In this document: positions 1 to 41,636 of the stretch, in pieces
How positions within the stretch are numbered: the stretch's first letter is position 1
Layout of the letters: the number at the start of each line of letters is the position of its first letter
IMG/VR virus record: IMGVR_UViG_2908567220_000009
Strand: one strand, 5' to 3'
DNA from: a virus
Lineage: Duplodnaviria; Heunggongvirae; Uroviricota; Caudoviricetes
DNA: 41,636 nucleotides
Position numbers and translations under genes: made by a program
Notes under the pieces: generated by a model
What the model saw: the letters and a program-made list of their open reading frames with translations, nothing else
Database searches by the model: none
Told to the model about the DNA's origin: nothing

Positions 1-1
1 A

Positions 2-1297
2 TTAATTTTTCATTGCTTCGTTATGGGGCATGGTTGGGGCAAACTCGCTTAACTGTGTATTTAACAAAGCTACCTGTGCATTATTGTTTTCAGACATCCA
101 TTTTCCGTATACCTGAAATACCATTTGCGCATCTGCATGGCCCATCTGGTTTGCTATAAATGCCGGGTTAGCACCAGCTGTCAGCGACCAGCAGGCATAA
201 GTATGTCTCGACTGATATGATTTTCGATGGCGGAGTCCGGCACGTTTTATCGCTGCGTCCCACATCTGCCTTATTGAGTCAACGGTAAAATGGTCACCAT
301 AATTTTTTACTCTCGCTGACACTTCAGGTTGAAAAACAAAGGTGCATTTATGTTTTTCTGTTCTGCCATACTCTCTGAGGTGAACATCAATGATATGCTC
401 TTTGCTCAGTCTCGTTAATGTCATCTGACTCCGGAGAGCGTCGATTGCTGGCTTAATAAGATGAATGACCCGATTGGTTCCCGCCTGTGTTTTTGGTACC
501 GTGAAACGGTCTTTTGCTAAATTTCTCCTGATCATCATTGTTCCATTTTTCAGATCTATGTCCTCCCATCCAAGTGCACACAGCTCACCAGGGCGAACGC
601 CAGTATAAACAGAAACACACCATAAATTTTTGGCTTGCTGATTTCTGCACGCATCGATAAGACGGATGAATTCCTCCCGCGAAAGAGGATCCGGAATGGT
701 TCTTGATTCCTTTAATGGCGAGATCCCCTTAAACGGGTTATCTGCCAGGTAACCGTTATCAACACCAAACTGGAACACGGCGTTAAGATTTGTCATGTAA
801 TTATTTACAGTTACAGCCGATCTCCCTGGTTGTGTAACAATATAGTTACTTTTGGGGATCTGGTATCCAGTCAGTAGCTCTTTACGAACCTCCAGTAATT
901 TTTCTTTATTAATCGATGAGGCAAGATTTTTTTCACCGATTATGCTCAGGATATTTTTGATGACGGCACGGTATGTGTTGAGTGATGTTTTTGCGACTTC
1001 AGTTTCTTTCAGTGCCAGAAATTTTTCAGCCAGTTCTTTTATGGTTAAATCTTGTCGAGTCTCACCAAATTTTTCCAGATTGCGTGAGGAGGGAAACTGT
1101 TTTGCATAGTCGAAAACACCAGTTTTTATTGCGTAACAAACAGAGGCGCGTAGCTCACCTGCAACGCGCCTGTTTTTTGCTGTGTCAGGAACCCCCAGGT
1201 TTTCCCTGACTCTTACGCCTTTATAAACAAACCAGATACGTAATTTCCCTCCATGGTTTTCCACGCCTGTCGGATATTTCATTTCAACTTCTCTCAT
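2..1297 (-). CDS. int: prophage integrase (tyrosine site-specific recombinase)
   Basis: 431-aa ORF at the prophage end, directly downstream of xis on the same strand. C-terminal region has the R...HxxR...Y arrangement typical of tyrosine recombinases (TGVRPGE, SRHTYA, VYGKWM). A second in-frame ATG at 1282 (MKYPTG...) may be the true start. Confidence 0.85.
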   Translation of the reverse strand: MREVEMKYPTGVENHGGKLRIWFVYKGVRVRENLGVPDTAKNRRVAGELRASVCYAIKTGVFDYAKQFPSSRNLEKFGETRQDLTIKELAEKFLALKETEVAKTSLNTYRAVIKNILSIIGEKNLASSINKEKLLEVRKELLTGYQIPKSNYIVTQPGRSAVTVNNYMTNLNAVFQFGVDNGYLADNPFKGISPLKESRTIPDPLSREEFIRLIDACRNQQAKNLWCVSVYTGVRPGELCALGWEDIDLKNGTMMIRRNLAKDRFTVPKTQAGTNRVIHLIKPAIDALRSQMTLTRLSKEHIIDVHLREYGRTEKHKCTFVFQPEVSARVKNYGDHFTVDSIRQMWDAAIKRAGLRHRKSYQSRHTYACWSLTAGANPAFIANQMGHADAQMVFQVYGKWMSENNNAQVALLNTQLSEFAPTMPHNEAMKN

Positions 1298-1316
1298 TAG
1301 TTAGTGTGGCTTTTAG

Positions 1317-1568
1317 TCAAGTAAGATGACGTCTTGGTCTTGCTGATGCCTGGCGCTCAATCCAGCGATCAATTTCTTCCAGGTTGTAAAAGCATGGACT
1401 GTTATCCCATGGCATACCGTCATGAGCGACATGCTTATATTCCCTTCCTTCCATAAACGATTTTTCCCGGGCCTTTTTTAACGTACCTTTTTTTATTCCT
1501 TTCAGCGCAATTAACTGCTCTTCGGATACCCATTTGCCGGGAGAGACAATCATGATTACTTCGCTCAT
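1317..1568 (-). CDS. xis: putative excisionase (prophage Xis-like small DNA-binding protein)
   Basis: 83-aa ORF immediately upstream of int on the same strand, 19-bp gap; small and basic. Assignment is by position and size, not by a recognised motif. Confidence 0.55.
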   Translation of the reverse strand: MSEVIMIVSPGKWVSEEQLIALKGIKKGTLKKAREKSFMEGREYKHVAHDGMPWDNSPCFYNLEEIDRWIERQASARPRRHLT

Positions 1569-1640
1569 CGATTTCTTTATCTCTTACATCAGACGAGCGC
1601 CGGTTGCAGAATACCAGTCACAACCGGCGACAGTTGAACA

Positions 1641-4049
1641 TTAAGAATCAGCCTGACTCGGGATCAGTTTTTGCCAGATAACTGAAACGTATTTTGCCTG
1701 GTAACGGGCGTCATCAAGTGCATTATGGCGCTCACCTTCGAATGGAATAGCCGTTCTGGCATCGAAGTCTATGGCTTTCCCCAGCTCAACGATTGTGCGT
1801 ACATCGCGATCGTTGTAGTAACGCCACGGGCAGGGTATCCCCTGCCGTTCGTATGAACGGCGCAAAATCGTGTTGTCGAAGTTGGCTCCATTTCCCCAAA
1901 CCTGAACAAAAAATTCACCGGAGTTTTCGTCGATAAATTCCCGCAATTGTAACAGTGCATCATCTAACGGGATTTCATCGGTCATAATGGCCGATTGCGC
2001 TTCGCGTGATTGCTTAAGCCACCATTTAATGGTGTCCCGATCAATGACTCCGCCAGCAGTTTCCAGATCGATAGTCTTACTAAATTCCGGTCCCATATCT
2101 CCGGTTTGCGGATCGAAAAATATTGCACCTATTGAGATGATCGGGGCATCAGGATTTTTTCCCATGGTTTCAAGGTCGATCATTAGATGGTCACACGTCC
2201 TGCTGGTGGATGTGATTTCGTGATGACCGTTCACCTTAATTGAGTGATCTGCCGTCTCGCCAGTTTCATTATCGCTATCGTGATGCTGATTGCCGCCAGC
2301 GTTCTCCTTGTGTGGATGTTCAGCGCCTTCCATTTCCTCCGGATCATCTTCCTGAACTTCAACCTGATACTCTTCATCGAATGTTTCCTGGTATGTTGCG
2401 TCGCCCATCACCGCGCCACAATCAGGGCAGTTGCCGCCGCCGGTCTGACCGCAGGCGGTGCAGACTTTTTCCACTTCCTGTTGCGCCACTGATTCAGGCT
2501 GTTTCGTTTCTGGCTCGTTTTGTAACGCATTTGGGCTGTTTTGTTCCGCTTTTTGGTAGTTCCGTTCCGATTCATGCTGGTTCTGGTTCACAGAATCGCG
2601 GGTCTGGATCCCCTTAACCCATTTCGGATCATTCGGGTCACTAATCCCTTCAACAAATTCACCACGTGATGCAGCAAGCAACTTATCGGCGTCAGGCTGG
2701 CTGATATTGGCTGCCTGCATAATTTTGTTTACTTCGTCAGCGGTAACTTTTATCGGCTCTGGTTGTTCTGAATCTTCAGCGGTATCTACATTTTGCGGTA
2801 AGCCCGTGTATGTGCCATTTTTTCGGGCAAAATATTCTTCTTTTGTGATTTCAGTGGCGCCAGCAGCCAGTGCCTTATCCAGACCAGAAAGTTTGTTTGC
2901 GCGACCGTATTTTTCTCCGTCCTTATCTGCGAAGAGGAAATAGAACGGCCCCTCACGCTCTACAGATGGTTCAGCTTCCGGTGCGGTTTCATTTTTTGGG
3001 ATATCAGATACCTCAGTTTCTACTGCATCAGTTTGTGTTTCTGATGACTGGAGAACATCAACAGTGCCCAGGTCTGTTTCTTCATTCTCAAACACGCCCT
3101 TTGTCGTCAGGTATTCGCAGATATATTTGTTCAGTGCTACGGGATCTTTGTGAATGTCGATCGGACGCTCACGGACAAGGCCAAAAATAGTTTGGCGGTC
3201 GTAGCGAAGGGCATCAGGCTGTTTGCGTATTGATGCCGAGATACGCTTCCAGTCTTCGCGGTCGTTGTCGATAACTTCATTTTTTGCCCAGCGATGGATG
3301 CTGCCGTCAATGTTTCCGGCATCCACATCACCAGGCCAGAGAGCGTAGGCCAGTTCGTCATCCAGTGTTTTCCATGTCTGCTTGTATTCGCGATGAATGG
3401 CAGCAATGACCGGGCTGATTTTTCCTGTTGAATTTTCAGTGTACTGTTGATTGGCTCTGGCGCGGGCGAGATCAACAACAGACGTGTATTTTCCGGTTTC
3501 CTTGCGTTCACCTTCGCGACGTTTTTTCCAGATGCGCATCTCTGCCTGAATTTCGGGCCATTTAGCACCAGGAATACATTTATGCTTAACCCACCCAATG
3601 GCGTGCAACTTAAGCTCCGGATACATGGCGTTAACTTCTGGCATTTTCATCAACGCTTCAACGATATGTCCGTTGAATGTTGCCATGTCTTCCTGCAACA
3701 ATTCCTGTGCGCTAATAACCATATCAACGGTGATGTTTTCACATGTGTCGAACTTAACCATGACAGCGTTCTGTACTTCAGGGGCCAGCTTGTCAAAAGT
3801 GACGTTCATCGGATCGGATTCAGTCTCAACCGGGACAAAAGAAGCAGACTCCTCATCCCAGCGGTTTTCCTGCATATATTCAGCATCCCATGAATCGAGG
3901 GCAGGGCGGGGTATACCAGGTTTATCCTCGCAGACAATAAATTTATAAGCGCAGTCCTGAGCAGCCGGATAATGTTCCAGGAATTGCCAGTGAAATTTTG
4001 CTCGAGCACGGCGTTCGTCGCCAGCTTCAATGGCTGTGGCTACAGCCAC
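1641..4049 (-). CDS. RecE-like (exonuclease VIII family) protein with C-terminal DEDDh (DnaQ-like) 3'-5' exonuclease domain; 5' end abuts IS1 and may be truncated
   Basis: 802-aa ORF. The middle segment (KLLAASRGEFVEGISDPNDPKWVKGIQTRDS...CTACGQTGGGNCPDCGAVMGDATYQETF) matches what I recall of Rac RecE. The C-terminus carries Exo I/II/III-like motifs (IDLETMG, VWGNGANFDNTIL, HNALDDARYQAKY). The annotated start is a GTG at 4047-4049 and the frame stays open across the IS1 boundary at 4066/4067. Confidence 0.7.
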   Translation of the reverse strand: MAVATAIEAGDERRARAKFHWQFLEHYPAAQDCAYKFIVCEDKPGIPRPALDSWDAEYMQENRWDEESASFVPVETESDPMNVTFDKLAPEVQNAVMVKFDTCENITVDMVISAQELLQEDMATFNGHIVEALMKMPEVNAMYPELKLHAIGWVKHKCIPGAKWPEIQAEMRIWKKRREGERKETGKYTSVVDLARARANQQYTENSTGKISPVIAAIHREYKQTWKTLDDELAYALWPGDVDAGNIDGSIHRWAKNEVIDNDREDWKRISASIRKQPDALRYDRQTIFGLVRERPIDIHKDPVALNKYICEYLTTKGVFENEETDLGTVDVLQSSETQTDAVETEVSDIPKNETAPEAEPSVEREGPFYFLFADKDGEKYGRANKLSGLDKALAAGATEITKEEYFARKNGTYTGLPQNVDTAEDSEQPEPIKVTADEVNKIMQAANISQPDADKLLAASRGEFVEGISDPNDPKWVKGIQTRDSVNQNQHESERNYQKAEQNSPNALQNEPETKQPESVAQQEVEKVCTACGQTGGGNCPDCGAVMGDATYQETFDEEYQVEVQEDDPEEMEGAEHPHKENAGGNQHHDSDNETGETADHSIKVNGHHEITSTSRTCDHLMIDLETMGKNPDAPIISIGAIFFDPQTGDMGPEFSKTIDLETAGGVIDRDTIKWWLKQSREAQSAIMTDEIPLDDALLQLREFIDENSGEFFVQVWGNGANFDNTILRRSYERQGIPCPWRYYNDRDVRTIVELGKAIDFDARTAIPFEGERHNALDDARYQAKYVSVIWQKLIPSQADS

Positions 4050-4121
4050 AGCGCCTTCTTCCCTTGGGTGATGCTGCCAACTTACTGATTTAGTGTATGA
4101 TGGTGTTTTTGAGGTGCTCCA

Positions 4122-4397
4122 GTGGCTTCTGTTTCTATCAGCTGTCCCTCCTGTTCAGCTACTGACGGGGTGGTGCGTAACGGCAAAAGCACCGCCGGAC
4201 ATCAGCGCTATCTCTGCTCTCACTGCCGTAAAACATGGCAACTGCAGTTCACTTACACCGCTTCTCAACCCGGTACGCACCAGAAAATCATTGATATGGC
4301 CATGAATGGCGTTGGATGCCGGGCAACTGCCCGCATTATGGGCGTTGGCCTCAACACGATTTTACGTCACTTAAAAAACTCAGGCCGCAGCCGGTAA
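4122..4397 (+). CDS. insA: IS1 InsA (transposition inhibitor / N-terminal part of InsAB')
   Basis: 91-aa [25 protein letters not shown]... with GTG start; the A6C frameshift motif TTAAAAAAC lies near 4371-4379. Confidence 0.95.
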
Positions 4398-4819
4398 CCT
4401 CGCGCATACAGCCGGGCAGTGACGTCATCGTCTGCGCGGAAATGGACGAACAGTGGGGCTATGTCGGGGCTAAATCGCGCCAGCGCTGGCTGTTTTACGC
4501 GTATGACAGTCTCCGGAAGACGGTTGTTGCGCACGTATTCGGTGAACGCACTATGGCGACGCTGGGGCGTCTTATGAGCCTGCTGTCACCCTTTGACGTG
4601 GTGATATGGATGACGGATGGCTGGCCGCTGTATGAATCCCGCCTGAAGGGAAAGCTGCACGTAATCAGCAAGCGATATACGCAGCGAATTGAGCGGCATA
4701 ACCTGAATCTGAGGCAGCACCTGGCACGGCTGGGACGGAAGTCGCTGTCGTTCTCAAAATCGGTGGAGCTGCATGACAAAGTCATCGGGCATTATCTGAA
4801 CATAAAACACTATCAATAA
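4316..4819 (+). CDS. insB: IS1 InsB frame (expressed as InsAB' transposase by programmed -1 frameshift)
   Basis: 167-aa ORF in the -1 frame relative to insA, C-terminus ...[15 protein letters not shown]. Confidence 0.9.
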
Positions 4820-4958
4820 GTTGGAGTCATTACCCTAAAGCAGTTCTCATTTCAGGTGTTATTCACTTATTCCTTCTTTGAGTCTCTCCAATTAAGTACG
4901 AAGTCGTTTCTGTTATGCAAACCATTTATTCCGAAAGGCTCAAGTTAAGGAATGTAGA

Positions 4959-5174
4959 ATGTCAAATAAAATGACTGGTTTAGTAAAATGGTTTAACGCT
5001 GATAAAGGTTTCGGCTTTATTTCTCCTGTTGATGGTAGTAAAGATGTGTTTGTGCATTTTTCTGCGATTCAGAATGATAATTATCGAACCTTATTTGAAG
5101 GTCAAAAGGTTACCTTCTCTATAGAGAGTGGTGCTAAAGGTCCTGCAGCAGCAAATGTCATCATTACTGATTAA
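4959..5174 (+). CDS. cspB: cold-shock protein, CspA family (CspB-like, 71 aa)
   Basis: [38 protein letters not shown]... carries the RNP1/RNP2 cold-shock-domain motifs. Position next to the holin matches the Qin order cspB-essQ. The symbol is from memory of K-12 paralogs. Confidence 0.85.
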
Positions 5175-5458
5175 AATTCATCGCTCGTCTGTATACGATA
5201 ACGAAGAAGGCTGATGCCTGAGTAGAGATACGGACAGAGTAGTGAATATTGGATCTCTTTAATAAAAAGTAAGGAGGTCCAATACATGAAACAATGGCCA
5301 GCATATTTGGCAAAATCTTAATCAGGAAAAGTATGCTAACCATTGTGGTGAAGTGCAGGTTTGCTGCATGAATAGTTTCACAGCAGAAGCTAACTGCTGG
5401 CATCGCAAAACAAAGTGCGTAAGTGGATGACTCCCACAAAAAGCACCACAATCTCAAA

Positions 5459-5478
5459 CCCGCTCAGGCGGGTTTTTT
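5459..5478 (+). terminator. rho-independent terminator-like hairpin
   Basis: CCCGC-TCAG-GCGGG stem-loop followed by TTTTTT, about 285 bp downstream of cspB. Confidence 0.5.
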
Positions 5479-5537
5479 ATTATCTGCTTTAAATATATTA
5501 TTAAAATATAAAAAATACTTGTTACTAATAAAATCAA

Positions 5538-5708
5538 TCAGGCTACAGCTTTAAGATTTGTCTGGAATACTTTGTTGCAATGAGGGCAGATCAAAAGGGC
5601 ACCTTTTTGTACTCTTGAAAAACTGTGTTCTGACTCTTGGGTGCAGTTTGGGCAGGAACATTTAACGAGATAATTACGGCGTGATTTTGAGTCTTTACGT
5701 TCTGACAT
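5538..5708 (-). CDS. ynfU: small zinc-ribbon protein (YnfU-like)
   Basis: 56 aa from MSERK with two CxxC pairs (CSCPNC...CPHC). The annotated ORF extends to 5759 by an alternative start. The symbol is tentative. Confidence 0.55.
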   Translation of the reverse strand: MSERKDSKSRRNYLVKCSCPNCTQESEHSFSRVQKGALLICPHCNKVFQTNLKAVA

Positions 5709-5927
5709 AGGCTTTTCCTGTATAAATGGCCGTATACAGTACACTAAATATGAAAACATTTCTCGTATTATTATTTTATATATGACTTTCTTTCAAAATA
5801 ATTACCCACATTTTTAATGTGTATGTTTTTTTAGCGCCGTTGAGAACAACGTGTGCTGTCAAAACTACCCCGTAGACTCCGATCTTTTCAAACATATTGC
5901 ACCATCCGTGTACATCGGGGTGAGGAT

Positions 5928-6143
5928 ATGAAATCAATGGATAAGTTAACAACAGGTGTTGCCTATGGCACATCGGCGGGTAATGCTGGTTTCTGGGCAT
6001 TGCAGTTACTCGATAAAGTAACTCCGTCACAGTGGGCTGCAATCGGTGTGCTGGGTAGCCTGGTTTTTGGCCTGCTGACGTATCTGACAAATCTTTATTT
6101 CAAGATTAAAGAAGACAGGCGTAAGGCTGCGAGAGGAGAGTAA
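5928..6143 (+). CDS. essQ: pinholin (phage 21 S21-type class II holin) with dual-start motif
   Basis: [71 protein letters not shown]: two TMDs and a charged C-terminus. Met1 and Met4 give the 71/68-aa antiholin/holin pair as I recall for S21. GAGGAT RBS upstream of 5928. Confidence 0.85.
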
Positions 6144-6147
6144 TCCA

Positions 6148-6455
6148 ATGACTCAAGACTATGAACTGGTTGTGAAAGGAGTCCGTAATTTTGAGAATAA
6201 AGTTACGGTAACTGTAGCCTTACAGGACAAAGAACGCTTTGACGGTGAAATTTTTGGCCTGGATGTCGCCATGGACCGTGTTGAAGGAGCTGCGCTGGAG
6301 TTTTATGAGGCAGCAGCCAGAATGAGCGTCCGGCAAGTCTTCCTGGAAGTAGCAGAAAAATTGTCAGAAAAAGTTGAGTCTTATCTGCAGCATCAGTACT
6401 CCTTTAAGATTGAAAATCCTGCCAATAAGCACGAGCGTCCTCATCATAAATATCT

Positions 6456-6459
<4 letters not shown>
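6148..6459 (+). CDS. ydfR: Qin-type prophage protein of unknown function (YdfR-like)
   Basis: 103-aa ORF between holin and endolysin with a good RBS (GAGAGGAG); its stop overlaps the endolysin start (ATGA). Confidence 0.65.
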
Positions 6460-7483
<1,024 letters not shown>

Positions 7484-7846
7484 ATTAATATTAAATCGGA
7501 TTATTTTTAGCGCTGAATGTGAAATTTAAATAAAAAGGACTCTTCCATGAGTCAAAATCCTTGAAATCTTAAGGGTAAGATAAAAGGTCATTAGACAGAA
7601 TGACACGTTTTATTAATAAATAAAGCTATTGTTTCATTCGTGTGTTTTTCTTTACAAAAGTAATCCTTGCTATGGTTGGTTAATCATGCGTTAATGGTGT
7701 TCTGGTTTGTTACAAAATTATCTGAAGCAGTCATTGTTATAATTTTATTATTTGTACCTCTTGAGATTTCCTTGTTGGTTTTTCTCTCTGATATTTTTTT
7801 TCGGACCATTCTGCCCAAGGGCTAACTTCTTCAAAAGGTAATAATG

Positions 7847-8059
7847 ATGTCTAACAAAATGACTGGTTTAGTGAAATGGTTTAACCCTGAAAAAGGTTTT
7901 GGTTTCATCACGCCGAAAGATGGTAGCAAAGATGTGTTTGTGCATTTCTCAGCTATTCAGAGCAACGATTTCAAAACGTTAACTGAGAATCAGGAAGTCG
8001 AATTTGGTATTGAGAACGGACCTAAAGGCCCTGCAGCTGTTCATGTAGTGGCACTTTGA
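7847..8059 (+). CDS. cspI: cold-shock protein, CspA family (CspI-like, 70 aa)
   Basis: [45 protein letters not shown]...; long AT-rich 5' leader (7484-7846) as in cspA-family genes; position after Rz as in Qin. Confidence 0.85.
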
Positions 8060-8266
8060 GGTAGAAAATATTACAAACCATATTCACTTTAGATGCCCGT
8101 GTTGCCATGGTTCTCAGTATAGAACATCATCTTTTGATGTTTCTGACAGAAATCCTTTCGGGGCAAAATGTATCTTTTGTAAATCAATGATGATTACATT
8201 TGATAATATTTCACAATACTTAAATGTTAGCCATCTGTCGTTAGATTTAAGAAAGTGAAAATGAAG

Positions 8267-8286
8267 GCTCCTTCGGGAGCTTTTTT
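8267..8286 (+). terminator. rho-independent terminator
   Basis: GCTCC-TTCG-GGAGC hairpin followed by TTTTTT, downstream of cspI. Confidence 0.6.
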
Positions 8287-8330
8287 GCTTAGTGTCTAGT
8301 CGATGGATACTCACATATTACGGTAACATT

Positions 8331-8561
8331 ATGAAAAAAATAATAGTTTTTTTTAACTCTGAACCAGCAATGGTAGTGCCAGTGATGACCGGAGTTAACA
8401 CCATCATGCGTGAATATCCAAATGGCGAAACAACACACCTCACTGTAATGGCTGCAGGGTTTCCATCTCTGACCGGAGATCATAAAGTCATTTATGTAGC
8501 AGCGGATCGACATGTAACTTCAGAAGAAATTCTGGAAGCAGCAATGAGACTCTTGAATTGA
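8331..8561 (+). CDS. ynfN: small Qin-type protein (YnfN-like)
   Basis: 76 aa from MKKIIVFFNSEPAMVV...; located between cspI and gnsB as in K-12 Qin. Start and symbol uncertain. Confidence 0.45.
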   Translation: MKKIIVFFNSEPAMVVPVMTGVNTIMREYPNGETTHLTVMAAGFPSLTGDHKVIYVAADRHVTSEEILEAAMRLLN

Positions 8562-8733
8562 TTTGATTCTAATGCATTGATAATAAATGATAATCATCTT
8601 TATCTGTTTGTGTGAAATTTAGACCGTCGTATGTTGATTATTGCGATGTTTCATCTTATCTTTTATACGTTTGCTCCATATAATTGACACTACTGTGTAC
8701 CAGGACAGTCATAACAGACTAAAAGAGGAAATG

Positions 8734-8907
8734 ATGAACATTGAAGAGTTAAAAACAAAAACAGAAGCAGATATTTCTGAATATATAACAAAAAAAATCA
8801 TTGAGCTTAAGAAAAAGACCGGGAAAGAAGTTACCAGTATCCAGTTTACTGCACGGGAAAAAATGACTGGTCTTGAAAGCTATGATATCAAGATTGATTT
8901 AATCTAG
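8734..8907 (+). CDS. gnsB: GnsA/GnsB family protein
   Basis: 57 aa MNIEELKTKTEADISEYITKKIIELKKKTGKEVTSIQFTAREKMTGLESYDIKIDLI, closely resembling what I recall of GnsA/GnsB. Confidence 0.8.
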   Translation: MNIEELKTKTEADISEYITKKIIELKKKTGKEVTSIQFTAREKMTGLESYDIKIDLI

Positions 8908-9202
8908 CATGTTTATAGTATTAGCATCAATTTCTCATCAGATGCTATTCAACAATACAAATTACCCATAAACCTCGTTTTTACGGGGTTTTGTTATATT
9001 TAAACATTACCGAATAGATATAAATCTCGATTGTCGATGGTATTGGTTGTGTGACAATACCTAGTCTTTCCGGTATGCCTGAAGAGAATACAAACGACAG
9101 ATTATGTAAGGGAAACGCGCTGAAACTTTCACTCTTTCATGCTGAGTGATTTGACGTTATATTTTTAGCCGCAAGTGAAGAGCAAACGAATGGAGCGACA
9201 AA

Positions 9203-9409
9203 ATGCATAAAGATCAATACACTGATGCCCCCTCCCAGGAGCAGGTTCGTGTAAAAACTATGCTTAATAGCACCATTTCGATGGGTTACCCGGATGTTGT
9301 AATTGCATGTATAGAACATCAAGTATCTCTGGAAGCATTCAGGGCAATTGAGGCCGCGTTAGTAAAGCACGATAAGAATACGAAGGATTATTCCCTGGTG
9401 GTTGACTGA
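9203..9409 (+). CDS. hypothetical Qin-type protein (YdfO-like?)
   Basis: 68-aa ORF with RBS (GGAG) upstream of the ATG; last ORF before the IS2 insertion. Identity not established. Confidence 0.4.
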
Positions 9410-9495
9410 TCACCATAACTGCTAACCATTCTGACCATTTCACAAGTGACAGAGTCAATATCGTATTCTGTCACTGTAAGGCTAATACAGTACTG

Positions 9496-9500
9496 CAATT
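9496..9500. repeat. 5-bp target-site duplication (CAATT) of IS2, left copy
   Basis: CAATT immediately outside the IS2 end at 9501; identical 5-mer at 13544-13548. Confidence 0.8.
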
Positions 9501-9511
9501 TGGATTTGCCC

Positions 9512-9826
9512 CTATATTTCCAGACATCTGTTATCACTTAACCCATTACAAGCCCGCTGCCGCAGATATTCCCGTGGCGAGCGATAACCCAGCGCACTAT
9601 GCGGATGCCATTCGTTATAATGCTCGAACGCCTCTGCAAGGTTCTTTGCTGCCGTTAACCCGTCTGGTTTGGGCATGATACTGATGTAGTCACGCTTTAT
9701 CGTTTTCACGAAGCTCTCTGCTATTCCGTTACTCTCCGGACTCCGCACCGCCGTGTTCTTCGGTTCAAGTCCCAACATCCGGGCGAACTGGCGTGTTTCA
9801 TTAGCCCGGTAGCATGAACCATTATC
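9512..9826 (-). pseudogene. insD: IS2 insD, C-terminal fragment (split by IS66-family insertion)
   Basis: Encodes ...[34 protein letters not shown]...[29 protein letters not shown], continuous with the N-terminal fragment at 12527-13129 once the insertion and one TSD copy are removed. Confidence 0.9.
9819..9826. repeat. 8-bp target-site duplication (CCATTATC) of the IS66-family element, left copy
   Basis: CCATTATC directly flanks both ends of the inserted element (9819-9826 and 12531-12538). Confidence 0.8.
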
Positions 9827-9911
9827 GTAACCGTCTCATTTAAACCGTCTTTCGCCTCCCTTTCCTGTTTCCGATACTAATGTCCATTTTCGCAGTAAAG
9901 GGACATTTAAG

Positions 9912-10562
9912 ATGAATGCACGAAAAGCGGTACTGGCAGACAATCCGGAATTGATCCTGCGTGTGCTACAGCTGAGATTTGACGAGTCACTGTCGTACCC
10001 GCGCATTTCTGCGCAGACCGGTGTCAGCAAAACCGCCATTTTTTCTCTGGTGAGGCGATTTCACCAGGTATTCACTGACTGGCCTCTTTCCGGTGAATAT
10101 TCCTGCGGGCAACTGGCCCGGGCTCTTTTCCCGGGGCGATACCCTTCAGCCCCGACCGTGACTCAGCCTGTGAAAGCAGAGAAACCCCGCCGGAACCGAT
10201 TTTCACCGGAGTTTAAATGGAGACTGGTTCAGCAAACTCTTTTACCCGGTGCCTGTGTCGCACAAATAGCTCGAGAGAATGGAATTAACGATAACCTGCT
10301 CTTTAACTGGCGGCATCTCTGGCGTAACGGTGGCCTGCAACCGCCCGGCGAACATGAAACATCGCTACTTCCCGTGACGTTAACTCCGGAGCCGGATAAT
10401 AAAATCCCGGCACCAGTGCAGATACCTGAACAGATAAATACACTGCCAGACAGTCTGTGCTGCGAGCTGGTTCTGCCGGCCGGAACTCTCAGGCTGAAAG
10501 GTGAACTGACACCGGCGTTATTACAGACACTTATCCGCGAAATGAAAGGGAGCAGCCACTGA
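9912..10562 (+). CDS. IS66-family accessory protein (orfA/TnpA)
   Basis: 216-aa ORF, first of three co-oriented ORFs inside the element; its stop overlaps the orfB start (ATGA). Confidence 0.75.
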   Translation: MNARKAVLADNPELILRVLQLRFDESLSYPRISAQTGVSKTAIFSLVRRFHQVFTDWPLSGEYSCGQLARALFPGRYPSAPTVTQPVKAEKPRRNRFSPEFKWRLVQQTLLPGACVAQIARENGINDNLLFNWRHLWRNGGLQPPGEHETSLLPVTLTPEPDNKIPAPVQIPEQINTLPDSLCCELVLPAGTLRLKGELTPALLQTLIREMKGSSH

Positions 10563-10909
10563 TGATATCTCTCCCTGCCGGTTCGCGTATCTGGCTGGTT
10601 GCCGGTATCACCGATATGCGAAATGGCTTTAACGGCCTGGCCTCAAAAGTTCAGAACGTCCTGAAGGATGACCCGTTCTCCGGGCATCTGTTCATCTTCC
10701 GCGGACGCCGGGGTGACCAGATAAAAGTGCTGTGGGCTGACAGTGACGGACTGTGCCTCTTCACCAAACGCCTGGAGCGGGGCCGCTTCGTCTGGCCGGT
10801 CACCCGCGATGGAAAGGTTCACCTTACTCCGGCTCAGTTGTCCATGCTTCTCGAAGGCATCGACTGGAAGCACCCGAAACGAACGGAACGCGCTGGCATC
10901 CGCATATAA
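10562..10909 (+). CDS. IS66-family Orf2 (TnpB-like)
   Basis: 115 aa MISLPAGSRIWLVAGITDMRNGFNGLASKV...; size and the conserved N-terminal motif fit IS66 Orf2. Confidence 0.85.
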   Translation: MISLPAGSRIWLVAGITDMRNGFNGLASKVQNVLKDDPFSGHLFIFRGRRGDQIKVLWADSDGLCLFTKRLERGRFVWPVTRDGKVHLTPAQLSMLLEGIDWKHPKRTERAGIRI

Positions 10910-10928
10910 CCCGTTGTAAAGTGAGGAT

Positions 10929-12500
10929 ATGGACACCTCACTTGCTCATGAGAATGCCCGCCTGCGGGCACTGTTGCAGACGCAACAGGACACCATCCGC
11001 CAGATGGCGAAATACAACCGCCTGCTCTCACAGCGGGTGGCGGCTTATGCTTCCGAAATCAACCGGCTGAAGGCGCTGGTTGCGAAACTGCAGCGCATGC
11101 AGTTCGGTAAAAGCTCAGAAAAACTTCGCGCTAAAACCGAACGGCAGATACAGGAAGCCCAGGAGCGAATCAGCGCACTTCAGGAAGAAATGGCGGAAAC
11201 GCTGGATGAGCAATATGACCCGGTACTGCCATCCGCCCTGCGCCAGTCTTCAGCCCGTAAGCCGTTACCGGCCTCACTTCCCCGTGAAACCCGGGTCATC
11301 CGGCCGGAAGAGGAATGCTGCCCGGCCTGTGGTGGTGACCTCAGTCCTCTGGGGTGTGATGTGTCAGAGCAACTGGAGCTTATCAGCAGCGCTTTTAAGG
11401 TTATCGAAACACAACGTCCGAAACTGGCCTGTTGCCGGTGCGACCATATCGTGCAGGCACCAGTACCTTCAAAACCCATTGCACGCAGTTATGCCGGAGC
11501 GGGGCTTCTGGCTCATATCGTCACCGGGAAGTATGCAGACCATCTGCCGTTATACCGCCAGTCAGAAATATACCTTCGTCAGGGCGTGGAACTGAGCCGC
11601 GCCACGCTGGGGCGCTGGACCGGTGCCGTTGCTGAACTGCTGGAGCCGCTGTATGACGTGCTGCGCCAGTATGTGCTGATGCCCGGTAAAGTCCATGCGG
11701 ATGATATCCCCGTTCCGGTCCAGGAGCCGGGCAGTGGTAAAACAAGAACTGCCCGGCTGTGGGTCTATGTCCGTGATGACCGTAACGCCGGTTCACAGAT
11801 GCCCCCGGCGGTCTGGTTCGCGTACAGCCCGGACCGGAAAGGTATCCATCCACAGAATCACCTGGCCGGTTACAGCGGTGTGCTTCAGGCAGATGCTTAC
11901 GGTGGTTACCGGGCGTTATACGAATCCGGCAGAATAACGGAAGCCGCGTGTATGGCCCATGCCCGGAGAAAAATCCACGATGTGCATGCAAGAGTGCCAA
12001 CCGACATCACCACGGAAGCCCTGCAGCGTATCGGTGAACTGTATGTCATCGAGGCAGAAGTCCGGGGATGTTCAGCAGAACAGCGTCTGGCAGCAAGAAA
12101 AGCCAGAGCGGCTCCACTGATGCAGTCACTGTATGACTGGATACAGGAACAGATGAAAACACTGTCGCGTCACTCGGATACGGCAAAAGCGTTCGCATAC
12201 CTGCTGAAACAGTGGGAGGCCCTGAACGTGTACTGCAGTAATGGCTGGGTGGAAATCGACAACAACATCGCAGAGAACGCCTTACGGGGAGTGGCCGTAG
12301 GCCGGAAAAACTGGCTCTTCGCGGGTTCCGACAGCGGTGGCGAACATGCGGCGGTGTTGTACTCGCTGATCGGCACATGCCGTCTGAACAATGTGGAACC
12401 AGAAAAATGGCTGCGTTACGTCATTGAGCATATCCAGGATTGGCCGGCAAACCGGGTACGCGATCTGTTGCCCTGGAAAGTTGATCTGACCTCTCAGTAA
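10929..12500 (+). CDS. IS66-family transposase (orfC/TnpC)
   Basis: 523 aa with an N-terminal leucine-zipper-like region, CxxC...CxxC zinc-finger motifs (CPACGG...CCRCDH) and a DDE-type core. Confidence 0.9.
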
Positions 12501-12526
12501 ATATCAATACGGTTCTGGCGAGCCGC

Positions 12527-13129
12527 TTACCCATTATCCGTCAGCCACTCCACTGGAGACGACGGAAGATCGTTGCCGAAGCGGCGTTCCACCGCTCCCA
12601 GCATGACGTCCTGTACTGTTTCACTGTTGAAGCCGCCGGTAGTGACCGCCCAGTGCAGTGCCTCACGATCACAGCAGTCCAGCGCGAACGTGACACGCAG
12701 TCTCTCTCCGTTATCACAGCAGAACTCGAACCCGTCAGAGCACCATCGCTGATTGCTTTCTTTCACGGCCACTCTGCCTGTATGTGCCCGTTTCGATGGC
12801 GGTACAGCAGGTTTTCGCTCAAGCAACAGCGCATTCTGGCGCATGATCCGGTAAACACGTTTGGCATTGATCGCAGGCATACCATCAAGTTCTGCCTGTC
12901 TGCGAAGCAGCGCCCATACCCGACGATAACCATACGTGGGCAGCTCTCCGATAACATGGTGTATACGGAGAAGCACATCCGTATCATCAGTGTGACGACT
13001 GCGGCGGCCATCCATCCAGTCATCGGTTCGTCTGAGAATGACGTGCAACTGCGCACGCGACACCCGGAGACAACGGCTGACTAAGCTTACTCCCCATCCC
13101 CGGGCAATAAGGGCGCGTGCGCTATCCAC
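12527..13129 (-). pseudogene. insD: IS2 insD, N-terminal fragment
   Basis: [34 protein letters not shown]...VEWLTDNG, ending in a stop created at the IS66 junction. Confidence 0.9.
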
Positions 13130-13452
13130 TTTTTTGCCCGTCCATATTCAACGGCTTCTTTGAGGAGTTCATTTTCCATCGTTTTCTTGCCGAGCAGGCG
13201 CTGGAGTTCTTTAATCTGCTTCATGGCGGCAGCAAGTTCAGAGGCAGGAACAACCTGTTCTCCGGCGGCGACAGCAGTAAGACTTCCTTCCTGGTATTGC
13301 TTACGCCAGAGAAATAACTGGCTGGCTGCTACACCATGTTGCCGGGCAACGAGGGAGACCGTCATCCCCGGTTCAAAGCTCTGCTGAACAATTGCGATCT
13401 TTTCCTGTGTGGTACGCCGTCTGCGTTTCTCCGGCCCTAAGACATCAATCAT
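13087..13452 (-). CDS. insC: IS2 InsC (OrfA, HTH protein)
   Basis: 121 aa from [41 protein letters not shown]...; the ORF track extends it upstream by an alternative start. Confidence 0.9.
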
Positions 13453-13543
13453 CTGTTCTCCAATGACTAGTCTAAAAACTAGTATTAAGACTATCACTTA
13501 AATAAGTGATATTGGTTGTCTGGAGATTCAGGGGGCCAGTCTA

Positions 13544-13548
13544 CAATT
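13544..13548. repeat. 5-bp target-site duplication (CAATT) of IS2, right copy
   Basis: Identical to 9496-9500. Confidence 0.8.
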
Positions 13549-13823
13549 CAACTACAGCAATGCCTCGTATTTAGGTGAATTTACAATATCGTCCAGTTCG
13601 GATGCCGGCTGCATTTCTGAAGATAAGGCATTTCGGTTCGCGTATTTTCCCCTCATGCTCGTCAGTCCTGCGCGTAGTAAGAAACAGGACACTCACACTA
13701 ATTTGTGTGGGCATGCTGTGATGTCCTTCTGAATTATCCCCATGCCATTATGTAAAGCTCTGTTTCAGATGCTCGTCACGGTTGTCAGGCTGTCGGGTCC
13801 TCCCAGTGGGGGTCCCTGCCACG

Positions 13824-13835
13824 GGGCGGGAGCGT
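13824..13835 (+). other. candidate cosN (cohesive-end site) of the prophage
   Basis: ACG-GGGCGGGAGCGT-CGCGG versus lambda ACG-GGGCGGCGACCT-CGCGG: identical flanks and 8/12 core matches. It lies 195 bp upstream of the small-terminase start; in lambda cosN is 190 bp upstream of Nu1. Confidence 0.55.
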
Positions 13836-14018
13836 CGCGGAAAAAGGCTAGTTTTTGCATTTCCATGGCGGCGGCAGCATGTTTGGTAATTTATTGATAA
13901 TTAAAGTTATTTATCTTTTCACCTGTACAATATTTTTTTCTCCCTGTCATTAGACCAGTTTACAATTAATTGAAATATATAAATAAACATGATTTTCACC
14001 TGCCAGATGGAGTTGCTT

Positions 14019-14546
14019 ATGTCAAATGTGAGCGGGATCGGTGATGCTTATTACTGGAGTGTTTTTAAAATCGCTGAGGCCTTTGGGCTTCACCGGGACA
14101 CAGTAAAAAAACGGCTTCTCGCGGCCAACACTCCTGTGGCTGCGACTGTCAGGGGGAACCCCGTTTACGCCCTGCAGCATGTCGGGCCAGCCCTGTTTAG
14201 TGTGAAGCATGAGGCAGCAGACTCTGTTCATGATCCATCCCGTATGGAGCCGAAAGAGAGAAAGGACTGGTACCAGTCTGAAAATGAAAGGATCAAGCTG
14301 GAAAAGGAGCAGCGAAAACTCATCCCCGTTGATGAAGTAGTCATCGTCTATTCGTCCATGAGAAAGGCTGTCGTCCAGGTTCTGGAGACAATTCCGGATG
14401 TTCTTGAACGCGATTGCGCCCTGACTCCTCAGGCCGTCGGCGTTGTACAGCAGGCAATTGATGACCTGCGATACACTCTTCAGGAAAAATCCTACGAGGC
14501 TTGTGCTGCTGAATTAATTCCTGATGAGGAAGGAGAGAGTCTCTAG
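14019..14546 (+). CDS. nohA: terminase small subunit (Nu1 homolog)
   Basis: MSNVSGIGDAYYWSVFKIAEAFGLHRDTVKKRLLAANTPVA... has an N-terminal HTH and sits directly before the terminase large subunit. Matches what I recall of K-12 NohA/NohQ. Confidence 0.85.
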   Translation: MSNVSGIGDAYYWSVFKIAEAFGLHRDTVKKRLLAANTPVAATVRGNPVYALQHVGPALFSVKHEAADSVHDPSRMEPKERKDWYQSENERIKLEKEQRKLIPVDEVVIVYSSMRKAVVQVLETIPDVLERDCALTPQAVGVVQQAIDDLRYTLQEKSYEACAAELIPDEEGESL

Positions 14547-14554
14547 GAGGAATA

Positions 14555-16653
14555 ATGGGTTTTTCATCAGCCCGAAATTTGGGAAGGGACATATCGGCAG
14601 GATTTTCCCCACCACGTCGCATGCCGATTTCGGAGGCTGTTAAAAAATTCATGCGTGTTCCCAAGGGGGCTGGTAACTCGGTGCCAGGGATCCTGAACTG
14701 ACACCCTACATCATTGAGCCCATGAACTGCCTGGCATCGCGTGAATACGATGCGGTGATTTTTGTTGGTCCTGCGCGAACAGGGAAGACCATTGGTCTGA
14801 TCGATGGATGGATTGTCTATACCATCGTTTGCGATCCTTCGGACATGCTCGTTGTGCAGATGACCGAAGATAAGGCCCGCGAGCATTCTAAAAAGCGCCT
14901 CGACAGAACGTTCAGAAGCAGTGCGGCGGTAAAGAAAAGAATGAGTCCACGTCGTAACGACAATAATGTCCATGATAAGACGTTCAGGGATGGCTCGTTC
15001 CTTAAAATTGGTTGGCCCTCGGTCAACATTATGTCGTCGTCGGATTACCGGTTTGTCGCCTTAACCGATTACGACCGTTTTCCGGAGAATATCGACAGCG
15101 AGGGTGATGGTTTCTCCCTGGCCTCAAAACGTACCACCACATTTATGTCCGCCGGGATGACTCTGGTGGAGAGCTCGCCGGGACGTGACATCTGCGACAG
15201 CAAATGGCGACGTAAGTCGCCTCATGAAGCGCCACCGACGACTGGTATTCTTTCCCTTTACAATCGTGGTGACCGCCGCCGCTGGTACTGGTCATGTCCG
15301 CACTGCGGTGAATATTTTCAGCCAGCCATGGATGCCATGACCGGCTACCGTAATGAACCGGATCCCTTTAAAGCCAGTGAGGCGGCGTATCTACTTTGCC
15401 CGCACTGCAGCGGCATTATCACTGCGGAGAAAAAGCGTGAGCTCAATAGTGCAGGAGTCTGGTTGCGTGAAGGTCAGGTCATTGATCGTAACGGCAACGT
15501 TTCCGGTGAACCGCGCCGCTCCCGTATCGCCAGTTTCTGGATGGAAGGGCCAGCTGCTGCGTATCAGACCTGGGCGCAACTGGTTTACAAATTACTGACT
15601 GCAGAACAGGAGTATGAAGCGACAGGAAGCGAAGAAACACTCAGGGCGGTTATCAACACCGACTGGGGATTGCCTTATCTTCCTCGTGCCAGCATGGAGC
15701 AACGAAAAAGTGAACTGCTTGAGCAGCGGGCAGAGCCAGTTCCTTCCCGCAGTGTGCCGGATGGCATTAATTTCCTTGTGGCGACAGTGGATGTGCAGGC
15801 GGGACGTCATCGCCGTTTTGTGGTTCAGGTAACGGGCTATGGCAGTCGTGGCGAACGCTGGATTATTGATCGTTACAACATCACGCAGTCATTGCGCAGT
15901 GACTGCGACGGGGAGAGCCAGCGAATTGATCCGGCCAGCTATCCGGAAGACTGGGATGTCCTGCTGACGGATGTTTTTCATAAAAGCTGGCCGCTGGCCT
16001 CCGATCCTTCTCAACAAATGCGACTGATGGCAATGGCGGTGGACTCCGGCGGTGAAGACGGGGTCACTGATAATGCCTATAAATTCTGGCGTCGTTGCCG
16101 TCGTGATGGCCTTGGTAAACGTATTTACCTGTTTAAGGGTGACAGCATCCGGCGCGCAAAACTGATCAGCCGTACATTCCCTGATAACACCGGACGAACG
16201 GGCCGCCGGGCGCAGGCCGCAGGTGATGTGCCGCTCTGGCTTCTTCAGACGGATGCCCTGAAAGACCGGGTGAATAACGCGTTATGGCGTGACTCGCCAG
16301 GTCCAGGCTATGTGCATTTCCCTGACTGGCTGGGGAGCTGGTTTTACGACGAACTGACGTATGAAGAGCGAAGCAGTGACGGGAAATGGAGTAAGCCGGG
16401 TCGCGGTGCCAACGAAGCTTTTGACCTGATGGTGTATGCCGAGGCTCTGGTCATTCTGCATGGATACGAAAAGATCCGCTGGCCGGATGCACCGGAGTGG
16501 GCGAGCCGGGAAACCTGGCTGGAGTGTGTCCAGGACAGTACCGAACCGTCATCCTCACCGGAACCGGTATCCACGCCTGTTAAAAAACAAAAACGGAAGA
16601 AAACAGTAACTGACGATGTTAACCCCTGGCTGACTTCCGGAGGATGGTTATGA
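14555..16653 (+). pseudogene. terminase large subunit (lambda gpA family) interrupted by a frameshift near 14681-14700
   Basis: ATG at 14555 with a strong RBS (AGGAGG) encodes 48 aa ending at a TGA (14699-14701). The remaining 643-aa frame (annotated from 14722, open from 14677) is displaced by one nucleotide. Homology to lambda gpA is continuous across the break (VPKGAGNS / RDPELTPYIIEPMNCLAS versus lambda LPKESAYQEGRWETLPFQRAIMNAMGS). Confidence 0.8.
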
Positions 16654-16862
16654 ACCAGAATGATATCGAAGCCATGATTCAGCGTTATACGGAAGCTGAA
16701 ATGGCGGTGCTGGACGGAAAATCCGTCACTTTTAATGGTCAGCAGATGACCATGGAAAACTTATCTGAGATCCGGCAGGGGCGGCAGGAGTGGGAGCGCC
16801 GCCTTGCGGCTCTGATTACACGACGACGGGGGCATCCCGGGTACCGGCTGGCGAGGTTCTGA
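16650..16862 (+). CDS. head-tail joining protein (lambda gpW-like)
   Basis: About 70 aa with C-terminus ...RRRGHPGYRL resembling lambda W ...RRRGPAGFYV; located between terminase and portal. Confidence 0.7.
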   Translation: MNQNDIEAMIQRYTEAEMAVLDGKSVTFNGQQMTMENLSEIRQGRQEWERRLAALITRRRGHPGYRLARF

Positions 16863-18370
16863 TGGCAATTCTTGATGATGTGATTGGCGTTTTTTCACCA
16901 GGATGGAAAGCGGCAAGGCTGCGTTCCCGTGCGGTGATCCAGGCTTATGAGGCCGTAAAAACGACGCGGACACACAAAGCCCGACGGGAGAACCGAACTG
17001 CCGACCAGTTAAGCCAGTACGGGGCCGTGTCGTTACGTGAGCAGGCCCGTTACCTTGATAACAACCACGATCTGGTCATTGGTGTATTTGACAAGCTGGA
17101 AGAACGGGTGGTGGGGAAAAACGGGATTATTGTCGAGCCACATCCGGTATTACGCAATGGGGCCATTGCCCGTGATCTGGCTGCGGAGATACGCACCCGA
17201 TGGAGTGAATGGTCTGTCAGTCCGGAAGTCACCGGGCAGTTTACCCGTCCGATGCTGGAACGTCTGATGCTGCGTACCTGGCTGCGCGATGGTGAGGTGT
17301 TTGCCCAGATGGTTTCCGGGCGCATAAACAGCCTGACGCCTTCTGCCGGTGTTCATTTCTGGCTGGAGGCGCTCGAGCCAGACTTTATTCCCATGACCAG
17401 TGATGAGAGCAACAGGCTGAATCAGGGCGTGTTTGTTGATGACTGGGGGCGTCCCGAAAAATATCTGGTGTATAAAAGCCGTCCCGTATCCGGACGGCAG
17501 ATGGAAACCAAAGAAGTGGATGCAGAGCGAATGCTGCATCTTAAATTTGTTCGCCGTCTGCACCAGATGCGCGGGACGTCTTTATTGTCCGGTGTGCTGA
17601 TCCGCCTCAGTGCTCTGAAAGAGTATGAAGATTCTGAGCTGACTGCAGCAAGGATCGCCGCTGCTCTGGGGATGTACATCCGGAAAGGCGACGGGCAGAG
17701 CTATGAAGCGGATGGTAATGGCAGCAAGGATAAGGAACGCGAGCTTACCATTCAGCCAGGCATTATTTACGATGATCTGAAACCCGGCGAAGAAATCGGA
17801 ATGGTGAAGTCGGATCGCCCCAATCCTAACCTTGAAACTTTTCGTAATGGTCAGTTGCGTGCCGTGGCGGCGGGCAGTCGTCTGAGTTTTTCCAGTACAG
17901 CGCGCAACTATAACGGCACTTACAGCGCCCAGCGTCAGGAGCTGGTTGAATCCACTGATGGCTACCTGATCCTGCAGGACTGGTTTATTGGTGCCGTCAC
18001 CCGCCCGATGTATCGTGCCTGGCTGAAACAGGCTGTGGCATCCGGTGTTATCAGGCTACCCCGCGATCTTGACCGTTCTTCACTGTATACCGCGGTGTAT
18101 TCCGGACCGGTGATGCCGTGGATTGACCCTGTTAAGGAGGCTGAGGCCTGGAAAATCCAGATTCGTGGTGGAGCGGCGACAGAATCAGACTGGGTACGTG
18201 CTGGTGGTCGTAATCCGGATGATGTCAAACGTCGGCGCAAGGCCGAAATTGATGAAAACCGCAAGCTGGATCTGGTATTTGATACCGATCCGGCCAGTGA
18301 TAAAGGAGGCAGCAGTGCCGCAACGAAACGACAGGAGCCGCAGCACACCGACGACCAGTCCGAAGAATAA
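16862..18370 (+). CDS. portal protein (lambda gpB family)
   Basis: 502 aa from MAILDDVIGVFSPGWK...; position after W and before the protease. The ORF track starts it earlier at an alternative codon. Confidence 0.85.
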   Translation: MAILDDVIGVFSPGWKAARLRSRAVIQAYEAVKTTRTHKARRENRTADQLSQYGAVSLREQARYLDNNHDLVIGVFDKLEERVVGKNGIIVEPHPVLRNGAIARDLAAEIRTRWSEWSVSPEVTGQFTRPMLERLMLRTWLRDGEVFAQMVSGRINSLTPSAGVHFWLEALEPDFIPMTSDESNRLNQGVFVDDWGRPEKYLVYKSRPVSGRQMETKEVDAERMLHLKFVRRLHQMRGTSLLSGVLIRLSALKEYEDSELTAARIAAALGMYIRKGDGQSYEADGNGSKDKERELTIQPGIIYDDLKPGEEIGMVKSDRPNPNLETFRNGQLRAVAAGSRLSFSSTARNYNGTYSAQRQELVESTDGYLILQDWFIGAVTRPMYRAWLKQAVASGVIRLPRDLDRSSLYTAVYSGPVMPWIDPVKEAEAWKIQIRGGAATESDWVRAGGRNPDDVKRRRKAEIDENRKLDLVFDTDPASDKGGSSAATKRQEPQHTDDQSEE

Positions 18371-18383
18371 TTCCTGGTTCAGG

Positions 18384-20342
18384 ATGCAGGCTGGTCACCA
18401 GAGTGACGCGGATATTTATATTTATGACGAGATTGGTTTCTGGGGTGTTACAGCGAAGCAGTTTATCAGTGATCTGAATGCACTGGGCGATATCACCCAC
18501 ATTAATCTCCATATTAATTCACCGGGTGGCGATGTCTTTGAAGGCATCGCCATTTTTAATGCGCTGAAAACACATGGTGCGTCCATTACCGTTTATGTCG
18601 ACGGTGTGGCGGCGTCAATGGCGTCGGTCATTGCGATGGTGGGAAACCCGGTCATTATGCCGGAAAACACCTTCATGATGATTCATAAACCATTTGGCTT
18701 TACGGGCGGTGATGCGGAGGACATGCGCACCTATGCCGACCTGCTCGATAAAGTTGAGGCGGTTCTGTTACCCGCTTATGCACAGAAAACCGGGAAAACC
18801 ACCGATGAAATTGCTGCCATGCTGGCGGATGAGACCTGGATGTCCGGTGCCGAATGTCTGGCACATGGATTTGCTGATCAGGTGACACCAGCCGTTAAGG
18901 CAATGGCATGTATTCAGTCAAAACGTACAGAGGAATTTAAAAAGATGCCGGAATCCATTCGAAATATGATTACTCCGCCACGCAACAGTGCTCCACGCGT
19001 ACAGGATGATGGACCTGCAGCCTCCCGGACGCCAGTGCAGGCAGCAGCACCCGTGGTGGATGAAAACAGCATCCGTGCGCAGGTCCTGGCAGAGCAAAAA
19101 GCGCGTGTAAACGGTATTAATGATCTGTTTGCCATGTTTGGCGGGCGTTATCAGTCGTTGCAGGCTCAGTGTCTTGCCGATCCTGAATGTTCGCTGGAGC
19201 AGGCCCGCGAAAAGCTGTTGAACGAGATGGGGCGCGAGTCCACGCCATCCAATAAAAATACCCCGGCTCATATTTATGCCGGTAACGGTAATTTTGTGGG
19301 GGACGGGATCCGCCAGGCGCTGATGGCGCGCGCCGGGTTTGAAAAAACCGAACGTGATAATGTCTACAACGGGATGACCCTGCGTGAATATGCCCGTATG
19401 TCACTGACTGAACGTGGTATTGGTGTTTCCGGTTATAACCCGATGCAGATGGTCGGTGCGGCGTTCACACACAGTACGTCTGACTTCGGTAATATTCTGC
19501 TGGATGTTGCGAACAAAGCCATTCTGCAGGGCTGGGAAGATGCCCCTGAAACCTATGAACAGTGGACGCGGAAAGGTCAGTTGTCTAATTTTAAAATTGC
19601 CCATCGTGTGGGTATGGGGGGCTTCAGTGCTCTGCGTCAGGTGCGTGAAGGGGCAGAATATAAATACGTCACCACCGGAGATAAACAGGCCACTATTGCA
19701 CTGGCGACCTATGGCGAGCTGTTCAGTATCACCCGTCAGGCCATTATCAATGATGATCTGAATATGCTGACCGATGTCCCGATGAAGCTGGGCCGTGCGG
19801 CGAAATCCACTATTGCCGATCTGGTTTATGCCATTCTGACGTCTAACCCGAAAATCTCCACAGATAATGTAAGTCTGTTCGATAAAGCGAAACATGCAAA
19901 CGTACTGGAGAGCGCGGCAATGGACGTGGCATCGCTGGATAAAGCCCGCCAGTTGATGCGCGTTCAGAAAGAGGGGGAGCGTCATCTGAATATTCGTCCT
20001 GCGTTCGTACTGGTACCGACGGCGATGGAGTCTGTTGCTAACCAGGTCATTCGCTCCTCAAGTGTCAAGGGGGCTGACATTAACGCCGGTATTATTAACC
20101 CGGTGAAAGATTTTGCGACCGTTATTGCAGAGCCTCGTCTTGATGATAACAGCCAGACCACCTTCTACCTGGCTGCGTCAAAAGGCTCCGATACGATTGA
20201 AGTGGCTTATCTCAACGGTGTGGATACGCCATATATTGATCAGATGGAGGGCTTCAGTGTGGATGGCGTGACAACGAAAGTGCGTATTGACGCCGGTGTC
20301 GCGCCAGTTGATCACCGCGGTCTGGTGAAATGTACGGCGTAA
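18384..20342 (+). CDS. prohead protease (ClpP/S49-like) fused to major capsid protein
   Basis: 653 aa from MQAGHQ.... The N-terminal ~200 aa are ClpP-like (HINSPGGDVFEGIAIFNALK..., GVAASMASVIAMVG); the C-terminal ~330 aa are capsid-like. A strong terminator follows. Confidence 0.8.
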   Translation: MQAGHQSDADIYIYDEIGFWGVTAKQFISDLNALGDITHINLHINSPGGDVFEGIAIFNALKTHGASITVYVDGVAASMASVIAMVGNPVIMPENTFMMIHKPFGFTGGDAEDMRTYADLLDKVEAVLLPAYAQKTGKTTDEIAAMLADETWMSGAECLAHGFADQVTPAVKAMACIQSKRTEEFKKMPESIRNMITPPRNSAPRVQDDGPAASRTPVQAAAPVVDENSIRAQVLAEQKARVNGINDLFAMFGGRYQSLQAQCLADPECSLEQAREKLLNEMGRESTPSNKNTPAHIYAGNGNFVGDGIRQALMARAGFEKTERDNVYNGMTLREYARMSLTERGIGVSGYNPMQMVGAAFTHSTSDFGNILLDVANKAILQGWEDAPETYEQWTRKGQLSNFKIAHRVGMGGFSALRQVREGAEYKYVTTGDKQATIALATYGELFSITRQAIINDDLNMLTDVPMKLGRAAKSTIADLVYAILTSNPKISTDNVSLFDKAKHANVLESAAMDVASLDKARQLMRVQKEGERHLNIRPAFVLVPTAMESVANQVIRSSSVKGADINAGIINPVKDFATVIAEPRLDDNSQTTFYLAASKGSDTIEVAYLNGVDTPYIDQMEGFSVDGVTTKVRIDAGVAPVDHRGLVKCTA

Positions 20343-20366
20343 ACGTCGCAGACAACAACTCTGATG

Positions 20367-20385
20367 GCCCGTAAGGGCTTTTTTT
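20367..20385 (+). terminator. rho-independent terminator after the capsid gene
   Basis: GCCC-GTAA-GGGC hairpin followed by seven T residues. Confidence 0.6.
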
Positions 20386-20428
20386 GTACCTGAAATCAGC
20401 CCCTGAACGGGGCTGTGCGGAGACAGTT

Positions 20429-20752
20429 ATGGCAAAGAATTTTGTAGAAGAAGGAAAAACGGTGGCGATTGTTGCCAGTGCAGCCATCAGCAGCGGAGAT
20501 CTGGTGCAGGTGGGCGATGTTTTTGCGGTGGCGCTGACCGATATTCCACAGGGTGAAACAGGCGACGGCATGACCGAAGGTGTGTTTATGCTGCCTAAGC
20601 TGAAAACGGATGACATGAAAACGGGTAAGAAGGTTTATCTGAAGTCCGGAAAAGTTCAGCTGACTAACAGCGGCTCTGATCCGCTGGTCGGGGTTGTCTG
20701 GGCAGATGCCGGAACCAGTGCAGAAGAAGTGCCGGTAAAACTCAATGTCTGA
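20429..20752 (+). CDS. small head-associated protein (putative decoration/cement protein)
   Basis: 108 aa from MAKNFVEEGKTVAIV...; RBS GGAG upstream; position equivalent to lambda D/FI between capsid and FII. Confidence 0.5.
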   Translation: MAKNFVEEGKTVAIVASAAISSGDLVQVGDVFAVALTDIPQGETGDGMTEGVFMLPKLKTDDMKTGKKVYLKSGKVQLTNSGSDPLVGVVWADAGTSAEEVPVKLNV

Positions 20753-21020
20753 TCCCTTTTCCCGGCTGGCAGCGCGTATGGATGCGATCACGGTCAGAAA
20801 GATGGGAAAGACAGCCTCGATTAATGATGTCGATATGACTGTGATCCCGGGAGAAACACTGGCAGAGCTGAATGCTCTGTCCGGACCTGCGGTCTCTCTG
20901 GTGGTGTTTTCTTCGGGATACCGCCCACGGCGCGGGGATCGCGTTGTTTATGACGGACAACAATGGACGGTCACACGGCATGAACGTTTTAACGGTAAGC
21001 CAATGATCTTTATTGAGTAA
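20745..21020 (+). CDS. head-tail joining protein (lambda gpFII-like)
   Basis: 91 aa; the C-terminal RRGDRVVYDGQQWTV resembles lambda FII RRGDTLTIGEENFWV; gene order fits. Confidence 0.6.
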   Translation: MSDPFSRLAARMDAITVRKMGKTASINDVDMTVIPGETLAELNALSGPAVSLVVFSSGYRPRRGDRVVYDGQQWTVTRHERFNGKPMIFIE

Positions 21021-21031
21021 AGAGGTGTGGG

Positions 21032-21610
21032 ATGAAGGGGCTTGAGAATGCCATCCGCAATCTGAACAGCCTTGATACCCGTATGGTGCCACAGGCCAGC
21101 GCATGGGCGATAAACCGTGTGGCACAGAAAGCGGTCTCGGTTACCACCCGGCAGGTTGCCGGGAATACCGTTGCGGGAGATAACCAGGTGAAAGGGATCC
21201 CCCTGAAACTGGTACGTCAGCGTGTCCGGGTGTTTAAAGCCAGTCCGTCAGGAAAAATGACGGCCAGGATCCGCGTTAACCGGGGCAATCTGCCTGCCAT
21301 TAAGCTGGGGACAGCCCGGGTCAGACTGGCCCGGCGTGGTGGAAAACTGCAGTACCGTGGCAGTGTGCTGAAGGTGGGTAAATATCTTTTCCGGGATGCG
21401 TTTATTCAGCAACTGGCGAATGGTCGCTGGCATGTGATGCGGCGTATTGATGGCAAAAATCGTTACCCCATTGATGTGGTGAAAATCCCGCTGTCCGGAC
21501 CGCTGACACAGGCATTTGAAGATGCCCGCGACCGCATCATTGCTGCGGAAATGCCGAAACAGCTGGGGTATGCACTGAAACAACAACTGAGGTTATGGCT
21601 GACCCGATGA
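21032..21610 (+). CDS. Z: minor tail protein Z
   Basis: 192 aa, the same length as lambda Z, in the position preceding U. Confidence 0.7.
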   Translation: MKGLENAIRNLNSLDTRMVPQASAWAINRVAQKAVSVTTRQVAGNTVAGDNQVKGIPLKLVRQRVRVFKASPSGKMTARIRVNRGNLPAIKLGTARVRLARRGGKLQYRGSVLKVGKYLFRDAFIQQLANGRWHVMRRIDGKNRYPIDVVKIPLSGPLTQAFEDARDRIIAAEMPKQLGYALKQQLRLWLTR

Positions 21611-22008
21611 ACCGACATACACAAATCCGCCAGGTCGTACTGGCACGCCTTCGGGAACAGTGTGGAGACAGCGCCACGTTTTTTGACGGGCTTCCGGCAT
21701 TTGTTGATGCGCAGGAACTGCCTGCCGTGGCGGTGTGGCTGAGTGATGCTCAGTACACCGGAAAAATGACGGATGAAGATGACTGGCAGGCTGTTCTGCA
21801 TATTGCTGTCTTCATCCGGGCACAGGCACCGGATTCAGAGCTGGATATGTGGATGGAGAGCACCATTTTCCCGGCCCTGAATGATGTACCAGCACTTTCC
21901 GGACTCATCGACACCCTGATCCCACTCGGTTTTAACTATCAACGTGATAATGAGATGGCCACCTGGGCGATGGCGGAAATCACGTACCAGATCACGTACA
22001 CGAATTAA
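21607..22008 (+). CDS. U: tail terminator protein U
   Basis: Strong similarity to lambda U: ...ATFFDGLPAFVDAQELPAVAVWLSDAQYTG...DWQAVLHIAVFIRAQAPDSELDMWMES.... Start overlaps the Z stop (ATGA). Confidence 0.85.
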   Translation: MNRHTQIRQVVLARLREQCGDSATFFDGLPAFVDAQELPAVAVWLSDAQYTGKMTDEDDWQAVLHIAVFIRAQAPDSELDMWMESTIFPALNDVPALSGLIDTLIPLGFNYQRDNEMATWAMAEITYQITYTN

Positions 22009-22018
22009 GGAGGTGGTA

Positions 22019-22762
22019 ATGACCACACCAAATCCACTGGCAAAAACGAAAGGTGCGGGAACGACGTTCTGGATGTATACCGGCAAGGGCGATGCGTTTG
22101 CGAACCCTTTATCGGACACTGACTGGCTGCGTCTTGCGATGGTGAAGGATCTGCAACCTGGCGAAATGACCGCTGATGCAGAAGATGACACTTATCTCGA
22201 TGATGAAGATGCAGACTGGAAAACGACAACCCAGGGGCAGAAATCCGTTGGTGATACTTCGGCGACGCTGGCCTGGCGTCCGGGTGACAGCGGGCAGAAA
22301 AAACTGGTTCAGTTGTTCGACTCCGGTGAAGTCTGCGCGTTTCGTATCAAATATCCCAACGGCACTGTTGATGTTTTCCGTGGCTGGCTGAGCTCACTGG
22401 GTAAAACCATTGCCTCAAAAGACGTGATGACCCGCACTGTGAAAATCAGCGGTGTGGGGCGTCCGTATCTGGCAGAGGAAGGCACTGAAACCGTGAGCGT
22501 TACCGGGCTGACAGTATCACCGGCATCTGCCAGTGTAAAAGTGGGAGCAACCACCACGCTGACCTTTACAGTAAAACCTGACGGAGCCAGTGACAAAGCG
22601 ATCAGTGTGCATTCGTCAGATCCACAGACTGCCACGGTTACCCTGAACGGACTTGTGGCCACGGTAAAAGGCGTGAAGCAGGGCAGTGTCAGCATTGTGG
22701 GCATGACCGCTGACGGGAATTTTGTGGCTGTGGCTGCGGTGACTGTCAGCGCAGCAGGTTAA
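22019..22762 (+). CDS. V: major tail protein V
   Basis: MTTPNPLAKTKGAGTTFWMYTGKGDAFANPLSDTDW... is near-colinear with lambda V, including a C-terminal Ig-like domain. Confidence 0.9.
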   Translation: MTTPNPLAKTKGAGTTFWMYTGKGDAFANPLSDTDWLRLAMVKDLQPGEMTADAEDDTYLDDEDADWKTTTQGQKSVGDTSATLAWRPGDSGQKKLVQLFDSGEVCAFRIKYPNGTVDVFRGWLSSLGKTIASKDVMTRTVKISGVGRPYLAEEGTETVSVTGLTVSPASASVKVGATTTLTFTVKPDGASDKAISVHSSDPQTATVTLNGLVATVKGVKQGSVSIVGMTADGNFVAVAAVTVSAAG

Positions 22763-22782
22763 CAGGACGATACTCATCATTT

Positions 22783-22806
22783 GCCCCGGTTATCCGGGGC
22801 TTTTTT
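22783..22806 (+). terminator. rho-independent terminator after V
   Basis: GCCCCGG-TTAT-CCGGGGC hairpin followed by TTTTTT. Confidence 0.65.
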
Positions 22807-22819
22807 GCAGGTGGAGAAA

Positions 22820-23209
22820 ATGATGTTTCTGAAACAGGACACGTTTAATTATGAAAAACAGTCCGTGGTGCTCAGTGAGCTGTCCGGGCTGCAGAGAATT
22901 GAATATCTGATGTTTGTTCAGCAACGAACGGCAAAGTTTGATGCCGGGGAGGGAGAACTGCCGGAGGCTGAACGACAGATTGCTTTTCTGCGGATGGGGA
23001 TGGATATCAATGCCTGGCTGGTTTCCCGCTCACTGTGGAATGCGGAACAGTCTCAGGATGTTGAGACGCTTTACGCATCCGTTATTACAACATGGTCGTA
23101 TGATGCCCTGGGTGCGGGGGCGGAGATGGTTCTGTCGCTGAGCGGTATGGGGGCCATTGATAATGCCGGGGATTTGGAGCATGAGGTGCTGACGCCGGAA
23201 AAGTCCTGA
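22820..23209 (+). CDS. G: tail assembly chaperone G
   Basis: MMFLKQDTFNYEKQSVVLSELSGLQRIEYL... resembles lambda G (MFLKTESFEHNGVTVTLSELSALQRIEHL...). Confidence 0.85.
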   Translation: MMFLKQDTFNYEKQSVVLSELSGLQRIEYLMFVQQRTAKFDAGEGELPEAERQIAFLRMGMDINAWLVSRSLWNAEQSQDVETLYASVITTWSYDALGAGAEMVLSLSGMGAIDNAGDLEHEVLTPEKS

Positions 23210-23217
23210 CGCGGGAA

Positions 23218-23547
23218 ATGCAGTTTGTCATGCGGCTTGCCCGGGAGTTCCGGCGGGCAGACTGGCGGCGGATGCTGTCGGAAATGTCGGCCACTGAGCT
23301 TGGTGAGTGGGGCGATTATTTCCGGATGCAGAGCTTCAGTGATGTGTGGATGGATGCGCAGTTTGCCTCGCTGAAGGCATTGATCGTGAGAATGGTGTCC
23401 GGCAGCAGTGATGCTGCGGTGGCTGATTTCAGCCTTTTACCGGAAGAGAACGGGATACCGGAGCGAACGGACGAAGAACTGATGCATCTTGGGGAAGGTA
23501 TTTCCGGAGGTGTGCGTTATGGACCAGATAGCCAACCTGGTCATTGA
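23218..23547 (+). CDS. T: tail assembly protein T frame (expected to be made as a G-T fusion by -1 frameshift)
   Basis: The -1 frame is open from 23185 and overlaps the G 3' end; a heptamer GGAAAAG sits at 23197-23203; the frame runs into the tape-measure start. Confidence 0.7.
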   Translation: MQFVMRLAREFRRADWRRMLSEMSATELGEWGDYFRMQSFSDVWMDAQFASLKALIVRMVSGSSDAAVADFSLLPEENGIPERTDEELMHLGEGISGGVRYGPDSQPGH

Positions 23548-26500
23548 TTTGGGGATTGATGCGGCAGAGTTTAAAAATGAAATTCCCCGTATCAAAAACC
23601 TTCTGAATGGTGCAGCCAGCGATGCAGAACGGTCTTCTGCCCGTATGCAGCGTTTTATGGAGCGTCAGACTCAGGCCGCCCGGCAGACAACGCAGGCGGC
23701 GTCTTCGGCTGCAACAGCCGCATCCGTCCATGCGCAGACGGTGGAGAAGAACGCACAGGCTCATGAACGCATGGCCCGCGAGGTGGAGAAAACCCGCCAG
23801 CGTATGGAGGCACTGAGCCAGAAAATGCGCGAGGAACAGGCGCAGGCCATGGCTCTGGCGGAGGCTCAGGATAAAGCAGCTGCTGCGTTTTATCGTCAGA
23901 TTGACAGTGTGAAACAGGCCAGTGCGGGGCTGCAGGAATTACAGCGTATTCAGCAGCAGATCCGACAGGCCAGAAACAGTGGCGGGATTGGTCAGCAGGA
24001 TTATCTGGCGCTGATTTCTGAGGTTACGGCGAAAACCCGTGTTCTTACGCAGGCTGAGGAAGAGGCTACCCGACAGAAAGTGGCGTTTATCCGTCAGCTT
24101 AAAGAGCAGGCAACCCGCCAGAATCTTTCTTCTTCTGAGTTGCTTCGTGCTAAGGCTGCCCAGCTGGGGGTAAGCAGTGCTGCAGAAGTGTATATCCGCA
24201 AAATGGAGCAGGCAGGAAAAGCCACGCATTCGCTGGGTCTGAAAAGTGCAGCGGCCCGCCAGGAGATAGGCGTTCTGATAGGTGAACTGGCCCGCGGCAA
24301 TTTAGGGGCGCTGAGGGGATCCGGGATAACGCTGGCTAACCGTGCCGGATGGATAGACACTCTGATGTCACCGAAAGGCATGATGCTTGGCGGGGTTATT
24401 GGCGGTATTGCCGCGTCCGTCTATGGTCTGGGTAAAGCCTGGTATGACGGTCAGAAGGAGGGGGAAGAATTTAACCGCCAGTTGTCGCTGACGGGGCATT
24501 ATGCCGGAGTCACTGCCGGGCAGCTGTGGACGCTCAGTCGTGCTATTTCCGGGAATGGTATCACGCAACATGCTGCAGCCGGTGTGCTGGCTCAGGTGGT
24601 GGGGAGTGGTGCATTTCGTGGAAACGATATCGGTATGGTGGCGAGAGCTGCCGCACAGATGGAGCGATCGGTTGGCCAGTCGGTCAGCGATACCATAAAT
24701 CAGTTTAAGCGGCTGAAGGATGATCCTGTAAATGCCGCGAAGGCTCTGGACAATGAGCTGCATTTTCTTACTGCCACTCAGCTTGAGCAGATACGTGTCC
24801 TTGGGGATCAGGGACGGTCCAGTGATGCTGCACGGATAGCCATGTCTGCACTGGCAGAGGAAACCGGTCGGCGTACTGCGGATATTGATAATAACCTCAA
24901 TGCGCTTGGCAGTACGCTGAAGTATCTGTCTGATTTGTGGAGTCGTTTCTGGGATGCGGCCATGAATATTGGTCGTGAAGACTCGCTGGATGAACAGATT
25001 GCCGCTTTACAGGAGAAAGTGTCGCGGGCGAAAAGACTCCCCTGGACGGCATCATCTTCTCAGGTTGAATACGATCAGCAGCGTCTTAACGATCTTCAGG
25101 AGAAAAAACGCCAGAAGGATTTGCAGGAAGCAAAAGAGCAGGCAGAGCGGAATTATCAGGAGCAACAGAAACGACGTAATGCTGAAAATGCTGCACTGAA
25201 CCGGATGAATGAAACGGAAGCAGCACGACATCAGCGTGAAATTGCGCGTATTAATGCCATGCAGTACGCCGATCAGGCTGTCAGGGATGCAGCGATACAA
25301 CGTGAAAATGAACGTTACGAGAAAGCCCTGGCATCCGGTAAGAAAAAAACACGCGAAACCCGTAATGATGAGGCCACCCGGTTATTGCTGCAGTACAGTC
25401 AGCAACAGGCACAGGTGGAAGGACAGATTGCTGCTGCAAGACAGTCAGCAGGCATTGCCACTGAAAAGATGACAGAAGCGCATAAACAGCTTCTGGCTCT
25501 GCAGCAGCGCATCAGCGATCTGGACGGGAAAAAACTGACGGCAGATGAAAAGAGTGTGCTGGCCCGTAAAGATGAACTGATTCAGGCACTGACGCTGCTG
25601 GATGTAAAACAGCAGGAGCTTCAGAAACAGACGGCACTCAACGATCTGAAGAAAAAAACAATTCAGCTGACCAGTCAACTGGCTGAAGAAGAGCTCGCTC
25701 AGCGTCAGCAACATGACCTGGATATCGCCACGGTGGGTATGGGTGATCAGCAGCGGCAGCGATATCAGGTACAACTGAGTCTTCGCCAGAAATACCAGCA
25801 ACAGCTGGAGCAGTTGAGGCGGGATAGTGAGCAGAAAGGGACATATAACACGGATGACTACAGAAAGGCCGAGCAGGCGCTGACGGAGAGCCTGAACCGA
25901 CAACTGAATGAGAATCGCCGTTACTGGCAACAGCTTGAAGTTGTGCAGGGTAACTGGAAAAACGGAGTCCTGCGTGCATTTCAGGATTTTACCGTGGATG
26001 CAGACAATACGGCAGGAACAGCAGAACAGGTGTTCTCGTCAGCCTTCAGCAACATGGGAAATGGCCTGGCAACTTTTGTCACTACCGGCAAACTCAACTT
26101 CAAATCCTTCACCTCTTCGGTGCTGTCAGATATGGCGAAAATCCTGGCGCAGGCAACCATGATGAAATCGATAAAAGGGATTGGCAGTGTACTGGGATTT
26201 GATCTCAGCAGCCTTTCCCTGAATGCCAATGGGGGGATTTATCAGTCTGCTGATTTGAGTCGTTACAGTGGCACGGTGGTTAACCGTCCGACGTTTTTTG
26301 CTTTTGCAAAAGGCGCGGGTGTGATGGGGGAAGCTGGACCTGAAGCCATTCTGCCACTGCGTCGTGGTGCTGACGGTAAGCTGGGGGTTGTGGCGGATAT
26401 TGGTGGTTCAGGTATGGCGATGTTTGCCCCGCAGTACAACATCGAGATCAATAACGATGGCACGAACGGGCAGATAGGTCCGGCTGCCCTGAAGGTGGTT

Positions 26501-26584
26501 TATGACCTTGGGAAAAAAGCGGCAGCGGACTTTATGCAACAGCAGGCCCGTGATGGTGGTCGGTTAAGTGGAGCATATCGGTAA
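23519..26584 (+). CDS. H: tail tape measure protein H
   Basis: About 1021 aa, coiled-coil-rich (long Q/E/R/A-rich heptad regions), located between G/T and M. Confidence 0.9.
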   Translation: MDQIANLVIDLGIDAAEFKNEIPRIKNLLNGAASDAERSSARMQRFMERQTQAARQTTQAASSAATAASVHAQTVEKNAQAHERMAREVEKTRQRMEALSQKMREEQAQAMALAEAQDKAAAAFYRQIDSVKQASAGLQELQRIQQQIRQARNSGGIGQQDYLALISEVTAKTRVLTQAEEEATRQKVAFIRQLKEQATRQNLSSSELLRAKAAQLGVSSAAEVYIRKMEQAGKATHSLGLKSAAARQEIGVLIGELARGNLGALRGSGITLANRAGWIDTLMSPKGMMLGGVIGGIAASVYGLGKAWYDGQKEGEEFNRQLSLTGHYAGVTAGQLWTLSRAISGNGITQHAAAGVLAQVVGSGAFRGNDIGMVARAAAQMERSVGQSVSDTINQFKRLKDDPVNAAKALDNELHFLTATQLEQIRVLGDQGRSSDAARIAMSALAEETGRRTADIDNNLNALGSTLKYLSDLWSRFWDAAMNIGREDSLDEQIAALQEKVSRAKRLPWTASSSQVEYDQQRLNDLQEKKRQKDLQEAKEQAERNYQEQQKRRNAENAALNRMNETEAARHQREIARINAMQYADQAVRDAAIQRENERYEKALASGKKKTRETRNDEATRLLLQYSQQQAQVEGQIAAARQSAGIATEKMTEAHKQLLALQQRISDLDGKKLTADEKSVLARKDELIQALTLLDVKQQELQKQTALNDLKKKTIQLTSQLAEEELAQRQQHDLDIATVGMGDQQRQRYQVQLSLRQKYQQQLEQLRRDSEQKGTYNTDDYRKAEQALTESLNRQLNENRRYWQQLEVVQGNWKNGVLRAFQDFTVDADNTAGTAEQVFSSAFSNMGNGLATFVTTGKLNFKSFTSSVLSDMAKILAQATMMKSIKGIGSVLGFDLSSLSLNANGGIYQSADLSRYSGTVVNRPTFFAFAKGAGVMGEAGPEAILPLRRGADGKLGVVADIGGSGMAMFAPQYNIEINNDGTNGQIGPAALKVVYDLGKKAAADFMQQQARDGGRLSGAYR

Positions 26585-26913
26585 TGGAGACGTTTCACTG
26601 GAAAGTGCGCCCGGATATGAATGTGGTATCAGAGCCGAAAGTGGTGACAGTGAAGCTGGGCGATGGTTATGAACAGCGTCGTGCGGCGGGACTGAATAAC
26701 CAGTTGTCGACTTACAGCGTGACGATACGTGTTCGTAAATGTGAACACCCATCTTTAAAAGCCTTTCTGGAACGGCACGGTGGCGTCCGCGCATTTCAGT
26801 GGACGCCACCTTATGACTGGAAGCCGATCAGGGTGGTTTGTCGTAAATGGTCGGCAAGCGTGGGGGCGTTGTGGGTAACCATAACGGCAGATTTTGAACA
26901 GGTCGTGGCATAG
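26584..26913 (+). CDS. M: minor tail protein M
   Basis: 109 aa METFHWKVRPDMNVVSEPKVVTVKLGDGYEQR... is near-colinear with lambda M; start overlaps the H stop (TAATG). Confidence 0.9.
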   Translation: METFHWKVRPDMNVVSEPKVVTVKLGDGYEQRRAAGLNNQLSTYSVTIRVRKCEHPSLKAFLERHGGVRAFQWTPPYDWKPIRVVCRKWSASVGALWVTITADFEQVVA

Positions 26914-26922
26914 GAGTCTCTG

Positions 26923-27621
26923 ATGCAGGATATTCCACAGGAAACACATCATGAGACGACACGCCTCACTCAGTCAGCCCAGGTGGTGCTCTGGGAAATC
27001 GATCTGACAGTGGTCGGTGGAGAACGTTATTTTTTCTGTAATGAGCAGAACGAAAAAGGTGAGCCGGTCACCTGGCAGGGGCGACAGTATCAGGCGTATC
27101 CCATTCAGGGGACGGGATTTGAACTGAACGGCAAGGGCAGTGCTGCCCGTCCGACACTGACGGTTTCTAACCTGCACGGCATGGTCACCGGGATGGCGGA
27201 AGACCTGCAGAGTCTGGTCGGAGGAACGGTGGTCCGGCGTAAGGTTTACGCCCGTTTTCTGGATGCGGTGAACTTCGTCAACGGAAACAGTGACGCCGAT
27301 CCGGAGCAGGAGGTGATCAGCCGCTGGCGCATCGAGCAGTGCAGCGAACTGAGCGCGGTGAGTGCCTCTTTTGTACTGTCCACGCCGACGGAAACGGACG
27401 GTGCCGTTTTTCCGGGACGTATCATGCTGGCCAACACCTGCACCTGGACCTATCGCGGTGATGAGTGCGGTTATCACGGTCCGGCGGTCGCGGATGAATA
27501 TGATCAGCCGACGTCCGATATCACGAAGGATAAATGCAGCAAATGCCTGAGCGGCTGTAAGTTTCGCAATAACGTCGGCAACTTTGGCGGCTTCCTTTCC
27601 ATTAACAAACTTTCGCAGTAA
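26923..27621 (+). CDS. L: minor tail protein L
   Basis: 232 aa, the same length as lambda L, with a C-terminal Cys cluster (CSKCLSGCKF). Confidence 0.9.
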   Translation: MQDIPQETHHETTRLTQSAQVVLWEIDLTVVGGERYFFCNEQNEKGEPVTWQGRQYQAYPIQGTGFELNGKGSAARPTLTVSNLHGMVTGMAEDLQSLVGGTVVRRKVYARFLDAVNFVNGNSDADPEQEVISRWRIEQCSELSAVSASFVLSTPTETDGAVFPGRIMLANTCTWTYRGDECGYHGPAVADEYDQPTSDITKDKCSKCLSGCKFRNNVGNFGGFLSINKLSQ

Positions 27622-27626
27622 ATCCC

Positions 27627-28370
27627 ATGACACAGACAGAATCAGCGATTCTGGCGCACGCCCGGCGATGTGCGCCAGCGGAGTCGTGCGGCTTCGTGGT
27701 AAGCACGCCGGAGGGGGAAAGATATTTCCCCTGCGTGAATATCTCCGGTGAGCCGGAGGCGTATTTCCGTATGTCGCCGGAAGACTGGCTGCAGGCAGAA
27801 ATGCAGGGTGAGATTGTGGCGCTGGTCCACAGCCACCCCGGTGGTCTGCCCTGGCTGAGTGAGGCCGACCGGCGGCTGCAGGTGCAGAGTGATTTGCCGT
27901 GGTGGCTGGTTTGCCGGGGGACGATTCATAAGTTCCGCTGTGTGCCGCATCTCACCGGGCGGCGCTTTGAGCACGGAGTGACGGACTGTTACACACTGTT
28001 CCGGGATGCTTATCATCTGGCGGGGATTGAGATGCCGGATTTTCATCGCGGGGATGACTGGTGGCGTCACGGTCAGAATCTCTATCTGGATAATCTGGAG
28101 GCCACAGGGCTGTATCAGGTGCCGTTGTCATCAGCACAACCGGGCGATGTGCTGCTGTGCTGCTTTGGTTCATCGGTGCCGAATCATGCCGCCATTTACT
28201 GTGGTGACGGCGAGCTGCTGCACCATATTCCTGAACAACTGAGCAAACGAGAGAGGTACACCGACAAATGGCAGCGACGCACACACTCCCTCTGGCGTCA
28301 CCGGGCATGGCGCGCATCTGCCTTTACGGGGATTTGCAACGATTTGGCCGCCGCATCGACCTTCGTGTGA
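27627..28370 (+). CDS. K: tail assembly protein K (JAB/MPN plus NlpC/P60-like)
   Basis: 247 aa with a HSHP metal-binding motif (ALVHSHPGG) and Cys/His residues of NlpC/P60 type; position between L and I. Confidence 0.85.
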   Translation: MTQTESAILAHARRCAPAESCGFVVSTPEGERYFPCVNISGEPEAYFRMSPEDWLQAEMQGEIVALVHSHPGGLPWLSEADRRLQVQSDLPWWLVCRGTIHKFRCVPHLTGRRFEHGVTDCYTLFRDAYHLAGIEMPDFHRGDDWWRHGQNLYLDNLEATGLYQVPLSSAQPGDVLLCCFGSSVPNHAAIYCGDGELLHHIPEQLSKRERYTDKWQRRTHSLWRHRAWRASAFTGICNDLAAASTFV

Positions 28371-28939
28371 AAACGGGGGCTGAAGCCATCCGCGCACTGG
28401 CCACACAGCTCCCGGCGTTTCGTCAGAAACTGAGCGACGGCTGGTATCAGGTACGGATTGCCGGGCGGGACGTCAGCACGTCCGGGTTAACGGCGCAGTT
28501 ACATGAGACTCTGCCTGATGGCGCTGTGATTCATATTGTTCCCAGAGTCGCCGGGGCCAAGTCAGGTGGCGTATTCCAGATTGTCCTGGGGGCTGCCGCC
28601 ATTGCCGGATCATTCTTTACCGCCGGAGCCACCCTTGCAGCATGGGGGGCAGCCATTGGGGCCGGTGGTATGACCGGCATCCTGTTTTCTCTCGGTGCCA
28701 GTATGGTGCTCGGTGGTGTGGCGCAGATGCTGGCACCGAAAGCCAGAACTCCCCGTACACAGACAATGGATAACGGCAAACAGAACACCTATTTCTCCTC
28801 ACTGGATAACATGGTTGCCCAGGGCAATGTTCTGCCGGTTCTGTACGGTGAAATGCGCGTGGGGTCACGCGTGGTTTCTCAGGAGATCAGCACGGCAGAC
28901 GAAGGGGATGGTGGTCAGGTTGTGGTGATTGGTCGCTGA
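28268..28939 (+). CDS. I: tail assembly protein I
   Basis: 223 aa with a ubiquitin-like N-terminus and a Gly/Ala-rich hydrophobic segment; overlaps the K 3' end as in lambda. Confidence 0.85.
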   Translation: MAATHTLPLASPGMARICLYGDLQRFGRRIDLRVKTGAEAIRALATQLPAFRQKLSDGWYQVRIAGRDVSTSGLTAQLHETLPDGAVIHIVPRVAGAKSGGVFQIVLGAAAIAGSFFTAGATLAAWGAAIGAGGMTGILFSLGASMVLGGVAQMLAPKARTPRTQTMDNGKQNTYFSSLDNMVAQGNVLPVLYGEMRVGSRVVSQEISTADEGDGGQVVVIGR

Positions 28940-28958
28940 TGCAAAATGTTTTATGTGA

Positions 28959-28978
28959 AACCGCCTCCGGGCGGTTTT
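28959..28978 (+). terminator. terminator-like hairpin between I and J
   Basis: AACCGCC-TCCG-GGCGGTT followed by a short T tract; weak. Confidence 0.35.
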
Positions 28979-28996
28979 ATCGTTAATGGAGCATGA

Positions 28997-32398
<3,402 letters not shown>

Positions 32399-32416
32399 AT
32401 TTTATAACCCATAACG

Positions 32417-32440
32417 GGCGTCAGAAATGACGCCTTTTTT
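32417..32440 (+). terminator. rho-independent terminator after J
   Basis: GGCGTCA-GAAA-TGACGCC hairpin followed by TTTTTT. Confidence 0.7.
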
Positions 32441-32464
32441 ATTGCAGAAAAGCGAGAGGTAATT

Positions 32465-33064
32465 ATGCGTAAAGTTTGTGCAGCCATTTTGTCCGCAGCC
32501 ATCTGTCTGGCCGTATCCGGTGCGCCTGCATGGGCGTCTGAGCAGCAGGCCACACTGAGCGCAGGGTATCTTCATGCCCGTACGAACGCTCCCGGCAGCG
32601 ATAATCTGAACGGGATTAACGTGAAATACCGTTATGAGTTTACGGACACGCTGGGGCTGATTACGTCATTCAGTTATGCCAACGCTGAAGATGAGCAAAA
32701 AACGCATTACAGCGATACCCGCTGGCATGAGGATTCCGTGCGTAACCGCTGGTTCAGCGTGATGGCGGGGCCGTCTGTGCGCGTGAATGAATGGTTCAGC
32801 GCGTATGCGATGGCGGGTGTGGCTTACAGCCGTGTGTCGACTTTCTCCGGGGATTATCTCCGCGTAACTGACAACAAGGGGAAAACGCACGATGTGCTGA
32901 CCGGAAGTGATGACGGTCGCCACAGCAACATGTCTCTGGCGTGGGGGGCTGGCGTGCAGTTTAACCCGACCGAATCCGTGGCCATTGATATTGCTTATGA
33001 AGGCTCCGGCAGTGGCGACTGGCGCACTGACGGTTTCATCGTGGGTGTTGGTTATAAGTTCTGA
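32465..33064 (+). CDS. lom: Lom/Ail-family outer-membrane beta-barrel protein (moron)
   Basis: 199 aa with a signal peptide (MRKVCAAILSAAICLAVSGAPAWA) and the C-terminus ...IAYEGSGSGDWRTDGFIVGVGYKF shared with lambda Lom. Confidence 0.9.
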   Translation: MRKVCAAILSAAICLAVSGAPAWASEQQATLSAGYLHARTNAPGSDNLNGINVKYRYEFTDTLGLITSFSYANAEDEQKTHYSDTRWHEDSVRNRWFSVMAGPSVRVNEWFSAYAMAGVAYSRVSTFSGDYLRVTDNKGKTHDVLTGSDDGRHSNMSLAWGAGVQFNPTESVAIDIAYEGSGSGDWRTDGFIVGVGYKF

Positions 33065-33090
33065 TTAGCCAGGTAACACAGTGTTATGAC

Positions 33091-33117
33091 AGCCCGCCGG
33101 TTCAGGCGGGCTTTTTT
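33091..33117 (+). terminator. rho-independent terminator after lom
   Basis: AGCCCGCC-GGTTCA-GGCGGGCT followed by TTTTTT. Confidence 0.7.
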
Positions 33118-33128
33118 GTGGGGTGAAT

Positions 33129-36100
33129 ATGGCAGTAAAGATTTCAGGTGTACTGAAAGACGGTGCAGGTAAACCGGTACAGAACTGCACAATCCAGCTG
33201 AAAGCAAAACGTAACAGCACCACGGTGGTGGCGAACACGGTGGCCTCAGAAAATCCGGATGAAGCCGGGCGTTACAGCATGGACGTTGAGTACGGTCAGT
33301 ACAGCGTTATTCTGTTGGTGGAAGGCTTCCCGCCATCGCATGCCGGGACCATCACCGTGTATGAAGACTCACAACCGGGTACGCTGAATGATTTTCTCGG
33401 TGCCATGACGGAGGATGATGTCCGTCCGGAGGCACTGCGCCGCTTTGAACTGATGGTGGAAGAGGTGGCGCATAACGCGTCCGCAGTGGCACAGAACACG
33501 GCTGCCGCAAAGAAGTCAGCCAGCGATGCCGGCACATCTGCCCGTGAGGCGGCAACCCATGCAACCGATGCCGCAGGCTCAGCACGTGCAGCCAGCACGT
33601 CAGCCGGACAGGCCGCTTCGTCGGCTCAGTCAGCATCTTCCAGCGCAGGAACGGCATCAACAAAGGCCACTGAAGCATTAAAAAGTGCTGCCGCCGCAGA
33701 GTCTTCAAAAAGCGCGGCAGCCACCAGTGCCGGTGCGGCGAAAACGTCAGAAACGAATGCTGCAGCGTCACAAAAATCTGCAGCCACTTCTGCATCCACC
33801 GCGACCACGAAAGCGTCAGAAGCTGCCACCTCATCCCGGGATGCGGCGGCCTCAAAAGAGGCAGCGAAATCATCAGAAACGAACGCATCATCAAGTGCCA
33901 GTAGTGCAGCTTCCTCGGCAACGGCGGCAGGAAATTCCGCGAAGGCCGCAAAAACGTCTGAGACGAATGCGGATAACAGCGCACAGGCGGCAGCAGACTC
34001 ACAAACTGCATCGGCAAACTCCGCGACAGCAGCCAAAAAATCAGAAACCAACGCGAAAAATAGCGAGGCAGCAGCAAAGAGCAGCGAAACCAACGCTAAA
34101 GCCAGCGAAACTAATGCTAAATCCAGTGAAACAAACGCGGCGAAATCTGCAGCGGACGCACTTAATTATCGCAACCAGGCGCAAGGGATTGTAGGCACCA
34201 GCATCGGCCTCGGGGCATCACCGCGTGATTGTCCTGATATTTCCGGCAACCCATCAGGGTATATCGGATTTATGCGCATTATGAGTAATGCAAAAGGCTT
34301 TCCATCGATTGCATCCGGTGAAAGCAGTCTTACGGGGTTTATTAGTCAGGTAGATGGAACTCCAGCGTATACAGGTGTATTTCAGGGATGGGCTACGCGC
34401 TCGCTTTATACTTATCGCTGGAATCCGACAACAGGCCCGCAATGGACACGTCACGCTCGCAAAAATGAAGTGGACCGTCTTGACCAATGGAATAGCGAAA
34501 CATGGATATATAACCATGATAAATCCATGCGCCTGGGTTTAACCGGATCAACATGGGGGTGTTACAGCGACACACAAAAAAAATGGATACCGCTTGATGT
34601 TTCTCATGGTGGCACTGGCGCAAATAGCCTTGATGACGCCAAAACTAATTTGCAAATCCCTGAGGGTGGATTAACAAAAGCGATGACCCTTAATGCCCCT
34701 GGTGGTGCAGTGGATGGCAAATACTACCCTGTCATAATAGACACATCCGCAATGAATGGGAGCGGTGCCATGTTATGTCCTGTTGAAATAAAAACAGCAG
34801 GAGGTCCGGCATCAAATCCGCTTAATAGTAACTCATTTTTTGGGTTCATTCGATGTGGTGGCTGGAGTGACGTTCGCGATGTGGCTTACGGGTCATTTGT
34901 TTGCTATGAAAAAAATGAACTCGGGATACTTTGCATTAAAGCGTCGCAAAGAGATTATGCGCAGCATGTAGCTTTCTACATCCATAAAAGCGCTTTTCCT
35001 GTCGTTGTGCAAACTGGCTACAAGGCAAAAGTTAAGGTTCCAACAGAAGACTACGTAATTGGTGACAACGGGGTTAGATATAAGTTTGGTGTATCAACGT
35101 CAACGGAGGATAACGACAAGAACTTTGTTAAAAATGTTCTTGACTTCACTGGCGGTGAACATGGCTTCTACAGCAACCTTCCGTTCAGACAAGGGGTGTC
35201 AGAAAGGATTGCATTAACAAATGGCCTGAGTTTTGACAAAAATTTTACCGTCACTATTCCTATATTTGTAAACAATGGTCAGATTAAAGCAACACAATCT
35301 TTCACCGCGTACGGTACGGACGTTTCAAACAGAACATTTGTTTCTCAAAGATTACAATCCGAAGGAGGTCCGGTTGTCGATCAAACTGAACTAAGGGCCG
35401 CTAACGCTTCTGGTGAAATTGTTGTCAGGGACATAAATAATTCAGGGAACAGTAAGTTCTTTAATTTTAACCTTGATGGTACCTTCAGTTCTTATCAGGG
35501 ATTGGTTGTTCACACAGGGCAAAACTGGAGCACTCAACATACAGAGAATGTAAATAAGTTTAAGCCAATAGCAGGGAGCGCAGGTGGTCCTGACGGAACA
35601 ATGGTTGTTGGCGGATTCCATGCTCAATTTAGCGGTAATTACGTCACACAATTCGCCGGTCGCAACTCCAAATTTTGGGTAAGAAGCTTTGAGGCTGGGG
35701 TTGATAAGGGATGGAAACGACTATTAACAGTAGACGATCTTAATTCATCTACCGATCTTGCTGTCAGGTCATTAACCACATCTAACCCGGTAAAATCTGG
35801 CGGAGGGCGAATTGATGTCCTTGGAAGCACGTCAGACTATAGCAAAATGGATTGCTTTGTACGTGGGTTTGATAGCACCGGTAATTCTCTCGCGTGGGCG
35901 TTGGGTTCATCAGTCGGCGTAAGTAAGATGCTGTCGCTAAAAAATTTCTTTAGCGGAGCTGAGATACTGCTAAATGGTAATGACGGCGCGGTTCAACTCA
36001 AAACAGGTGCTGTTAACGGGGCTACAGCGCAGGCGCTCACTATCAACAGGAATGAGGTTAACTCAACCGTTGATTTAACCCTTACAAAGCAATCAGGGAC

Positions 36101-36731
36101 TGGTAATCGTTTTGTTTTACAGAACTCAGGTAATGCAGAACTACCGTTTTCTGTGAGGGTGTGGGGTTCCAGTACTCGACAAAACGTTTTTGAGGTTGGA
36201 ACGTCTGCTGCGTATCTGTTTTATGCGCAAAAAACGTCAGCAGGCCAGTTGTTTGATGTAAATGGCGCTATTAATTGCACAACGCTGAATCAGTCTTCAG
36301 ACCGCGACCTTAAAGACGATATTCTCGTTATCAGCGACGCGACGAAAGCAATCCGTAAAATGAACGGATACACCTACACGCTCAAGGAAAACGGGATGCC
36401 TTATGCTGGCGTTATTGCCCAGGAAGTAATGGAGGCGATACCAGAAGCTGTGGGATCGTTTACTCATTATGGTGAAGAGTTGCAGGGACCAACGGTTGAC
36501 GGCAATGAATTACGTGAAGAAACACGTTATCTGAATGTTGACTACGCCGCCGTGACTGGCTTACTTGTTCAGGTCGCCCGTGAAACAGATGATCGCGTTA
36601 CCGCGCTGGAAGAGGAAAACACAACGCTACGTCAAAATCTGGCAACAGCAGGCACCCGGATCAGCACTCTGGAAAATCAGGTAAGCGAACTGGTTGCACT
36701 TGTCCGGCAGTTAACAGGAAGCGAACATTGA
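33129..36731 (+). CDS. stf: side tail fibre protein (lambda Stf-like N-terminus, divergent distal domain, C-terminal intramolecular chaperone / S74-type domain)
   Basis: About 1200 aa. The N-terminus MAVKISGVLKDGAGKPVQNCTIQLKAKRNSTTV... and the Ala/Ser/Thr-rich KSSETNA-type repeats match lambda Stf. The distal part is AT-rich and unrelated. The C-terminus contains the SDRDLKDDI motif typical of self-cleaving intramolecular chaperone domains. Confidence 0.85.
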   Translation: MAVKISGVLKDGAGKPVQNCTIQLKAKRNSTTVVANTVASENPDEAGRYSMDVEYGQYSVILLVEGFPPSHAGTITVYEDSQPGTLNDFLGAMTEDDVRPEALRRFELMVEEVAHNASAVAQNTAAAKKSASDAGTSAREAATHATDAAGSARAASTSAGQAASSAQSASSSAGTASTKATEALKSAAAAESSKSAAATSAGAAKTSETNAAASQKSAATSASTATTKASEAATSSRDAAASKEAAKSSETNASSSASSAASSATAAGNSAKAAKTSETNADNSAQAAADSQTASANSATAAKKSETNAKNSEAAAKSSETNAKASETNAKSSETNAAKSAADALNYRNQAQGIVGTSIGLGASPRDCPDISGNPSGYIGFMRIMSNAKGFPSIASGESSLTGFISQVDGTPAYTGVFQGWATRSLYTYRWNPTTGPQWTRHARKNEVDRLDQWNSETWIYNHDKSMRLGLTGSTWGCYSDTQKKWIPLDVSHGGTGANSLDDAKTNLQIPEGGLTKAMTLNAPGGAVDGKYYPVIIDTSAMNGSGAMLCPVEIKTAGGPASNPLNSNSFFGFIRCGGWSDVRDVAYGSFVCYEKNELGILCIKASQRDYAQHVAFYIHKSAFPVVVQTGYKAKVKVPTEDYVIGDNGVRYKFGVSTSTEDNDKNFVKNVLDFTGGEHGFYSNLPFRQGVSERIALTNGLSFDKNFTVTIPIFVNNGQIKATQSFTAYGTDVSNRTFVSQRLQSEGGPVVDQTELRAANASGEIVVRDINNSGNSKFFNFNLDGTFSSYQGLVVHTGQNWSTQHTENVNKFKPIAGSAGGPDGTMVVGGFHAQFSGNYVTQFAGRNSKFWVRSFEAGVDKGWKRLLTVDDLNSSTDLAVRSLTTSNPVKSGGGRIDVLGSTSDYSKMDCFVRGFDSTGNSLAWALGSSVGVSKMLSLKNFFSGAEILLNGNDGAVQLKTGAVNGATAQALTINRNEVNSTVDLTLTKQSGTGNRFVLQNSGNAELPFSVRVWGSSTRQNVFEVGTSAAYLFYAQKTSAGQLFDVNGAINCTTLNQSSDRDLKDDILVISDATKAIRKMNGYTYTLKENGMPYAGVIAQEVMEAIPEAVGSFTHYGEELQGPTVDGNELREETRYLNVDYAAVTGLLVQVARETDDRVTALEEENTTLRQNLATAGTRISTLENQVSELVALVRQLTGSEH

Positions 36732-36734
36732 TAT

Positions 36735-36906
36735 CCTTCAAGCCCTGAAGGAGGCTGTTCCCGGTACGTTCAGACTGTTGTTGAGCTGGAGATCGCAACG
36801 GAGGAAGAGAAAGCGTTACTGGCCGCATGGAAAAAGTATCGGGTGTTGCTGAACCGTGTTGATACGTCAACTGCACAGGATATTGAATGGCCAGCACTGC
36901 CGTAGG
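36735..36906 (+). pseudogene. tfa: tail fibre assembly protein (tfa) 3' remnant
   Basis: Frame encodes ...[41 protein letters not shown], matching the conserved C-terminus of lambda-type Tfa. There is no start codon and an in-frame stop lies immediately upstream. Confidence 0.75.
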
Positions 36907-37002
36907 GTAAAACATATAAATTCTATAATTAGATGTATCTTTCCATTTACGGCAAGGAAGGGGGCTTGGAAGACGTAAAGCATCTCACACCGAGATTATT
37001 TT

Positions 37003-37593
37003 TTATATGTCAGGTGTCTGAAGTTTTGCTTTGGCTCTTAAAATGGTTTGCCGCGAGGTTATGAATTCCCGGGCAATGGCACTTATACTTACACCTGACT
37101 TAATTCGTTCGAATACCACCTGTTTCTGTTCTTTATTTAACACAGGTGGTCGACCAAAACGTTTCCCTGCGCCGCGGGCTCTTACTATCCCGGAATGAGT
37201 GCGTTCAAGTAAAAGGTCTCGTTCAAATTCAGCGACTGCTGAAATTACTTGCATCATCATTTTTCCTGTTGGACTGGTCAGGTCAATGCCCCCCAATGCT
37301 AAGCAATGCACTCTGATACCTGTTTCGGTCAGTTGTTCCACTGTTTTCCTGATATCCATTGCATTACAACCAAGGCGATCCAGTTTTGTCACAATCAATT
37401 GATCACCACATTTCAGGCGAGCAAGCAACCGGTTAAAACCAGGACGCTCACTGGTTGCTGCTGAGCCGCTAATGTGTTCTTCGATTATTTGCTGAGGTTT
37501 GATTTTAAAACCTGCACTTTCGATTTCCCGGCGTTGATTTTCGGTGGTCTGATCCAGCGTTGATATCCGACAGTAAGCAAAAATTCGAGACAT
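37003..37593 (-). CDS. pinQ: serine recombinase (Pin-type invertase/resolvase family)
   Basis: 196 aa [29 protein letters not shown]... with the catalytic Ser in the RISTLDQ motif and a C-terminal HTH; located after stf/tfa as pinQ/pinR are in Qin/Rac. Q versus R symbol not resolved. Confidence 0.8.
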
Positions 37594-37909
37594 AGTGAGA
37601 CTCTATACGAAATTGGTGTTCATATCATAATGCATCTCAGAAAATAATTTTGATTATTTTTGTGCATATTTGTATGTACACGTTCGAAAATAAACGAATG
37701 CGTATGCAACCCCGTAATTTTGGTGAGACCCAAAATCGATTTTGTGAAAAATGGCTTTAACTCGGTTTGTTTTTCGAGTTCCGGGCGGACTCAAGGAAGA
37801 AGAATAGTGTTGCGTGTTATTTTAACCAGATTTCAAGTTGTTTGGTCGTGGAAAAGTGGAGCAAAATGTTGTTAAAGTGGAAAAATGATAAAAAAGTAAG
37901 TTTATTATA

Positions 37910-38176
37910 TTACATTTTACCATTTAAATTTTGGTTGTCTTTAAGAACTGATATCGCTGTTTGTAATAATTCTTTGTTATCCAGCCATGATTTTTTCTTT
38001 ATGTTTCCTTCAATGTAATCAAGCAATGTTCTGGTATTGATAGGTCTTCCCTGTTTTGCTACTTCCACTACAGCATCCCCTAGGATAATTCTTACTTCAG
38101 GAAGCTGCGCAGGAAACCACTTTAGGGTGTCTTTTGATTTCATGAAGATATTCCTTAAAATATTATTGATTTTCAT
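37910..38176 (-). CDS. ydfK: YdfK/YnaE-family small prophage protein
   Basis: ORF ending ...MKSKDTLKWFPAQLPEVRIILGDAVVEVAKQGRPINTRTLLDYIEGNIKKK...; terminal gene of Qin/Rac-type prophages. Likely true start at 38143 (MKSKD); the region is AT-rich. Confidence 0.7.
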   Translation of the reverse strand: MKINNILRNIFMKSKDTLKWFPAQLPEVRIILGDAVVEVAKQGRPINTRTLLDYIEGNIKKKSWLDNKELLQTAISVLKDNQNLNGKM

Positions 38177-38687
38177 TGCGATATTGTATGTCTGATTCAG
38201 GATATGTTGACTTATACATCGGTTTTGTCCGGGTTATTGGATATGCCAATCCCTAATTTTATTAGGGCATGACTAAAAATGCTGAATATGATAAGGAGAG
38301 AAGTGATTATCAGTATGCTGTTCATATAGCCTCGAATTAGTAATGTGTTATATATGATATAGTTGACAATTTTTATCTTGGGTGTTCTTAAAGTTCGTAG
38401 ATAAACATTGTCGTTTCAGGTATACAGGAATGCTAACAGGTGGCAGCAAAAATCAGGCGGTTTATGGCGCAAGCTGAAGCGGCAACTGCAAACACTATTT
38501 TATGCAGAGACTCTACACGGATTGGGTTTAAAAGTATACATAGATAACAGTTTTTATCTGAAAAAGAAAAATATCAAGGTGATATAGCCTATATGCCTTT
38601 GATGCGGAGGAATGAATGTGATGGGAGTGATGGGTGATGCTGCCAACTTACTGATTTAGTGTATGATGGTGTTTTTGAGGTGCTCCA

Positions 38688-38963
38688 GTGGCTTCTGTTT
38701 CTATCAGCTGTCCCTCCTGTTCAGCTACTGACGGGGTGGTGCGTAACGGCAAAAGCACCGCCGGACATCAGCGCTATCTCTGCTCTCACTGCCGTAAAAC
38801 ATGGCAACTGCAGTTCACTTACACCGCTTCTCAACCCGGTACGCACCAGAAAATCATTGATATGGCCATGAATGGCGTTGGATGCCGGGCAACTGCCCGC
38901 ATTATGGGCGTTGGCCTCAACACGATTTTACGTCACTTAAAAAACTCAGGCCGCAGTCGGTAA
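38688..38963 (+). CDS. insA: IS1 InsA
   Basis: Identical protein to the copy A InsA. Confidence 0.95.
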
Positions 38964-39385
38964 CCTCGCGCATACAGCCGGGCAGTGACGTCATCGTCTG
39001 CGCGGAAATGGACGAACAGTGGGGCTATGTCGGGGCTAAATCGCGCCAGCGCTGGCTGTTTTACGCGTATGACAGTCTCCGGAAGACGGTTGTTGCGCAC
39101 GTATTCGGTGAACGCACTATGGCGACGCTGGGGCGTCTTATGAGCCTGCTGTCACCCTTTGACGTGGTGATATGGATGACGGATGGCTGGCCGCTGTATG
39201 AATCCCGCCTGAAGGGAAAGCTGCACGTAATCAGCAAGCGATATACGCAGCGAATTGAGCGGCATAACCTGAATCTGAGGCAGCACCTGGCACGGCTGGG
39301 ACGGAAGTCGCTGTCGTTTTCAAAATCGGTGGAGCTGCATGACAAAGTCATCGGGCATTATCTGAACATAAAACACTATCAATAA
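38882..39385 (+). CDS. insB: IS1 InsB frame
   Basis: 167 aa; one substitution relative to copy A (S versus P at residue 26). Confidence 0.9.
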
Positions 39386-39400
39386 GTTGGAGTCATTACC

Positions 39401-40824
39401 CTGTTTATGATCGTAATAACCTGACCCCAAGAATTGTTCATTTAGGCTTTGGTGCATTTCACCGTGCGCATCAGGGCGTGTATGCCGATATTCTTGCTAC
39501 GGAACATTTCAGTGACTGGGGATATTATGAGGTCAACTTAATCGGCGGCGAACAGCAAATTGCCGATTTACAACAGCAAGATAATCTTTATACCGTTGCG
39601 GAAATGTCGGCCGACGCGTGGACGGCTCGCGTCGTTGGCGTCGTTAAAAAAGCCTTGCACGTACAAATAGATGGCTTAGAAACCGTGCTGGCTGCGATGT
39701 GTGAACCGCAAATTGCGATTGTCTCTCTGACAATCACCGAAAAAGGGTATTTCCACTCTCCGGCGACCGGACAGTTAATGCTCGATCACCCGATGGTCGC
39801 TGCCGACGTGCAAAATCCCCACCAGCCGAAAACAGCAACAGGGGTGATTGTTGAGGCGCTGGCTCGCCGTAAAGCGGCAGGACTTCCCGCATTTACCGTC
39901 ATGTCATGTGACAACATGCCAGAAAACGGTCATGTTATGCGTGACGTTGTCACTTCCTACGCGCAAGCCGTTGATGTAAAACTGGCACAATGGATCGAAG
40001 ATAACGTGACTTTCCCATCAACAATGGTGGACCGTATTGTGCCCGCAGTGACAGAGGATACGCTGGCGAAAATCGAACAACTTACCGGTGTGCGCGATCC
40101 TGCGGGCGTTGCCTGTGAACCTTTCCGCCAGTGGGTAATAGAAGATAACTTTGTTGCCGGACGTCCGGAATGGGAAAAAGCGGGAGCCGAACTGGTTAGC
40201 GATGTGCTGCCTTATGAAGAGATGAAGTTGCGCATGCTCAACGGCAGTCATTCATTCCTGGCGTATTTGGGTTATCTTGCGGGATATCAGCACATTAATG
40301 ACTGCATGGAAGATGAACATTATCGTTATGCGGCGTATGGCTTGATGTTGCAGGAACAAGCGCCGACGCTGAAAGTGCATGGCGTTGATTTGCAAGATTA
40401 CGCTAACCGATTAATTGAACGCTATAGCAACCCGGCGTTACGCCATCGAACCTGGCAGATTGCGATGGATGGCAGCCAGAAATTGCCACAGCGGATGTTG
40501 GATTCTGTTCGCTGGCATCTGGCGCATGACAGCAAGTTCGAGCTGCTGGCACTGGGCGTCGCGGGTTGGATGCGTTATGTCGGTGGTGTTGATGAACAGG
40601 GAAATCCGATTGAAATCAGTGACCCACTGTTACCTGTTATTCAGAAGGCTGTACAAAGTAGTGCCGAAGGGAAAGCGCGCGTCCAGTCATTGCTGGCGAT
40701 TAAGGCGATTTTTGGTGATGATTTGCCAGATAATAGCTTGTTTACTGCAAAAGTGACGGAAGCGTACTTGTCTTTATTAGCGCATGGTGCGAAAGCGACC
40801 GTGGCGAAATATTCCGTGAATTAA
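39401..40824 (+). pseudogene. ydfI: mannitol-dehydrogenase-family oxidoreductase (YdfI/UxuB-like), 5'-truncated by IS1
   Basis: The reading frame is open from the IS1 boundary; it encodes ...[15 protein letters not shown] (Rossmann GxGxxH motif) ...[11 protein letters not shown]...[12 protein letters not shown]..., typical of fructuronate/mannonate reductases. About 12 N-terminal codons and the promoter are missing. Confidence 0.8.
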
Positions 40825-40830
40825 AAAAGC

Positions 40831-40851
40831 AATGCCGCCATCGGCGGCATT
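40831..40851 (-). terminator. terminator between convergent ydfI and ydfZ
   Basis: AATGCCGCC-ATC-GGCGGCATT hairpin preceded by AAAAAA on the plus strand, which is a T-run for the minus-strand ydfZ transcript. Confidence 0.65.
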
Positions 40852-40858
40852 CACACGC

Positions 40859-41062
40859 TTAGTTCATGCCGAGACGAATCAGGTCCAGAGGTGCCAGTTT
40901 CTCTTCACAACCTTCAACAACTACGGTTTTTCCGCGGCGGATTTGCTCAGCGGTCAGACCTTCAGTATCAATCGACAGGATCTTGCCAGTGTGACCGGTG
41001 CCGCTAACCATAACACGGCTGCCAGTGGTGATTGCGTTACGGTTACGATCGTAGGTCGTCAT
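40859..41062 (-). CDS. ydfZ: small conserved protein YdfZ
   Basis: 67 aa [67 protein letters not shown]; chromosomal neighbour of ydfI in E. coli. Confidence 0.8.
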
Positions 41063-41244
41063 AGGTGTTTTCTCCTTTCTGATTTACAGTCGAAGCCCAC
41101 GTAACGGGCGCAATATAAATACTCCTGTCGAGTGAAATATTTTTTGTTTTTGATCAAGCTCACATCTTTTTTGATGCATGCATGAGCCATAAGGCGGGCG
41201 AAAGACTCTCACCCCGGATGGGATGAGAGGAAATGAATTACTCG

Positions 41245-41636
41245 GTAATGACTCCAACTTATTGATAGTGTTTTATGTTCAGATAATGCCCGATGACTTT
41301 GTCATGCAGCTCCACCGATTTTGAGAACGACAGCGACTTCCGTCCCAGCCGTGCCAGGTGCTGCCTCAGATTCAGGTTATGCCGCTCAATTCGCTGCGTA
41401 TATCGCTTGCTGATTACGTGCAGCTTTCCCTTCAGGCGGGATTCATACAGCGGCCAGCCATCCGTCATCCATATCACCACGTCAAAGGGTGACAGCAGGC
41501 TCATAAGACGCCCCAGCGTCGCCATAGTGCGTTCACCGAATACGTGCGCAACAACCGTCTTCCGGAGACTGTCATACGCGTAAAACAGCCAGCGCTGGCG
41601 CGATTTAGCCCCGACATAGCCCCACTGTTCGTCCAT
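41245..41636 (-). mobile_element. IS1, copy C (inverted, partial: continues beyond window end)
   Basis: Starts with the reverse complement of the IS1 right end (GGTAATGACTCCAACTTATTGATAGTG) and contains the insB 3' part on the minus strand. Confidence 0.9.
41259..41636 (-). CDS. insB: IS1 InsB frame (partial, runs off window)
   Basis: 125-aa C-terminal part [26 protein letters not shown]...HYLNIKHYQ. Confidence 0.85.

Follow-up and report, generated by a model that had tools for sequence, protein, structure and literature searches.

Organization of the Prophage Locus

The window, by which we mean the whole stretch of 41,636 nucleotides analyzed here, is 100% identical over 10,049 bp to CP024978.1, the chromosome of the porcine enterotoxigenic E. 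coli (ETEC) strain CV839-15 (PMC5824013). This identity rules out a Shigella origin, which had been suspected from the density of IS1 copies. The prophage is located at the Qin site, that is, between rspB and ydfJ: int adjoins rspB in the identical locus L011 (rspB/rspA-type genes) and in every relative compared, and in the relatives the far end lies at ydfJ, a side that is deleted in the window. Among intact relatives, the prophage at the Qin locus of porcine ETEC6335 (locus L015) is the closest. Window positions 1–4066 correspond to L015 positions 1069–5134 (99.85% identity) and positions 4835–8430 to 18406–22001 (99.83% identity), while the flanks of the other relatives reach only 99.2–99.5% identity.

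The left arm is encoded on the minus strand. It begins with a tyrosine recombinase of 426 aa (positions 2–1282; Pfam Arm-DNA-bind_2 and Phage_integrase), which is apparently intact, lies beside rspB in the source genome and is likewise called as a 426-aa gene in L011. The excisionase gene follows at 1317–1568 (Pfam DUF1233 putative excisionase, E 1.6e-31), and positions 1641–4066 hold a large YdfE-family exonuclease gene whose product has a C-terminal DEDD 3′-5′ domain (Pfam Rv2179c-like, E 2.5e-67). This gene is truncated at its 5′ end, where the left end of an IS1 element takes 46 nt off the full length of 2472 nt. The remaining ORF (1641–4049) opens at a GTG (4049) and encodes 802 aa as compared to 823 aa in the full-length protein; the match to the PHROG 2082 exonuclease covers profile positions 23–822 of 823. 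The 802-aa product is found residue for residue in five public assemblies, CP024978.1 among them. A consensus scan for a hybrid promoter at the left end of IS1, reading into the exonuclease remnant, returned none on that strand.

The sequence-only reading had named this leftward gene recE, an assignment that the domain content of its product contradicts. K-12 RecE matches Exonuc_VIII (PF06630) and a PDDEXK nuclease domain (PF12684, DUF3799), and the window protein matches neither. It carries YdfE_N and YdfE_C according to precomputed hits, and otherwise only Rv2179c-like/RNase_T matches in Pfam. Furthermore, no recT partner lies beside the exonuclease gene, which is followed directly by xis and then int; in Rac, recT sits downstream of recE. 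In annotations, the gene beside IS1 should hence not carry the name recE, and it is cut at its 5′ end as well. The protein itself is a mosaic, the middle part of which differs only slightly from the dispensable central part of Rac RecE and contains a CxxC...CxxC motif. This mosaic is a domain swap between genes of prophage recombination regions, with a DEDD domain in place of the PDDEXK domain of RecE.

IS1 copy A occupies positions 4067–4834 on the plus strand and reads in the direction of cspB and the late genes. With 768 bp it has the length of an intact IS1; it is 99.9% identical to annotated IS1 copies of other E. coli and appears among the matches as an IS1A-family transposase. The element starts with GGTGATGCTGCC (in a longer stretch, GGTGATGCTGCCAAC) and ends with GGAGTCATTACC, and its terminal inverted repeats are imperfect (GGTGATGCTGCCAACTTACTGAT... 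and GGTAATGACTCCAACTTATTGAT...). It contains insA (4122–4397, plus strand; Pfam Zn_ribbon_InsA and HTH_Tnp_IS1) and the insB frame (4316–4819, plus strand; Pfam DDE_Tnp_IS1, E 6e-78), with the A6C motif for programmed −1 frameshifting (AAAAAAC) at approximately 4371–4377 in the insA/insB overlap. These coordinates, including the junction with the exonuclease gene at 4066/4067 and the start of cspB at 4959, 124 bp beyond the element, agree with those given earlier from the sequence.

The 9-mers on the two sides of copy A are unequal (CTTCCCTTG at 4058–4066 on the left, CTAAAGCAG at 4835–4843 on the right), and comparison of the flanks reveals no duplication of 9 bp or shorter, where IS1 is expected to leave one of 9 bp (range 8–11 bp). 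The missing target-site duplication argues against a simple insertion and not against the identity of the element, as it is expected if a deletion or recombination came after insertion. On the same grounds the sequence-only reading had proposed an IS1-associated deletion, and the matching 9-bp duplication that would have spoken for a simple insertion was looked for around this IS1 and not found. Among the three IS1 copies of the window, no flank pairs match either, so that swapped duplications, the trace of an inversion or recombination between copies, are rejected.

Downstream of IS1, a 124-nt remnant of the cspB leader (4835–4958, plus strand) can be recognized by alignment with the upstream regions of K-12 cspA and of an intact Qin cspB. 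The cspB gene itself, a cold-shock protein moron (4959–5174, plus strand; Pfam CSD, E 1e-31), has an intact coding sequence and is annotated as cspB in the relatives. According to the alignment with K-12 cspA, intact Qin cspB is preceded by a cspA-like −35/−10 pair (TTGCTT ... GTTAAT) and a cold box, CGGTTTGAAGAACAGAC. In the window, the IS1 end replaces promoter, transcription start and cold box, and the Rfam match to the cspA thermoregulator (4806–5221) starts inside IS1. Judged from this arrangement, cold-shock induction of cspB is probably lost in CV839-15. The sequence-only reading had not noticed this loss, and cspB should be annotated here as lacking its own cold-shock promoter and cold box.

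A hairpin resembling an intrinsic terminator (AAACCCGCTCAGGCGGGTTT followed by a T run; 5456–5475, plus strand) separates cspB from the holin gene and is present at the same site in an intact relative. The lysis cassette (5928–7483, plus strand) comprises the P21-type holin essD, ydfR (DUF1327), a lysozyme and a spanin-like DUF2514 protein as identified by Pfam. The morphogenesis genes (13989–36731, plus strand; PHROGs) encode the small and large terminase subunits, portal, a protease-capsid fusion, tail proteins, J, Lom and the tail fibre. From cspB to approximately position 28467 the late region of ETEC6335 shares 98.8–99.9% identity with the window, and the identity is lower in J and the tail-fibre genes. 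ETEC6335 differs from the window in the C-terminal part of J and over most of the 1202-aa tail-fibre gene (28467–28694, 31956–32381 and 33967–36783), where there is either no alignment or 94–96% identity, and a tfaQ-like assembly gene is not evident. This divergence suggests an exchange of host-range modules.

Several further lesions, absent from the sequence-only reading, affect the right part of the prophage. First, terL (14555–16653) lacks one nucleotide near 14686 in comparison with ETEC6335 (CCATGGG to CCAGGG), and the resulting frameshift splits the 699-aa gene into frames of 48 aa and 643 aa. The deletion lies outside a homopolymer run; it could be a sequencing error. Second, a nested IS block of about 4 kb (9501–13536) between gnsB and the gene for the small terminase subunit is absent from ETEC6335, as seen from a BLAST gap against L017. 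It consists of an IS3-family element on the minus strand (9512–9778 and 12527–13497; Pfam rve_3, rve and HTH_Tnp_1) in two parts, between which lies an ISCro1-like element of the IS66 family carrying tnpA, tnpB and tnpC (9912–12500; TnpB_IS66, DDE_Tnp_IS66). About 13 bp of ETEC6335 (L017 5059–5071) align to both edges of the block.

Third, IS1 copy B (38633–39400, plus strand) has the same orientation as copy A, differs from it at two positions and is likewise without a target-site duplication (GGAGTGATG and CTGTTTATG). It replaces 1,706 bp of ETEC6335, namely the right end of the phage with attR, all of the ydfJ′ remnant and 35 nt at the start of ydfI, of which a 5′-truncated ORF remains (39478–40824). 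Since attR is gone, excision by Int and Xis has no right-hand substrate. IS1 copy C (41244–41636, minus strand), which is inverted, comes after the ydfI-ydfZ region and is incomplete because the window ends within it. With three copies in 41.6 kb, the local density of IS1 is unusually high.

Extent and Content of the Deletion

Aligning the flanks of copy A against intact relatives, the check that had been suggested for this locus, maps the endpoints of the deletion. Relative to ETEC6335, an interval of 13,271 bp (L015 5135–18405) is missing and replaced by IS1 copy A. The same two breakpoints map onto four other relatives; they lie 8,113 bp apart in strain 12689 and 1,549 bp apart in strain 41, which already has an IS-free deletion that joins dicB to a truncated Q gene (dicB|′Q).

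The left part of the interval lost relative to ETEC6335 comprises the first 46 nt of the exonuclease gene and ydfD, dicB, ydfC, ydfB and ydfA. It is followed by the immunity genes, an HTH repressor gene and a divergent Cro/CI gene, and by the replication area with YdaT, a gene of 321 codons in the replication-gene position (O-like replication-region genes) and a DUF977 gene. A damaged methyltransferase gene and an ISEsa1 fragment are lost as well. The right part contains ydfW, flxA, ydfV, relBE, hokD, rem, ydfU, the Q gene ydfT and cspF. Hence, the immunity, replication and Q modules that lie between the recombination and lysis genes in ETEC6335 and 12689 are absent from the window.

Homologs of these genes elsewhere in the window would contradict the claim that the prophage lacks a repressor, replication genes and Q. 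Pfam scans of every ORF of at least 40 aa outside the main morphogenesis block found no such homologs; they returned only int, xis, the exonuclease, cold-shock proteins, lysis proteins, GnsB, the small terminase subunit, the Pin invertase, a mannitol dehydrogenase and transposases. Over 13989–36731, PHROGs assign only packaging, head and tail functions and a Lom-type outer-membrane protein, and no regulators. Moreover, tblastn of 20 early-region proteins of intact relatives against the window yields only the paralogy among cspF, cspB and cspI. Together with the 13,271-bp gap, these searches uphold the claim.

Loss of the Putative Late Promoter

In intact relatives, a putative late promoter is found 30–70 bp past ydfT. 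It reads TTTGCA-18-TAAAAT-ttttt-CAACGATGGG and is followed by a terminator hairpin with a 10-bp stem. The lambda pR′ promoter reads TTGACT-17 nt-TAAATT-tgact-CAACGATGGG, so that the same ten bases occur at the same spacing from the −10 hexamer. The YdfT protein is a member of the lambda Q family (Pfam Antiterm, E 3e-54). Based on its position and the 10-nt motif shared with lambda, we consider the promoter of the relatives a candidate for a lambda-like pR′. Lambda Q has to engage the RNA polymerase that pauses at pR′, which it does by way of a DNA site inside the promoter, and in lambda the CAACGATGGG stretch includes the sigma-70-dependent pause element where Q loads.

The pR′-like promoter, the pause and Q-loading region and the terminator all fall within the deleted interval. 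A motif search finds no pR′-like motif in the window, and the lysis genes are thus not preceded by a pR′ with pause and Q-loading element. A late promoter retained in the stretch from cspB to the holin gene was also considered and rejected, as the only candidate is a weak match to 9 of 12 consensus positions (5775–5802) that is no better than in shuffled sequence; a lambda-like pause motif is not present in this stretch. This bears on the proposal that the late operon could still be expressed if Q were supplied in trans. Because the Q-loading site required in cis is deleted together with pR′, Q in trans would be unable to rescue late transcription, and this part of the sequence-only reading does not hold. 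Taken together, IS1 copy A very probably marks an IS1-associated deletion of the control region that includes pR′. The observation is thereby confirmed and its core reading is right; as a whole the earlier interpretation is partly supported, with three points wrong or incomplete.

Origin of the Deletion

In the gal region of E. coli K-12, IS1 adjacent deletions reportedly start exactly at the IS1 end, as Reif and Saedler are said to have described in 1975. The definition of an IS1 adjacent deletion has been restated more recently (PMC12844343). Applied to the window, such a route would begin with an insertion of IS1 in the exonuclease gene. Intramolecular transposition from the right end of IS1 would then remove the adjoining DNA, retaining IS1 and one flank and leaving unmatched 9-mers. 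What remains in the window is a single intact IS1 that links the exonuclease gene, at codon 16, with a position 124 nt ahead of cspB. We infer that this specific route is the probable one, with appreciable room for others.

A single IS1 with unmatched flanks would look identical if two IS1 copies in direct orientation, one at the 5′ end of the exonuclease gene and one 124 nt upstream of cspB, had undergone RecA-dependent recombination. The 13 kb between them would be deleted and a hybrid IS1 with one 9-mer from each insertion would remain. The genome is rich in IS1, with two of the three copies in the 41.6-kb window in direct orientation, and related pig isolates have IS1 at many positions in this prophage. 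However, neither presumed parental insertion occurs in any of the collections searched. An insertion in the exonuclease gene would read from IS1 at 4066/4067 into CTTCCCTTG followed by TTGCCAGTTCG, and one upstream of cspB would read AGTTTACTAAAGCAG followed by GGTGATGCTGCC. No simple-insertion intermediate with a duplication of CTTCCCTTG or CTAAAGCAG is found in these collections.

Further evidence comes from assemblies that share one junction with the window. In GCA_964051545.1 (L010), the left junction between the truncated exonuclease gene and IS1 is identical, and the right end of IS1 abuts the equivalent of window position 5404, so that the deletion takes another 569 bp and with them cspB. 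The left junction recurs in a third assembly (L012). Nested deletions with a common left junction and differing right junctions favor repeated adjacent deletions from one IS1 end. Recombination between two IS1 copies would instead require yet another IS1 insertion at window position 5404 to account for L010, and we regard it as the less likely of the two routes. L010 shows other IS1-linked losses, which include, besides cspB, most of xis and all of int. In addition, another IS1 lies beside the equivalent of window position 8565, and the lysozyme/rzpQ region has received an extra IS3-family insertion. The erosion of this same prophage by IS elements has gone further in L010.

The deletion might also have arisen in several steps, with an IS-independent loss as in strain 41 coming first and IS1 then taking only about 1.5 kb (ydfD, dicB, the Q fragment and cspF). 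In strain 41, exo-ydfD-dicB runs directly into a truncated Q gene, cspF is damaged, and it is here that the breakpoints of the window lie only 1,549 bp apart. On the left and right, the flanks of strain 41 share 99.16% and 99.53% identity with the window, below the 99.85% and 99.83% reached by ETEC6335, which has a full early region and the same late region as the window. Since, moreover, the window retains nothing of the strain 41 junction, such a sequence of events appears improbable.

The distribution of the junctions calls for a look at the assembly itself. Both junctions are absent from 5,426 complete RefSeq E. coli genomes, and exact-junction scans for both gave zero matches in GTDB representatives, JGI metagenome contigs and IMG/VR. 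The right junction is seen in one assembly only (CP024978). An initial search had suggested that it is common to many genomes, which was due to the cspB flank matching together with unrelated IS1 copies downstream in Qin; junction-specific searches gave no single-piece match for either of the two junctions. As IS1 is a multi-copy repeat of 768 bp, the hybrid PacBio/Illumina assembly could in principle have joined two different IS1 copies, in which case the exo′-IS1-cspB arrangement would not exist in the cell. Against this, at least three independent assemblies contain the left junction, and another megabase-scale contig is among them; a 768-bp repeat is easily spanned by the 8–10 kb PacBio library used (PMC5824013). 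The early region would furthermore have to sit elsewhere, and two more IS1-linked rearrangements occur at the same locus in the same genome. We therefore consider an assembly artefact extremely improbable.

The locus is hit by IS1 repeatedly. In 29 complete E. coli genomes, the left end of an IS1 lies at a position different from that in the window but no more than a few hundred bp away from this exonuclease gene, and several of these have deletions of their own (exo-IS1-replication gene, dicB-IS1-ydfJ′ and cspB′-IS1-ydfJ′).

Functional State of the Prophage

Based on its gene content, the prophage would be left without immunity, replication, a late promoter or an antiterminator. IS1 points towards cspB and the late genes, and some read-out is thus conceivable: weak transcription from IS1, or from internal promoters, might enter cspB and the late genes. 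IS1 insertions are classically polar. The terminator at 5456–5475 separates cspB from the holin gene, and the prophage has kept nothing that would render polymerase terminator-resistant. A transcript reading out of IS1 would be predicted to meet this terminator before reaching the holin gene.

The direct copies A and B bracket a block of 33.8 kb with the lysis and morphogenesis genes, which is formally a Tn9-like composite element. The block might move or amplify as a unit, or read-out from copy A might drive cspB and the late genes constitutively, so that a regulator-free phage-particle module would be under IS control; we consider this a far-fetched reading of the arrangement. Recombination between the two copies would lose the whole late region, an end state that already exists in strain NT1F10 (dicB-IS1-ydfJ′), a related pig isolate.

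The loss of the control region and attR, the broken terL and the nested IS block together point to a grounded, decaying remnant. The head and tail genes present here should hence not be taken for an inducible phage. That IS1 drives the decay of cryptic lambdoid prophages is already known and a textbook phenomenon. The window adds a clean and fully mapped case, in which one IS1 removes immunity, replication, Q and the late promoter together and a second copy removes attR.

Comparison With Known Systems

The exonuclease gene resembles Rac recE, which encodes exonuclease VIII, in its leftward orientation beside xis and int. The similarity extends to a central segment of the protein (residues 241–604 as compared to RecE residues 278–591; 40% identity), which is near-identical at 455–600. 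The proteins differ in their domains, with Exonuc_VIII and PDDEXK (DUF3799) in RecE and the DEDD Rv2179c-like domain and YdfE_N/C in the window protein, and in the absence of recT from the window.

Late gene control in the intact relatives resembles antitermination by Q at lambda pR′, as they combine a lambda-family Q with a promoter that carries CAACGATGGG at the spacing found in pR′. In the window, in contrast, the Q gene and the promoter with its loading site in cis are both deleted.

With the IS1 adjacent deletions of the K-12 gal region the window shares an intact IS1 that is kept, a deletion that starts at the IS1 end, the lack of a target-site duplication and nested deletions with one common junction. 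Here, however, a prophage control region is deleted, and the event is deduced from the comparison of genomes.

Finally, Qin of K-12 and the Qin-locus prophages of ETEC6335 and strain 12689 share with the window the integration site (rspB | int ... ydfJ) and the left arm with int, xis and exonuclease. They also share the cspB-ynfU-essD-ydfR-rrrQ-rzpQ-cspI-gnsB block and the pinQ/ydfK right end, at 98–99.9% DNA identity. K-12 Qin retains the early region from dicB-dicA-dicC through relBE to quuQ and has lost nearly all morphogenesis genes. The prophage of the window is the reverse of this: its early region is gone, and a near-full set of head and tail genes is kept.

Follow-up and report, generated by a model that had tools for sequence, protein, structure and literature searches.

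The window analysed here, a stretch of DNA of 41,636 nucleotides numbered from its first letter, contains three ordinary IS1 elements, termed A, B and C, whose arrangement very probably reflects the decay of a prophage, with A and B left behind by IS1-associated deletions and C acquired by simple insertion. The identity of the elements, the positions of their junctions, the DNA missing at A and B, the target-site duplication (TSD) and empty site of C, and the order of B before C were all read directly from the alignments described below.

The prophage and its setting

Over 12,159 nt the window is 100% identical to the genome of the porcine ETEC strain CV839-15 (CP024978.1; locus L003), whose assembly was built with PacBio libraries of 8-10 kb. 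It covers a defective lambdoid prophage of the Qin type sited at rspB/ydfJ, as evident from an integrase end located by rspB, an opposite end with tail fibre, pinQ and ydfK located by ydfJ/ydfI, and a gene content typical of Qin. The succession of int and rspB is found in the gene table of locus L012, and two further loci, L001 and L002, supplied annotation and alignments at 99%. The features of the window are the following:

2-1282, minus strand: prophage integrase (gene table of L012); the left prophage end adjoins rspB just beyond the window
1317-1553, minus strand: xis
1641-4066, minus strand: exonuclease gene (YdfE/RecE-like) without its first 46 nt, left flank of A
4067-4834, plus strand: IS1 copy A, complete, 768 bp; insA at 4122-4397 and insB at 4316-4819
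4835-38632, plus strand: late block between A and B, 33,798 bp, collinear with intact Qin-type prophages
38633-39400, plus strand: IS1 copy B, complete, 768 bp
39401-40824, plus strand: ydfI without its first 37 nt, right flank of B
40859-41062, minus strand: ydfZ, intact, between B and C (L003 11382-11585, PF14001)
41235-41243, no strand: left TSD copy of C, GAATTACTC; the right copy lies just past the window end
41244-41636, minus strand: IS1 copy C, inverted and running past the window end, first 393 of 768 bp in the window

The block between A and B encodes cspB, a lysis cassette composed of holin, ydfR, lysozyme and Rz, cspI, gnsB, terminase, portal, capsid and tail genes, followed by J, lom, tail fibre, pinQ, ydfK and ynfT, and it harbours a nested IS2/IS66 insertion. 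These names, which were transferred from the annotation of L002 and from Pfam tables, bear out the proposal of the first-pass annotation that the two copies flank the lysis cassette, the csp morons and the morphogenesis module.

Three complete IS1 elements

A, B and the full-length C, which is seen in the source genome at L003 11767-12534, all comprise 768 bp and share the ends GGTGATGCTGCCAACTTACTGAT and GGTAATGACTCCAACTTATTGAT, with imperfect terminal inverted repeats of about 23 bp that agree at 18 of 23 positions. Their 91-residue open reading frames match PF03811 (E 1e-21) and PF12759 (E 5e-31) and thus correspond to InsA with its zinc ribbon and helix-turn-helix, and the 167-residue frames of A and B and the partial frame of C match the DDE transposase family PF03400 (DDE_Tnp_IS1, E 6e-78) and correspond to InsB. 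As in other members of the family, insA and insB' are connected by a -1 frameshift at an A6C motif, which in A is found at 4371-4379 (TTAAAAAAC), and matching copies in relatives are labelled as IS1A/IS1B-family transposases in RefSeq. The location, common orientation and near-identity of A and B had been recognized correctly, with 766 of 768 bases in common, differences at IS1 nt 325 and 687, and a distance of 34,566 bp from start to start. C had likewise been described as inverted, although with a start at 41245 that has to be placed at 41244, because the GGTAATGACTCC end already begins with the G at this position. The sequence of C is identical to that of A, whereas its orthologue in locus L004 differs. 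At nt 325 both A and C carry a C in place of the usual T, which in the InsAB' frame replaces Ser by Pro and is synonymous in InsA, a change that may be either genuine or an artefact of polishing.

Missing DNA at copies A and B

Neither A nor B is flanked by a TSD. The 9-mers adjoining A are CTTCCCTTG on the left and CTAAAGCAG on the right, those adjoining B are GGAGTGATG and CTGTTTATG, and no match of any length is found between the two sides of either copy, nor any crosswise match between the flanks of A and those of B. A comparison of all six flank 9-mers, crosswise and as reverse complements, revealed no match besides the TSD of C itself. Within the same window, the IS2 and the IS66-family element retain TSDs of 5 and 8 bp, respectively, and in related loci, further IS1 copies have TSDs of 8-9 bp or else lie at deletions.

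At copy A, window positions 1-4066 align with positions 3001-7066 of the intact prophage L002 at 99.3%, and the alignment restarts at L002 18487, corresponding to window position 4835. L002 has no IS1 at this site and carries 11,420 bp that are unmatched in the window; this size is taken from a locus that itself contains about 1.1 kb of an incomplete ISEsa1, and the real loss may be closer to 10 kb. The missing stretch extends from codon 16 of the exonuclease to the cspF-cspB spacer and, by the annotation of L002 from ydfD through cspF, includes the 5' end of the exonuclease gene, ydfD, dicB, the immunity and replication genes, relBE, hokD, rem, ydfU, the Q antiterminator and cspF. The intact exonuclease has 823 residues in L002 and in nine of ten other contexts of the identical integrase, and 833 in the tenth (L041). 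In all ten it is followed by ydfD-dicB, and in nine immunity genes come next, their place being occupied by an IS3-family transposase in L041. Searches for identical copies of the lysozyme and the integrase showed both proteins to be widespread, with a complete early region as their usual context.

The left junction of A is present in two other assemblies (the genomes sharing it are GCA_964051545.1 and GCA_903981555.1). It recurs in a contig of 2.6 Mb from another genome, in which late genes directly follow IS1 and the early region is absent. The right junction, in which IS1 abuts CTAAAGCAG, was found in the source assembly CP024978 only, with no match in metagenome contigs, and an exact-pattern scan for the left junction gave no match in a one-genome-per-species contig collection of which CV839-15 is not part. 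Among the complete E. coli genomes of RefSeq, none covered at least 80% of either junction query. Locus L011 shares the left junction of A exactly, but its right junction is located 568 bp farther (window position 5404) and cspB is gone, which by the positions of these junctions appears to be a nested deletion at the site of A. The IS1 of L011 differs from A at 5 nt and its flanks are about 99.9% identical. Since strain 1506 carries a diverged IS1 only 8 bp away from the left junction of A, at a separate and independent site, an independent insertion of the L011 element at a hot spot is formally possible. Four other near-contiguous matches to the junctions similarly proved to be separate, independent IS1 sites: the cspB'-IS1-'ydfJ arrangement in PC6, the IS1 in the ydfJ-ydfI spacer of ZH142, that at nt 72 of ydfI in ES3 and that in the Rac region of JSMCR1.

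At copy B, window positions 36000-38632 align with L001 3001-5633 at 99.8%, and the alignment restarts at L001 7339-7341, with window position 39401 equivalent to 7341. L001 has no IS1 at this site and contains 1,707 bp extra, which comprise the right prophage end with the boundary between phage and ydfJ, and thus the right attachment boundary of the prophage, a truncated remnant of ydfJ and the first 37 nt of ydfI. The left junction of B recurs in five other assemblies and the right junction in three, the genomes that share B being GCA_900450385.1, GCA_903973565.1, GCA_001615305.1, GCA_001615295.1 and GCA_022976335.1, and a 1.96-Mb NCTC contig is among the independent assemblies that repeat the junctions of B and C.

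Because DNA is missing at both junctions, A and B are rearranged IS1 copies and not exceptions to the TSD rule of their family, and a decay of the duplications by point mutation can be ruled out for the same reason. Among the relatives examined, none shows the flanks of A or B without IS1 and with nothing missing.

Copy C and its target duplication

The absence of a TSD that had been ascribed to all three copies thus holds for A and B, but not for C, which in the source genome lies between two perfect 9-bp copies of its target, GAATTACTC, where L003 reads aaatGAATTACTC, IS1, GAATTACTCttcgc. This agrees with the 9-bp, occasionally 8-bp, duplications of the IS1 family and is not apparent within the window, because only one junction of C lies there. 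The corresponding empty site with a single copy of GAATTACTC is present in locus L005 and in five unrelated E. coli loci. C is an ordinary insertion, and since L005 contains the right junction of B but an empty site at C, it occurred later than B. C is located 3 nt downstream of the stop codon of rspR (ydfH), which is intact. Of the two K-12 genes that had been suspected to be missing, ydfJ is gone and ydfH is not.

Discussion

Two classical routes could account for the footprints of A and B. In one, a resident IS1 would undergo intramolecular replicative transposition into nearby DNA ('adjacent deletion'), which would retain one original junction and generate a new one. In the other, homologous recombination would take place between two IS1 copies in the same orientation. 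Adjacent deletions promoted by IS1 were reportedly described in the gal region by Reif and Saedler in 1975. Either route would leave a single IS1 without a TSD, and to judge by these footprints either may have acted at A and at B. Among the recovered relatives, none had at the site of A or B a lone IS1 with its TSD and all DNA in place, or a pair of flanking IS1 copies. C inserted later, with its canonical 9-bp duplication. The loss of TSDs by recombination between insertion sequences or by adjacent deletion is documented (PMC11708052), and in the E. coli long-term evolution experiment (LTEE) a Qin-like prophage was lost in 6 of 12 populations, most rearrangements overall being IS-mediated (PMC4173774).

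The same footprint has been attributed to a one-step, TSD-free, non-canonical event (Ngan et al. 2024; PMC11708052), in which IS1 would have been captured at a chromosomal break during the deletion, at A, B or both, with no earlier resident IS1 or normal target cleavage. That study describes exactly this footprint, an IS lying centrally in a deletion and lacking a TSD, and none of the relatives recovered here represents an intermediate with a resident IS1. We nevertheless regard this origin as improbable, since the two classical routes give an identical footprint, 14 of 14 LTEE cases in the same study can be classified as adjacent deletions, and the nested series defined by L011 suggests a resident IS1 at the site of A that made or joined a second deletion. 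Still less credence is given to a collapse of the assembly across IS1 repeats at one or both junctions, in which case the DNA would still be present. Such collapse would be facilitated by the multi-copy nature of IS1, the right junction of A is found in CP024978 alone, and the identity of A and C, in light of the different orthologue of C in L004, may hint at repeat polishing. However, both junctions of B and those of C repeat in independent assemblies including the 1.96-Mb NCTC contig, the left junction of A repeats in the 2.6-Mb contig, with IS1 directly preceding late genes in the absence of an early region, and the PacBio libraries easily span 768 bp.

The arrangement of A and B had also been likened to a composite transposon, a resemblance that applies to its formal architecture but not to its history. 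Tn9 consists of two IS1 copies in direct orientation around a segment, and A and B, both complete, with transposase genes and intact ends (the outer ones being IRL of A and IRR of B), flank the late block in this way. It is, however, highly unlikely that the two copies and the intervening DNA have moved to their present location as a unit, since the outer flanks, CTTCCCTTG and CTGTTTATG, share no duplication. Intact Qin-type prophages at the native rspB/ydfJ site show both flanks and the block in collinear arrangement, the window lacking only 11.4 kb and 1.7 kb relative to them, and instead of an empty site or a second location, we found the block at its ancestral chromosomal position. With 35.3 kb the unit would also be very long, and according to Chandler and colleagues (1982), IS1-flanked transposons are said to transpose less often with growing size. 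As a weaker alternative, the IS1-bounded late block of 35 kb might still be mobile or capable of amplification as a unit of the Tn9 type, with phage lysis and structural genes as its cargo. The inverted orientation of C relative to A and B could in turn suggest that IS1-mediated or IS1 x IS1 inversions have swapped flanks between copies, thereby generating A and B without TSDs, and E. coli commonly undergoes inversions between IS copies of opposite orientation (PMC4173774). We consider this equally implausible, as C keeps its own TSD, the flanking 9-mers match no flank of another copy in either orientation, and no segment departs in order or strand from the reference prophages or from the ydfI-ydfZ-rspR locus. 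Thus, of the deletions or inversions by which the first-pass annotation had explained the absent TSDs, the deletions are supported at A and B, the inversions are not, and C is a plain insertion.

The reading of A and B as products of IS1-associated deletions bears on the prophage, for which we infer that it would no longer be inducible or excisable, because its control, replication and Q genes and its right attachment end, and with them the repressor, have been removed. As nearly identical direct repeats, A and B could support one more recombination that would remove the late block, as had been proposed, and we predict that the remaining 34.6 kb are removable by a single such event between A and B, with a loss of 34,566 bp. 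For annotation, ydfJ should be listed as absent, ydfI and the exonuclease gene as 5'-truncated pseudogenes and ydfH (rspR) as intact, and the case of C illustrates that the TSD of an element running off a window cannot be judged there.

Collectively, the pattern of A, B and C reflects already known IS1 biology in the course of ordinary prophage decay, and its significance beyond CV839-15 is slight. It provides a clean natural case of a stepwise erosion of a prophage by IS1, in which the genes for control, replication and antitermination fell to one deletion and the right attachment end to another, and a relative appears to have undergone a further nested one.

The three elements resemble the IS1A-type copies of E. 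coli K-12 and B in their 768 bp, their ends, insA and insB, the A6C site and, at C, the 9-bp TSD, with no structural differences. The prophage shares with Qin of K-12 the integration site, the order of genes, with int, xis and exonuclease towards rspB and tail fibre, pinQ and ydfK towards ydfJ/ydfI, and the morons cspB, cspI, gnsB and ydfK. Qin of K-12 retains dicABC, relBE and quuQ and has lost its morphogenesis genes, and the present prophage is its reverse, with late genes retained and the early region deleted at A. Tn1681 is an IS1-flanked composite transposon carrying the STa gene of ETEC, and in elements of the Tn9 and Tn1681 type two complete IS1 copies likewise surround a DNA segment, in direct orientation as in Tn9; in contrast to these, the flanking TSD is absent here and the segment of 33.8 kb resides in its ancestral context, with no sign of past movement. 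The closest likeness in footprint is to IS1 adjacent deletions and the IS x IS deletions of the LTEE (PMC4173774; PMC11708052), which also leave one IS at the junction without a TSD, form series anchored at one IS end and preferentially remove prophage remnants including the Qin-like locus, although those events were observed as they occurred, whereas the ones described here are deduced from natural isolates.

Results

Three copies of IS1 and their flanks

A repeat search detected a 768-bp element present three times in the window, termed copies A, B and C:

4067-4834, plus strand, IS1 copy A, junctions read
38633-39400, plus strand, IS1 copy B, junctions read
from 41244, inverted, IS1 copy C, 393 bp within the window, then past its end

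The copies, which share the ends GGTGATGCTGCCAACTTACTGAT and GGTAATGACTCCAACTTATTGAT and contain InsA (91 residues; PF03811, PF12759) and InsB (167 residues; PF03400) reading frames with the frameshift site TTAAAAAAC between them, are ordinary IS1 elements and apparently intact. The positions, shared orientation and near-identity of A and B described in the first-pass annotation hold, with 766 of 768 bases matching and mismatches at IS1 nucleotides 325 and 687; the start of C, placed there at 41245, shifts by one base, the G at 41244 being the first of its GGTAATGACTCC end.

The window is 100% identical over a 12,159-nt overlap to CP024978.1, a chromosome assembly based on PacBio and Illumina data from the porcine enterotoxigenic strain CV839-15 (PMC5824013), and its arrangement was found in no RefSeq complete E. 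coli genome. Since the source locus extends beyond the window end, copy C can be read there in full and shows no differences from A. Both carry C at nucleotide 325 (window 4391 in A; beyond the window in copy C), and T occupies this position in B, in the orthologous C copy of an NCTC relative and in all other IS1 copies examined. In L011, a relative on a 2.6-Mb contig (GCA_964051545.1), one distinct variant set is common to all three IS1 copies. Such sharing suggests gene conversion among copies within one genome or, alternatively, an artefact of repeat polishing.

Comparison of the flanking 9-mers of A (CTTCCCTTG and CTAAAGCAG) and B (GGAGTGATG and CTGTTTATG) revealed no duplication of any length, no crosswise match and no reverse-complement match. 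This absence of target-site duplications (TSDs) is meaningful, as simple insertions in the window have retained theirs:

9501-13543, IS2 with 5-bp TSD CAATT, between the gnsB/ydfO region and the terminase genes
9827-12530, IS66-family element splitting IS2, with its own 8-bp TSD CCATTATC

The IS2 is unbroken in L011, and the IS66-family insertion is thus the later of the two.

DNA missing at copies A and B

The closest intact prophage found, that of E. coli 08-00022 (L002), adjoins rspB and is free of IS1 at the A site. Its genes run in the order int, xis, exonuclease, ydfD, dicB, ydfB/A, repressor, cro, ydaT, replication genes, ydfW, flxA, ydfV, relBE, hokD, rem, ydfU, ydfT (Q antiterminator), cspF, cspB, essD, ydfR, rrrQ, rzpQ and cspI, with terminase and tail genes beyond. 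Window 1-4066 aligns to positions 3001-7066 of this locus at 99.3% and breaks off within the exonuclease gene, whose first 46 nt are left out, and the match restarts at 18487, 124 nt upstream of cspB, leaving 11,420 bp missing from the window. Some 1.1 kb of this stretch in L002 belongs to a partial ISEsa1, so that the DNA originally lost may have been closer to 10 kb. The identical integrase occurs in ten further contexts. In each, a full-length exonuclease (823 residues in nine, 833 in the context L041) is followed by ydfD and dicB, and immunity genes come next in all except L041, which has an IS3-family transposase there. This intact early region identifies the state of the window as derived.

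At the B site, NCTC9064 (L001) lacks IS1 and shows the order tail fibre, tfa', pinQ, ydfK, ynfT, 'ydfJ, ydfI, ydfZ and rspR. Window 36000-38632 aligns to its positions 3001-5633 at 99.8%, and the match restarts after IS1 at 7339-7341. The 1,707 bp of L001 missing from the window comprise:

the final ~300 bp of the prophage, including the phage/ydfJ boundary
the ydfJ remnant
the first 37 nt of ydfI

Five further assemblies have the left side of the B junction and three have the right side, a 1.96-Mb NCTC contig among them; the junction is real and common to a clade.

Copy C as a simple insertion

In the source locus, copy C is flanked by aaatGAATTACTC and GAATTACTCttcgc, a perfect 9-bp duplication, and the site is single-copy (GAATTACTC) in the relative L005 and in five unrelated E. 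coli loci, which together define C as a simple insertion. Since L005 contains the right junction of B, including the B-diagnostic T at nucleotide 687, C is younger than B. It follows the stop codon of rspR (ydfH) after 3 nt; the full-length frame of this gene, 228 residues, lies just beyond the window. The first-pass annotation, which had found no TSD at any copy and suspected loss of ydfJ and ydfH, was thus right about the unmatched flanks of A and B and about ydfJ, and mistaken about C and ydfH.

Related IS1 junctions

L011, a true relative as judged by its shared IS2 insertion, has an exonuclease/IS1 junction identical to the left junction of A, and the far side of its IS1 meets window position 5404, 568 bp further in, with cspB lost. 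One end fixed and the other variable is how IS1-promoted adjacent deletions classically appear, as reportedly described by Reif and Saedler in 1975; a second IS1 insertion followed by recombination between the copies would equally produce this picture. Of two further IS1 copies in L011, one has a 9-bp TSD (ATTGATTTG) and the other marks a deletion of 1,270 bp in which int was lost. Between A and its L011 counterpart there are 5 nucleotide differences, though the flanks are ~99.9% identical. E. coli 1506 (L010, position 5293) carries an independent, diverged IS1 without TSD in the same exonuclease gene and orientation, 8 bp from the left junction of A (window 4066/4067), with foreign DNA beyond; the site may be a local hot spot. 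Both observations point to homogenisation of copies or to such a hot spot.

Neighbouring genes

Copy A reads towards cspB, which with its upstream region occupies 4835-5174; only 124 nt remain before the start codon. As csp leaders are about 160 nt long, cspB has probably lost its native cold-shock promoter and some of its long 5'UTR. A 200-nt direct repeat (4959-5158 and 7847-8046, 73% identity) reflects the paralogous genes cspB and cspI. Compared with L002, one nucleotide is missing near 14687 in the large terminase gene (~14555-16653); the L011 protein has its full 699 residues, and the longest frame in the window starts only at 14722 (643 residues). This is either a real frameshift inactivating TerL or a homopolymer sequencing error.

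Discussion

The best-supported history comprises two independent IS1-associated deletions, at A and B, and a later simple insertion of C. The earlier reading of absent TSDs as a trace of IS1-mediated deletion is thus borne out at A and B, where the missing DNA also rules out duplications that have merely decayed. The inversions proposed alongside find no counterpart in the order and strand of the segments, all of which are as in the references, and C has its own TSD. Transposition of A and B as a composite, also envisaged there, is at odds with outer flanks that share no duplication and with a block that, like its surroundings, has kept its ancestral place in a prophage at the native rspB/ydfJ site. 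Assembly collapse is unlikely across B and the left junction of A, where independent assemblies agree, and is formally conceivable at the right junction of A, which is known from the source assembly alone.

Each deletion could have arisen when a resident IS1 transposed within the same molecule or when two IS1 copies recombined, and the one-step break-capture proposed by Ngan et al. (PMC11708052) is a conceivable further route. We infer that the deletions cost the prophage its repressor/cro, replication and Q genes, a stretch immediately downstream of Q that would be expected to contain a late promoter, and the right attachment boundary, leaving it neither inducible nor excisable. A single recombination between A and B as 768-bp direct repeats would delete 34,566 bp and leave exonuclease'-IS1-'ydfI. 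A natural analogue of this predicted deletion is found in E. coli PC6 from pig faeces (L009, 6125-7326), where a Qin-type prophage lacks its entire late half at a single TSD-less IS1 in the arrangement cspB'-IS1-'ydfJ. In the long-term evolution experiment, 6 of 12 populations lost the Qin-like locus by deletion, and recombination between IS copies was the source of most rearrangements overall (PMC4173774). The events described here are textbook IS1 behaviour at a well-known cryptic-prophage locus, and the remnant, having kept its late genes and lost the early ones, is a mirror image of Qin in K-12.

What the first reader, a model, noticed from the sequence alone, without database searches (positions are those of the whole stretch)
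9496..13548. Nested insertion: a 2704-bp IS66-family element with 8-bp TSD sits inside IS2, which itself has a 5-bp TSD
IS2 termini are at 9501 and 13543, flanked by CAATT on both sides. Inside insD, a three-ORF IS66-family element (9827-12530) is bracketed by the direct repeat CCATTATC. Removing the element and one repeat copy restores an uninterrupted insD and exactly 1331 bp of IS2. Both events are therefore simple transpositions whose order is recorded in the sequence. The 2704-bp length and 8-bp duplication match my recollection of IS679, but the name is unverified.
Basis: seen in the sequence. Interest (0 to 1): 0.5.

Follow-up and report, generated by a model that had tools for sequence, protein, structure and literature searches.

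The report
IS679-type element nested inside IS2

Summary
IS2 (minus strand) spans 9501-13543 between CAATT repeats. A 2704-bp three-gene IS66-family element spans 9827-12530 between CCATTATC repeats. Removing it plus one repeat gives a 1331-bp IS2 with an open 301-aa insD. The uninterrupted target, with CAATT once, exists in hundreds of E. coli genomes, in a Qin-like lambdoid prophage between the lysis/cold-shock genes and the small terminase gene. The inner element is 100% identical to many other copies, which sit at different sites with their own 8-bp duplications. It is therefore a recently active IS. It is IS679-type: 2704 bp, 97.9% identical to a copy whose transposase NCBI names "IS679 family". 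The ISfinder reference could not be consulted. Window 6527-19129 is identical to the public E. coli CV839-15 chromosome (CP024978.1). One nuance: the nesting shows that IS679 entered IS2, not that IS2 was already at this locus. This is a known kind of structure and of low interest. One side observation is worth a follow-up. The same 8-bp IS2 target has been hit by IS66-family elements in four distinguishable lineages, involving three element types and both orientations. The weak target consensus of the element does not explain this.

The parts
9496..9500 (.). left copy of the 5-bp target duplication CAATT made by IS2
   Evidence: the empty site has CAATT once
9501..9826 (-). IS2 segment carrying the right inverted repeat (IRR, starting TGGATTTGCCCC at 9501) and the 3' third of insD
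9512..9778 (-). C-terminal remnant ORF of InsD (88 aa, rve_3 region)
9819..9826 (.). left copy of the 8-bp duplication CCATTATC made by the IS66-family element (IS2 sequence)
9827..12530 (+). intact 2704-bp IS66-family element of IS679 type
   Evidence: 100% identical copies; same termini with 8-bp duplications at 16 other sites
9827..9851 (+). IRL of the IS66-family element (GTAACCGTCTCATTTAAACCGTCTT); 17 of 25 positions match the IRR
9912..10562 (+). tnpA (216 aa; HTH_Tnp_1)
10562..10909 (+). tnpB (115 aa; TnpB_IS66); its ATG overlaps the TGA of tnpA by one base, in the -1 frame
10929..12500 (+). tnpC (523 aa; LZ_Tnp_IS66, zf-IS66, DDE_Tnp_IS66, DDE_Tnp_IS66_C), 19 bp after tnpB
12506..12530 (+). 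IRR of the IS66-family element (reverse complement GTAAGCGGCTCGCCAGAACCGTATT)
12531..12538 (.). right copy of the 8-bp duplication CCATTATC
12531..13543 (-). IS2 segment carrying the left inverted repeat (IRL, ending ...GGGGGCCAGTCTA at 13543), insC and the 5' two-thirds of insD
12527..13129 (-). truncated insD (200 aa, ending ...TDNG); the TAA stop is supplied by the GTAA tip of the IS66-family IRR
13087..13452 (-). insC / orfA of IS2 (121 aa, HTH_Tnp_1)
13129..13135 (-). A6G slippery motif (AAAAAAG on the minus strand) for the -1 frameshift that fuses InsC to InsD
   Evidence: near-identical copies are annotated 'programmed frameshift'
13544..13548 (.). right copy of the 5-bp duplication CAATT

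Best explanation
Two successive, ordinary transposition events explain the structure.

1. An IS2 copy (IS3 family, 1331 bp) inserted into the non-coding stretch between a 68-aa ORF downstream of gnsB and the DUF1441 small-terminase gene of a Qin-like lambdoid prophage. It duplicated CAATT. IS2 moves by a copy-out/paste-in route through a figure-of-eight and a minicircle.
2. An active 2704-bp IS66-family element of IS679 type (tnpA-tnpB-tnpC, DDE transposase TnpC) then inserted into insD of that IS2, in the opposite gene orientation. It duplicated CCATTATC.

The insertion cuts InsD after G200, two codons past the second catalytic Asp (D198 in TDNG). The GTAA tip of the incoming element supplies an immediate stop codon. 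The IS2 transposase therefore lacks the catalytic Glu (E234) and this IS2 copy can no longer move on its own. Its two ends are intact. The inner element keeps all three ORFs and both ends and should still be mobile.

Shown: the anatomy, both duplications, the empty site, and identity to other mobile copies. Inferred: the order at this locus, loss of IS2 activity, and continued activity of the inner copy.
For: - Coordinates, repeats and in-silico excision to 1331 bp with insD restored.
- The reconstructed IS2 differs at only 2 of 1331 positions from intact copies annotated 'IS3-like element IS2 family transposase, programmed frameshift'.
- Pfam: HTH_Tnp_1 for InsC; HTH_21, rve and rve_3 for the restored InsD; HTH_Tnp_1, TnpB_IS66 and DDE_Tnp_IS66 (plus zf, LZ and C-terminal domains) for the three inner ORFs.
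- The empty target site is present as one uninterrupted piece in 522 complete E. coli genomes, at up to 99.9% identity.
- The inner element is 100% identical over 2704 bp to at least 25 plasmid copies. Sixteen other chromosomal places hold copies with the same termini and perfect 8-bp duplications, 10 with 0-1 mismatches and 6 with 13. Copies also lie on two plasmids of the same strain.
- D132, D198 and E234 spacing in InsD, with truncation at residue 200.
- IS2 mechanism: PMC3299598. The 8-bp duplication of IS66: PMC6778807.
Against: No genome was found with IS2 at the CAATT site and no IS679 inside it, so the intermediate state is not documented. Activity or inactivity of either element is inferred from sequence only. 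The exact ISfinder name could not be checked.
Confidence: 0.93

Rival explanations
1. Reverse order at this locus. IS679 inserted into an IS2 copy elsewhere, and the defective 4043-bp IS2::IS679 composite was then transposed into the prophage by IS2 transposase made by another IS2 copy.
For: Both IS2 ends are intact and the 5-bp duplication is perfect. That pattern would also result from transposition of the composite. No IS2-only intermediate at CAATT was found.
Against: No second copy of the composite exists in 5,426 complete E. coli genomes or 72,556 plasmids. Intact IS2 copies have inserted independently at -19, +3 and +36 bp in the same intergenic stretch, so plain IS2 readily lands here. 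IS3-family transposases act preferentially in cis (my own knowledge, not tested here).
Confidence: 0.05
2. Assembly artefact: repeats were wrongly joined, so the nesting is not physically real.
For: IS elements are classic sites of misassembly. The deposited genome is annotated only generically ('Uncharacterized protein YuaH/y4hO').
Against: A misjoin would not create perfect 8-bp and 5-bp duplications or an exactly restorable 1331-bp IS2. Equivalent complete nested structures exist in independent assemblies: GF60, CP024239.1, ET745 and J6.
Confidence: 0.02

Closest known systems
IS2 (IS3 family, IS2 group)
   Same: Length of 1331 bp after excision, the terminal sequences, insC/insD with an A6G frameshift site, a 5-bp duplication, and 1329 of 1331 identity to annotated intact IS2 copies.
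   Different: It is interrupted in insD. The 4-nt loop of the palindrome next to the IRL reads AAAT on the plus strand (13500-13503), where six other copies read ATTT.
IS679 (IS66 family; Han et al. 2001, J Bacteriol 183:4296, cited but not readable here)
   Same: 2704 bp and an 8-bp duplication. tnpA-tnpB-tnpC layout with a TGATG overlap of tnpA and tnpB and a 19-bp gap before tnpC. The reference values are from my memory of that paper. The element is 97.9% identical, without gaps, to a copy whose TnpC PGAP names 'IS679 family'.
   Different: There are 56 substitutions against that copy, concentrated in mid-tnpC. The IRL tip is GTAACCGTCTC rather than GTAAGCGCATC. The true ISfinder reference was not compared.
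ISCro1 (IS66 family, Citrobacter rodentium / E. coli)
   Same: TnpC is 97% identical. Nucleotide identity is 94% from position 419 onward. The first 24 bp of the IRL are almost the same.
   Different: ISCro1-type copies are 2699 bp, have a 225-aa TnpA and a left ~420 bp with no detectable similarity.
Other IS66-family-in-IS2 nests (GF60 IS2::ISCro1; CP024239.1 IS2::ISEc43-type; ET745; J6)
   Same: The architecture is the same. GF60 and CP024239.1 use the very same 8-bp IS2 target.
   Different: They involve different IS66-family members, sometimes the opposite orientation, different genomic loci for the IS2, and sometimes further nesting (IS100, IS21 family).

Membership tests
IS2 (IS3 family) | Length of about 1331 bp with the IS2 terminal inverted repeats | tested here: met
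   Excision gives 1331 bp. The ends TGGATTTGCCCC... and ...GGGGGCCAGTCTA are identical to those of intact annotated IS2 copies.
IS2 (IS3 family) | Two overlapping ORFs (insC, insD) joined by a -1 frameshift at A6G; HTH plus DDE (rve) domains | tested here: met
   AAAAAAG lies at 13129-13135 on the minus strand. Pfam finds HTH_Tnp_1 in InsC and HTH_21, rve and rve_3 in the restored InsD.
IS2 (IS3 family) | 5-bp target duplication | tested here: met
   CAATT flanks both ends, and the empty site has it once.
IS2 (IS3 family) | Near-identity to reference IS2 | tested here: met
   2 mismatches in 1331 against copies that PGAP annotates as IS2.
IS66 family | Three genes tnpA, tnpB, tnpC with the family domains | tested here: met
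   PF01527, PF05717 and PF03050 plus PF13005, PF13007 and PF13817, all far above the curated cut-offs.
IS66 family | tnpB start overlapping the tnpA stop in the -1 frame; tnpC about 20 bp downstream | tested here: met
   TGA at 10560-10562 and ATG at 10562-10564; the gap before tnpC is 10910-10928. The criterion itself is from my knowledge of Han et al. 2001.
IS66 family | Imperfect terminal inverted repeats beginning GTAA, and an 8-bp target duplication | tested here: met
   GTAACCG... and GTAAGCG... match at 17 of 25 positions. CCATTATC is duplicated here, and there are 16 other sites with 8-bp duplications. The 8-bp figure for IS66 is from PMC6778807.
IS679 (named element) | At least 95% nucleotide identity to the ISfinder IS679 reference (pB171) | not testable with these tools
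   The reference record and paper are not held. The proxy is 97.9% identity to a copy whose TnpC PGAP labels 'IS679 family'.
IS679 (named element) | Length of 2704 bp | tested here: met
   9827-12530 is 2704 bp. The reference value is from my own memory.

The most novel reading that the evidence does not exclude
The 8-bp sequence GATAATGG in IS2 insD (codons D198-N-G200) may be a true preferred landing site for IS66-family transposases. It has been used in four distinguishable lineages:

- an IS679-type element here;
- a 95.8%-identical variant in the p510016_84 plasmid family;
- an ISCro1-type element in strain GF60;
- an ISEc43-type element, in the opposite orientation, in CP024239.1.

A further hit lies 22 bp away in ET745. 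The weak target consensus derived from 17 other IS679-type sites ranks this position only 608th of 2624. Some feature other than the local 8-mer would then direct targeting, such as DNA structure or an IS2-bound protein. Retention bias is an alternative.
Probability: 0.5. Interest if true: 0.35.

Novelty: already known. Interest (0 to 1): 0.13.

Why it matters
As found, it matters little. It is a correct, textbook reading of a nested IS insertion in a publicly deposited E. coli genome, and it is useful mainly for annotation. The deposited record calls the IS66-family genes 'YuaH/y4hO'. The structure inactivates one IS2 copy, adds 4,048 bp to a lambdoid prophage just upstream of its cos/terminase region, and places an apparently active IS679-type copy there. 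The recurrent use of one IS2 position by several IS66-family elements, if it is a real hotspot, would be a handle on the target choice of a family whose transposition mechanism is still poorly characterised.

Tried and rejected
- **Reference for the name.** Fetching pB171 (NC_002142, AB024946) and Han et al. 2001 (PMC95320) to verify the name failed: none is held.
- **Exact-junction scans.** Scans of genome contigs (twice) and metagenome contigs found nothing.
- **Looking for this locus in RefSeq.** I looked for the same nested structure with its flanks in 5,426 complete RefSeq E. coli genomes and found none. The source was instead found through an exact look-up of the truncated 200-aa InsD.
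- **Short contigs carrying that 200-aa product.** They end 1-3 nt past the site and continue as intact IS2 (T, TT, TTC). They are cut by contig ends, not by insertions, and I did not count them.
- **Target-preference test.** A PWM built from 17 other target sites does not explain the recurrent IS2 hit.
- **Apparent shared flank of ISEc43-type IRLs.** BLAST rows suggested that ISEc43-type IRLs elsewhere are preceded by IS2-like bases. On reading, these were different duplications (GTATAATG, TGATATTG, GATCGTGT, AATAATGC) with only an AT-rich core in common.
- **Literature.** A search for an IS66-in-IS2 hotspot returned nothing relevant.
Full report
**Observation.** Reading 9400-13700 and scripted checks confirm every coordinate in the finding.
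- IS2 lies on the minus strand from 9501 (TGGATTTGCCCC..., right end) to 13543 (...GGGGGCCAGTCTA, left end), flanked by CAATT at 9496-9500 and 13544-13548.
- Inside it, a 2704-bp element runs from 9827 (GTAACCGTCTC...) to 12530 (...GAGCCGCTTAC), flanked by CCATTATC at 9819-9826 and 12531-12538.
- Its ends are imperfect inverted repeats that match at 17 of 25 positions.
- It carries three plus-strand ORFs of 216, 115 and 523 aa.
- Deleting 9827-12538 leaves exactly 1331 bp and an uninterrupted 301-aa InsD (...[15 protein letters not shown]...).

**What the two elements are.**
- Pfam assigns HTH_Tnp_1 to InsC and HTH_21/rve/rve_3 to the restored InsD.
- Pfam assigns HTH_Tnp_1, TnpB_IS66 and LZ/zf/DDE_Tnp_IS66/IS66_C to the three inner ORFs. 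All scores are far above the curated thresholds.
- The reconstructed IS2 differs at 2 of 1331 positions from intact copies that PGAP annotates as 'IS3-like element IS2 family transposase, programmed frameshift'.
- Those two differences are a flip of the 4-nt loop of a palindrome beside the left end.
- The A6G slippery site is present at 13129-13135 on the minus strand.
- In the inner element, the tnpB ATG overlaps the tnpA TGA by one base (10560-10564), and tnpC starts 19 bp after tnpB. This is the layout I recall from Han et al. 2001 for IS679 and most IS66-family members. That paper is cited but is not held.

**Evidence that both are real transposition products.**
- A 1600-bp in-silico 'empty site' matches 522 complete E. 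coli genomes as one piece, at up to 99.9% identity.
- In strain SC516 the sequence reads GTACTG-CAATT-CAACTAC, with CAATT once.
- The inner element is 100% identical over all 2704 bp to at least 25 plasmid copies.
- Exact look-ups of TnpC and TnpA returned 20 chromosomal places. Sixteen of these hold copies with the same termini and their own perfect 8-bp duplications, such as CCTAATTG, TGCCGTTC, GAATAAAG, CTATAAGC, TCACAATT, CTTGATAT and CTTCATTG. Ten of the sixteen have 0-1 mismatches and six have 13.
- The termini and the 8-bp duplication are therefore independently confirmed, and the element has been active recently.

**Context and source.**
- Flanking genes map to a Qin-like lambdoid prophage at the ydfJ locus.
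- On the left are essD-ydfR-rrrQ-rzpQ-cspI-ynfN-gnsB and a 68-aa ORF. On the right are DUF1441 (a small-terminase homologue), large terminase, portal, capsid, tail and tail-fibre genes.
- The IS2 lies in non-coding DNA about 300 bp upstream of a lambda-cosN-like sequence (ACGGGGCGGGAGCGTCGCGG at 13849-13868).
- An exact look-up of the truncated 200-aa InsD found E. coli CV839-15 chromosome CP024978.1, which is 100% identical to window 6527-19129.
- CV839-15 is an isolate from a diarrhoeic piglet in Harbin. Two of its plasmids carry identical copies of the inner element.

**Consequences (inferred).**
- InsD has D132, D198 (in TDNG) and E234, the DD(35)E spacing.
- The insertion falls right after G200, and the GTAA tip of the incoming element creates GGG-TAA. 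OrfAB is therefore truncated before the catalytic Glu.
- This IS2 copy should be non-autonomous, although both of its ends are intact. The inner element is complete.
- Together the two elements and their duplications add 4,048 bp to the prophage.

**Order of events.**
- The nesting shows that IS679 entered IS2 DNA.
- Whether IS2 was already in the prophage is not strictly recorded. A composite moved in trans would leave the same 5-bp duplication.
- I found no second copy of the composite and no IS2-only intermediate at CAATT.
- Intact IS2 copies have inserted independently at -19 (TCAGG, EC261), +3 (TTCAA, S1-IND-02-A) and +36 bp (TTTAC, J6) in the same stretch, all in the same orientation.
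- Plain IS2 landing here first is therefore the parsimonious reading.
- Lewis et al. 2012 (PMC3299598) describe the two-step IS2 pathway and link IS2 targets to intrinsic curvature. That would fit a regional hot zone.

**Name.**
- The element is 97.9% identical (56 substitutions, no gaps) to a copy of the same 2704-bp length in strain 12A, whose TnpC PGAP calls 'IS66-like element IS679 family transposase'.
- ISCro1-type copies are 2699 bp, have a 225-aa TnpA and a left ~420 bp with no detectable similarity.
- TnpC alone does not discriminate: 98% versus 97%.
- 'IS679-type, probably an isoform' is justified. The ISfinder reference could not be compared.

**Side finding.** The junction ...GCATGAACCATTATC|GTAA... 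recurs in other contexts.
- In the p510016_84 plasmid family it joins a 95.8%-identical variant element to a 97%-identical IS2 variant. There the right side is rearranged and IS100 is nested in tnpB.
- In the GF60 chromosome it joins an ISCro1-type left end, and both junctions are present.
- In CP024239.1 the same 8-mer is duplicated around a 2541-bp ISEc43-type element in the opposite orientation, with both IS2 halves present.
- ET745 has a hit 22 bp away, with duplication CTGGAGAC.
- IS66-family elements sit elsewhere in IS2 in J6 and p720632_86.
- My searches were anchored on this site, so the relative frequency of other positions is under-sampled.
- Four distinguishable events at one phosphodiester are still hard to ascribe to chance.
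- A PWM from 17 other target sites is weak, with at most 0.5 bit per position (roughly C-T-W-N-A). It ranks the IS2 site 608th of 2624.
- No literature on this was found. I leave it unexplained. The candidates are a structural target feature, retention bias or gene conversion.

**Verdict.** The finding is right and ordinary. It is a known type of nested IS structure made of two known elements, in a genome already in GenBank.

Noticed in passing
window 9819-9826 / 12531-12538; L004:6320-6340; L018:4822-4860; L033:6592-6607 and 9133-9148; L001:1841-1848: The same 8-bp IS2 target (GATAATGG in IS2 orientation) carries IS66-family insertions in four distinguishable lineages, involving IS679-type, ISCro1-type and ISEc43-type elements in both orientations. 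A fifth insertion lies 22 bp away. A weak consensus built from 17 other sites does not predict this position.
   Followed up: partly
window 9477-9500 and 13544-13590; L021:3037-3046; L005:6059-6068; L006:6092-6101: The intergenic stretch upstream of the prophage small-terminase gene is an IS2 hot zone. There are four independent insertions within 55 bp (duplications TCAGG, CAATT, TTCAA, TTTAC), all in the same orientation, in different strains.
   Followed up: partly
window 13500-13503: The loop of the palindrome ATCACTT-AAAT-AAGTGAT next to the IS2 IRL reads AAAT here, where all six other IS2 copies compared read ATTT. This loop flip is the only difference from the two closest intact copies.
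   Followed up: no
window 4067-4834, 38633-39400, 41244-41636: The window holds three IS1 copies: two complete 768-bp copies in direct orientation, and a third, inverted, cut by the window end. The second lies at the prophage/ydfJ-ydfI boundary.
   Followed up: partly
window 13849-13868: The sequence ACGGGGCGGGAGCGTCGCGG resembles the lambda cosN region (recalled as ACGGGGCGGCGACCTCGCGG). It lies about 300 bp right of the IS2 and about 140 bp upstream of the first in-frame start codon of the DUF1441 ORF. The 4-kb insert therefore sits close to, but not in, the putative packaging site.
   Followed up: no
L008, L013, L015, L028, L029 (element at 499-3202 or 2116-4819): Several copies of the inner element (0-12 mismatches) lack a duplication and show swapped flanks (GAATATCA / AATTATTG / CTTAATAG). 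This is the signature of inversion or recombination between IS copies.
   Followed up: no
window 6527-19129: This stretch is 100% identical to the E. coli CV839-15 chromosome CP024978.1 (piglet diarrhoea isolate, Harbin). That strain's plasmids label the genes of the identical IS66-family copies only 'YuaH/y4hO/hypothetical'.
   Followed up: yes
L046:3500-6056; L043:3499-3507: ISEc43-type elements also interrupt other IS3-family transposase genes. One sits in IS3 itself, with duplication AATAATGC. IS66-family elements nested in IS3-family elements may be generally common.
   Followed up: no

Follow-up and report, generated by a model that had tools for sequence, protein, structure and literature searches.

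Genetic organisation of the terminase locus

The window, i.e. the whole stretch of DNA analysed here (41,636 nucleotides), carries a lambdoid prophage in which a small terminase gene, terS, and a large terminase gene, terL, are preceded by a region containing a series of conserved motifs and, further to the left, by a nest of insertion sequences. The coordinates of all features are collected in Table 1.

Table 1 Features of the terminase locus and of its left flank. Cos coordinates are counted with the cosN 12-mer's initial base as +1.
Feature	Window position	Cos coordinate	Strand	Sequence or assignment
IS2 interrupted by an IS66-family element	9501-13543		-	IS2 TnpA, split IS2 TnpB, IS66 TnpA/TnpB/transposase (NCBIfam)
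cosQ heptamer	13795-13801		+	GGGTCCT; same as the lambda heptamer, a packaging-termination signal in lambda
cosN	13821-13840		+	ACGGGGCGGGAGCGTCGCGG, read as ACG-GGGCGGGAGCGT-CGCGG; 12-mer GGGCGGGAGCGT at 13824-13835
Proximal conserved block	13836-13866	+13 to +43	+	CGCGGAAAAAGGCTAGTTTTTGCATTTCCAT; consensus CGCGGRAAACGGCTAGTTTTTGNATTTTCAT
Triplet-repeat element	13867-13883	+44 to +60	+	GGCGGCGGCAGCATGTT; candidate primary TerS site
IHF core consensus	13887-13899	+64 to +76	-	TATCAATAAATTA (WATCAANNNNTTR); exact match, I1-like putative bend site
Direct repeat, copy 1	13916-13925	+93 to +102	+	TTTTCACCTG; candidate R2-like TerS site
Conserved block inside cosB	13941-13975		+	CCCTGTCATTAGACCAGTTTACAATTAATTGAAAT
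Direct repeat, copy 2	13993-14002	+170 to +179	+	TTTTCACCTG; candidate R1-like TerS site
terS	14019-14546		+	small terminase, 175 aa; DUF1441 (PF07278, Pfam); ATG at 14019, GGAG at 14010-14013
terL	14555-16653		+	GpA-type large terminase; GpA_ATPase and GpA_nuclease (Pfam); frame resumes in ORF 14722-16653

Within the nest, the IS66-family element (TnpA/TnpB/transposase) occupies positions 9912-12500 and splits the IS2 TnpB gene, and the composite as a whole is a clean insertion relative to the Qin-like prophage of E. coli FT130. Colinearity with the latter also places the genes to the left of the composite, which are ydfR, lysozyme, Rz, cspI (7847-8059), ymcF, ynfN, gnsB (8734-8907) and a ybcW-like ORF. 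The IS2 end (..GGGGGCCAGTCTA) lies 280 bp before position 13824, the distance given in the original prediction, and 252 bp to the left of cosQ; the composite therefore lies outside the functional cos, which the insertion missed by about 250 bp.

Two further observations bear on the state of the prophage. An IS1 transposase gene at 4316-4819, one of two such ORFs in the window (the other is at 38882-39385), is found where the immunity/replication/Q region is expected, with the exonuclease gene on one side and the lysis genes on the other. Since IS1 stands in place of this region, the early region appears to be deleted. In addition, terL lacks one T at about position 14686 compared to phage cdtI (CCATGGGAT changed to CCAGGGAT), which leads to a stop after about 48 codons. 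The terL segment was compared with the 764 complete E. coli genomes that contain it, and even the best matches displayed a one-base gap at 99.2% identity (122 bases versus 121 in the query). The exact deletion is thus found in none of the 764, and represents either a mutation private to this strain or an error of sequencing. With a frameshifted terL and IS1 replacing the early region, the prophage is defective, and its cos, although intact, could therefore be cut only in trans. Thus, the cos site is almost certainly not used in this prophage.

The two terminase subunits have different affinities to those of lambda. TerL belongs to the same GpA family, whereas TerS matches DUF1441 and not Phage_Nu1, the family (PF07471) matched by lambda Nu1. 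PDB sequence searches with TerS returned nothing meaningful, no NCBIfam model matched it, and an hhalign comparison with Nu1 gave a weak probability of 9%, confined to the helix-turn-helix. TerS nevertheless has an N-terminal winged helix-turn-helix domain resembling the DNA-binding domains of small terminases and, by analogy, probably binds DNA in the same manner as Nu1. As TerS is not a Nu1 homologue by sequence, any mechanism proposed for cosB rests on this analogy.

A lambda-like cosN and cosQ upstream of terS

A pattern derived from lambda, ACGGGGCGGNNNNNNCGCGG, occurs a single time in the window, at cosN, and was matched in none of 100 dinucleotide-preserving shuffles. We aligned both lambda ends, i.e. 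the junction ...GGGTCCTttccggtgatccgacaggttACG-GGGCGGCGACCT-CGCGGG, with the window sequence ...GGGTCCTcccagtgggggtccctgccACG-GGGCGGGAGCGT-CGCGGA. The ACG and CGCGG flanks are identical and 8 of the 12 core bases are shared, both as originally predicted, the mismatches being at bp 7, 8, 9 and 11. All differences thus fall within bp 7-12, while the left half of cosN (13824-13829, GGGCGG) is the same as in lambda, and so are the CG dinucleotides at both nick positions (ACG-GGG... and ...CGT-CGCGG). The predicted nicks are between 13823 and 13824 on the top strand and between 13835 and 13836 on the bottom strand, which would generate a 12-nt 5’ cohesive end spanning 13824-13835. The terS ATG follows the initial 12-mer base at a distance of 195 bp, compared to 190 bp in lambda (Nu1 start at 191), again in agreement with the original prediction.

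This distribution of differences is that of natural cosN variation, which spares cosQ, the CG flanks and the left half and concentrates in bp 7-12 (Feiss et al. 2015, PMC4669245): relative to lambda, the changes are located at bp 9 and 12 in the cosN of N15 and at bp 8, 9 and 11 in that of Gifsy-1 (PMC4669245). Mutations in the right half are mild because cosB anchors TerL on the right side (PMC4669245). Feiss et al. define a lambda-like cos site by 12-base 5’ cohesive ends and significant identity to lambda (PMC4669245), and by this definition the site in the window, with its predicted 12-nt end, is a lambda-like cos.

CosQ, an element absent from the original prediction, is separated from the top-strand nick by a spacer of 22 nt (23 nt in lambda). 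We examined its conservation, together with that of cosN, in 80 loci retrieved by a scan of IMG/VR viral contigs, all encoding a TerS 99-100% identical to that of the window; a scan of genome contigs for the TerS locus yielded two loci. The 80 loci are nearly identical to one another, which makes them useful for population-level conservation and not for resolving cosB subsites. CosQ is invariant in all of them (in register in 77, shifted by 1 nt in 3) and the 12-mer GGGCGGGAGCGT is present in 79, while the spacer between cosQ and cosN is polymorphic, with 17 variants. Sequences to the left of cosQ are highly variable, those from cosQ through terS nearly invariant, and the boundary between the two is sharp and located at cosQ. 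Judged from these alignments, this boundary is the footprint expected for a cis site linked to its own terminase. Across lambda and the related phages described below, the conserved core consists of GGGTCCT, the 22/23-nt spacer and CG-GGGCGG......-CG.

A variant of the cosQ region was also noted. In L015, L016, L017, L022, L104, L106, L108 and L110 (L numbers designate loci in our comparison), AAGGTACTCC replaces the lambda cosQ sequence GGGTCCTCC at the same distance from cosN. AAGGTACTCC is thus a second natural form of the cosQ region in many DUF1441-type cos sites, while the cited literature describes cosQ as invariant.

Conserved elements between cosN and terS

Because TerS is of the DUF1441 type and not Nu1, the lambda-like sequence is limited to cosQ and cosN, and cosB is not that of lambda. 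In lambda, cosQ and cosN are the parts of cos that interact with TerL. To describe cosB, we compared the DNA upstream of terS in relatives whose TerS is 84, 75, 69, 68, 65, 63, 61, 57 and 56% identical to that of the window, anchoring the alignment on the right cosN flank. All but one of the ten aligned sequences have their terS ATG at +196 to +198.

Immediately to the right of cosN, the consensus CGCGGRAAACGGCTAGTTTTTGNATTTTCAT persists in relatives with a TerS 56-84% identical to that of the window and in further DUF1441 phages, Cr-LKS3 among them. This proximal block is possibly a TerL footprint, or a spacer setting the register between cosN and cosB. It is followed by a run of triplets at the position occupied by R3 in lambda and in N15, where R3 spans bp 48-59 (PMC4669245). 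The triplet runs group with TerS subtype: GGCGGCAGCATGT is found in the window and in L104 (TerS 84% identical), CATCATCAGCAGGT in three other sequences, GACACCACCA in four and CAGCAGCAGGT in PSTCR8lys, CATCATCATCA being another form carried by relatives. Given its position and this grouping, the triplet element is where TerS would be expected to bind.

The IHF consensus next to it is found as an exact match at the same coordinate, +64, in L104, L106 and PSTCR8lys. The window contains four more exact matches to this consensus. Two of them, at 4811 and 39377, adjoin an IS1 transposase gene each, and another, at 41255 and likewise near IS1 sequence, has the 13-mer TATCAATAAGTTG in common with them. 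IS1 ends contain IHF sites.

Further to the right, the 10-nt sequence TTTTCACCTG is present as an exact direct repeat with its copies 77 bp apart. At the position of the first copy, a CACCT or AGGTG core is found at +97 to +99 in L105, Trabulsiella and PSTCR8lys; at that of the second, it is found at +174 to +176 in L105, L110, Trabulsiella and PSTCR8lys, while L103 keeps TCACCTGCCAG and L104 TCGCCTGCCAG. CACCT/AGGTG matches at +188 to +190 were also considered as TerS sites and rejected, being Shine-Dalgarno sequences. The conserved block located between the two copies is nearly identical in L104 and partly kept in L103. As no sigma-70-like promoter (and no intrinsic terminator) was found in 13544-14100, we dropped a promoter reading of this block.

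A search of 13836-14019 for IHF and terminase-binding sites, suggested along with the original prediction, has thus produced an exact IHF consensus and candidate terminase-binding repeats. The order of these putative elements, site-IHF-site-site, suggests a parallel with the R3-I1-R2-R1 arrangement of lambda. In this reading, TerS and IHF would bind the window cosB at these elements, and the candidate repeats would be its R-like sites.

Genome ends of related phages

The GenBank records of phages cdtI (AB285204) and Tritos (OV696610) both begin at the base equivalent to 13824, and the Tritos record terminates with ...CCTGCCACG. Their TerS proteins are 100% identical to that of the window, GGGCGGGAGCGT and cosQ are identical, and cosB is about 97-98% identical, the window lacking one A in cosB (13902) and showing a few substitutions. 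The window differs further by the IS2::IS66 composite and by its frameshifted terL. Tritos virions have been detected and a plaque was isolated once (PMC9928086), indicating that the cdtI/Tritos packaging module is active. The Tritos paper does not give the method of end determination (PMC9928086), and the origins of both records may have been set by analogy with lambda.

Three other phages add to this picture. In LLS, a cohesive site of 12 nt is annotated at the corresponding position, its ends being inferred according to the LLS paper. The record of Hafnia phage yong2 is cut exactly at both edges of a 12-mer, i.e. it is split at cosN. In the Cylindrospermopsis phage Cr-LKS3, which encodes a DUF1441 TerS 38% identical to that of the window and a GpA TerL, 5’ cohesive ends were determined experimentally, with an overhang of 9 nt (PMC9303873). 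In an alignment with the window, the left end of Cr-LKS3, CG-GGGCTCGCG-CGCGGAAGTCGGCAGTTTTT, falls on the nick CG-GGGC, and its junction, ...GGGTCCCtcc...gacgCG-GGGCTCGCG-CGCGGAAGTCGGCAGTTTTTCGG, agrees both at this left nick and over the block that follows cosN on the right. The record ends of five phages (cdtI, Tritos, LLS, yong2 and Cr-LKS3) thus coincide with cosN, and we found no phage of this terminase type with ends assigned elsewhere; the Ayreon and Ahp2 papers give no mapped ends.

A homologous cosN is present at an equal distance from a DUF1441 terS in PhiR40_1, Fels-1, PSTCR8lys, LLS, yong2 and L104-L110. The 12-mer of PhiR40_1 is the same as in the window; the other forms are GGGCGGGAGCGG in mEp460, GGGCGGCGCGCT in mEp213 and LLS, GGGCGGCAGCGG in Fels-1 and GGGCGGCGTGCT in PSTCR8lys. 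The lambdoid phages with a DUF1441 TerS (mEp213/LLS, mEp460, PhiR40_1, Fels-1, yong2 and Cr-LKS3) share with the window a cosQ-like element, the GGG at the left end of cosN, the CGCGGRAAACGGCTAGTTTTT block, a triplet element at about +44 to +60 and a terS start at about +130 to +196, whereas their TerS is only 33-42% identical to that of the window. Their triplet element and cosN right half differ from those of the window, which probably points to different packaging specificities.

Several loci depart from the common arrangement. The flanks ACG and CGCGG are separated by 11 nt in VT1-Sakai (L010, AP000400; GGGCGGGCGGG) and by 14 nt in Gifsy-2 (L015; GGTGGCTTCGGGCT), which may reflect different overhang lengths or damaged cos sites. 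The linear record of mEp460_4F5 (L006/L007, LR595868) begins 5 nt before the expected nick, and its cosN, GGGCGGGAGCGCGG, is 3 nt shorter than that of mEp460, GGGCGGGAGCGGCGCGG, which looks like an assembly artefact at the cohesive ends. L103, a metagenomic relative (JGI 3300025728 Ga0207655_1000690, locus 1-700), encodes a TerS 89% identical to that of the window and has neither cosQ nor cosN within 700 nt upstream of terS. Its homology to the window starts only at 13946 (ATTAGACCAGTT...), and its cos is either elsewhere or lost by recombination.

A probable cis-acting packaging site

The direct observations are the sequence matches and conservation found for cosQ and cosN, the position of both beside terS and terL and their agreement with the record ends of related phages. 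Together, they lead us to conclude with high confidence that positions 13795-14018 form the complete cis-acting packaging site (cosQ, cosN and cosB) of a lambdoid prophage with a module of the cdtI/Tritos type, i.e. a DUF1441 TerS combined with a GpA-type TerL.

We considered whether the site is a cos whose cohesive end is not the 12-mer named above, with a different stagger (9-11 nt, for example) or a shift of a base or two. The wider family has no fixed overhang length: Cr-LKS3, which has the same terminase types, has a 9-nt overhang, and the flank spacings in VT1-Sakai and Gifsy-2 differ too. Moreover, the literature yielded no direct end determination for GGGCGGGAGCGT and no experiment on a phage with exactly this 12-mer, the sole match of a full-text search being an unrelated mammalian promoter paper. 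Against this, the conserved CG flanks of the window are exactly 12 nt apart, as in lambda, with a left half identical to lambda, the breaks in the yong2 record fall exactly on both edges of a 12-mer, and the 12-nt length is kept in 79 of the 80 IMG/VR loci. A different stagger or register is thus improbable, and we retain the 12-nt end.

Two readings would deny that the region is a cos at all. According to one, a G+C-rich stretch of non-coding spacer resembles lambda cosN by coincidence and the true signal is elsewhere, inside terS for example, as in pac phages. The core is indeed short and differs from lambda at 4 of 12 bases, the Pfam family of TerS is not that of Nu1, and L103 is without the motif. 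However, the absence of any match in the shuffles, the co-occurrence of cosQ at the right spacing, a TerL of the GpA family (lambda-type, 5’-cos) and the five phage records that end here all argue against coincidence, and the conservation of the motif, with a constant spacing to terS, across many divergent DUF1441/GpA phages effectively refutes it; we give this reading next to no credence. According to the other, the stretch encodes a small protein (ORF 13742-13897, 51 aa) and is not a cis-acting site, and a “hypothetical protein” is annotated over the region in several deposited phage genomes. Yet sequences upstream of cosQ vary by indels and by replacement of whole segments, conservation begins abruptly at cosQ and not at a boundary of the ORF, what is conserved is a set of short motifs with fixed spacing to terS and not codons, and such an ORF would run across the two ends of the linear genome. 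The chance that the stretch is a coding sequence is accordingly minute. The cos reading is therefore the one developed below.

Compared to lambda cos, the site has the same cosQ heptamer, cosN left half and CG flanks at both nicks, a partial two-fold symmetry, a TerL of the GpA family and, as candidates in the window, an IHF site flanked by the first two TerS sites. It differs by four of the six bases in cosN's right half, by a cosB unrelated in sequence and by a DUF1441 TerS in place of Phage_Nu1. The description of the cos as lambda-like in the original prediction consequently applies to the cosQ and cosN sequences and not to cosB.

By analogy with lambda, packaging from such a site in a functional relative would be expected to proceed as follows. 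TerS would bind cosB via its N-terminal winged helix-turn-helix, probably assisted by an IHF bend at +64 to +76. TerL would thereby be positioned to nick at the two predicted sites, generating GGGCGGGAGCGT as a 12-nt 5’ end, and DNA would then be packaged rightward from terS. Packaging would stop at the next cos, where cosQ (GGGTCCT) would be needed for terminal nicking. The right end of the genome would thus consist of the lysis genes, cspI, ynfN, gnsB and the IS2::IS66 nest.

Locating the packaging origin orients the virion map, with terS, terL and the head and tail genes on the left arm, and the lysis genes, the csp/gns morons and the IS nest on the right arm. The original prediction had also called this cos the packaging origin and had placed the csp/gns genes and IS2/IS66 at the right end of the virion genome. 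This holds as a map, given the ends of the relatives and the placement of cspI and gnsB, and fails as a description of a particle, the prophage being defective. The cis site has survived the loss of self-packaging, and a resident or infecting phage of the same TerS specificity, such as a co-resident phage of the Tritos/cdtI type, could still mobilise the locus or cut it in trans.

The same cos variant is already the origin of two deposited phage genomes, cdtI and Tritos, so that the finding is correct and not new; the comparative layout of cosB in DUF1441 phages is the only, mildly, novel material here, and we found no description of it in the literature. Tentatively, and with somewhat less than even confidence, we propose that DUF1441 small terminases represent an uncharacterised set of cosB specificities built on a lambda-like plan (a site, an IHF bend, a site in opposite orientation and a third site), in which the primary element would be the triplet run at +44 to +60, co-varying with TerS subtype. 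In this series, the run is GGCGGCGGCAGCA in the window and CATCATCATCA, CACCACCA or CAGCAGCAG in relatives. If this is true, the window displays the cdtI/Tritos specificity of the DUF1441 series. The comparative layout offers a modest lead for packaging specificity in the numerous enterobacterial and Stx-type phages with DUF1441 small terminases.

Two of the loci compared show peculiarities of their own. L021 (JAGZPX010000007.1) encodes a 99% identical E. coli-type phage TerS in a contig labelled as a Veillonella parvula MAG, a label that is probably due to a binning error. In Trabulsiella guamensis (L022, 645-790), a 78-bp unit of cosB is duplicated in tandem (84% identical), and each of the copies includes a CACC-rich site, an IHF-like site and an inverted GAGGTGGG site.

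Follow-up and report, generated by a model that had tools for sequence, protein, structure and literature searches.

A probably inherited one-base deletion that interrupts the large terminase subunit gene of a Qin-type lambdoid prophage

The window analysed here, that is, the whole stretch of 41,636 nucleotides of IMG/VR record IMGVR_UViG_2908567220_000009, carries a lambdoid late operon in which the gene for the terminase large subunit (TerL) is laid out in two reading frames (Table 1). An ATG at position 14555 opens an ORF of 48 codons, which ends at the TGA at 14699-14701 and whose codons begin at positions of 2 mod 3; a second ORF of 643 codons (14722-16653) follows one base back (1 mod 3), its frame being free of stops already from 14676. 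This arrangement, with the stop at that place, had been described in the initial annotation and is borne out by translation. Its count of 48 N-terminal codons holds as the length of the ORF, but not as native sequence, which comprises 44 codons followed by four (GILN) read out of frame. Gene callers give only the 643-residue part, whose first codon is the internal Met57 of a 699-residue protein, with 56 residues, and not 48, before it. The intact 699-residue genes begin with the same sequence as the 5' fragment. An exact look-up of the 48-residue peptide in a protein collection returned no match, probably because an ORF so short goes uncalled.

Table 1. Features of the window discussed in the text, by window position.
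Feature	Position	Strand	Description and basis
IS1	4067-4834	+	Between the exonuclease gene and cspB; repeats and comparison with 08-00022
IS2	9501-13543	-	5-bp target duplication CAATT
IS66-family (ISCro1-like) element nested in IS2	9827-12522	+ (its genes)	8-bp duplication CCATTATC; NCBIfam IS66 TnpA and transposase
DUF1441-family gene (NohA-like)	14019-14546	+	Small-terminase position, directly 5' of TerL; Pfam PF07278, E=1.9e-44; ORF-intact
Putative TerL pseudogene, 5' fragment	14555-14701	+	Strong Shine-Dalgarno (AGGAGG), ATG start; 44 codons in the native frame, then GILN out of frame and TGA
Lesion site	14686-14687	+	T that opens the Trp45 codon (TGG) absent between these bases
Rest of TerL gene, -1 frame	14687-16653	+	Codons 45 (GG-) to 699 and stop
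Walker A / P-loop GPARTGKT	14767-14790	+	Residues 72-79 of the intact protein; read from the translation
gpW-like head-tail adaptor, 70-aa ORF	16650-16862	+	Relatives' annotation; ORF-intact
Lambda-family portal	16862-18370	+	Pfam Phage_portal_2, E=5.8e-82; ORF-intact
IS1, second copy	38633-39400		Abuts the ydfI-like dehydrogenase gene
ydfI-like dehydrogenase gene	39478-40824		Fructuronate-reductase family
IS1, third copy	41244-41636		Inverted; runs off the window end

The break was placed by pairwise alignments with E. coli O121 RM8352, phage cdtI and locus L004, the alignment with intact terminases being the check that the initial annotation had proposed. Exactly one base is missing: where the intact relatives read GCC-A-TGG-GAT the window reads GCCAGGGAT, and in the wider alignment with RM8352 the intact TCGGTGCCATGGGATCC stands against TCGGTGCCAGGGATCC. 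In fact, in the first 240 bases the sole difference from RM8352, phage cdtI and other loci is that between the intact GTGCCATGGGATCC and GTGCCAGGGATCC of the window, the site being spelled GCCAGGGAT in the deletion allele and GCCATGGGAT in the intact TGG allele. The single-base deletion suspected earlier was thus correctly recognized, but not the G-run attributed to it, since the lost base is the T of Trp45, a non-repeated base which adjoins a GGG run, lies outside it and forms part of no homopolymer. Instead of an uninterrupted reading frame for the whole TerL protein, the window has a one-T deletion at codon 45 which leads to the stop at 14699-14701. At 14683-14692 the deletion removes an NcoI site (CCATGG) and makes a Dcm methylation site (CCAGG), the BamHI site (GGATCC) beside it being kept, which offers a simple restriction test for the allele.

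As regards the family of the protein, the GpA_ATPase profile (PF05876) is found in the 643-residue ORF with E=1.6e-73, over profile positions 19-247 only, and in the repaired protein with E=4.2e-80, positions 2-247 then covering residues 40-303, while the C-terminal GpA_nuclease domain (PF20454; E=3.7e-86) covers its full profile (1-294). The Walker A motif falls 3' of the break, and is thus kept in the 643-residue ORF; by BLASTP it pairs with KSARVGYS of lambda gpA. Pairwise BLASTP with lambda gpA gives 24% identity over 627 columns (E=7e-22) and begins only at residue 48, just past the break, and a residue-by-residue alignment to gpA across the break, as put forward in the initial annotation, is therefore plausible but weak when taken alone. 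Homology across the break is well founded all the same, since the Pfam GpA_ATPase match spans it and relatives with 99.9% identity read through it. Searched by sequence, the PDB gave no solved relative of the intact protein at E<=0.01.

The gene neighbourhood is that of the GpA family, with a gene in the small-subunit position upstream and a gpW-like adaptor and a portal downstream. The two-domain architecture (PF05876 and PF20454) and the synteny with W and portal are shared with lambda, to whose gpA about 600 residues can be matched with the Walker A regions aligned. The differences are that identity to gpA is just 24%, that the small-subunit position is taken by a DUF1441 protein, annotated in the relatives as a 175-residue protein, in which no similarity to lambda gpNu1 could be detected, and that the gene of the window, as read from its sequence, is a pseudogene: a member of the GpA family by descent and not a functional one.

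The intact gene has 2100 nt and encodes 699 residues. In a megablast comparison with 5,426 complete RefSeq E. coli genomes the region was present in 766, every top match being one base longer than the query, with 99.9% DNA identity to the intact genes. With a 60-mer centred on the site, all 754 matching RefSeq complete E. coli genomes were intact, every one of them in a 61-base alignment with one gap, and the T deletion was found in none of these 754. Moreover, Enterobacteria phage cdtI (NC_009514, orf2) and Escherichia phages Tritos and HannyBb, which are viable, have an uninterrupted TerL with 99.0-99.4% identity across all 699 residues and an identical N-terminus, their genes being ordered as in the window (DUF1441 protein, TerL, gpW-like adaptor, portal), and positions 13824-17021 of the window match bases 1-3200 of cdtI with 98.8% DNA identity. 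The genes of these phages are uninterrupted, whereas the window is without the T of Trp45, in a prophage without its early region. The homologs, with 699 residues, start at the equivalent of 14555, so that a protein truly starting near 14722, the alternative raised in the initial annotation, is refuted. When GTDB species representatives were scanned for both alleles, one intact copy was found, an intact E. coli-type terminase 35-mer on contig JAGZPX010000007.1; this contig is labelled 'MAG: Veillonella parvula' and probably reached that bin as contamination from E. coli.

The exact 643-residue product was found on at least 24 contigs. By inspection of the upstream DNA, the identical T deletion is present in four of these: CP024978.1, UASH01000005.1, UCUY01000059.1 (one among the matches listed, with 11 further similar places besides) and a scaffold of the ENA metagenome ERZ28629354. 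UASH01000005.1 and UCUY01000059.1 are isolate assemblies, and the metagenome scaffold differs from the window by 4 SNPs. CP024978.1, which is 100% identical to window positions 11722-19653 (7.9 kb compared) and probably the window's source, belongs to the porcine enterotoxigenic E. coli (ETEC) CV839-15, assembled from Illumina MiSeq and PacBio data in a hybrid approach (PMC5824013). The four carriers have, or end within, the same upstream IS2 insertion, whose junctions were established by comparison with L003 and JAPQPS010000061.1 as well as by direct reading, and which lies about 280 bp upstream of window position 13824, the equivalent of base 1 of the phage cdtI record. In UASH01000005.1 this IS2 is present without the nested IS66-family element, which gives the order of events. 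A deletion-specific 34-mer had no matches in JGI metagenome contigs.

These data bear directly on whether the deletion is a mutation or an error of sequencing or assembly, in which case the genome would truly read TGG and hold an intact 699-residue gene. One-base indels are the classic error of long reads, the deletion occurs in no RefSeq complete genome, and CP024978.1 is itself absent from the RefSeq complete-genome collection searched. Nevertheless, the same deletion is found in four sequences of different projects, one of them a metagenome scaffold with 4 additional SNPs, and the CP024978.1 assembly is a hybrid including Illumina data; moreover, the lost base is a unique T outside any homopolymer, which makes an artefact of the homopolymer type less likely. 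The shared IS2, the state of UASH01000005.1 without the IS66-family element and the SNPs of the metagenome copy point to a clade that inherited the deletion and not to a repeated artefact. An error is accordingly very improbable, and this alternative of the initial annotation can be regarded as effectively refuted, while its other proposal, a packaging ATPase inactivated in a decaying prophage, finds support in the four carriers, in their common upstream IS2 and in the divergence of one of them. In addition, it was observed that two unrelated short-read Logan contigs, ERR11525705_4873 and SRR11848865_475, start exactly at the ATG equivalent to 14722, which suggests a branch point of the assembly graph just upstream, for instance between paralogous prophage terminase genes.

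The context of the gene is that of an element in decay. By its gene content and chromosomal position the window is a Qin-type lambdoid prophage, and it appears defective. Compared with the Qin prophage of strain 08-00022 (NZ_CP013662.1), positions 1-4066 match the int-xis-exonuclease segment beside rspB with 99.3% identity, positions 4835-9044 match the cspB-essD-ydfR-rrrQ-rzpQ-cspI-ynfN-gnsB block with 95% DNA identity, and positions 13953-31497 match the operon from terminase to gpJ with 98.6% identity. The marks of the Qin locus, rspB-int at one end, ydfI at the other and the block from cspB to gnsB, are all found in the window. A 200-nt direct repeat (4959-5158 and 7847-8046, 73% identity) corresponds, by alignment to 08-00022, to cspB and cspI, cold-shock gene paralogs carried as prophage cargo. 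The first IS1 marks the absence of about 11 kb of the Qin-type early region and has also removed 46 nt from the start of the exonuclease gene. In 08-00022 the missing segment holds ydfD, dicB, the immunity/repressor genes, relBE, hokD, ydfU, the antiterminator ydfT/quuQ and cspF, and its IS1-associated loss leaves the element without an immunity or replication region and without the late antiterminator. The ydfI-like gene beside the second IS1 is about 40 N-terminal codons short with respect to the NCBIfam profile.

When ORF lengths are compared with those of annotated relatives, the TerL frameshift is the sole ORF-breaking lesion in the late operon. The gpJ tail-tip ORF (29000-32398) falls short of that of 08-00022 by 84 nt (28 codons), in frame, the difference lying near 31497-31582, where the alignment with 08-00022 ends and beyond which identity is 93%; this suggests that the tail-tip and fibre region is mosaic. 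Between the end of the 1202-residue tail-fibre ORF and a pin-type serine invertase (196 residues, minus strand) there are about 270 nt, and no full tail-fibre-assembly gene is evident within 36731-37593, as might be expected of an invertible or truncated fibre segment.

The prophage of 08-00022 itself is a useful term of comparison. Both elements occupy the same chromosomal locus between rspB/int and ydfI, and share the int-xis-exonuclease genes at one end, the ydfI-like gene at the other and the block from cspB to gnsB. In 08-00022, TerL is intact, while the ClpP-capsid fusion and tape-measure genes are annotated as frameshifted (23762-25788 and 28965-32029) and an ISCro1 insertion lies at a different nearby site. 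In the window, in contrast, the capsid and tape-measure ORFs are intact, and the lesions are the TerL frameshift, the IS1 early-region deletion and the IS2 with its nested IS66-family element. Thus, the same prophage family decays at different genes in different lineages.

Besides an error, two readings in which the gene would still be of use have to be weighed. According to one of them, the two-frame layout would be functional, a programmed -1 ribosomal frameshift or some other recoding producing the full-length terminase. Phage late operons do offer examples of programmed frameshifts, and a -1 shift anywhere within 14676-14701 would restore the frame; however, this stretch (ACTCGGTGCCAGGGATCCTGAACTGA) has neither an X XXY YYZ heptamer nor a homopolymer, three heptamers further upstream run into stops of frame 1, and the layout is not conserved, a single frame being present in 754 of 754 RefSeq genomes and in all related phages. 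For contrast, the G/T slippery heptamer of lambda, GGGAAAG, was sought near 23200, and there was none at that position. Recoding is the least credible of the readings considered and can practically be dismissed. According to the other, a functional, N-terminally truncated terminase of 643 residues would be made from Met57 by re-initiation and retained, recurrent lesions at codon 45 being a sign of selection. The 643-residue ORF does retain the Walker A motif and both catalytic domains, it encodes the same protein in lineages with synonymous differences, and a second lineage carries an independent TGG>TGA change at the same codon. Nevertheless, the only Shine-Dalgarno before the ATG at 14722 is weak and poorly placed (GAG, with a spacer of 3 nt), the region of the late promoter and antiterminator is missing, and the N-terminal segment of about 48 residues is the one that in lambda gpA binds the small subunit, a statement which was not found, for gpNu1, in the open-access literature searched. 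Furthermore, the coincidence in codon is expected from the look-up by the 643-residue product and from the mutational routes, the portal gene of the TGA lineage is broken as well, and the 754 RefSeq complete genomes are free of both alleles. A working truncated enzyme is therefore hardly to be expected, with about as little chance as a sequencing error.

The second lineage consists of JAPQPS010000061.1 and Logan DRR634138, in which Trp45, equivalent to window positions 14687-14689, has changed independently from TGG to TGA. Its terminase gene has four synonymous differences, its portal gene is split or uncalled, and its allele is likewise absent from the RefSeq complete genomes. Since the contigs were retrieved for yielding the 643-residue product, the lesions that could come to light were limited to codons 1-56; in codons 2-56 there are 21 one-step nonsense routes, of which Trp45 accounts for two, and these are two of only three transition routes. 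A double change at Trp45 is thus expected from the mode of retrieval and from the share of this codon in the nonsense routes, and selection behind it, considered as a candidate, was rejected as unsupported once the routes had been counted. The boldest reading of the two lesions, behind which the other 643 codons encode the same protein in both lineages, is that loss of the N-terminal small-subunit-binding segment was selected, either because this removes a dangerous cos-cutting holoenzyme or because it leaves a domesticated, truncated ATPase-nuclease. If this were true, the cos-cutting holoenzyme would be dangerous to a host whose prophage can no longer excise, but such an origin is very doubtful, being rated at best slightly above the retained truncated enzyme.

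The best explanation is, with little room for doubt, that a real deletion, by which the Trp45 codon lost one T and which has been passed on by vertical descent, inactivated the GpA-family TerL of this Qin-type lambdoid prophage. Terminases of the lambda gpA type are at once the packaging ATPase and the cos-cutting nuclease. Ribosomes starting at the native ATG (14555) would reach the stop at 14699-14701 after 48 residues, and the ATPase and nuclease domains would then not be made, or would be made in trace amounts only from the internal Met57, in a product without the N-terminal 56 residues. The deletion would be one of several lesions. Since the prophage had already lost the region for immunity, replication and the late antiterminator, selection would have been relaxed, and the deletion most likely became established by drift. 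Directly observed are the deletion, the other lesions and the distribution of the deletion, which several independent sequences have and other lineages and viable phages do not; from this we infer both the loss of the packaging function and the neutrality of the mutation.

Several points temper this picture of inactivation. Decay is not uniform, since, judged by ORF length against annotated relatives, no gene is broken in the rest of the 23-kb morphogenesis operon, from the portal to the tail fibre. Re-initiation 20 nt past the stop could in principle give the 643-residue product, and another prophage could make good the defect in trans with a homologous terminase.

Taken as a whole, this is ordinary prophage decay, an event of an already known kind, and it matters little past annotation, where the locus should be entered as a frameshifted terminase pseudogene and not as a 643-residue 'terminase large subunit' (GenBank ATZ35100.1). 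The T deletion and the IS2, whether or not the latter contains the IS66-family element, serve conveniently to trace this E. coli lineage. Judging from its genes, the TerL lesion together with the missing early region would leave the Qin-type element of the CV839-15 lineage unable to package its own DNA, unless another prophage helps.

Follow-up and report, generated by a model that had tools for sequence, protein, structure and literature searches.

How does a lambdoid prophage come to carry a side tail fibre gene that begins like lambda stf, continues into an unrelated distal part and is followed by only a fragment of tfa? The question is raised by the stf locus of the window, the whole 41,636-nucleotide stretch of IMG/VR virus record IMGVR_UViG_2908567220_000009. 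An earlier note had described this stf as a chimera, in which the N-terminus of lambda Stf is joined to a foreign tip with a self-cleaving chaperone. Each element described there was found where stated or only a few bases away (Table 1). The gene very probably encodes a mosaic lambdoid side tail fibre, composed of a lambda-type anchor, a lateral-fibre module of T5-like/Nonagvirus kind and an S74 chaperone, with a leftover, untranslated end of tfa behind it.

Table 1. Features of the stf-tfa remnant locus and its flanks (window coordinates)
Feature	Position	Strand	Basis
Terminator-like hairpin between lom and stf	33091-33112	+	Stem of 8 pairs (7 G-C), then T run
stf coding sequence, 1200 aa (126.2 kDa), TGA stop at 36729-36731	33129-36731	+	ORF list
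N-terminal tail-attachment domain, aa 1-134	33129-33530	+	Pfam phage_tail_N (PF08400), E 3.8e-71
Lambda-like segment, aa 1-284	33129-33980	+	85% aa identity to lambda orf-401 (lambda Stf)
Ala/Ser/Thr-rich shaft repeats (KxSETNA motifs), aa 285-358; left crossover zone	33981-34202	+	Motif positions
Foreign part of the mature fibre (distal shaft, receptor-binding region), aa 359-1056, GC 0.447	34203-36296	+	Homology, GC
S74 intramolecular chaperone domain, aa 1057-1200, 15.9 kDa	36297-36728	+	Pfam PF13884, dyad conservation, coiled-coil profiles
Spacer, 36 nt, with GAAGGAGG at 36747-36754	36732-36767	+	Unrelated to tfa
tfa remnant, last 45 codons and TAG stop (36903-36905)	36768-36905	+	tblastn, Caudo_TAP profile, ORF list
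pinQ-type serine invertase	37003-37593	-	Resolvase and HTH_7 domains

The stf reading frame may start at GTG 33123 or ATG 33129 in the ORF list, and the latter is the lambda-equivalent start that gives 1200 residues. The frame is intact and colinear, without indels, with Stf of mEp460 (AFM76057.1; JQ182728 / NC_019716). The gene stands behind J (29000-32398) and lom (32465-33064), the order J-lom-stf being the same in lambda, mEp460 and Ayreon. The phage_tail_N match exceeds its Pfam cut-off, as does the Peptidase_S74 match at the other end. Residues 1-94 match the solved N-terminal collar domain of lambda Stf (9e7m/9mgh, E 3.5e-51; structure described in PMC12617516), and DNA identity to lambda is 87.7% over 33000-33970. 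The lambda-like character of the N-terminus was confirmed. Window Stf shares its N-terminal domain, shaft and genomic position with both lambda Stf and K-12 StfR, but no Pfam match to the Collar and Phage_fiber tip domains of StfR was obtained in it. The protein is Stf by its anchor and gene position, not by its tip.

The earlier note had counted about 350 codons as lambda-like. This holds for 284 of them; the remaining 75 or so encode shaft repeats that are present also in T5-type fibres (56-58% identity to those of slur09 and T5). The KSSETNA-type repeats that it had listed were recovered, K(T/S/K/A)SETNA occurring seven times within aa 205-337, and the shaft-repeat DNA includes a 21-bp tandem array at 34082-34138. 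The segment map of stf-tfa reads lambda-like to 33970, FritzHoffmann/slur09-like from 34203 to 36618, and tfa from about 36768.

The distal segment matches the tail fibre family PHROG 6578 (phrog_6578) with E = 0. Among its counterparts are the lateral tail fibres of FritzHoffmann (Nonagvirus, Bas20; 79% aa identity over 864 aa, and 83.7% DNA identity of the fibre gene to stf over 34230-36618) and slur09 (Tequintavirus; 70% over 746 aa), which have a homologous distal shaft, receptor-binding region and chaperone, but differ in their N-terminal anchors, in the last 25-30 residues or so, and in having no tfa remnant downstream. The AT-rich composition reported from about 34200 is real but moderate: GC falls from 0.573 for aa 1-284 to the distal value of Table 1 (GC3 0.385), and 18% of the 2.1-kb windows in the whole stretch are at least as AT-rich as this part. 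The distal GC resembles that of the fibre genes of FritzHoffmann (0.442) and slur09 (0.415), not that of the prophage structural genes (0.544). The likeness to T5 pb1 and K1F that had been proposed proved correct for the chaperone domain and the shaft repeats, but not for the receptor-binding core, which by sequence is of the slur09/FritzHoffmann type. With pb1 (4UW7/4UW8), Stf has in common the KTSETNA-type shaft repeats (56% identity) and a C-terminal chaperone, which in pb1 is self-cleaving (PMC4690869). No similarity to the receptor-binding 'bullet' domain of pb1 was detectable in Stf by BLASTP or hhalign, the alignments being limited to the shaft repeats and the region around the cleavage site, and pb1 was not among the matches when Stf was searched against PDB sequences.

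A search of the C-terminus with Pfam identified Peptidase_S74 (PF13884) at aa 1057-1108 with E 3.1e-13 and 50.2 bits (curated cut-off, 22 bits), in agreement with the reading of SDRDLKDDI (aa 1057-1065, nt 36297-36323) as a hallmark of this family. The motif opens the chaperone domain, the last 144 residues of Stf, with an S-x4-K dyad, S1057-D-R-D-L-K1062 (codons at 36297-36299 and 36312-36314), and both dyad residues are invariant in 22 homologues with identity down to 55%. In the alignment with T5 pb1 they fall on the catalytic pair Ser1264 and Lys1269, and the dyad region aligns with SSDRRIKKDI of the S16 gp37 chaperone (6f45). In the pairwise alignment with pb1, no obvious positional counterparts of the T5 active-site residues Asp1239 and Arg1250 were found. 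In pb1, the Thr1263-Ser1264 bond is no longer cut when the serine is mutated (S1264A), and Lys1269 has been proposed as the residue that activates this serine (PMC4690869). From these alignments we infer that Stf, too, cleaves itself. Coiled-coil profiles match aa 1157-1198. The AlphaFold monomer model was poor (mean pLDDT 57.6, pTM 0.26); with this low confidence, the chaperone is modelled as helices, a long beta-hairpin (pLDDT about 50) and a 57-residue helix (pLDDT 70-83). When the same poor model was compared with PDB by Foldseek, in search of a fold like the chaperone domains of K1F (3GW6) or T5 (4UW8), nothing matched at E <= 0.001; T4 gp34 came first with E 0.096.

Downstream of stf, the earlier note had recognised a start-less stub of the Tfa C-terminus beginning a few bases after the stf stop. 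Alignment by tblastn confirmed the stub and confined it to 36768-36905, since 36732-36767 is unrelated to tfa. Its 45 residues (36768-36902) correspond to Tfa aa 147-191 (of 191-194), with 76% identity to lambda Tfa and 82% to TfaQ, and to positions 86-130 of the 131 of the Caudo_TAP profile (E 2.5e-20). A full Tfa has two domains, a variable N-terminal one that binds the fibre and a conserved C-terminal one. The stub encodes no such complete protein and constitutes no translatable gene; its earliest in-frame ATG, GTG or TTG is GTG 36843, from which a product of only 20 aa would be made. RefSeq labels the homologous remnant 'tail fiber assembly protein, incomplete, missing N-terminus'. No other tfa, and hence no intact copy, was found in the window by tblastn. 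The spacer bears no relation to tfa or to the DNA downstream of the fibre genes of class B phages, FritzHoffmann and slur09, and in IMG/VR it occurs solely with this junction of chaperone end and tfa remnant.

The remnant lies in the same frame as stf, 12 codons beyond the UGA, and 30 of the 31 copies have kept this frame open. Expression of the remnant might therefore be considered, either by readthrough of the stf UGA, adding the Tfa trimerisation helices to the chaperone, or as a separate mini-protein. A role in trimerisation is ascribed to the conserved C-terminal domain of Tfa (PMC9608196), and PHROG families of 78-88 aa (phrog_3792, phrog_2341) consist mostly of this C-terminus. We regard such expression as very improbable. 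The open frame has no ATG, GTG or TTG before codon 38, and no start codon follows GAAGGAGG. Moreover, all copies of this class (class A) have one and the same junction, so that their common frame counts as one observation only, to be expected by chance in one case of three; in the independent class C junction, the remnant lies 356 nt downstream and in a different frame, with a terminator-like hairpin and a small gene ahead of it. Disruptions of the stub, in a rough count of one in about 4.2 kb, are not rarer per base than those of stf in the same contigs, and dN/dS, on small numbers, is higher between stub and tfaQ (about 0.42) than between intact tfa genes (0.12).

That a Tfa-dependent tip was replaced is supported by the comparison of fibre types. 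Lambda Stf and K-12 StfR are devoid of S74 and are followed by full-length tfa, which in the case of StfR encodes TfaR (the tip of lambda Stf is described as T4 gp37-like; PMC7291167), whereas the S74-type lambdoid fibres examined are in every case followed by only a tfa remnant. The replacement could also have run the other way, the S74 fibre being original in the lineage and the tfa fragment arriving secondarily with the right flank instead of being left by deletion in place. Indeed, 36769-38632 is the native Qin right arm (98.4% to K-12 Qin from the tfaQ 3' end through pinQ and ydfK to ynfT), so that in this genome the 3' part of the stub came with that arm; tfa is missing altogether beside the S74 fibres of virulent and mEp021-like phages; and the N-terminus of the FritzHoffmann fibre is distantly phage_tail_N-like (35% identity). 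This order of events is nevertheless unlikely. A tfa that starts in mid-domain, at profile position 86, implies that a complete tfa was once truncated, whichever the locus; truncation beside an S74 gene is seen at two independent points, Tfa aa 147 and Tfa aa 156; and at the loci examined, tips without S74 are always accompanied by intact tfa.

The mosaic fibre may then be pictured as follows. Trimers would be anchored to the tail tip by the lambda-type N-terminal domain, and the Ala/Ser/Thr-rich repeat shaft would connect this anchor with the lateral-fibre module of aa 359 or so to 1200. In T5-like and Nonagvirus phages, the related module binds a surface glycan, usually O-antigen, as the first, reversible receptor, and O-antigen is the primary receptor of T5-type lateral fibres (PMC8594841, PMC4690869); a glycan is accordingly the presumed receptor here. 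The S74 chaperone would nucleate trimer folding from the C-terminus, after which Ser1057, activated by Lys1062, is predicted to cut the Ser1056-Ser1057 bond, freeing the 15.9-kDa fragment from a mature fibre of 110 kDa (110.4 kDa). Because folding would be self-contained, a separate Tfa chaperone would be dispensable, and tfa could be reduced to the untranslated codons that are left. The junction would have originated once, by illegitimate joining, and would later have spread among lambdoid prophages by homologous exchange, with the conserved stf 5' region and the shaft repeats as the left arm and the conserved tfa 3' end as the right arm. The swap may also have changed the host range.

The junction is not confined to this DNA. 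In mEp460, a deposited complete phage genome from an E. coli host, the same gene follows J-lom, and the remnant behind it is likewise the only trace of tfa (97.7% nt identity across stf and stub; 1172 of 1200 aa identical; dN/dS of stf 0.21); the differences are in the last 6-9 stub codons and in everything downstream, where mEp460 has DinI and integrase and the window, a decayed prophage, has pinQ. Both members of the stf-stub pair are also found, at the homologous locus, in 85 complete E. coli genomes, where RefSeq already annotates them. The corresponding RefSeq/PGAP pair, 'prophage tail fiber N-terminal domain and S74 family endopeptidase-containing protein' followed by 'tail fiber assembly protein, incomplete', differs in nothing of substance, although some copies are frameshifted, as in NCTC9064. 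The exact junction was detected in 803 of 5426 complete E. coli genomes (about 15%), and in 29 IMG/VR contigs, where the upstream fibre ORFs are of 1096-1369 aa and at least seven different stub endings occur, each with its own downstream sequence. Ayreon and PhiR70_1 have both flanks in common with the window but different cores. After a single origin, the junction spread in combination with various receptor-binding cores, and its stub has at least seven endings. A second junction is found in lambdoid phages of the 2G7b type (Nesevirus). There, too, an S74-bearing fibre gene is followed by a tfa remnant, but two genes make up the fibre, a proximal one with phage_tail_N and a distal one of 345 aa with S74. 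The remnant, which begins at Tfa aa 156, is separated from the fibre stop by 356 nt that include a small membrane-protein gene. This junction represents an independent second event.

The earlier note had seen in the locus an in-sequence record of a swap. The swap itself was borne out, but the junction is old and shared with mEp460 and many E. coli genomes, and is not specific to this sequence. Public annotation already covers the gene with its domains as well as the truncated tfa, so that the feature is neither new nor particular to the window, and current understanding is left unchanged by it. Tentatively, and with slightly more doubt than conviction, the 135-bp tfa 3' remnant may be regarded as the working right homology arm of a portable receptor-binding cassette, S74 modules having been acquired by lambdoid stf-tfa loci on at least two independent occasions (with remnants from Tfa aa 147 and from aa 156) and the first junction having spread via repeated crossovers inside the remnant. 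Such crossovers would explain the allele-specific endings and varied downstream genes, and modular exchange would outlast Tfa-dependence, since the conserved end of tfa would be kept as a handle for recombination.

The host element is a decayed prophage at the Qin site. About 10.6 kb of the early region, including the Q-type antiterminator gene ydfT, is replaced by IS1, the large terminase gene is frameshifted near 14686-14689, and ISCro1 lies upstream of the packaging genes. With these losses and insertions, the fibre is probably not expressed here or not built into virions. In the window, which carries the pinQ-type gene, no gix/pix-like crossover core was found. Quite likely, the prophage in this genome is dead and its stf a silent relic, serving at most as a stored receptor-binding allele for incoming lambdoid phages. 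In addition to the above damage, the hairpin ahead of stf (a terminator is annotated at the equivalent lom-stf site in mEp460 and Ayreon) and the nearest genomic copy, NCTC9064, with its frameshifted stf in a gutted prophage, point to this state. The 3.6-kb stf ORF, however, is intact and under the low dN/dS given above for its comparison with the colinear mEp460 gene; the terminase frameshift could be a sequencing error; and another promoter, or the Q of a helper phage, may drive stf expression. Silence of the gene here concerns its function in this genome, and is compatible with its encoding a mosaic fibre.

As a natural example of phage retargeting, the locus illustrates how an anchor is kept while a self-folding receptor-binding tip is swapped in; because this tip brings its own built-in folding domain, no matched helper chaperone would be needed. 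K1F gp17 likewise ends in an S74 chaperone. The same logic now serves to engineer lambda-based delivery particles with heterologous tips, as in the lambda-K1F STF chimera (Nature 2024, PMC11338833), which has the same design of a lambda STF N-terminal part with a heterologous fibre/spike, but is fused at S528 of lambda STF, while the natural junction lies at about aa 284-358 of window Stf. Natural junctions of this kind offer fusion points already tested by evolution, and recurrent tfa remnants may serve as markers of fibre-cassette exchange among E. coli prophages.

The late operon of the window is of lambdoid type, with J and lom followed at its end by an ORF of 1200 codons, the side tail fibre gene stf. 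As proposed in the earlier note, the N-terminal part of Stf is lambda-like: residues 1-284 share 85% identity with the lambda protein, the DNA identity to lambda (87.7%) ends at 33970, and codons 285-358 form shaft repeats rich in Ala, Ser and Thr. Seven KxSETNA motifs are located between residues 205 and 337, and a tandem array with a 21-bp unit at 34082-34138. In the PDB sequence search, residues 1-94 matched the collar domain at the N-terminus of Ur-lambda Stf (9e7m/9mgh; E 3.5e-51), a solved structure in which twelve copies of the domain make up the collar on the tail tip (PMC12617516). Two lateral tail fibre genes match the DNA from 34203/34230 to 36611/36618: that of FritzHoffmann (Bas20), a virulent Nonagvirus, at 83.7% identity (79% in protein, over 864 aa), and that of slur09, a T5-like phage, at 75-87% (70% in protein, over 746 aa). 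The shaft repeats are shared by T5-type fibres (58% identity in slur09 and 56% in T5 pb1), and would be the natural place for the left crossover. The distal part is also AT-rich, as had been noted: GC falls from 0.573 (residues 1-284) to 0.447 (residues 359-1056; GC3 0.385), the latter matching the related fibre genes of FritzHoffmann (0.442) and slur09 (0.415), and the structural genes of the prophage stand at 0.544. The shift is real but moderate, as 18% of the 2.1-kb segments of the window are equally or more AT-rich.

Features of the fibre locus and of the surrounding prophage
Feature	Position	Strand	Evidence or remark
IS1	4067-4834		In place of about 10.6 kb of early region (dicB to Q-type antiterminator ydfT), compared with strain 08-00022
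ISCro1-like element, IS66 family	~9912-12500		ORFs of 216, 115 and 523 aa; just upstream of the DUF1441 gene and terminase genes
Large terminase, split	14555-16653		Frameshift near 14686-14689
J	29000-32398		ORF list
lom	32465-33064		ORF list
stf	33129-36731	+	1200 codons; ORF list
phage_tail_N	Stf aa 1-134		Pfam, E 3.8e-71
Peptidase_S74	Stf aa 1057-1108		Pfam, E 3.1e-13; 50.2 bits (Pfam cut-off 22)
stf stop codon	36729-36731		TGA
Spacer	directly after stf TGA		36 nt; unrelated to compared fibre downstream DNA
tfa remnant	36768-36902		Tfa aa 147-191, then TAG; 76% to lambda Tfa, 82% to K-12 TfaQ
PinQ-type serine invertase	37003-37593	-	Intact; adjoins fibre locus
IS1	38633-39400		In place of about 1.7 kb of ydfJ remnant, compared with K-12 and NCTC9064
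IS1	41244-41636		Cut by window end

The C-terminus of Stf carries the predicted Peptidase_S74 intramolecular chaperone domain, well above the Pfam cut-off. Among 22 homologues, the whole chaperone domain is the most conserved part of the protein, and within the motif SDRDLKDDI (residues 1057-1065) both members of the proposed catalytic dyad, Ser1057 and Lys1062, are invariant down to 55% identity. PDB searches with the single sequence and with a profile recovered neither T5 pb1 nor K1F endosialidase, the best sequence match being gp37 of Salmonella phage S16, in its chaperone domain (6f45), and the link to T5 was therefore made by direct pairwise alignment, in which Ser1057 and Lys1062 fall on pb1 Ser1264 and Lys1269. 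An hhalign comparison with pb1 reached only 30% probability. In pb1, the S1264A substitution blocks self-cleavage of the Thr1263-Ser1264 bond, Lys1269 is the proposed activator of the serine, and the released domain of 133 residues acts as a chaperone, a trimer that has long beta-hairpins and, at its centre, a coiled coil (PMC4690869). By analogy, Stf would cleave itself between Ser1056 and Ser1057, with a mature fibre of 110.4 kDa and a fragment of 15.9 kDa as the predicted products. The likeness to T5 pb1 and K1F claimed earlier applies only to the chaperone, since pairwise alignment and hhalign detected no similarity to pb1 outside the chaperone and the shaft repeats. An AlphaFold monomer was of low confidence (pLDDT 57.6; the alignment is shallow and the natural state an intertwined trimer) and gave no significant Foldseek match in the PDB, but its order of elements, short helices, a long hairpin and a terminal helix of 57 residues, agrees with the T5 description.

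Downstream of the stf stop codon, the start-less stub of the Tfa C-terminus described earlier was located after a spacer. It matches Pfam Caudo_TAP only at profile positions 86-130 of 131 (E 2.5e-20), its first in-frame start codon would yield a product of 20 aa, and no NCBIfam model matches Stf or the stub. What the remnant still encodes is a part of the helical domain conserved at the C-terminus of Tfa, which is thought to drive trimerisation; the variable N-terminal domain, which binds the fibre, is missing (PMC9608196). No further tfa-like sequence was found in the window, confirming that an intact tfa is absent. The spacer includes a strong Shine-Dalgarno-like GAAGGAGG at 36747-36754 with no start codon downstream of it. 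Neither a terminator-like site nor a structured RNA was detected at 36725-37010 (fold z-score -0.11). At 36762-36764 the codon is CGG (Arg) in the window and TGG (Trp) in each of the 30 other copies. The reading of the gene as a mosaic lambda-type fibre with a foreign S74 tip and a tfa leftover was thus correct, with slightly refined coordinates.

This allele is widespread and already catalogued. Phage mEp460 (deposited as a complete phage genome; host E. coli) carries the same stf and stub with 97.7% nucleotide identity and no tfa, its Stf being identical at 1172 of 1200 residues without indels (dN/dS 0.21); no functional data on these fibres were found in the literature on mEp phages. The whole allele is present in 85 complete E. 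coli genomes, in which RefSeq labels the fibre as 'prophage tail fiber N-terminal domain and S74 family endopeptidase-containing protein' and the stub as 'tail fiber assembly protein, incomplete; missing N-terminus', and 803 of 5426 genomes cover at least 80% of a 347-bp probe spanning the chaperone end and the stub. The exact junction 26-mer was identified in 29 IMG/VR contigs, with upstream fibre ORFs of 1096 to 1369 aa where intact. A scan of one genome per species gave no match to this 26-mer, and the protein pattern only a distant one in Chryseobacterium.

The stub has at least seven endings, among them a lambda-like one (PAVPVME) and a Qin-like one (QDIEWPALP), and the sequence that follows is different for each; phages Ayreon and PhiR70_1 share both flanks with the window but differ in the receptor-binding core. 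The spacer was seen only together with this junction, with a single exception, a contig where lom runs into the spacer across a deletion. The shared exact junction and spacer, together with the varied cores and endings, indicate that the junction was formed a single time and later carried around by exchange in conserved flanks. As to its origin, the last 37 codons of stf match neither FritzHoffmann nor slur09 but the fibre C-termini of mEp021-like temperate phages of about 54 kb (...ALVRQLTGSEE), which have a terminator after the fibre gene and no tfa, with an integrase-like ORF next in the contig examined. Homology to these phages, a possible source of the stf 3' end, stops at the stop codon. 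Derivation of the spacer from DNA downstream of the fibre gene was rejected for S74-fibre phages without tfa, FritzHoffmann and slur09, all of which are unrelated to it. The exceptional contig (IMG/VR 2908572912_000001; 10240-10310 of comparison locus L123), with lom codon ~55 fused directly to the spacer at a shared ATATC, is a clean loss of the entire stf by microhomology deletion.

The stub shares the reading frame of stf, 12 codons past the TGA, and is open in 30 of 31 copies. This openness is not taken as evidence of function, since all the copies descend from one junction and the distant remnant of 2G7b-like phages is out of frame. In addition, counted per base, the stub is disrupted no less often than stf on the same contigs (a rough count), and its dN/dS against tfaQ, about 0.42 from small numbers, exceeds the 0.12 between intact tfa genes. 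A more interesting, if tentative, reading is that in cassette exchange the conserved tfa tail may act as the homology arm on the right-hand side; the varied stub endings agree with this.

At every locus examined, S74 fibres go with tfa remnants (mEp460, Ayreon, PhiR70_1, strain LSN03 and 2G7b) and non-S74 fibres with full tfa (lambda Stf and K-12 StfR, the latter also showing the tip domains Collar and Phage_fiber). In the 2G7b-like lambdoid phages the fibre is split into a phage_tail_N gene and a 345-aa S74 gene. Past the stop of the latter lie a terminator-like hairpin, a gene for a 99-aa membrane protein and, in another frame, a tfa remnant starting at aa 156. This junction is independent of that in the window, so the 5' part of tfa has given way to S74 tips on two or more occasions. 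The stf mosaic itself exemplifies the modular exchange for which phage fibre genes are well known, and only two points are modestly new, namely the junction of single origin with its range of endings and the independent second S74/tfa-remnant junction. In other lambdoid loci, two separate tfa fragments flank an inserted opposite-strand gene for a SAM-dependent methyltransferase (phage 2G7b, 3653-5165 and 6026-6171 of comparison locus L121; 7644-7823 of locus L008), with the membrane-protein gene after the S74 fibre gene and ahead of the first fragment. The DNA downstream of the fibre gene seems to be a place where cargo collects.

The segment 36769-38632 is 98.4% identical to the right arm of K-12 Qin (tfaQ 3' end, pinQ, ydfK and ynfT), indicating that the element, located at the ydfJ site, is related to Qin and more complete than it. 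The prophage is decayed. Its three IS1 copies are 99.7-100% identical to each other, the ISCro1-like insertion is also found in related O26-type prophages, and residues 1-44 and 46-699 of the reference terminase match at 100% in different frames, the frameshift being either a real inactivation or a sequencing error. The stf ORF is intact, but its product probably does not become part of a particle in this genome. Production of the fibre presumably requires Q-mediated readthrough, and this prophage lacks Q. A strong terminator-like hairpin (8 pairs, 7 of them G-C, with a T run) is located between lom and stf at 33091-33112, and is conserved and annotated in mEp460 and Ayreon. No AAACCNNGGTTT-like Pin crossover core was found near stf, nor a recognisable site or inverted partner in the window, and no inverted repeats of any significance were seen; the stub is thus ruled out as part of a pinQ-mediated invertible segment, and the invertase seems to be an orphan, like those of K-12 Qin and Rac. 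Over its last 250 residues (31646-32395), J shares only 63% identity with lambda J, the first ~110 being near-identical and the C-terminal ~140 divergent, and the receptor specificity of the central fibre may thus differ from LamB.
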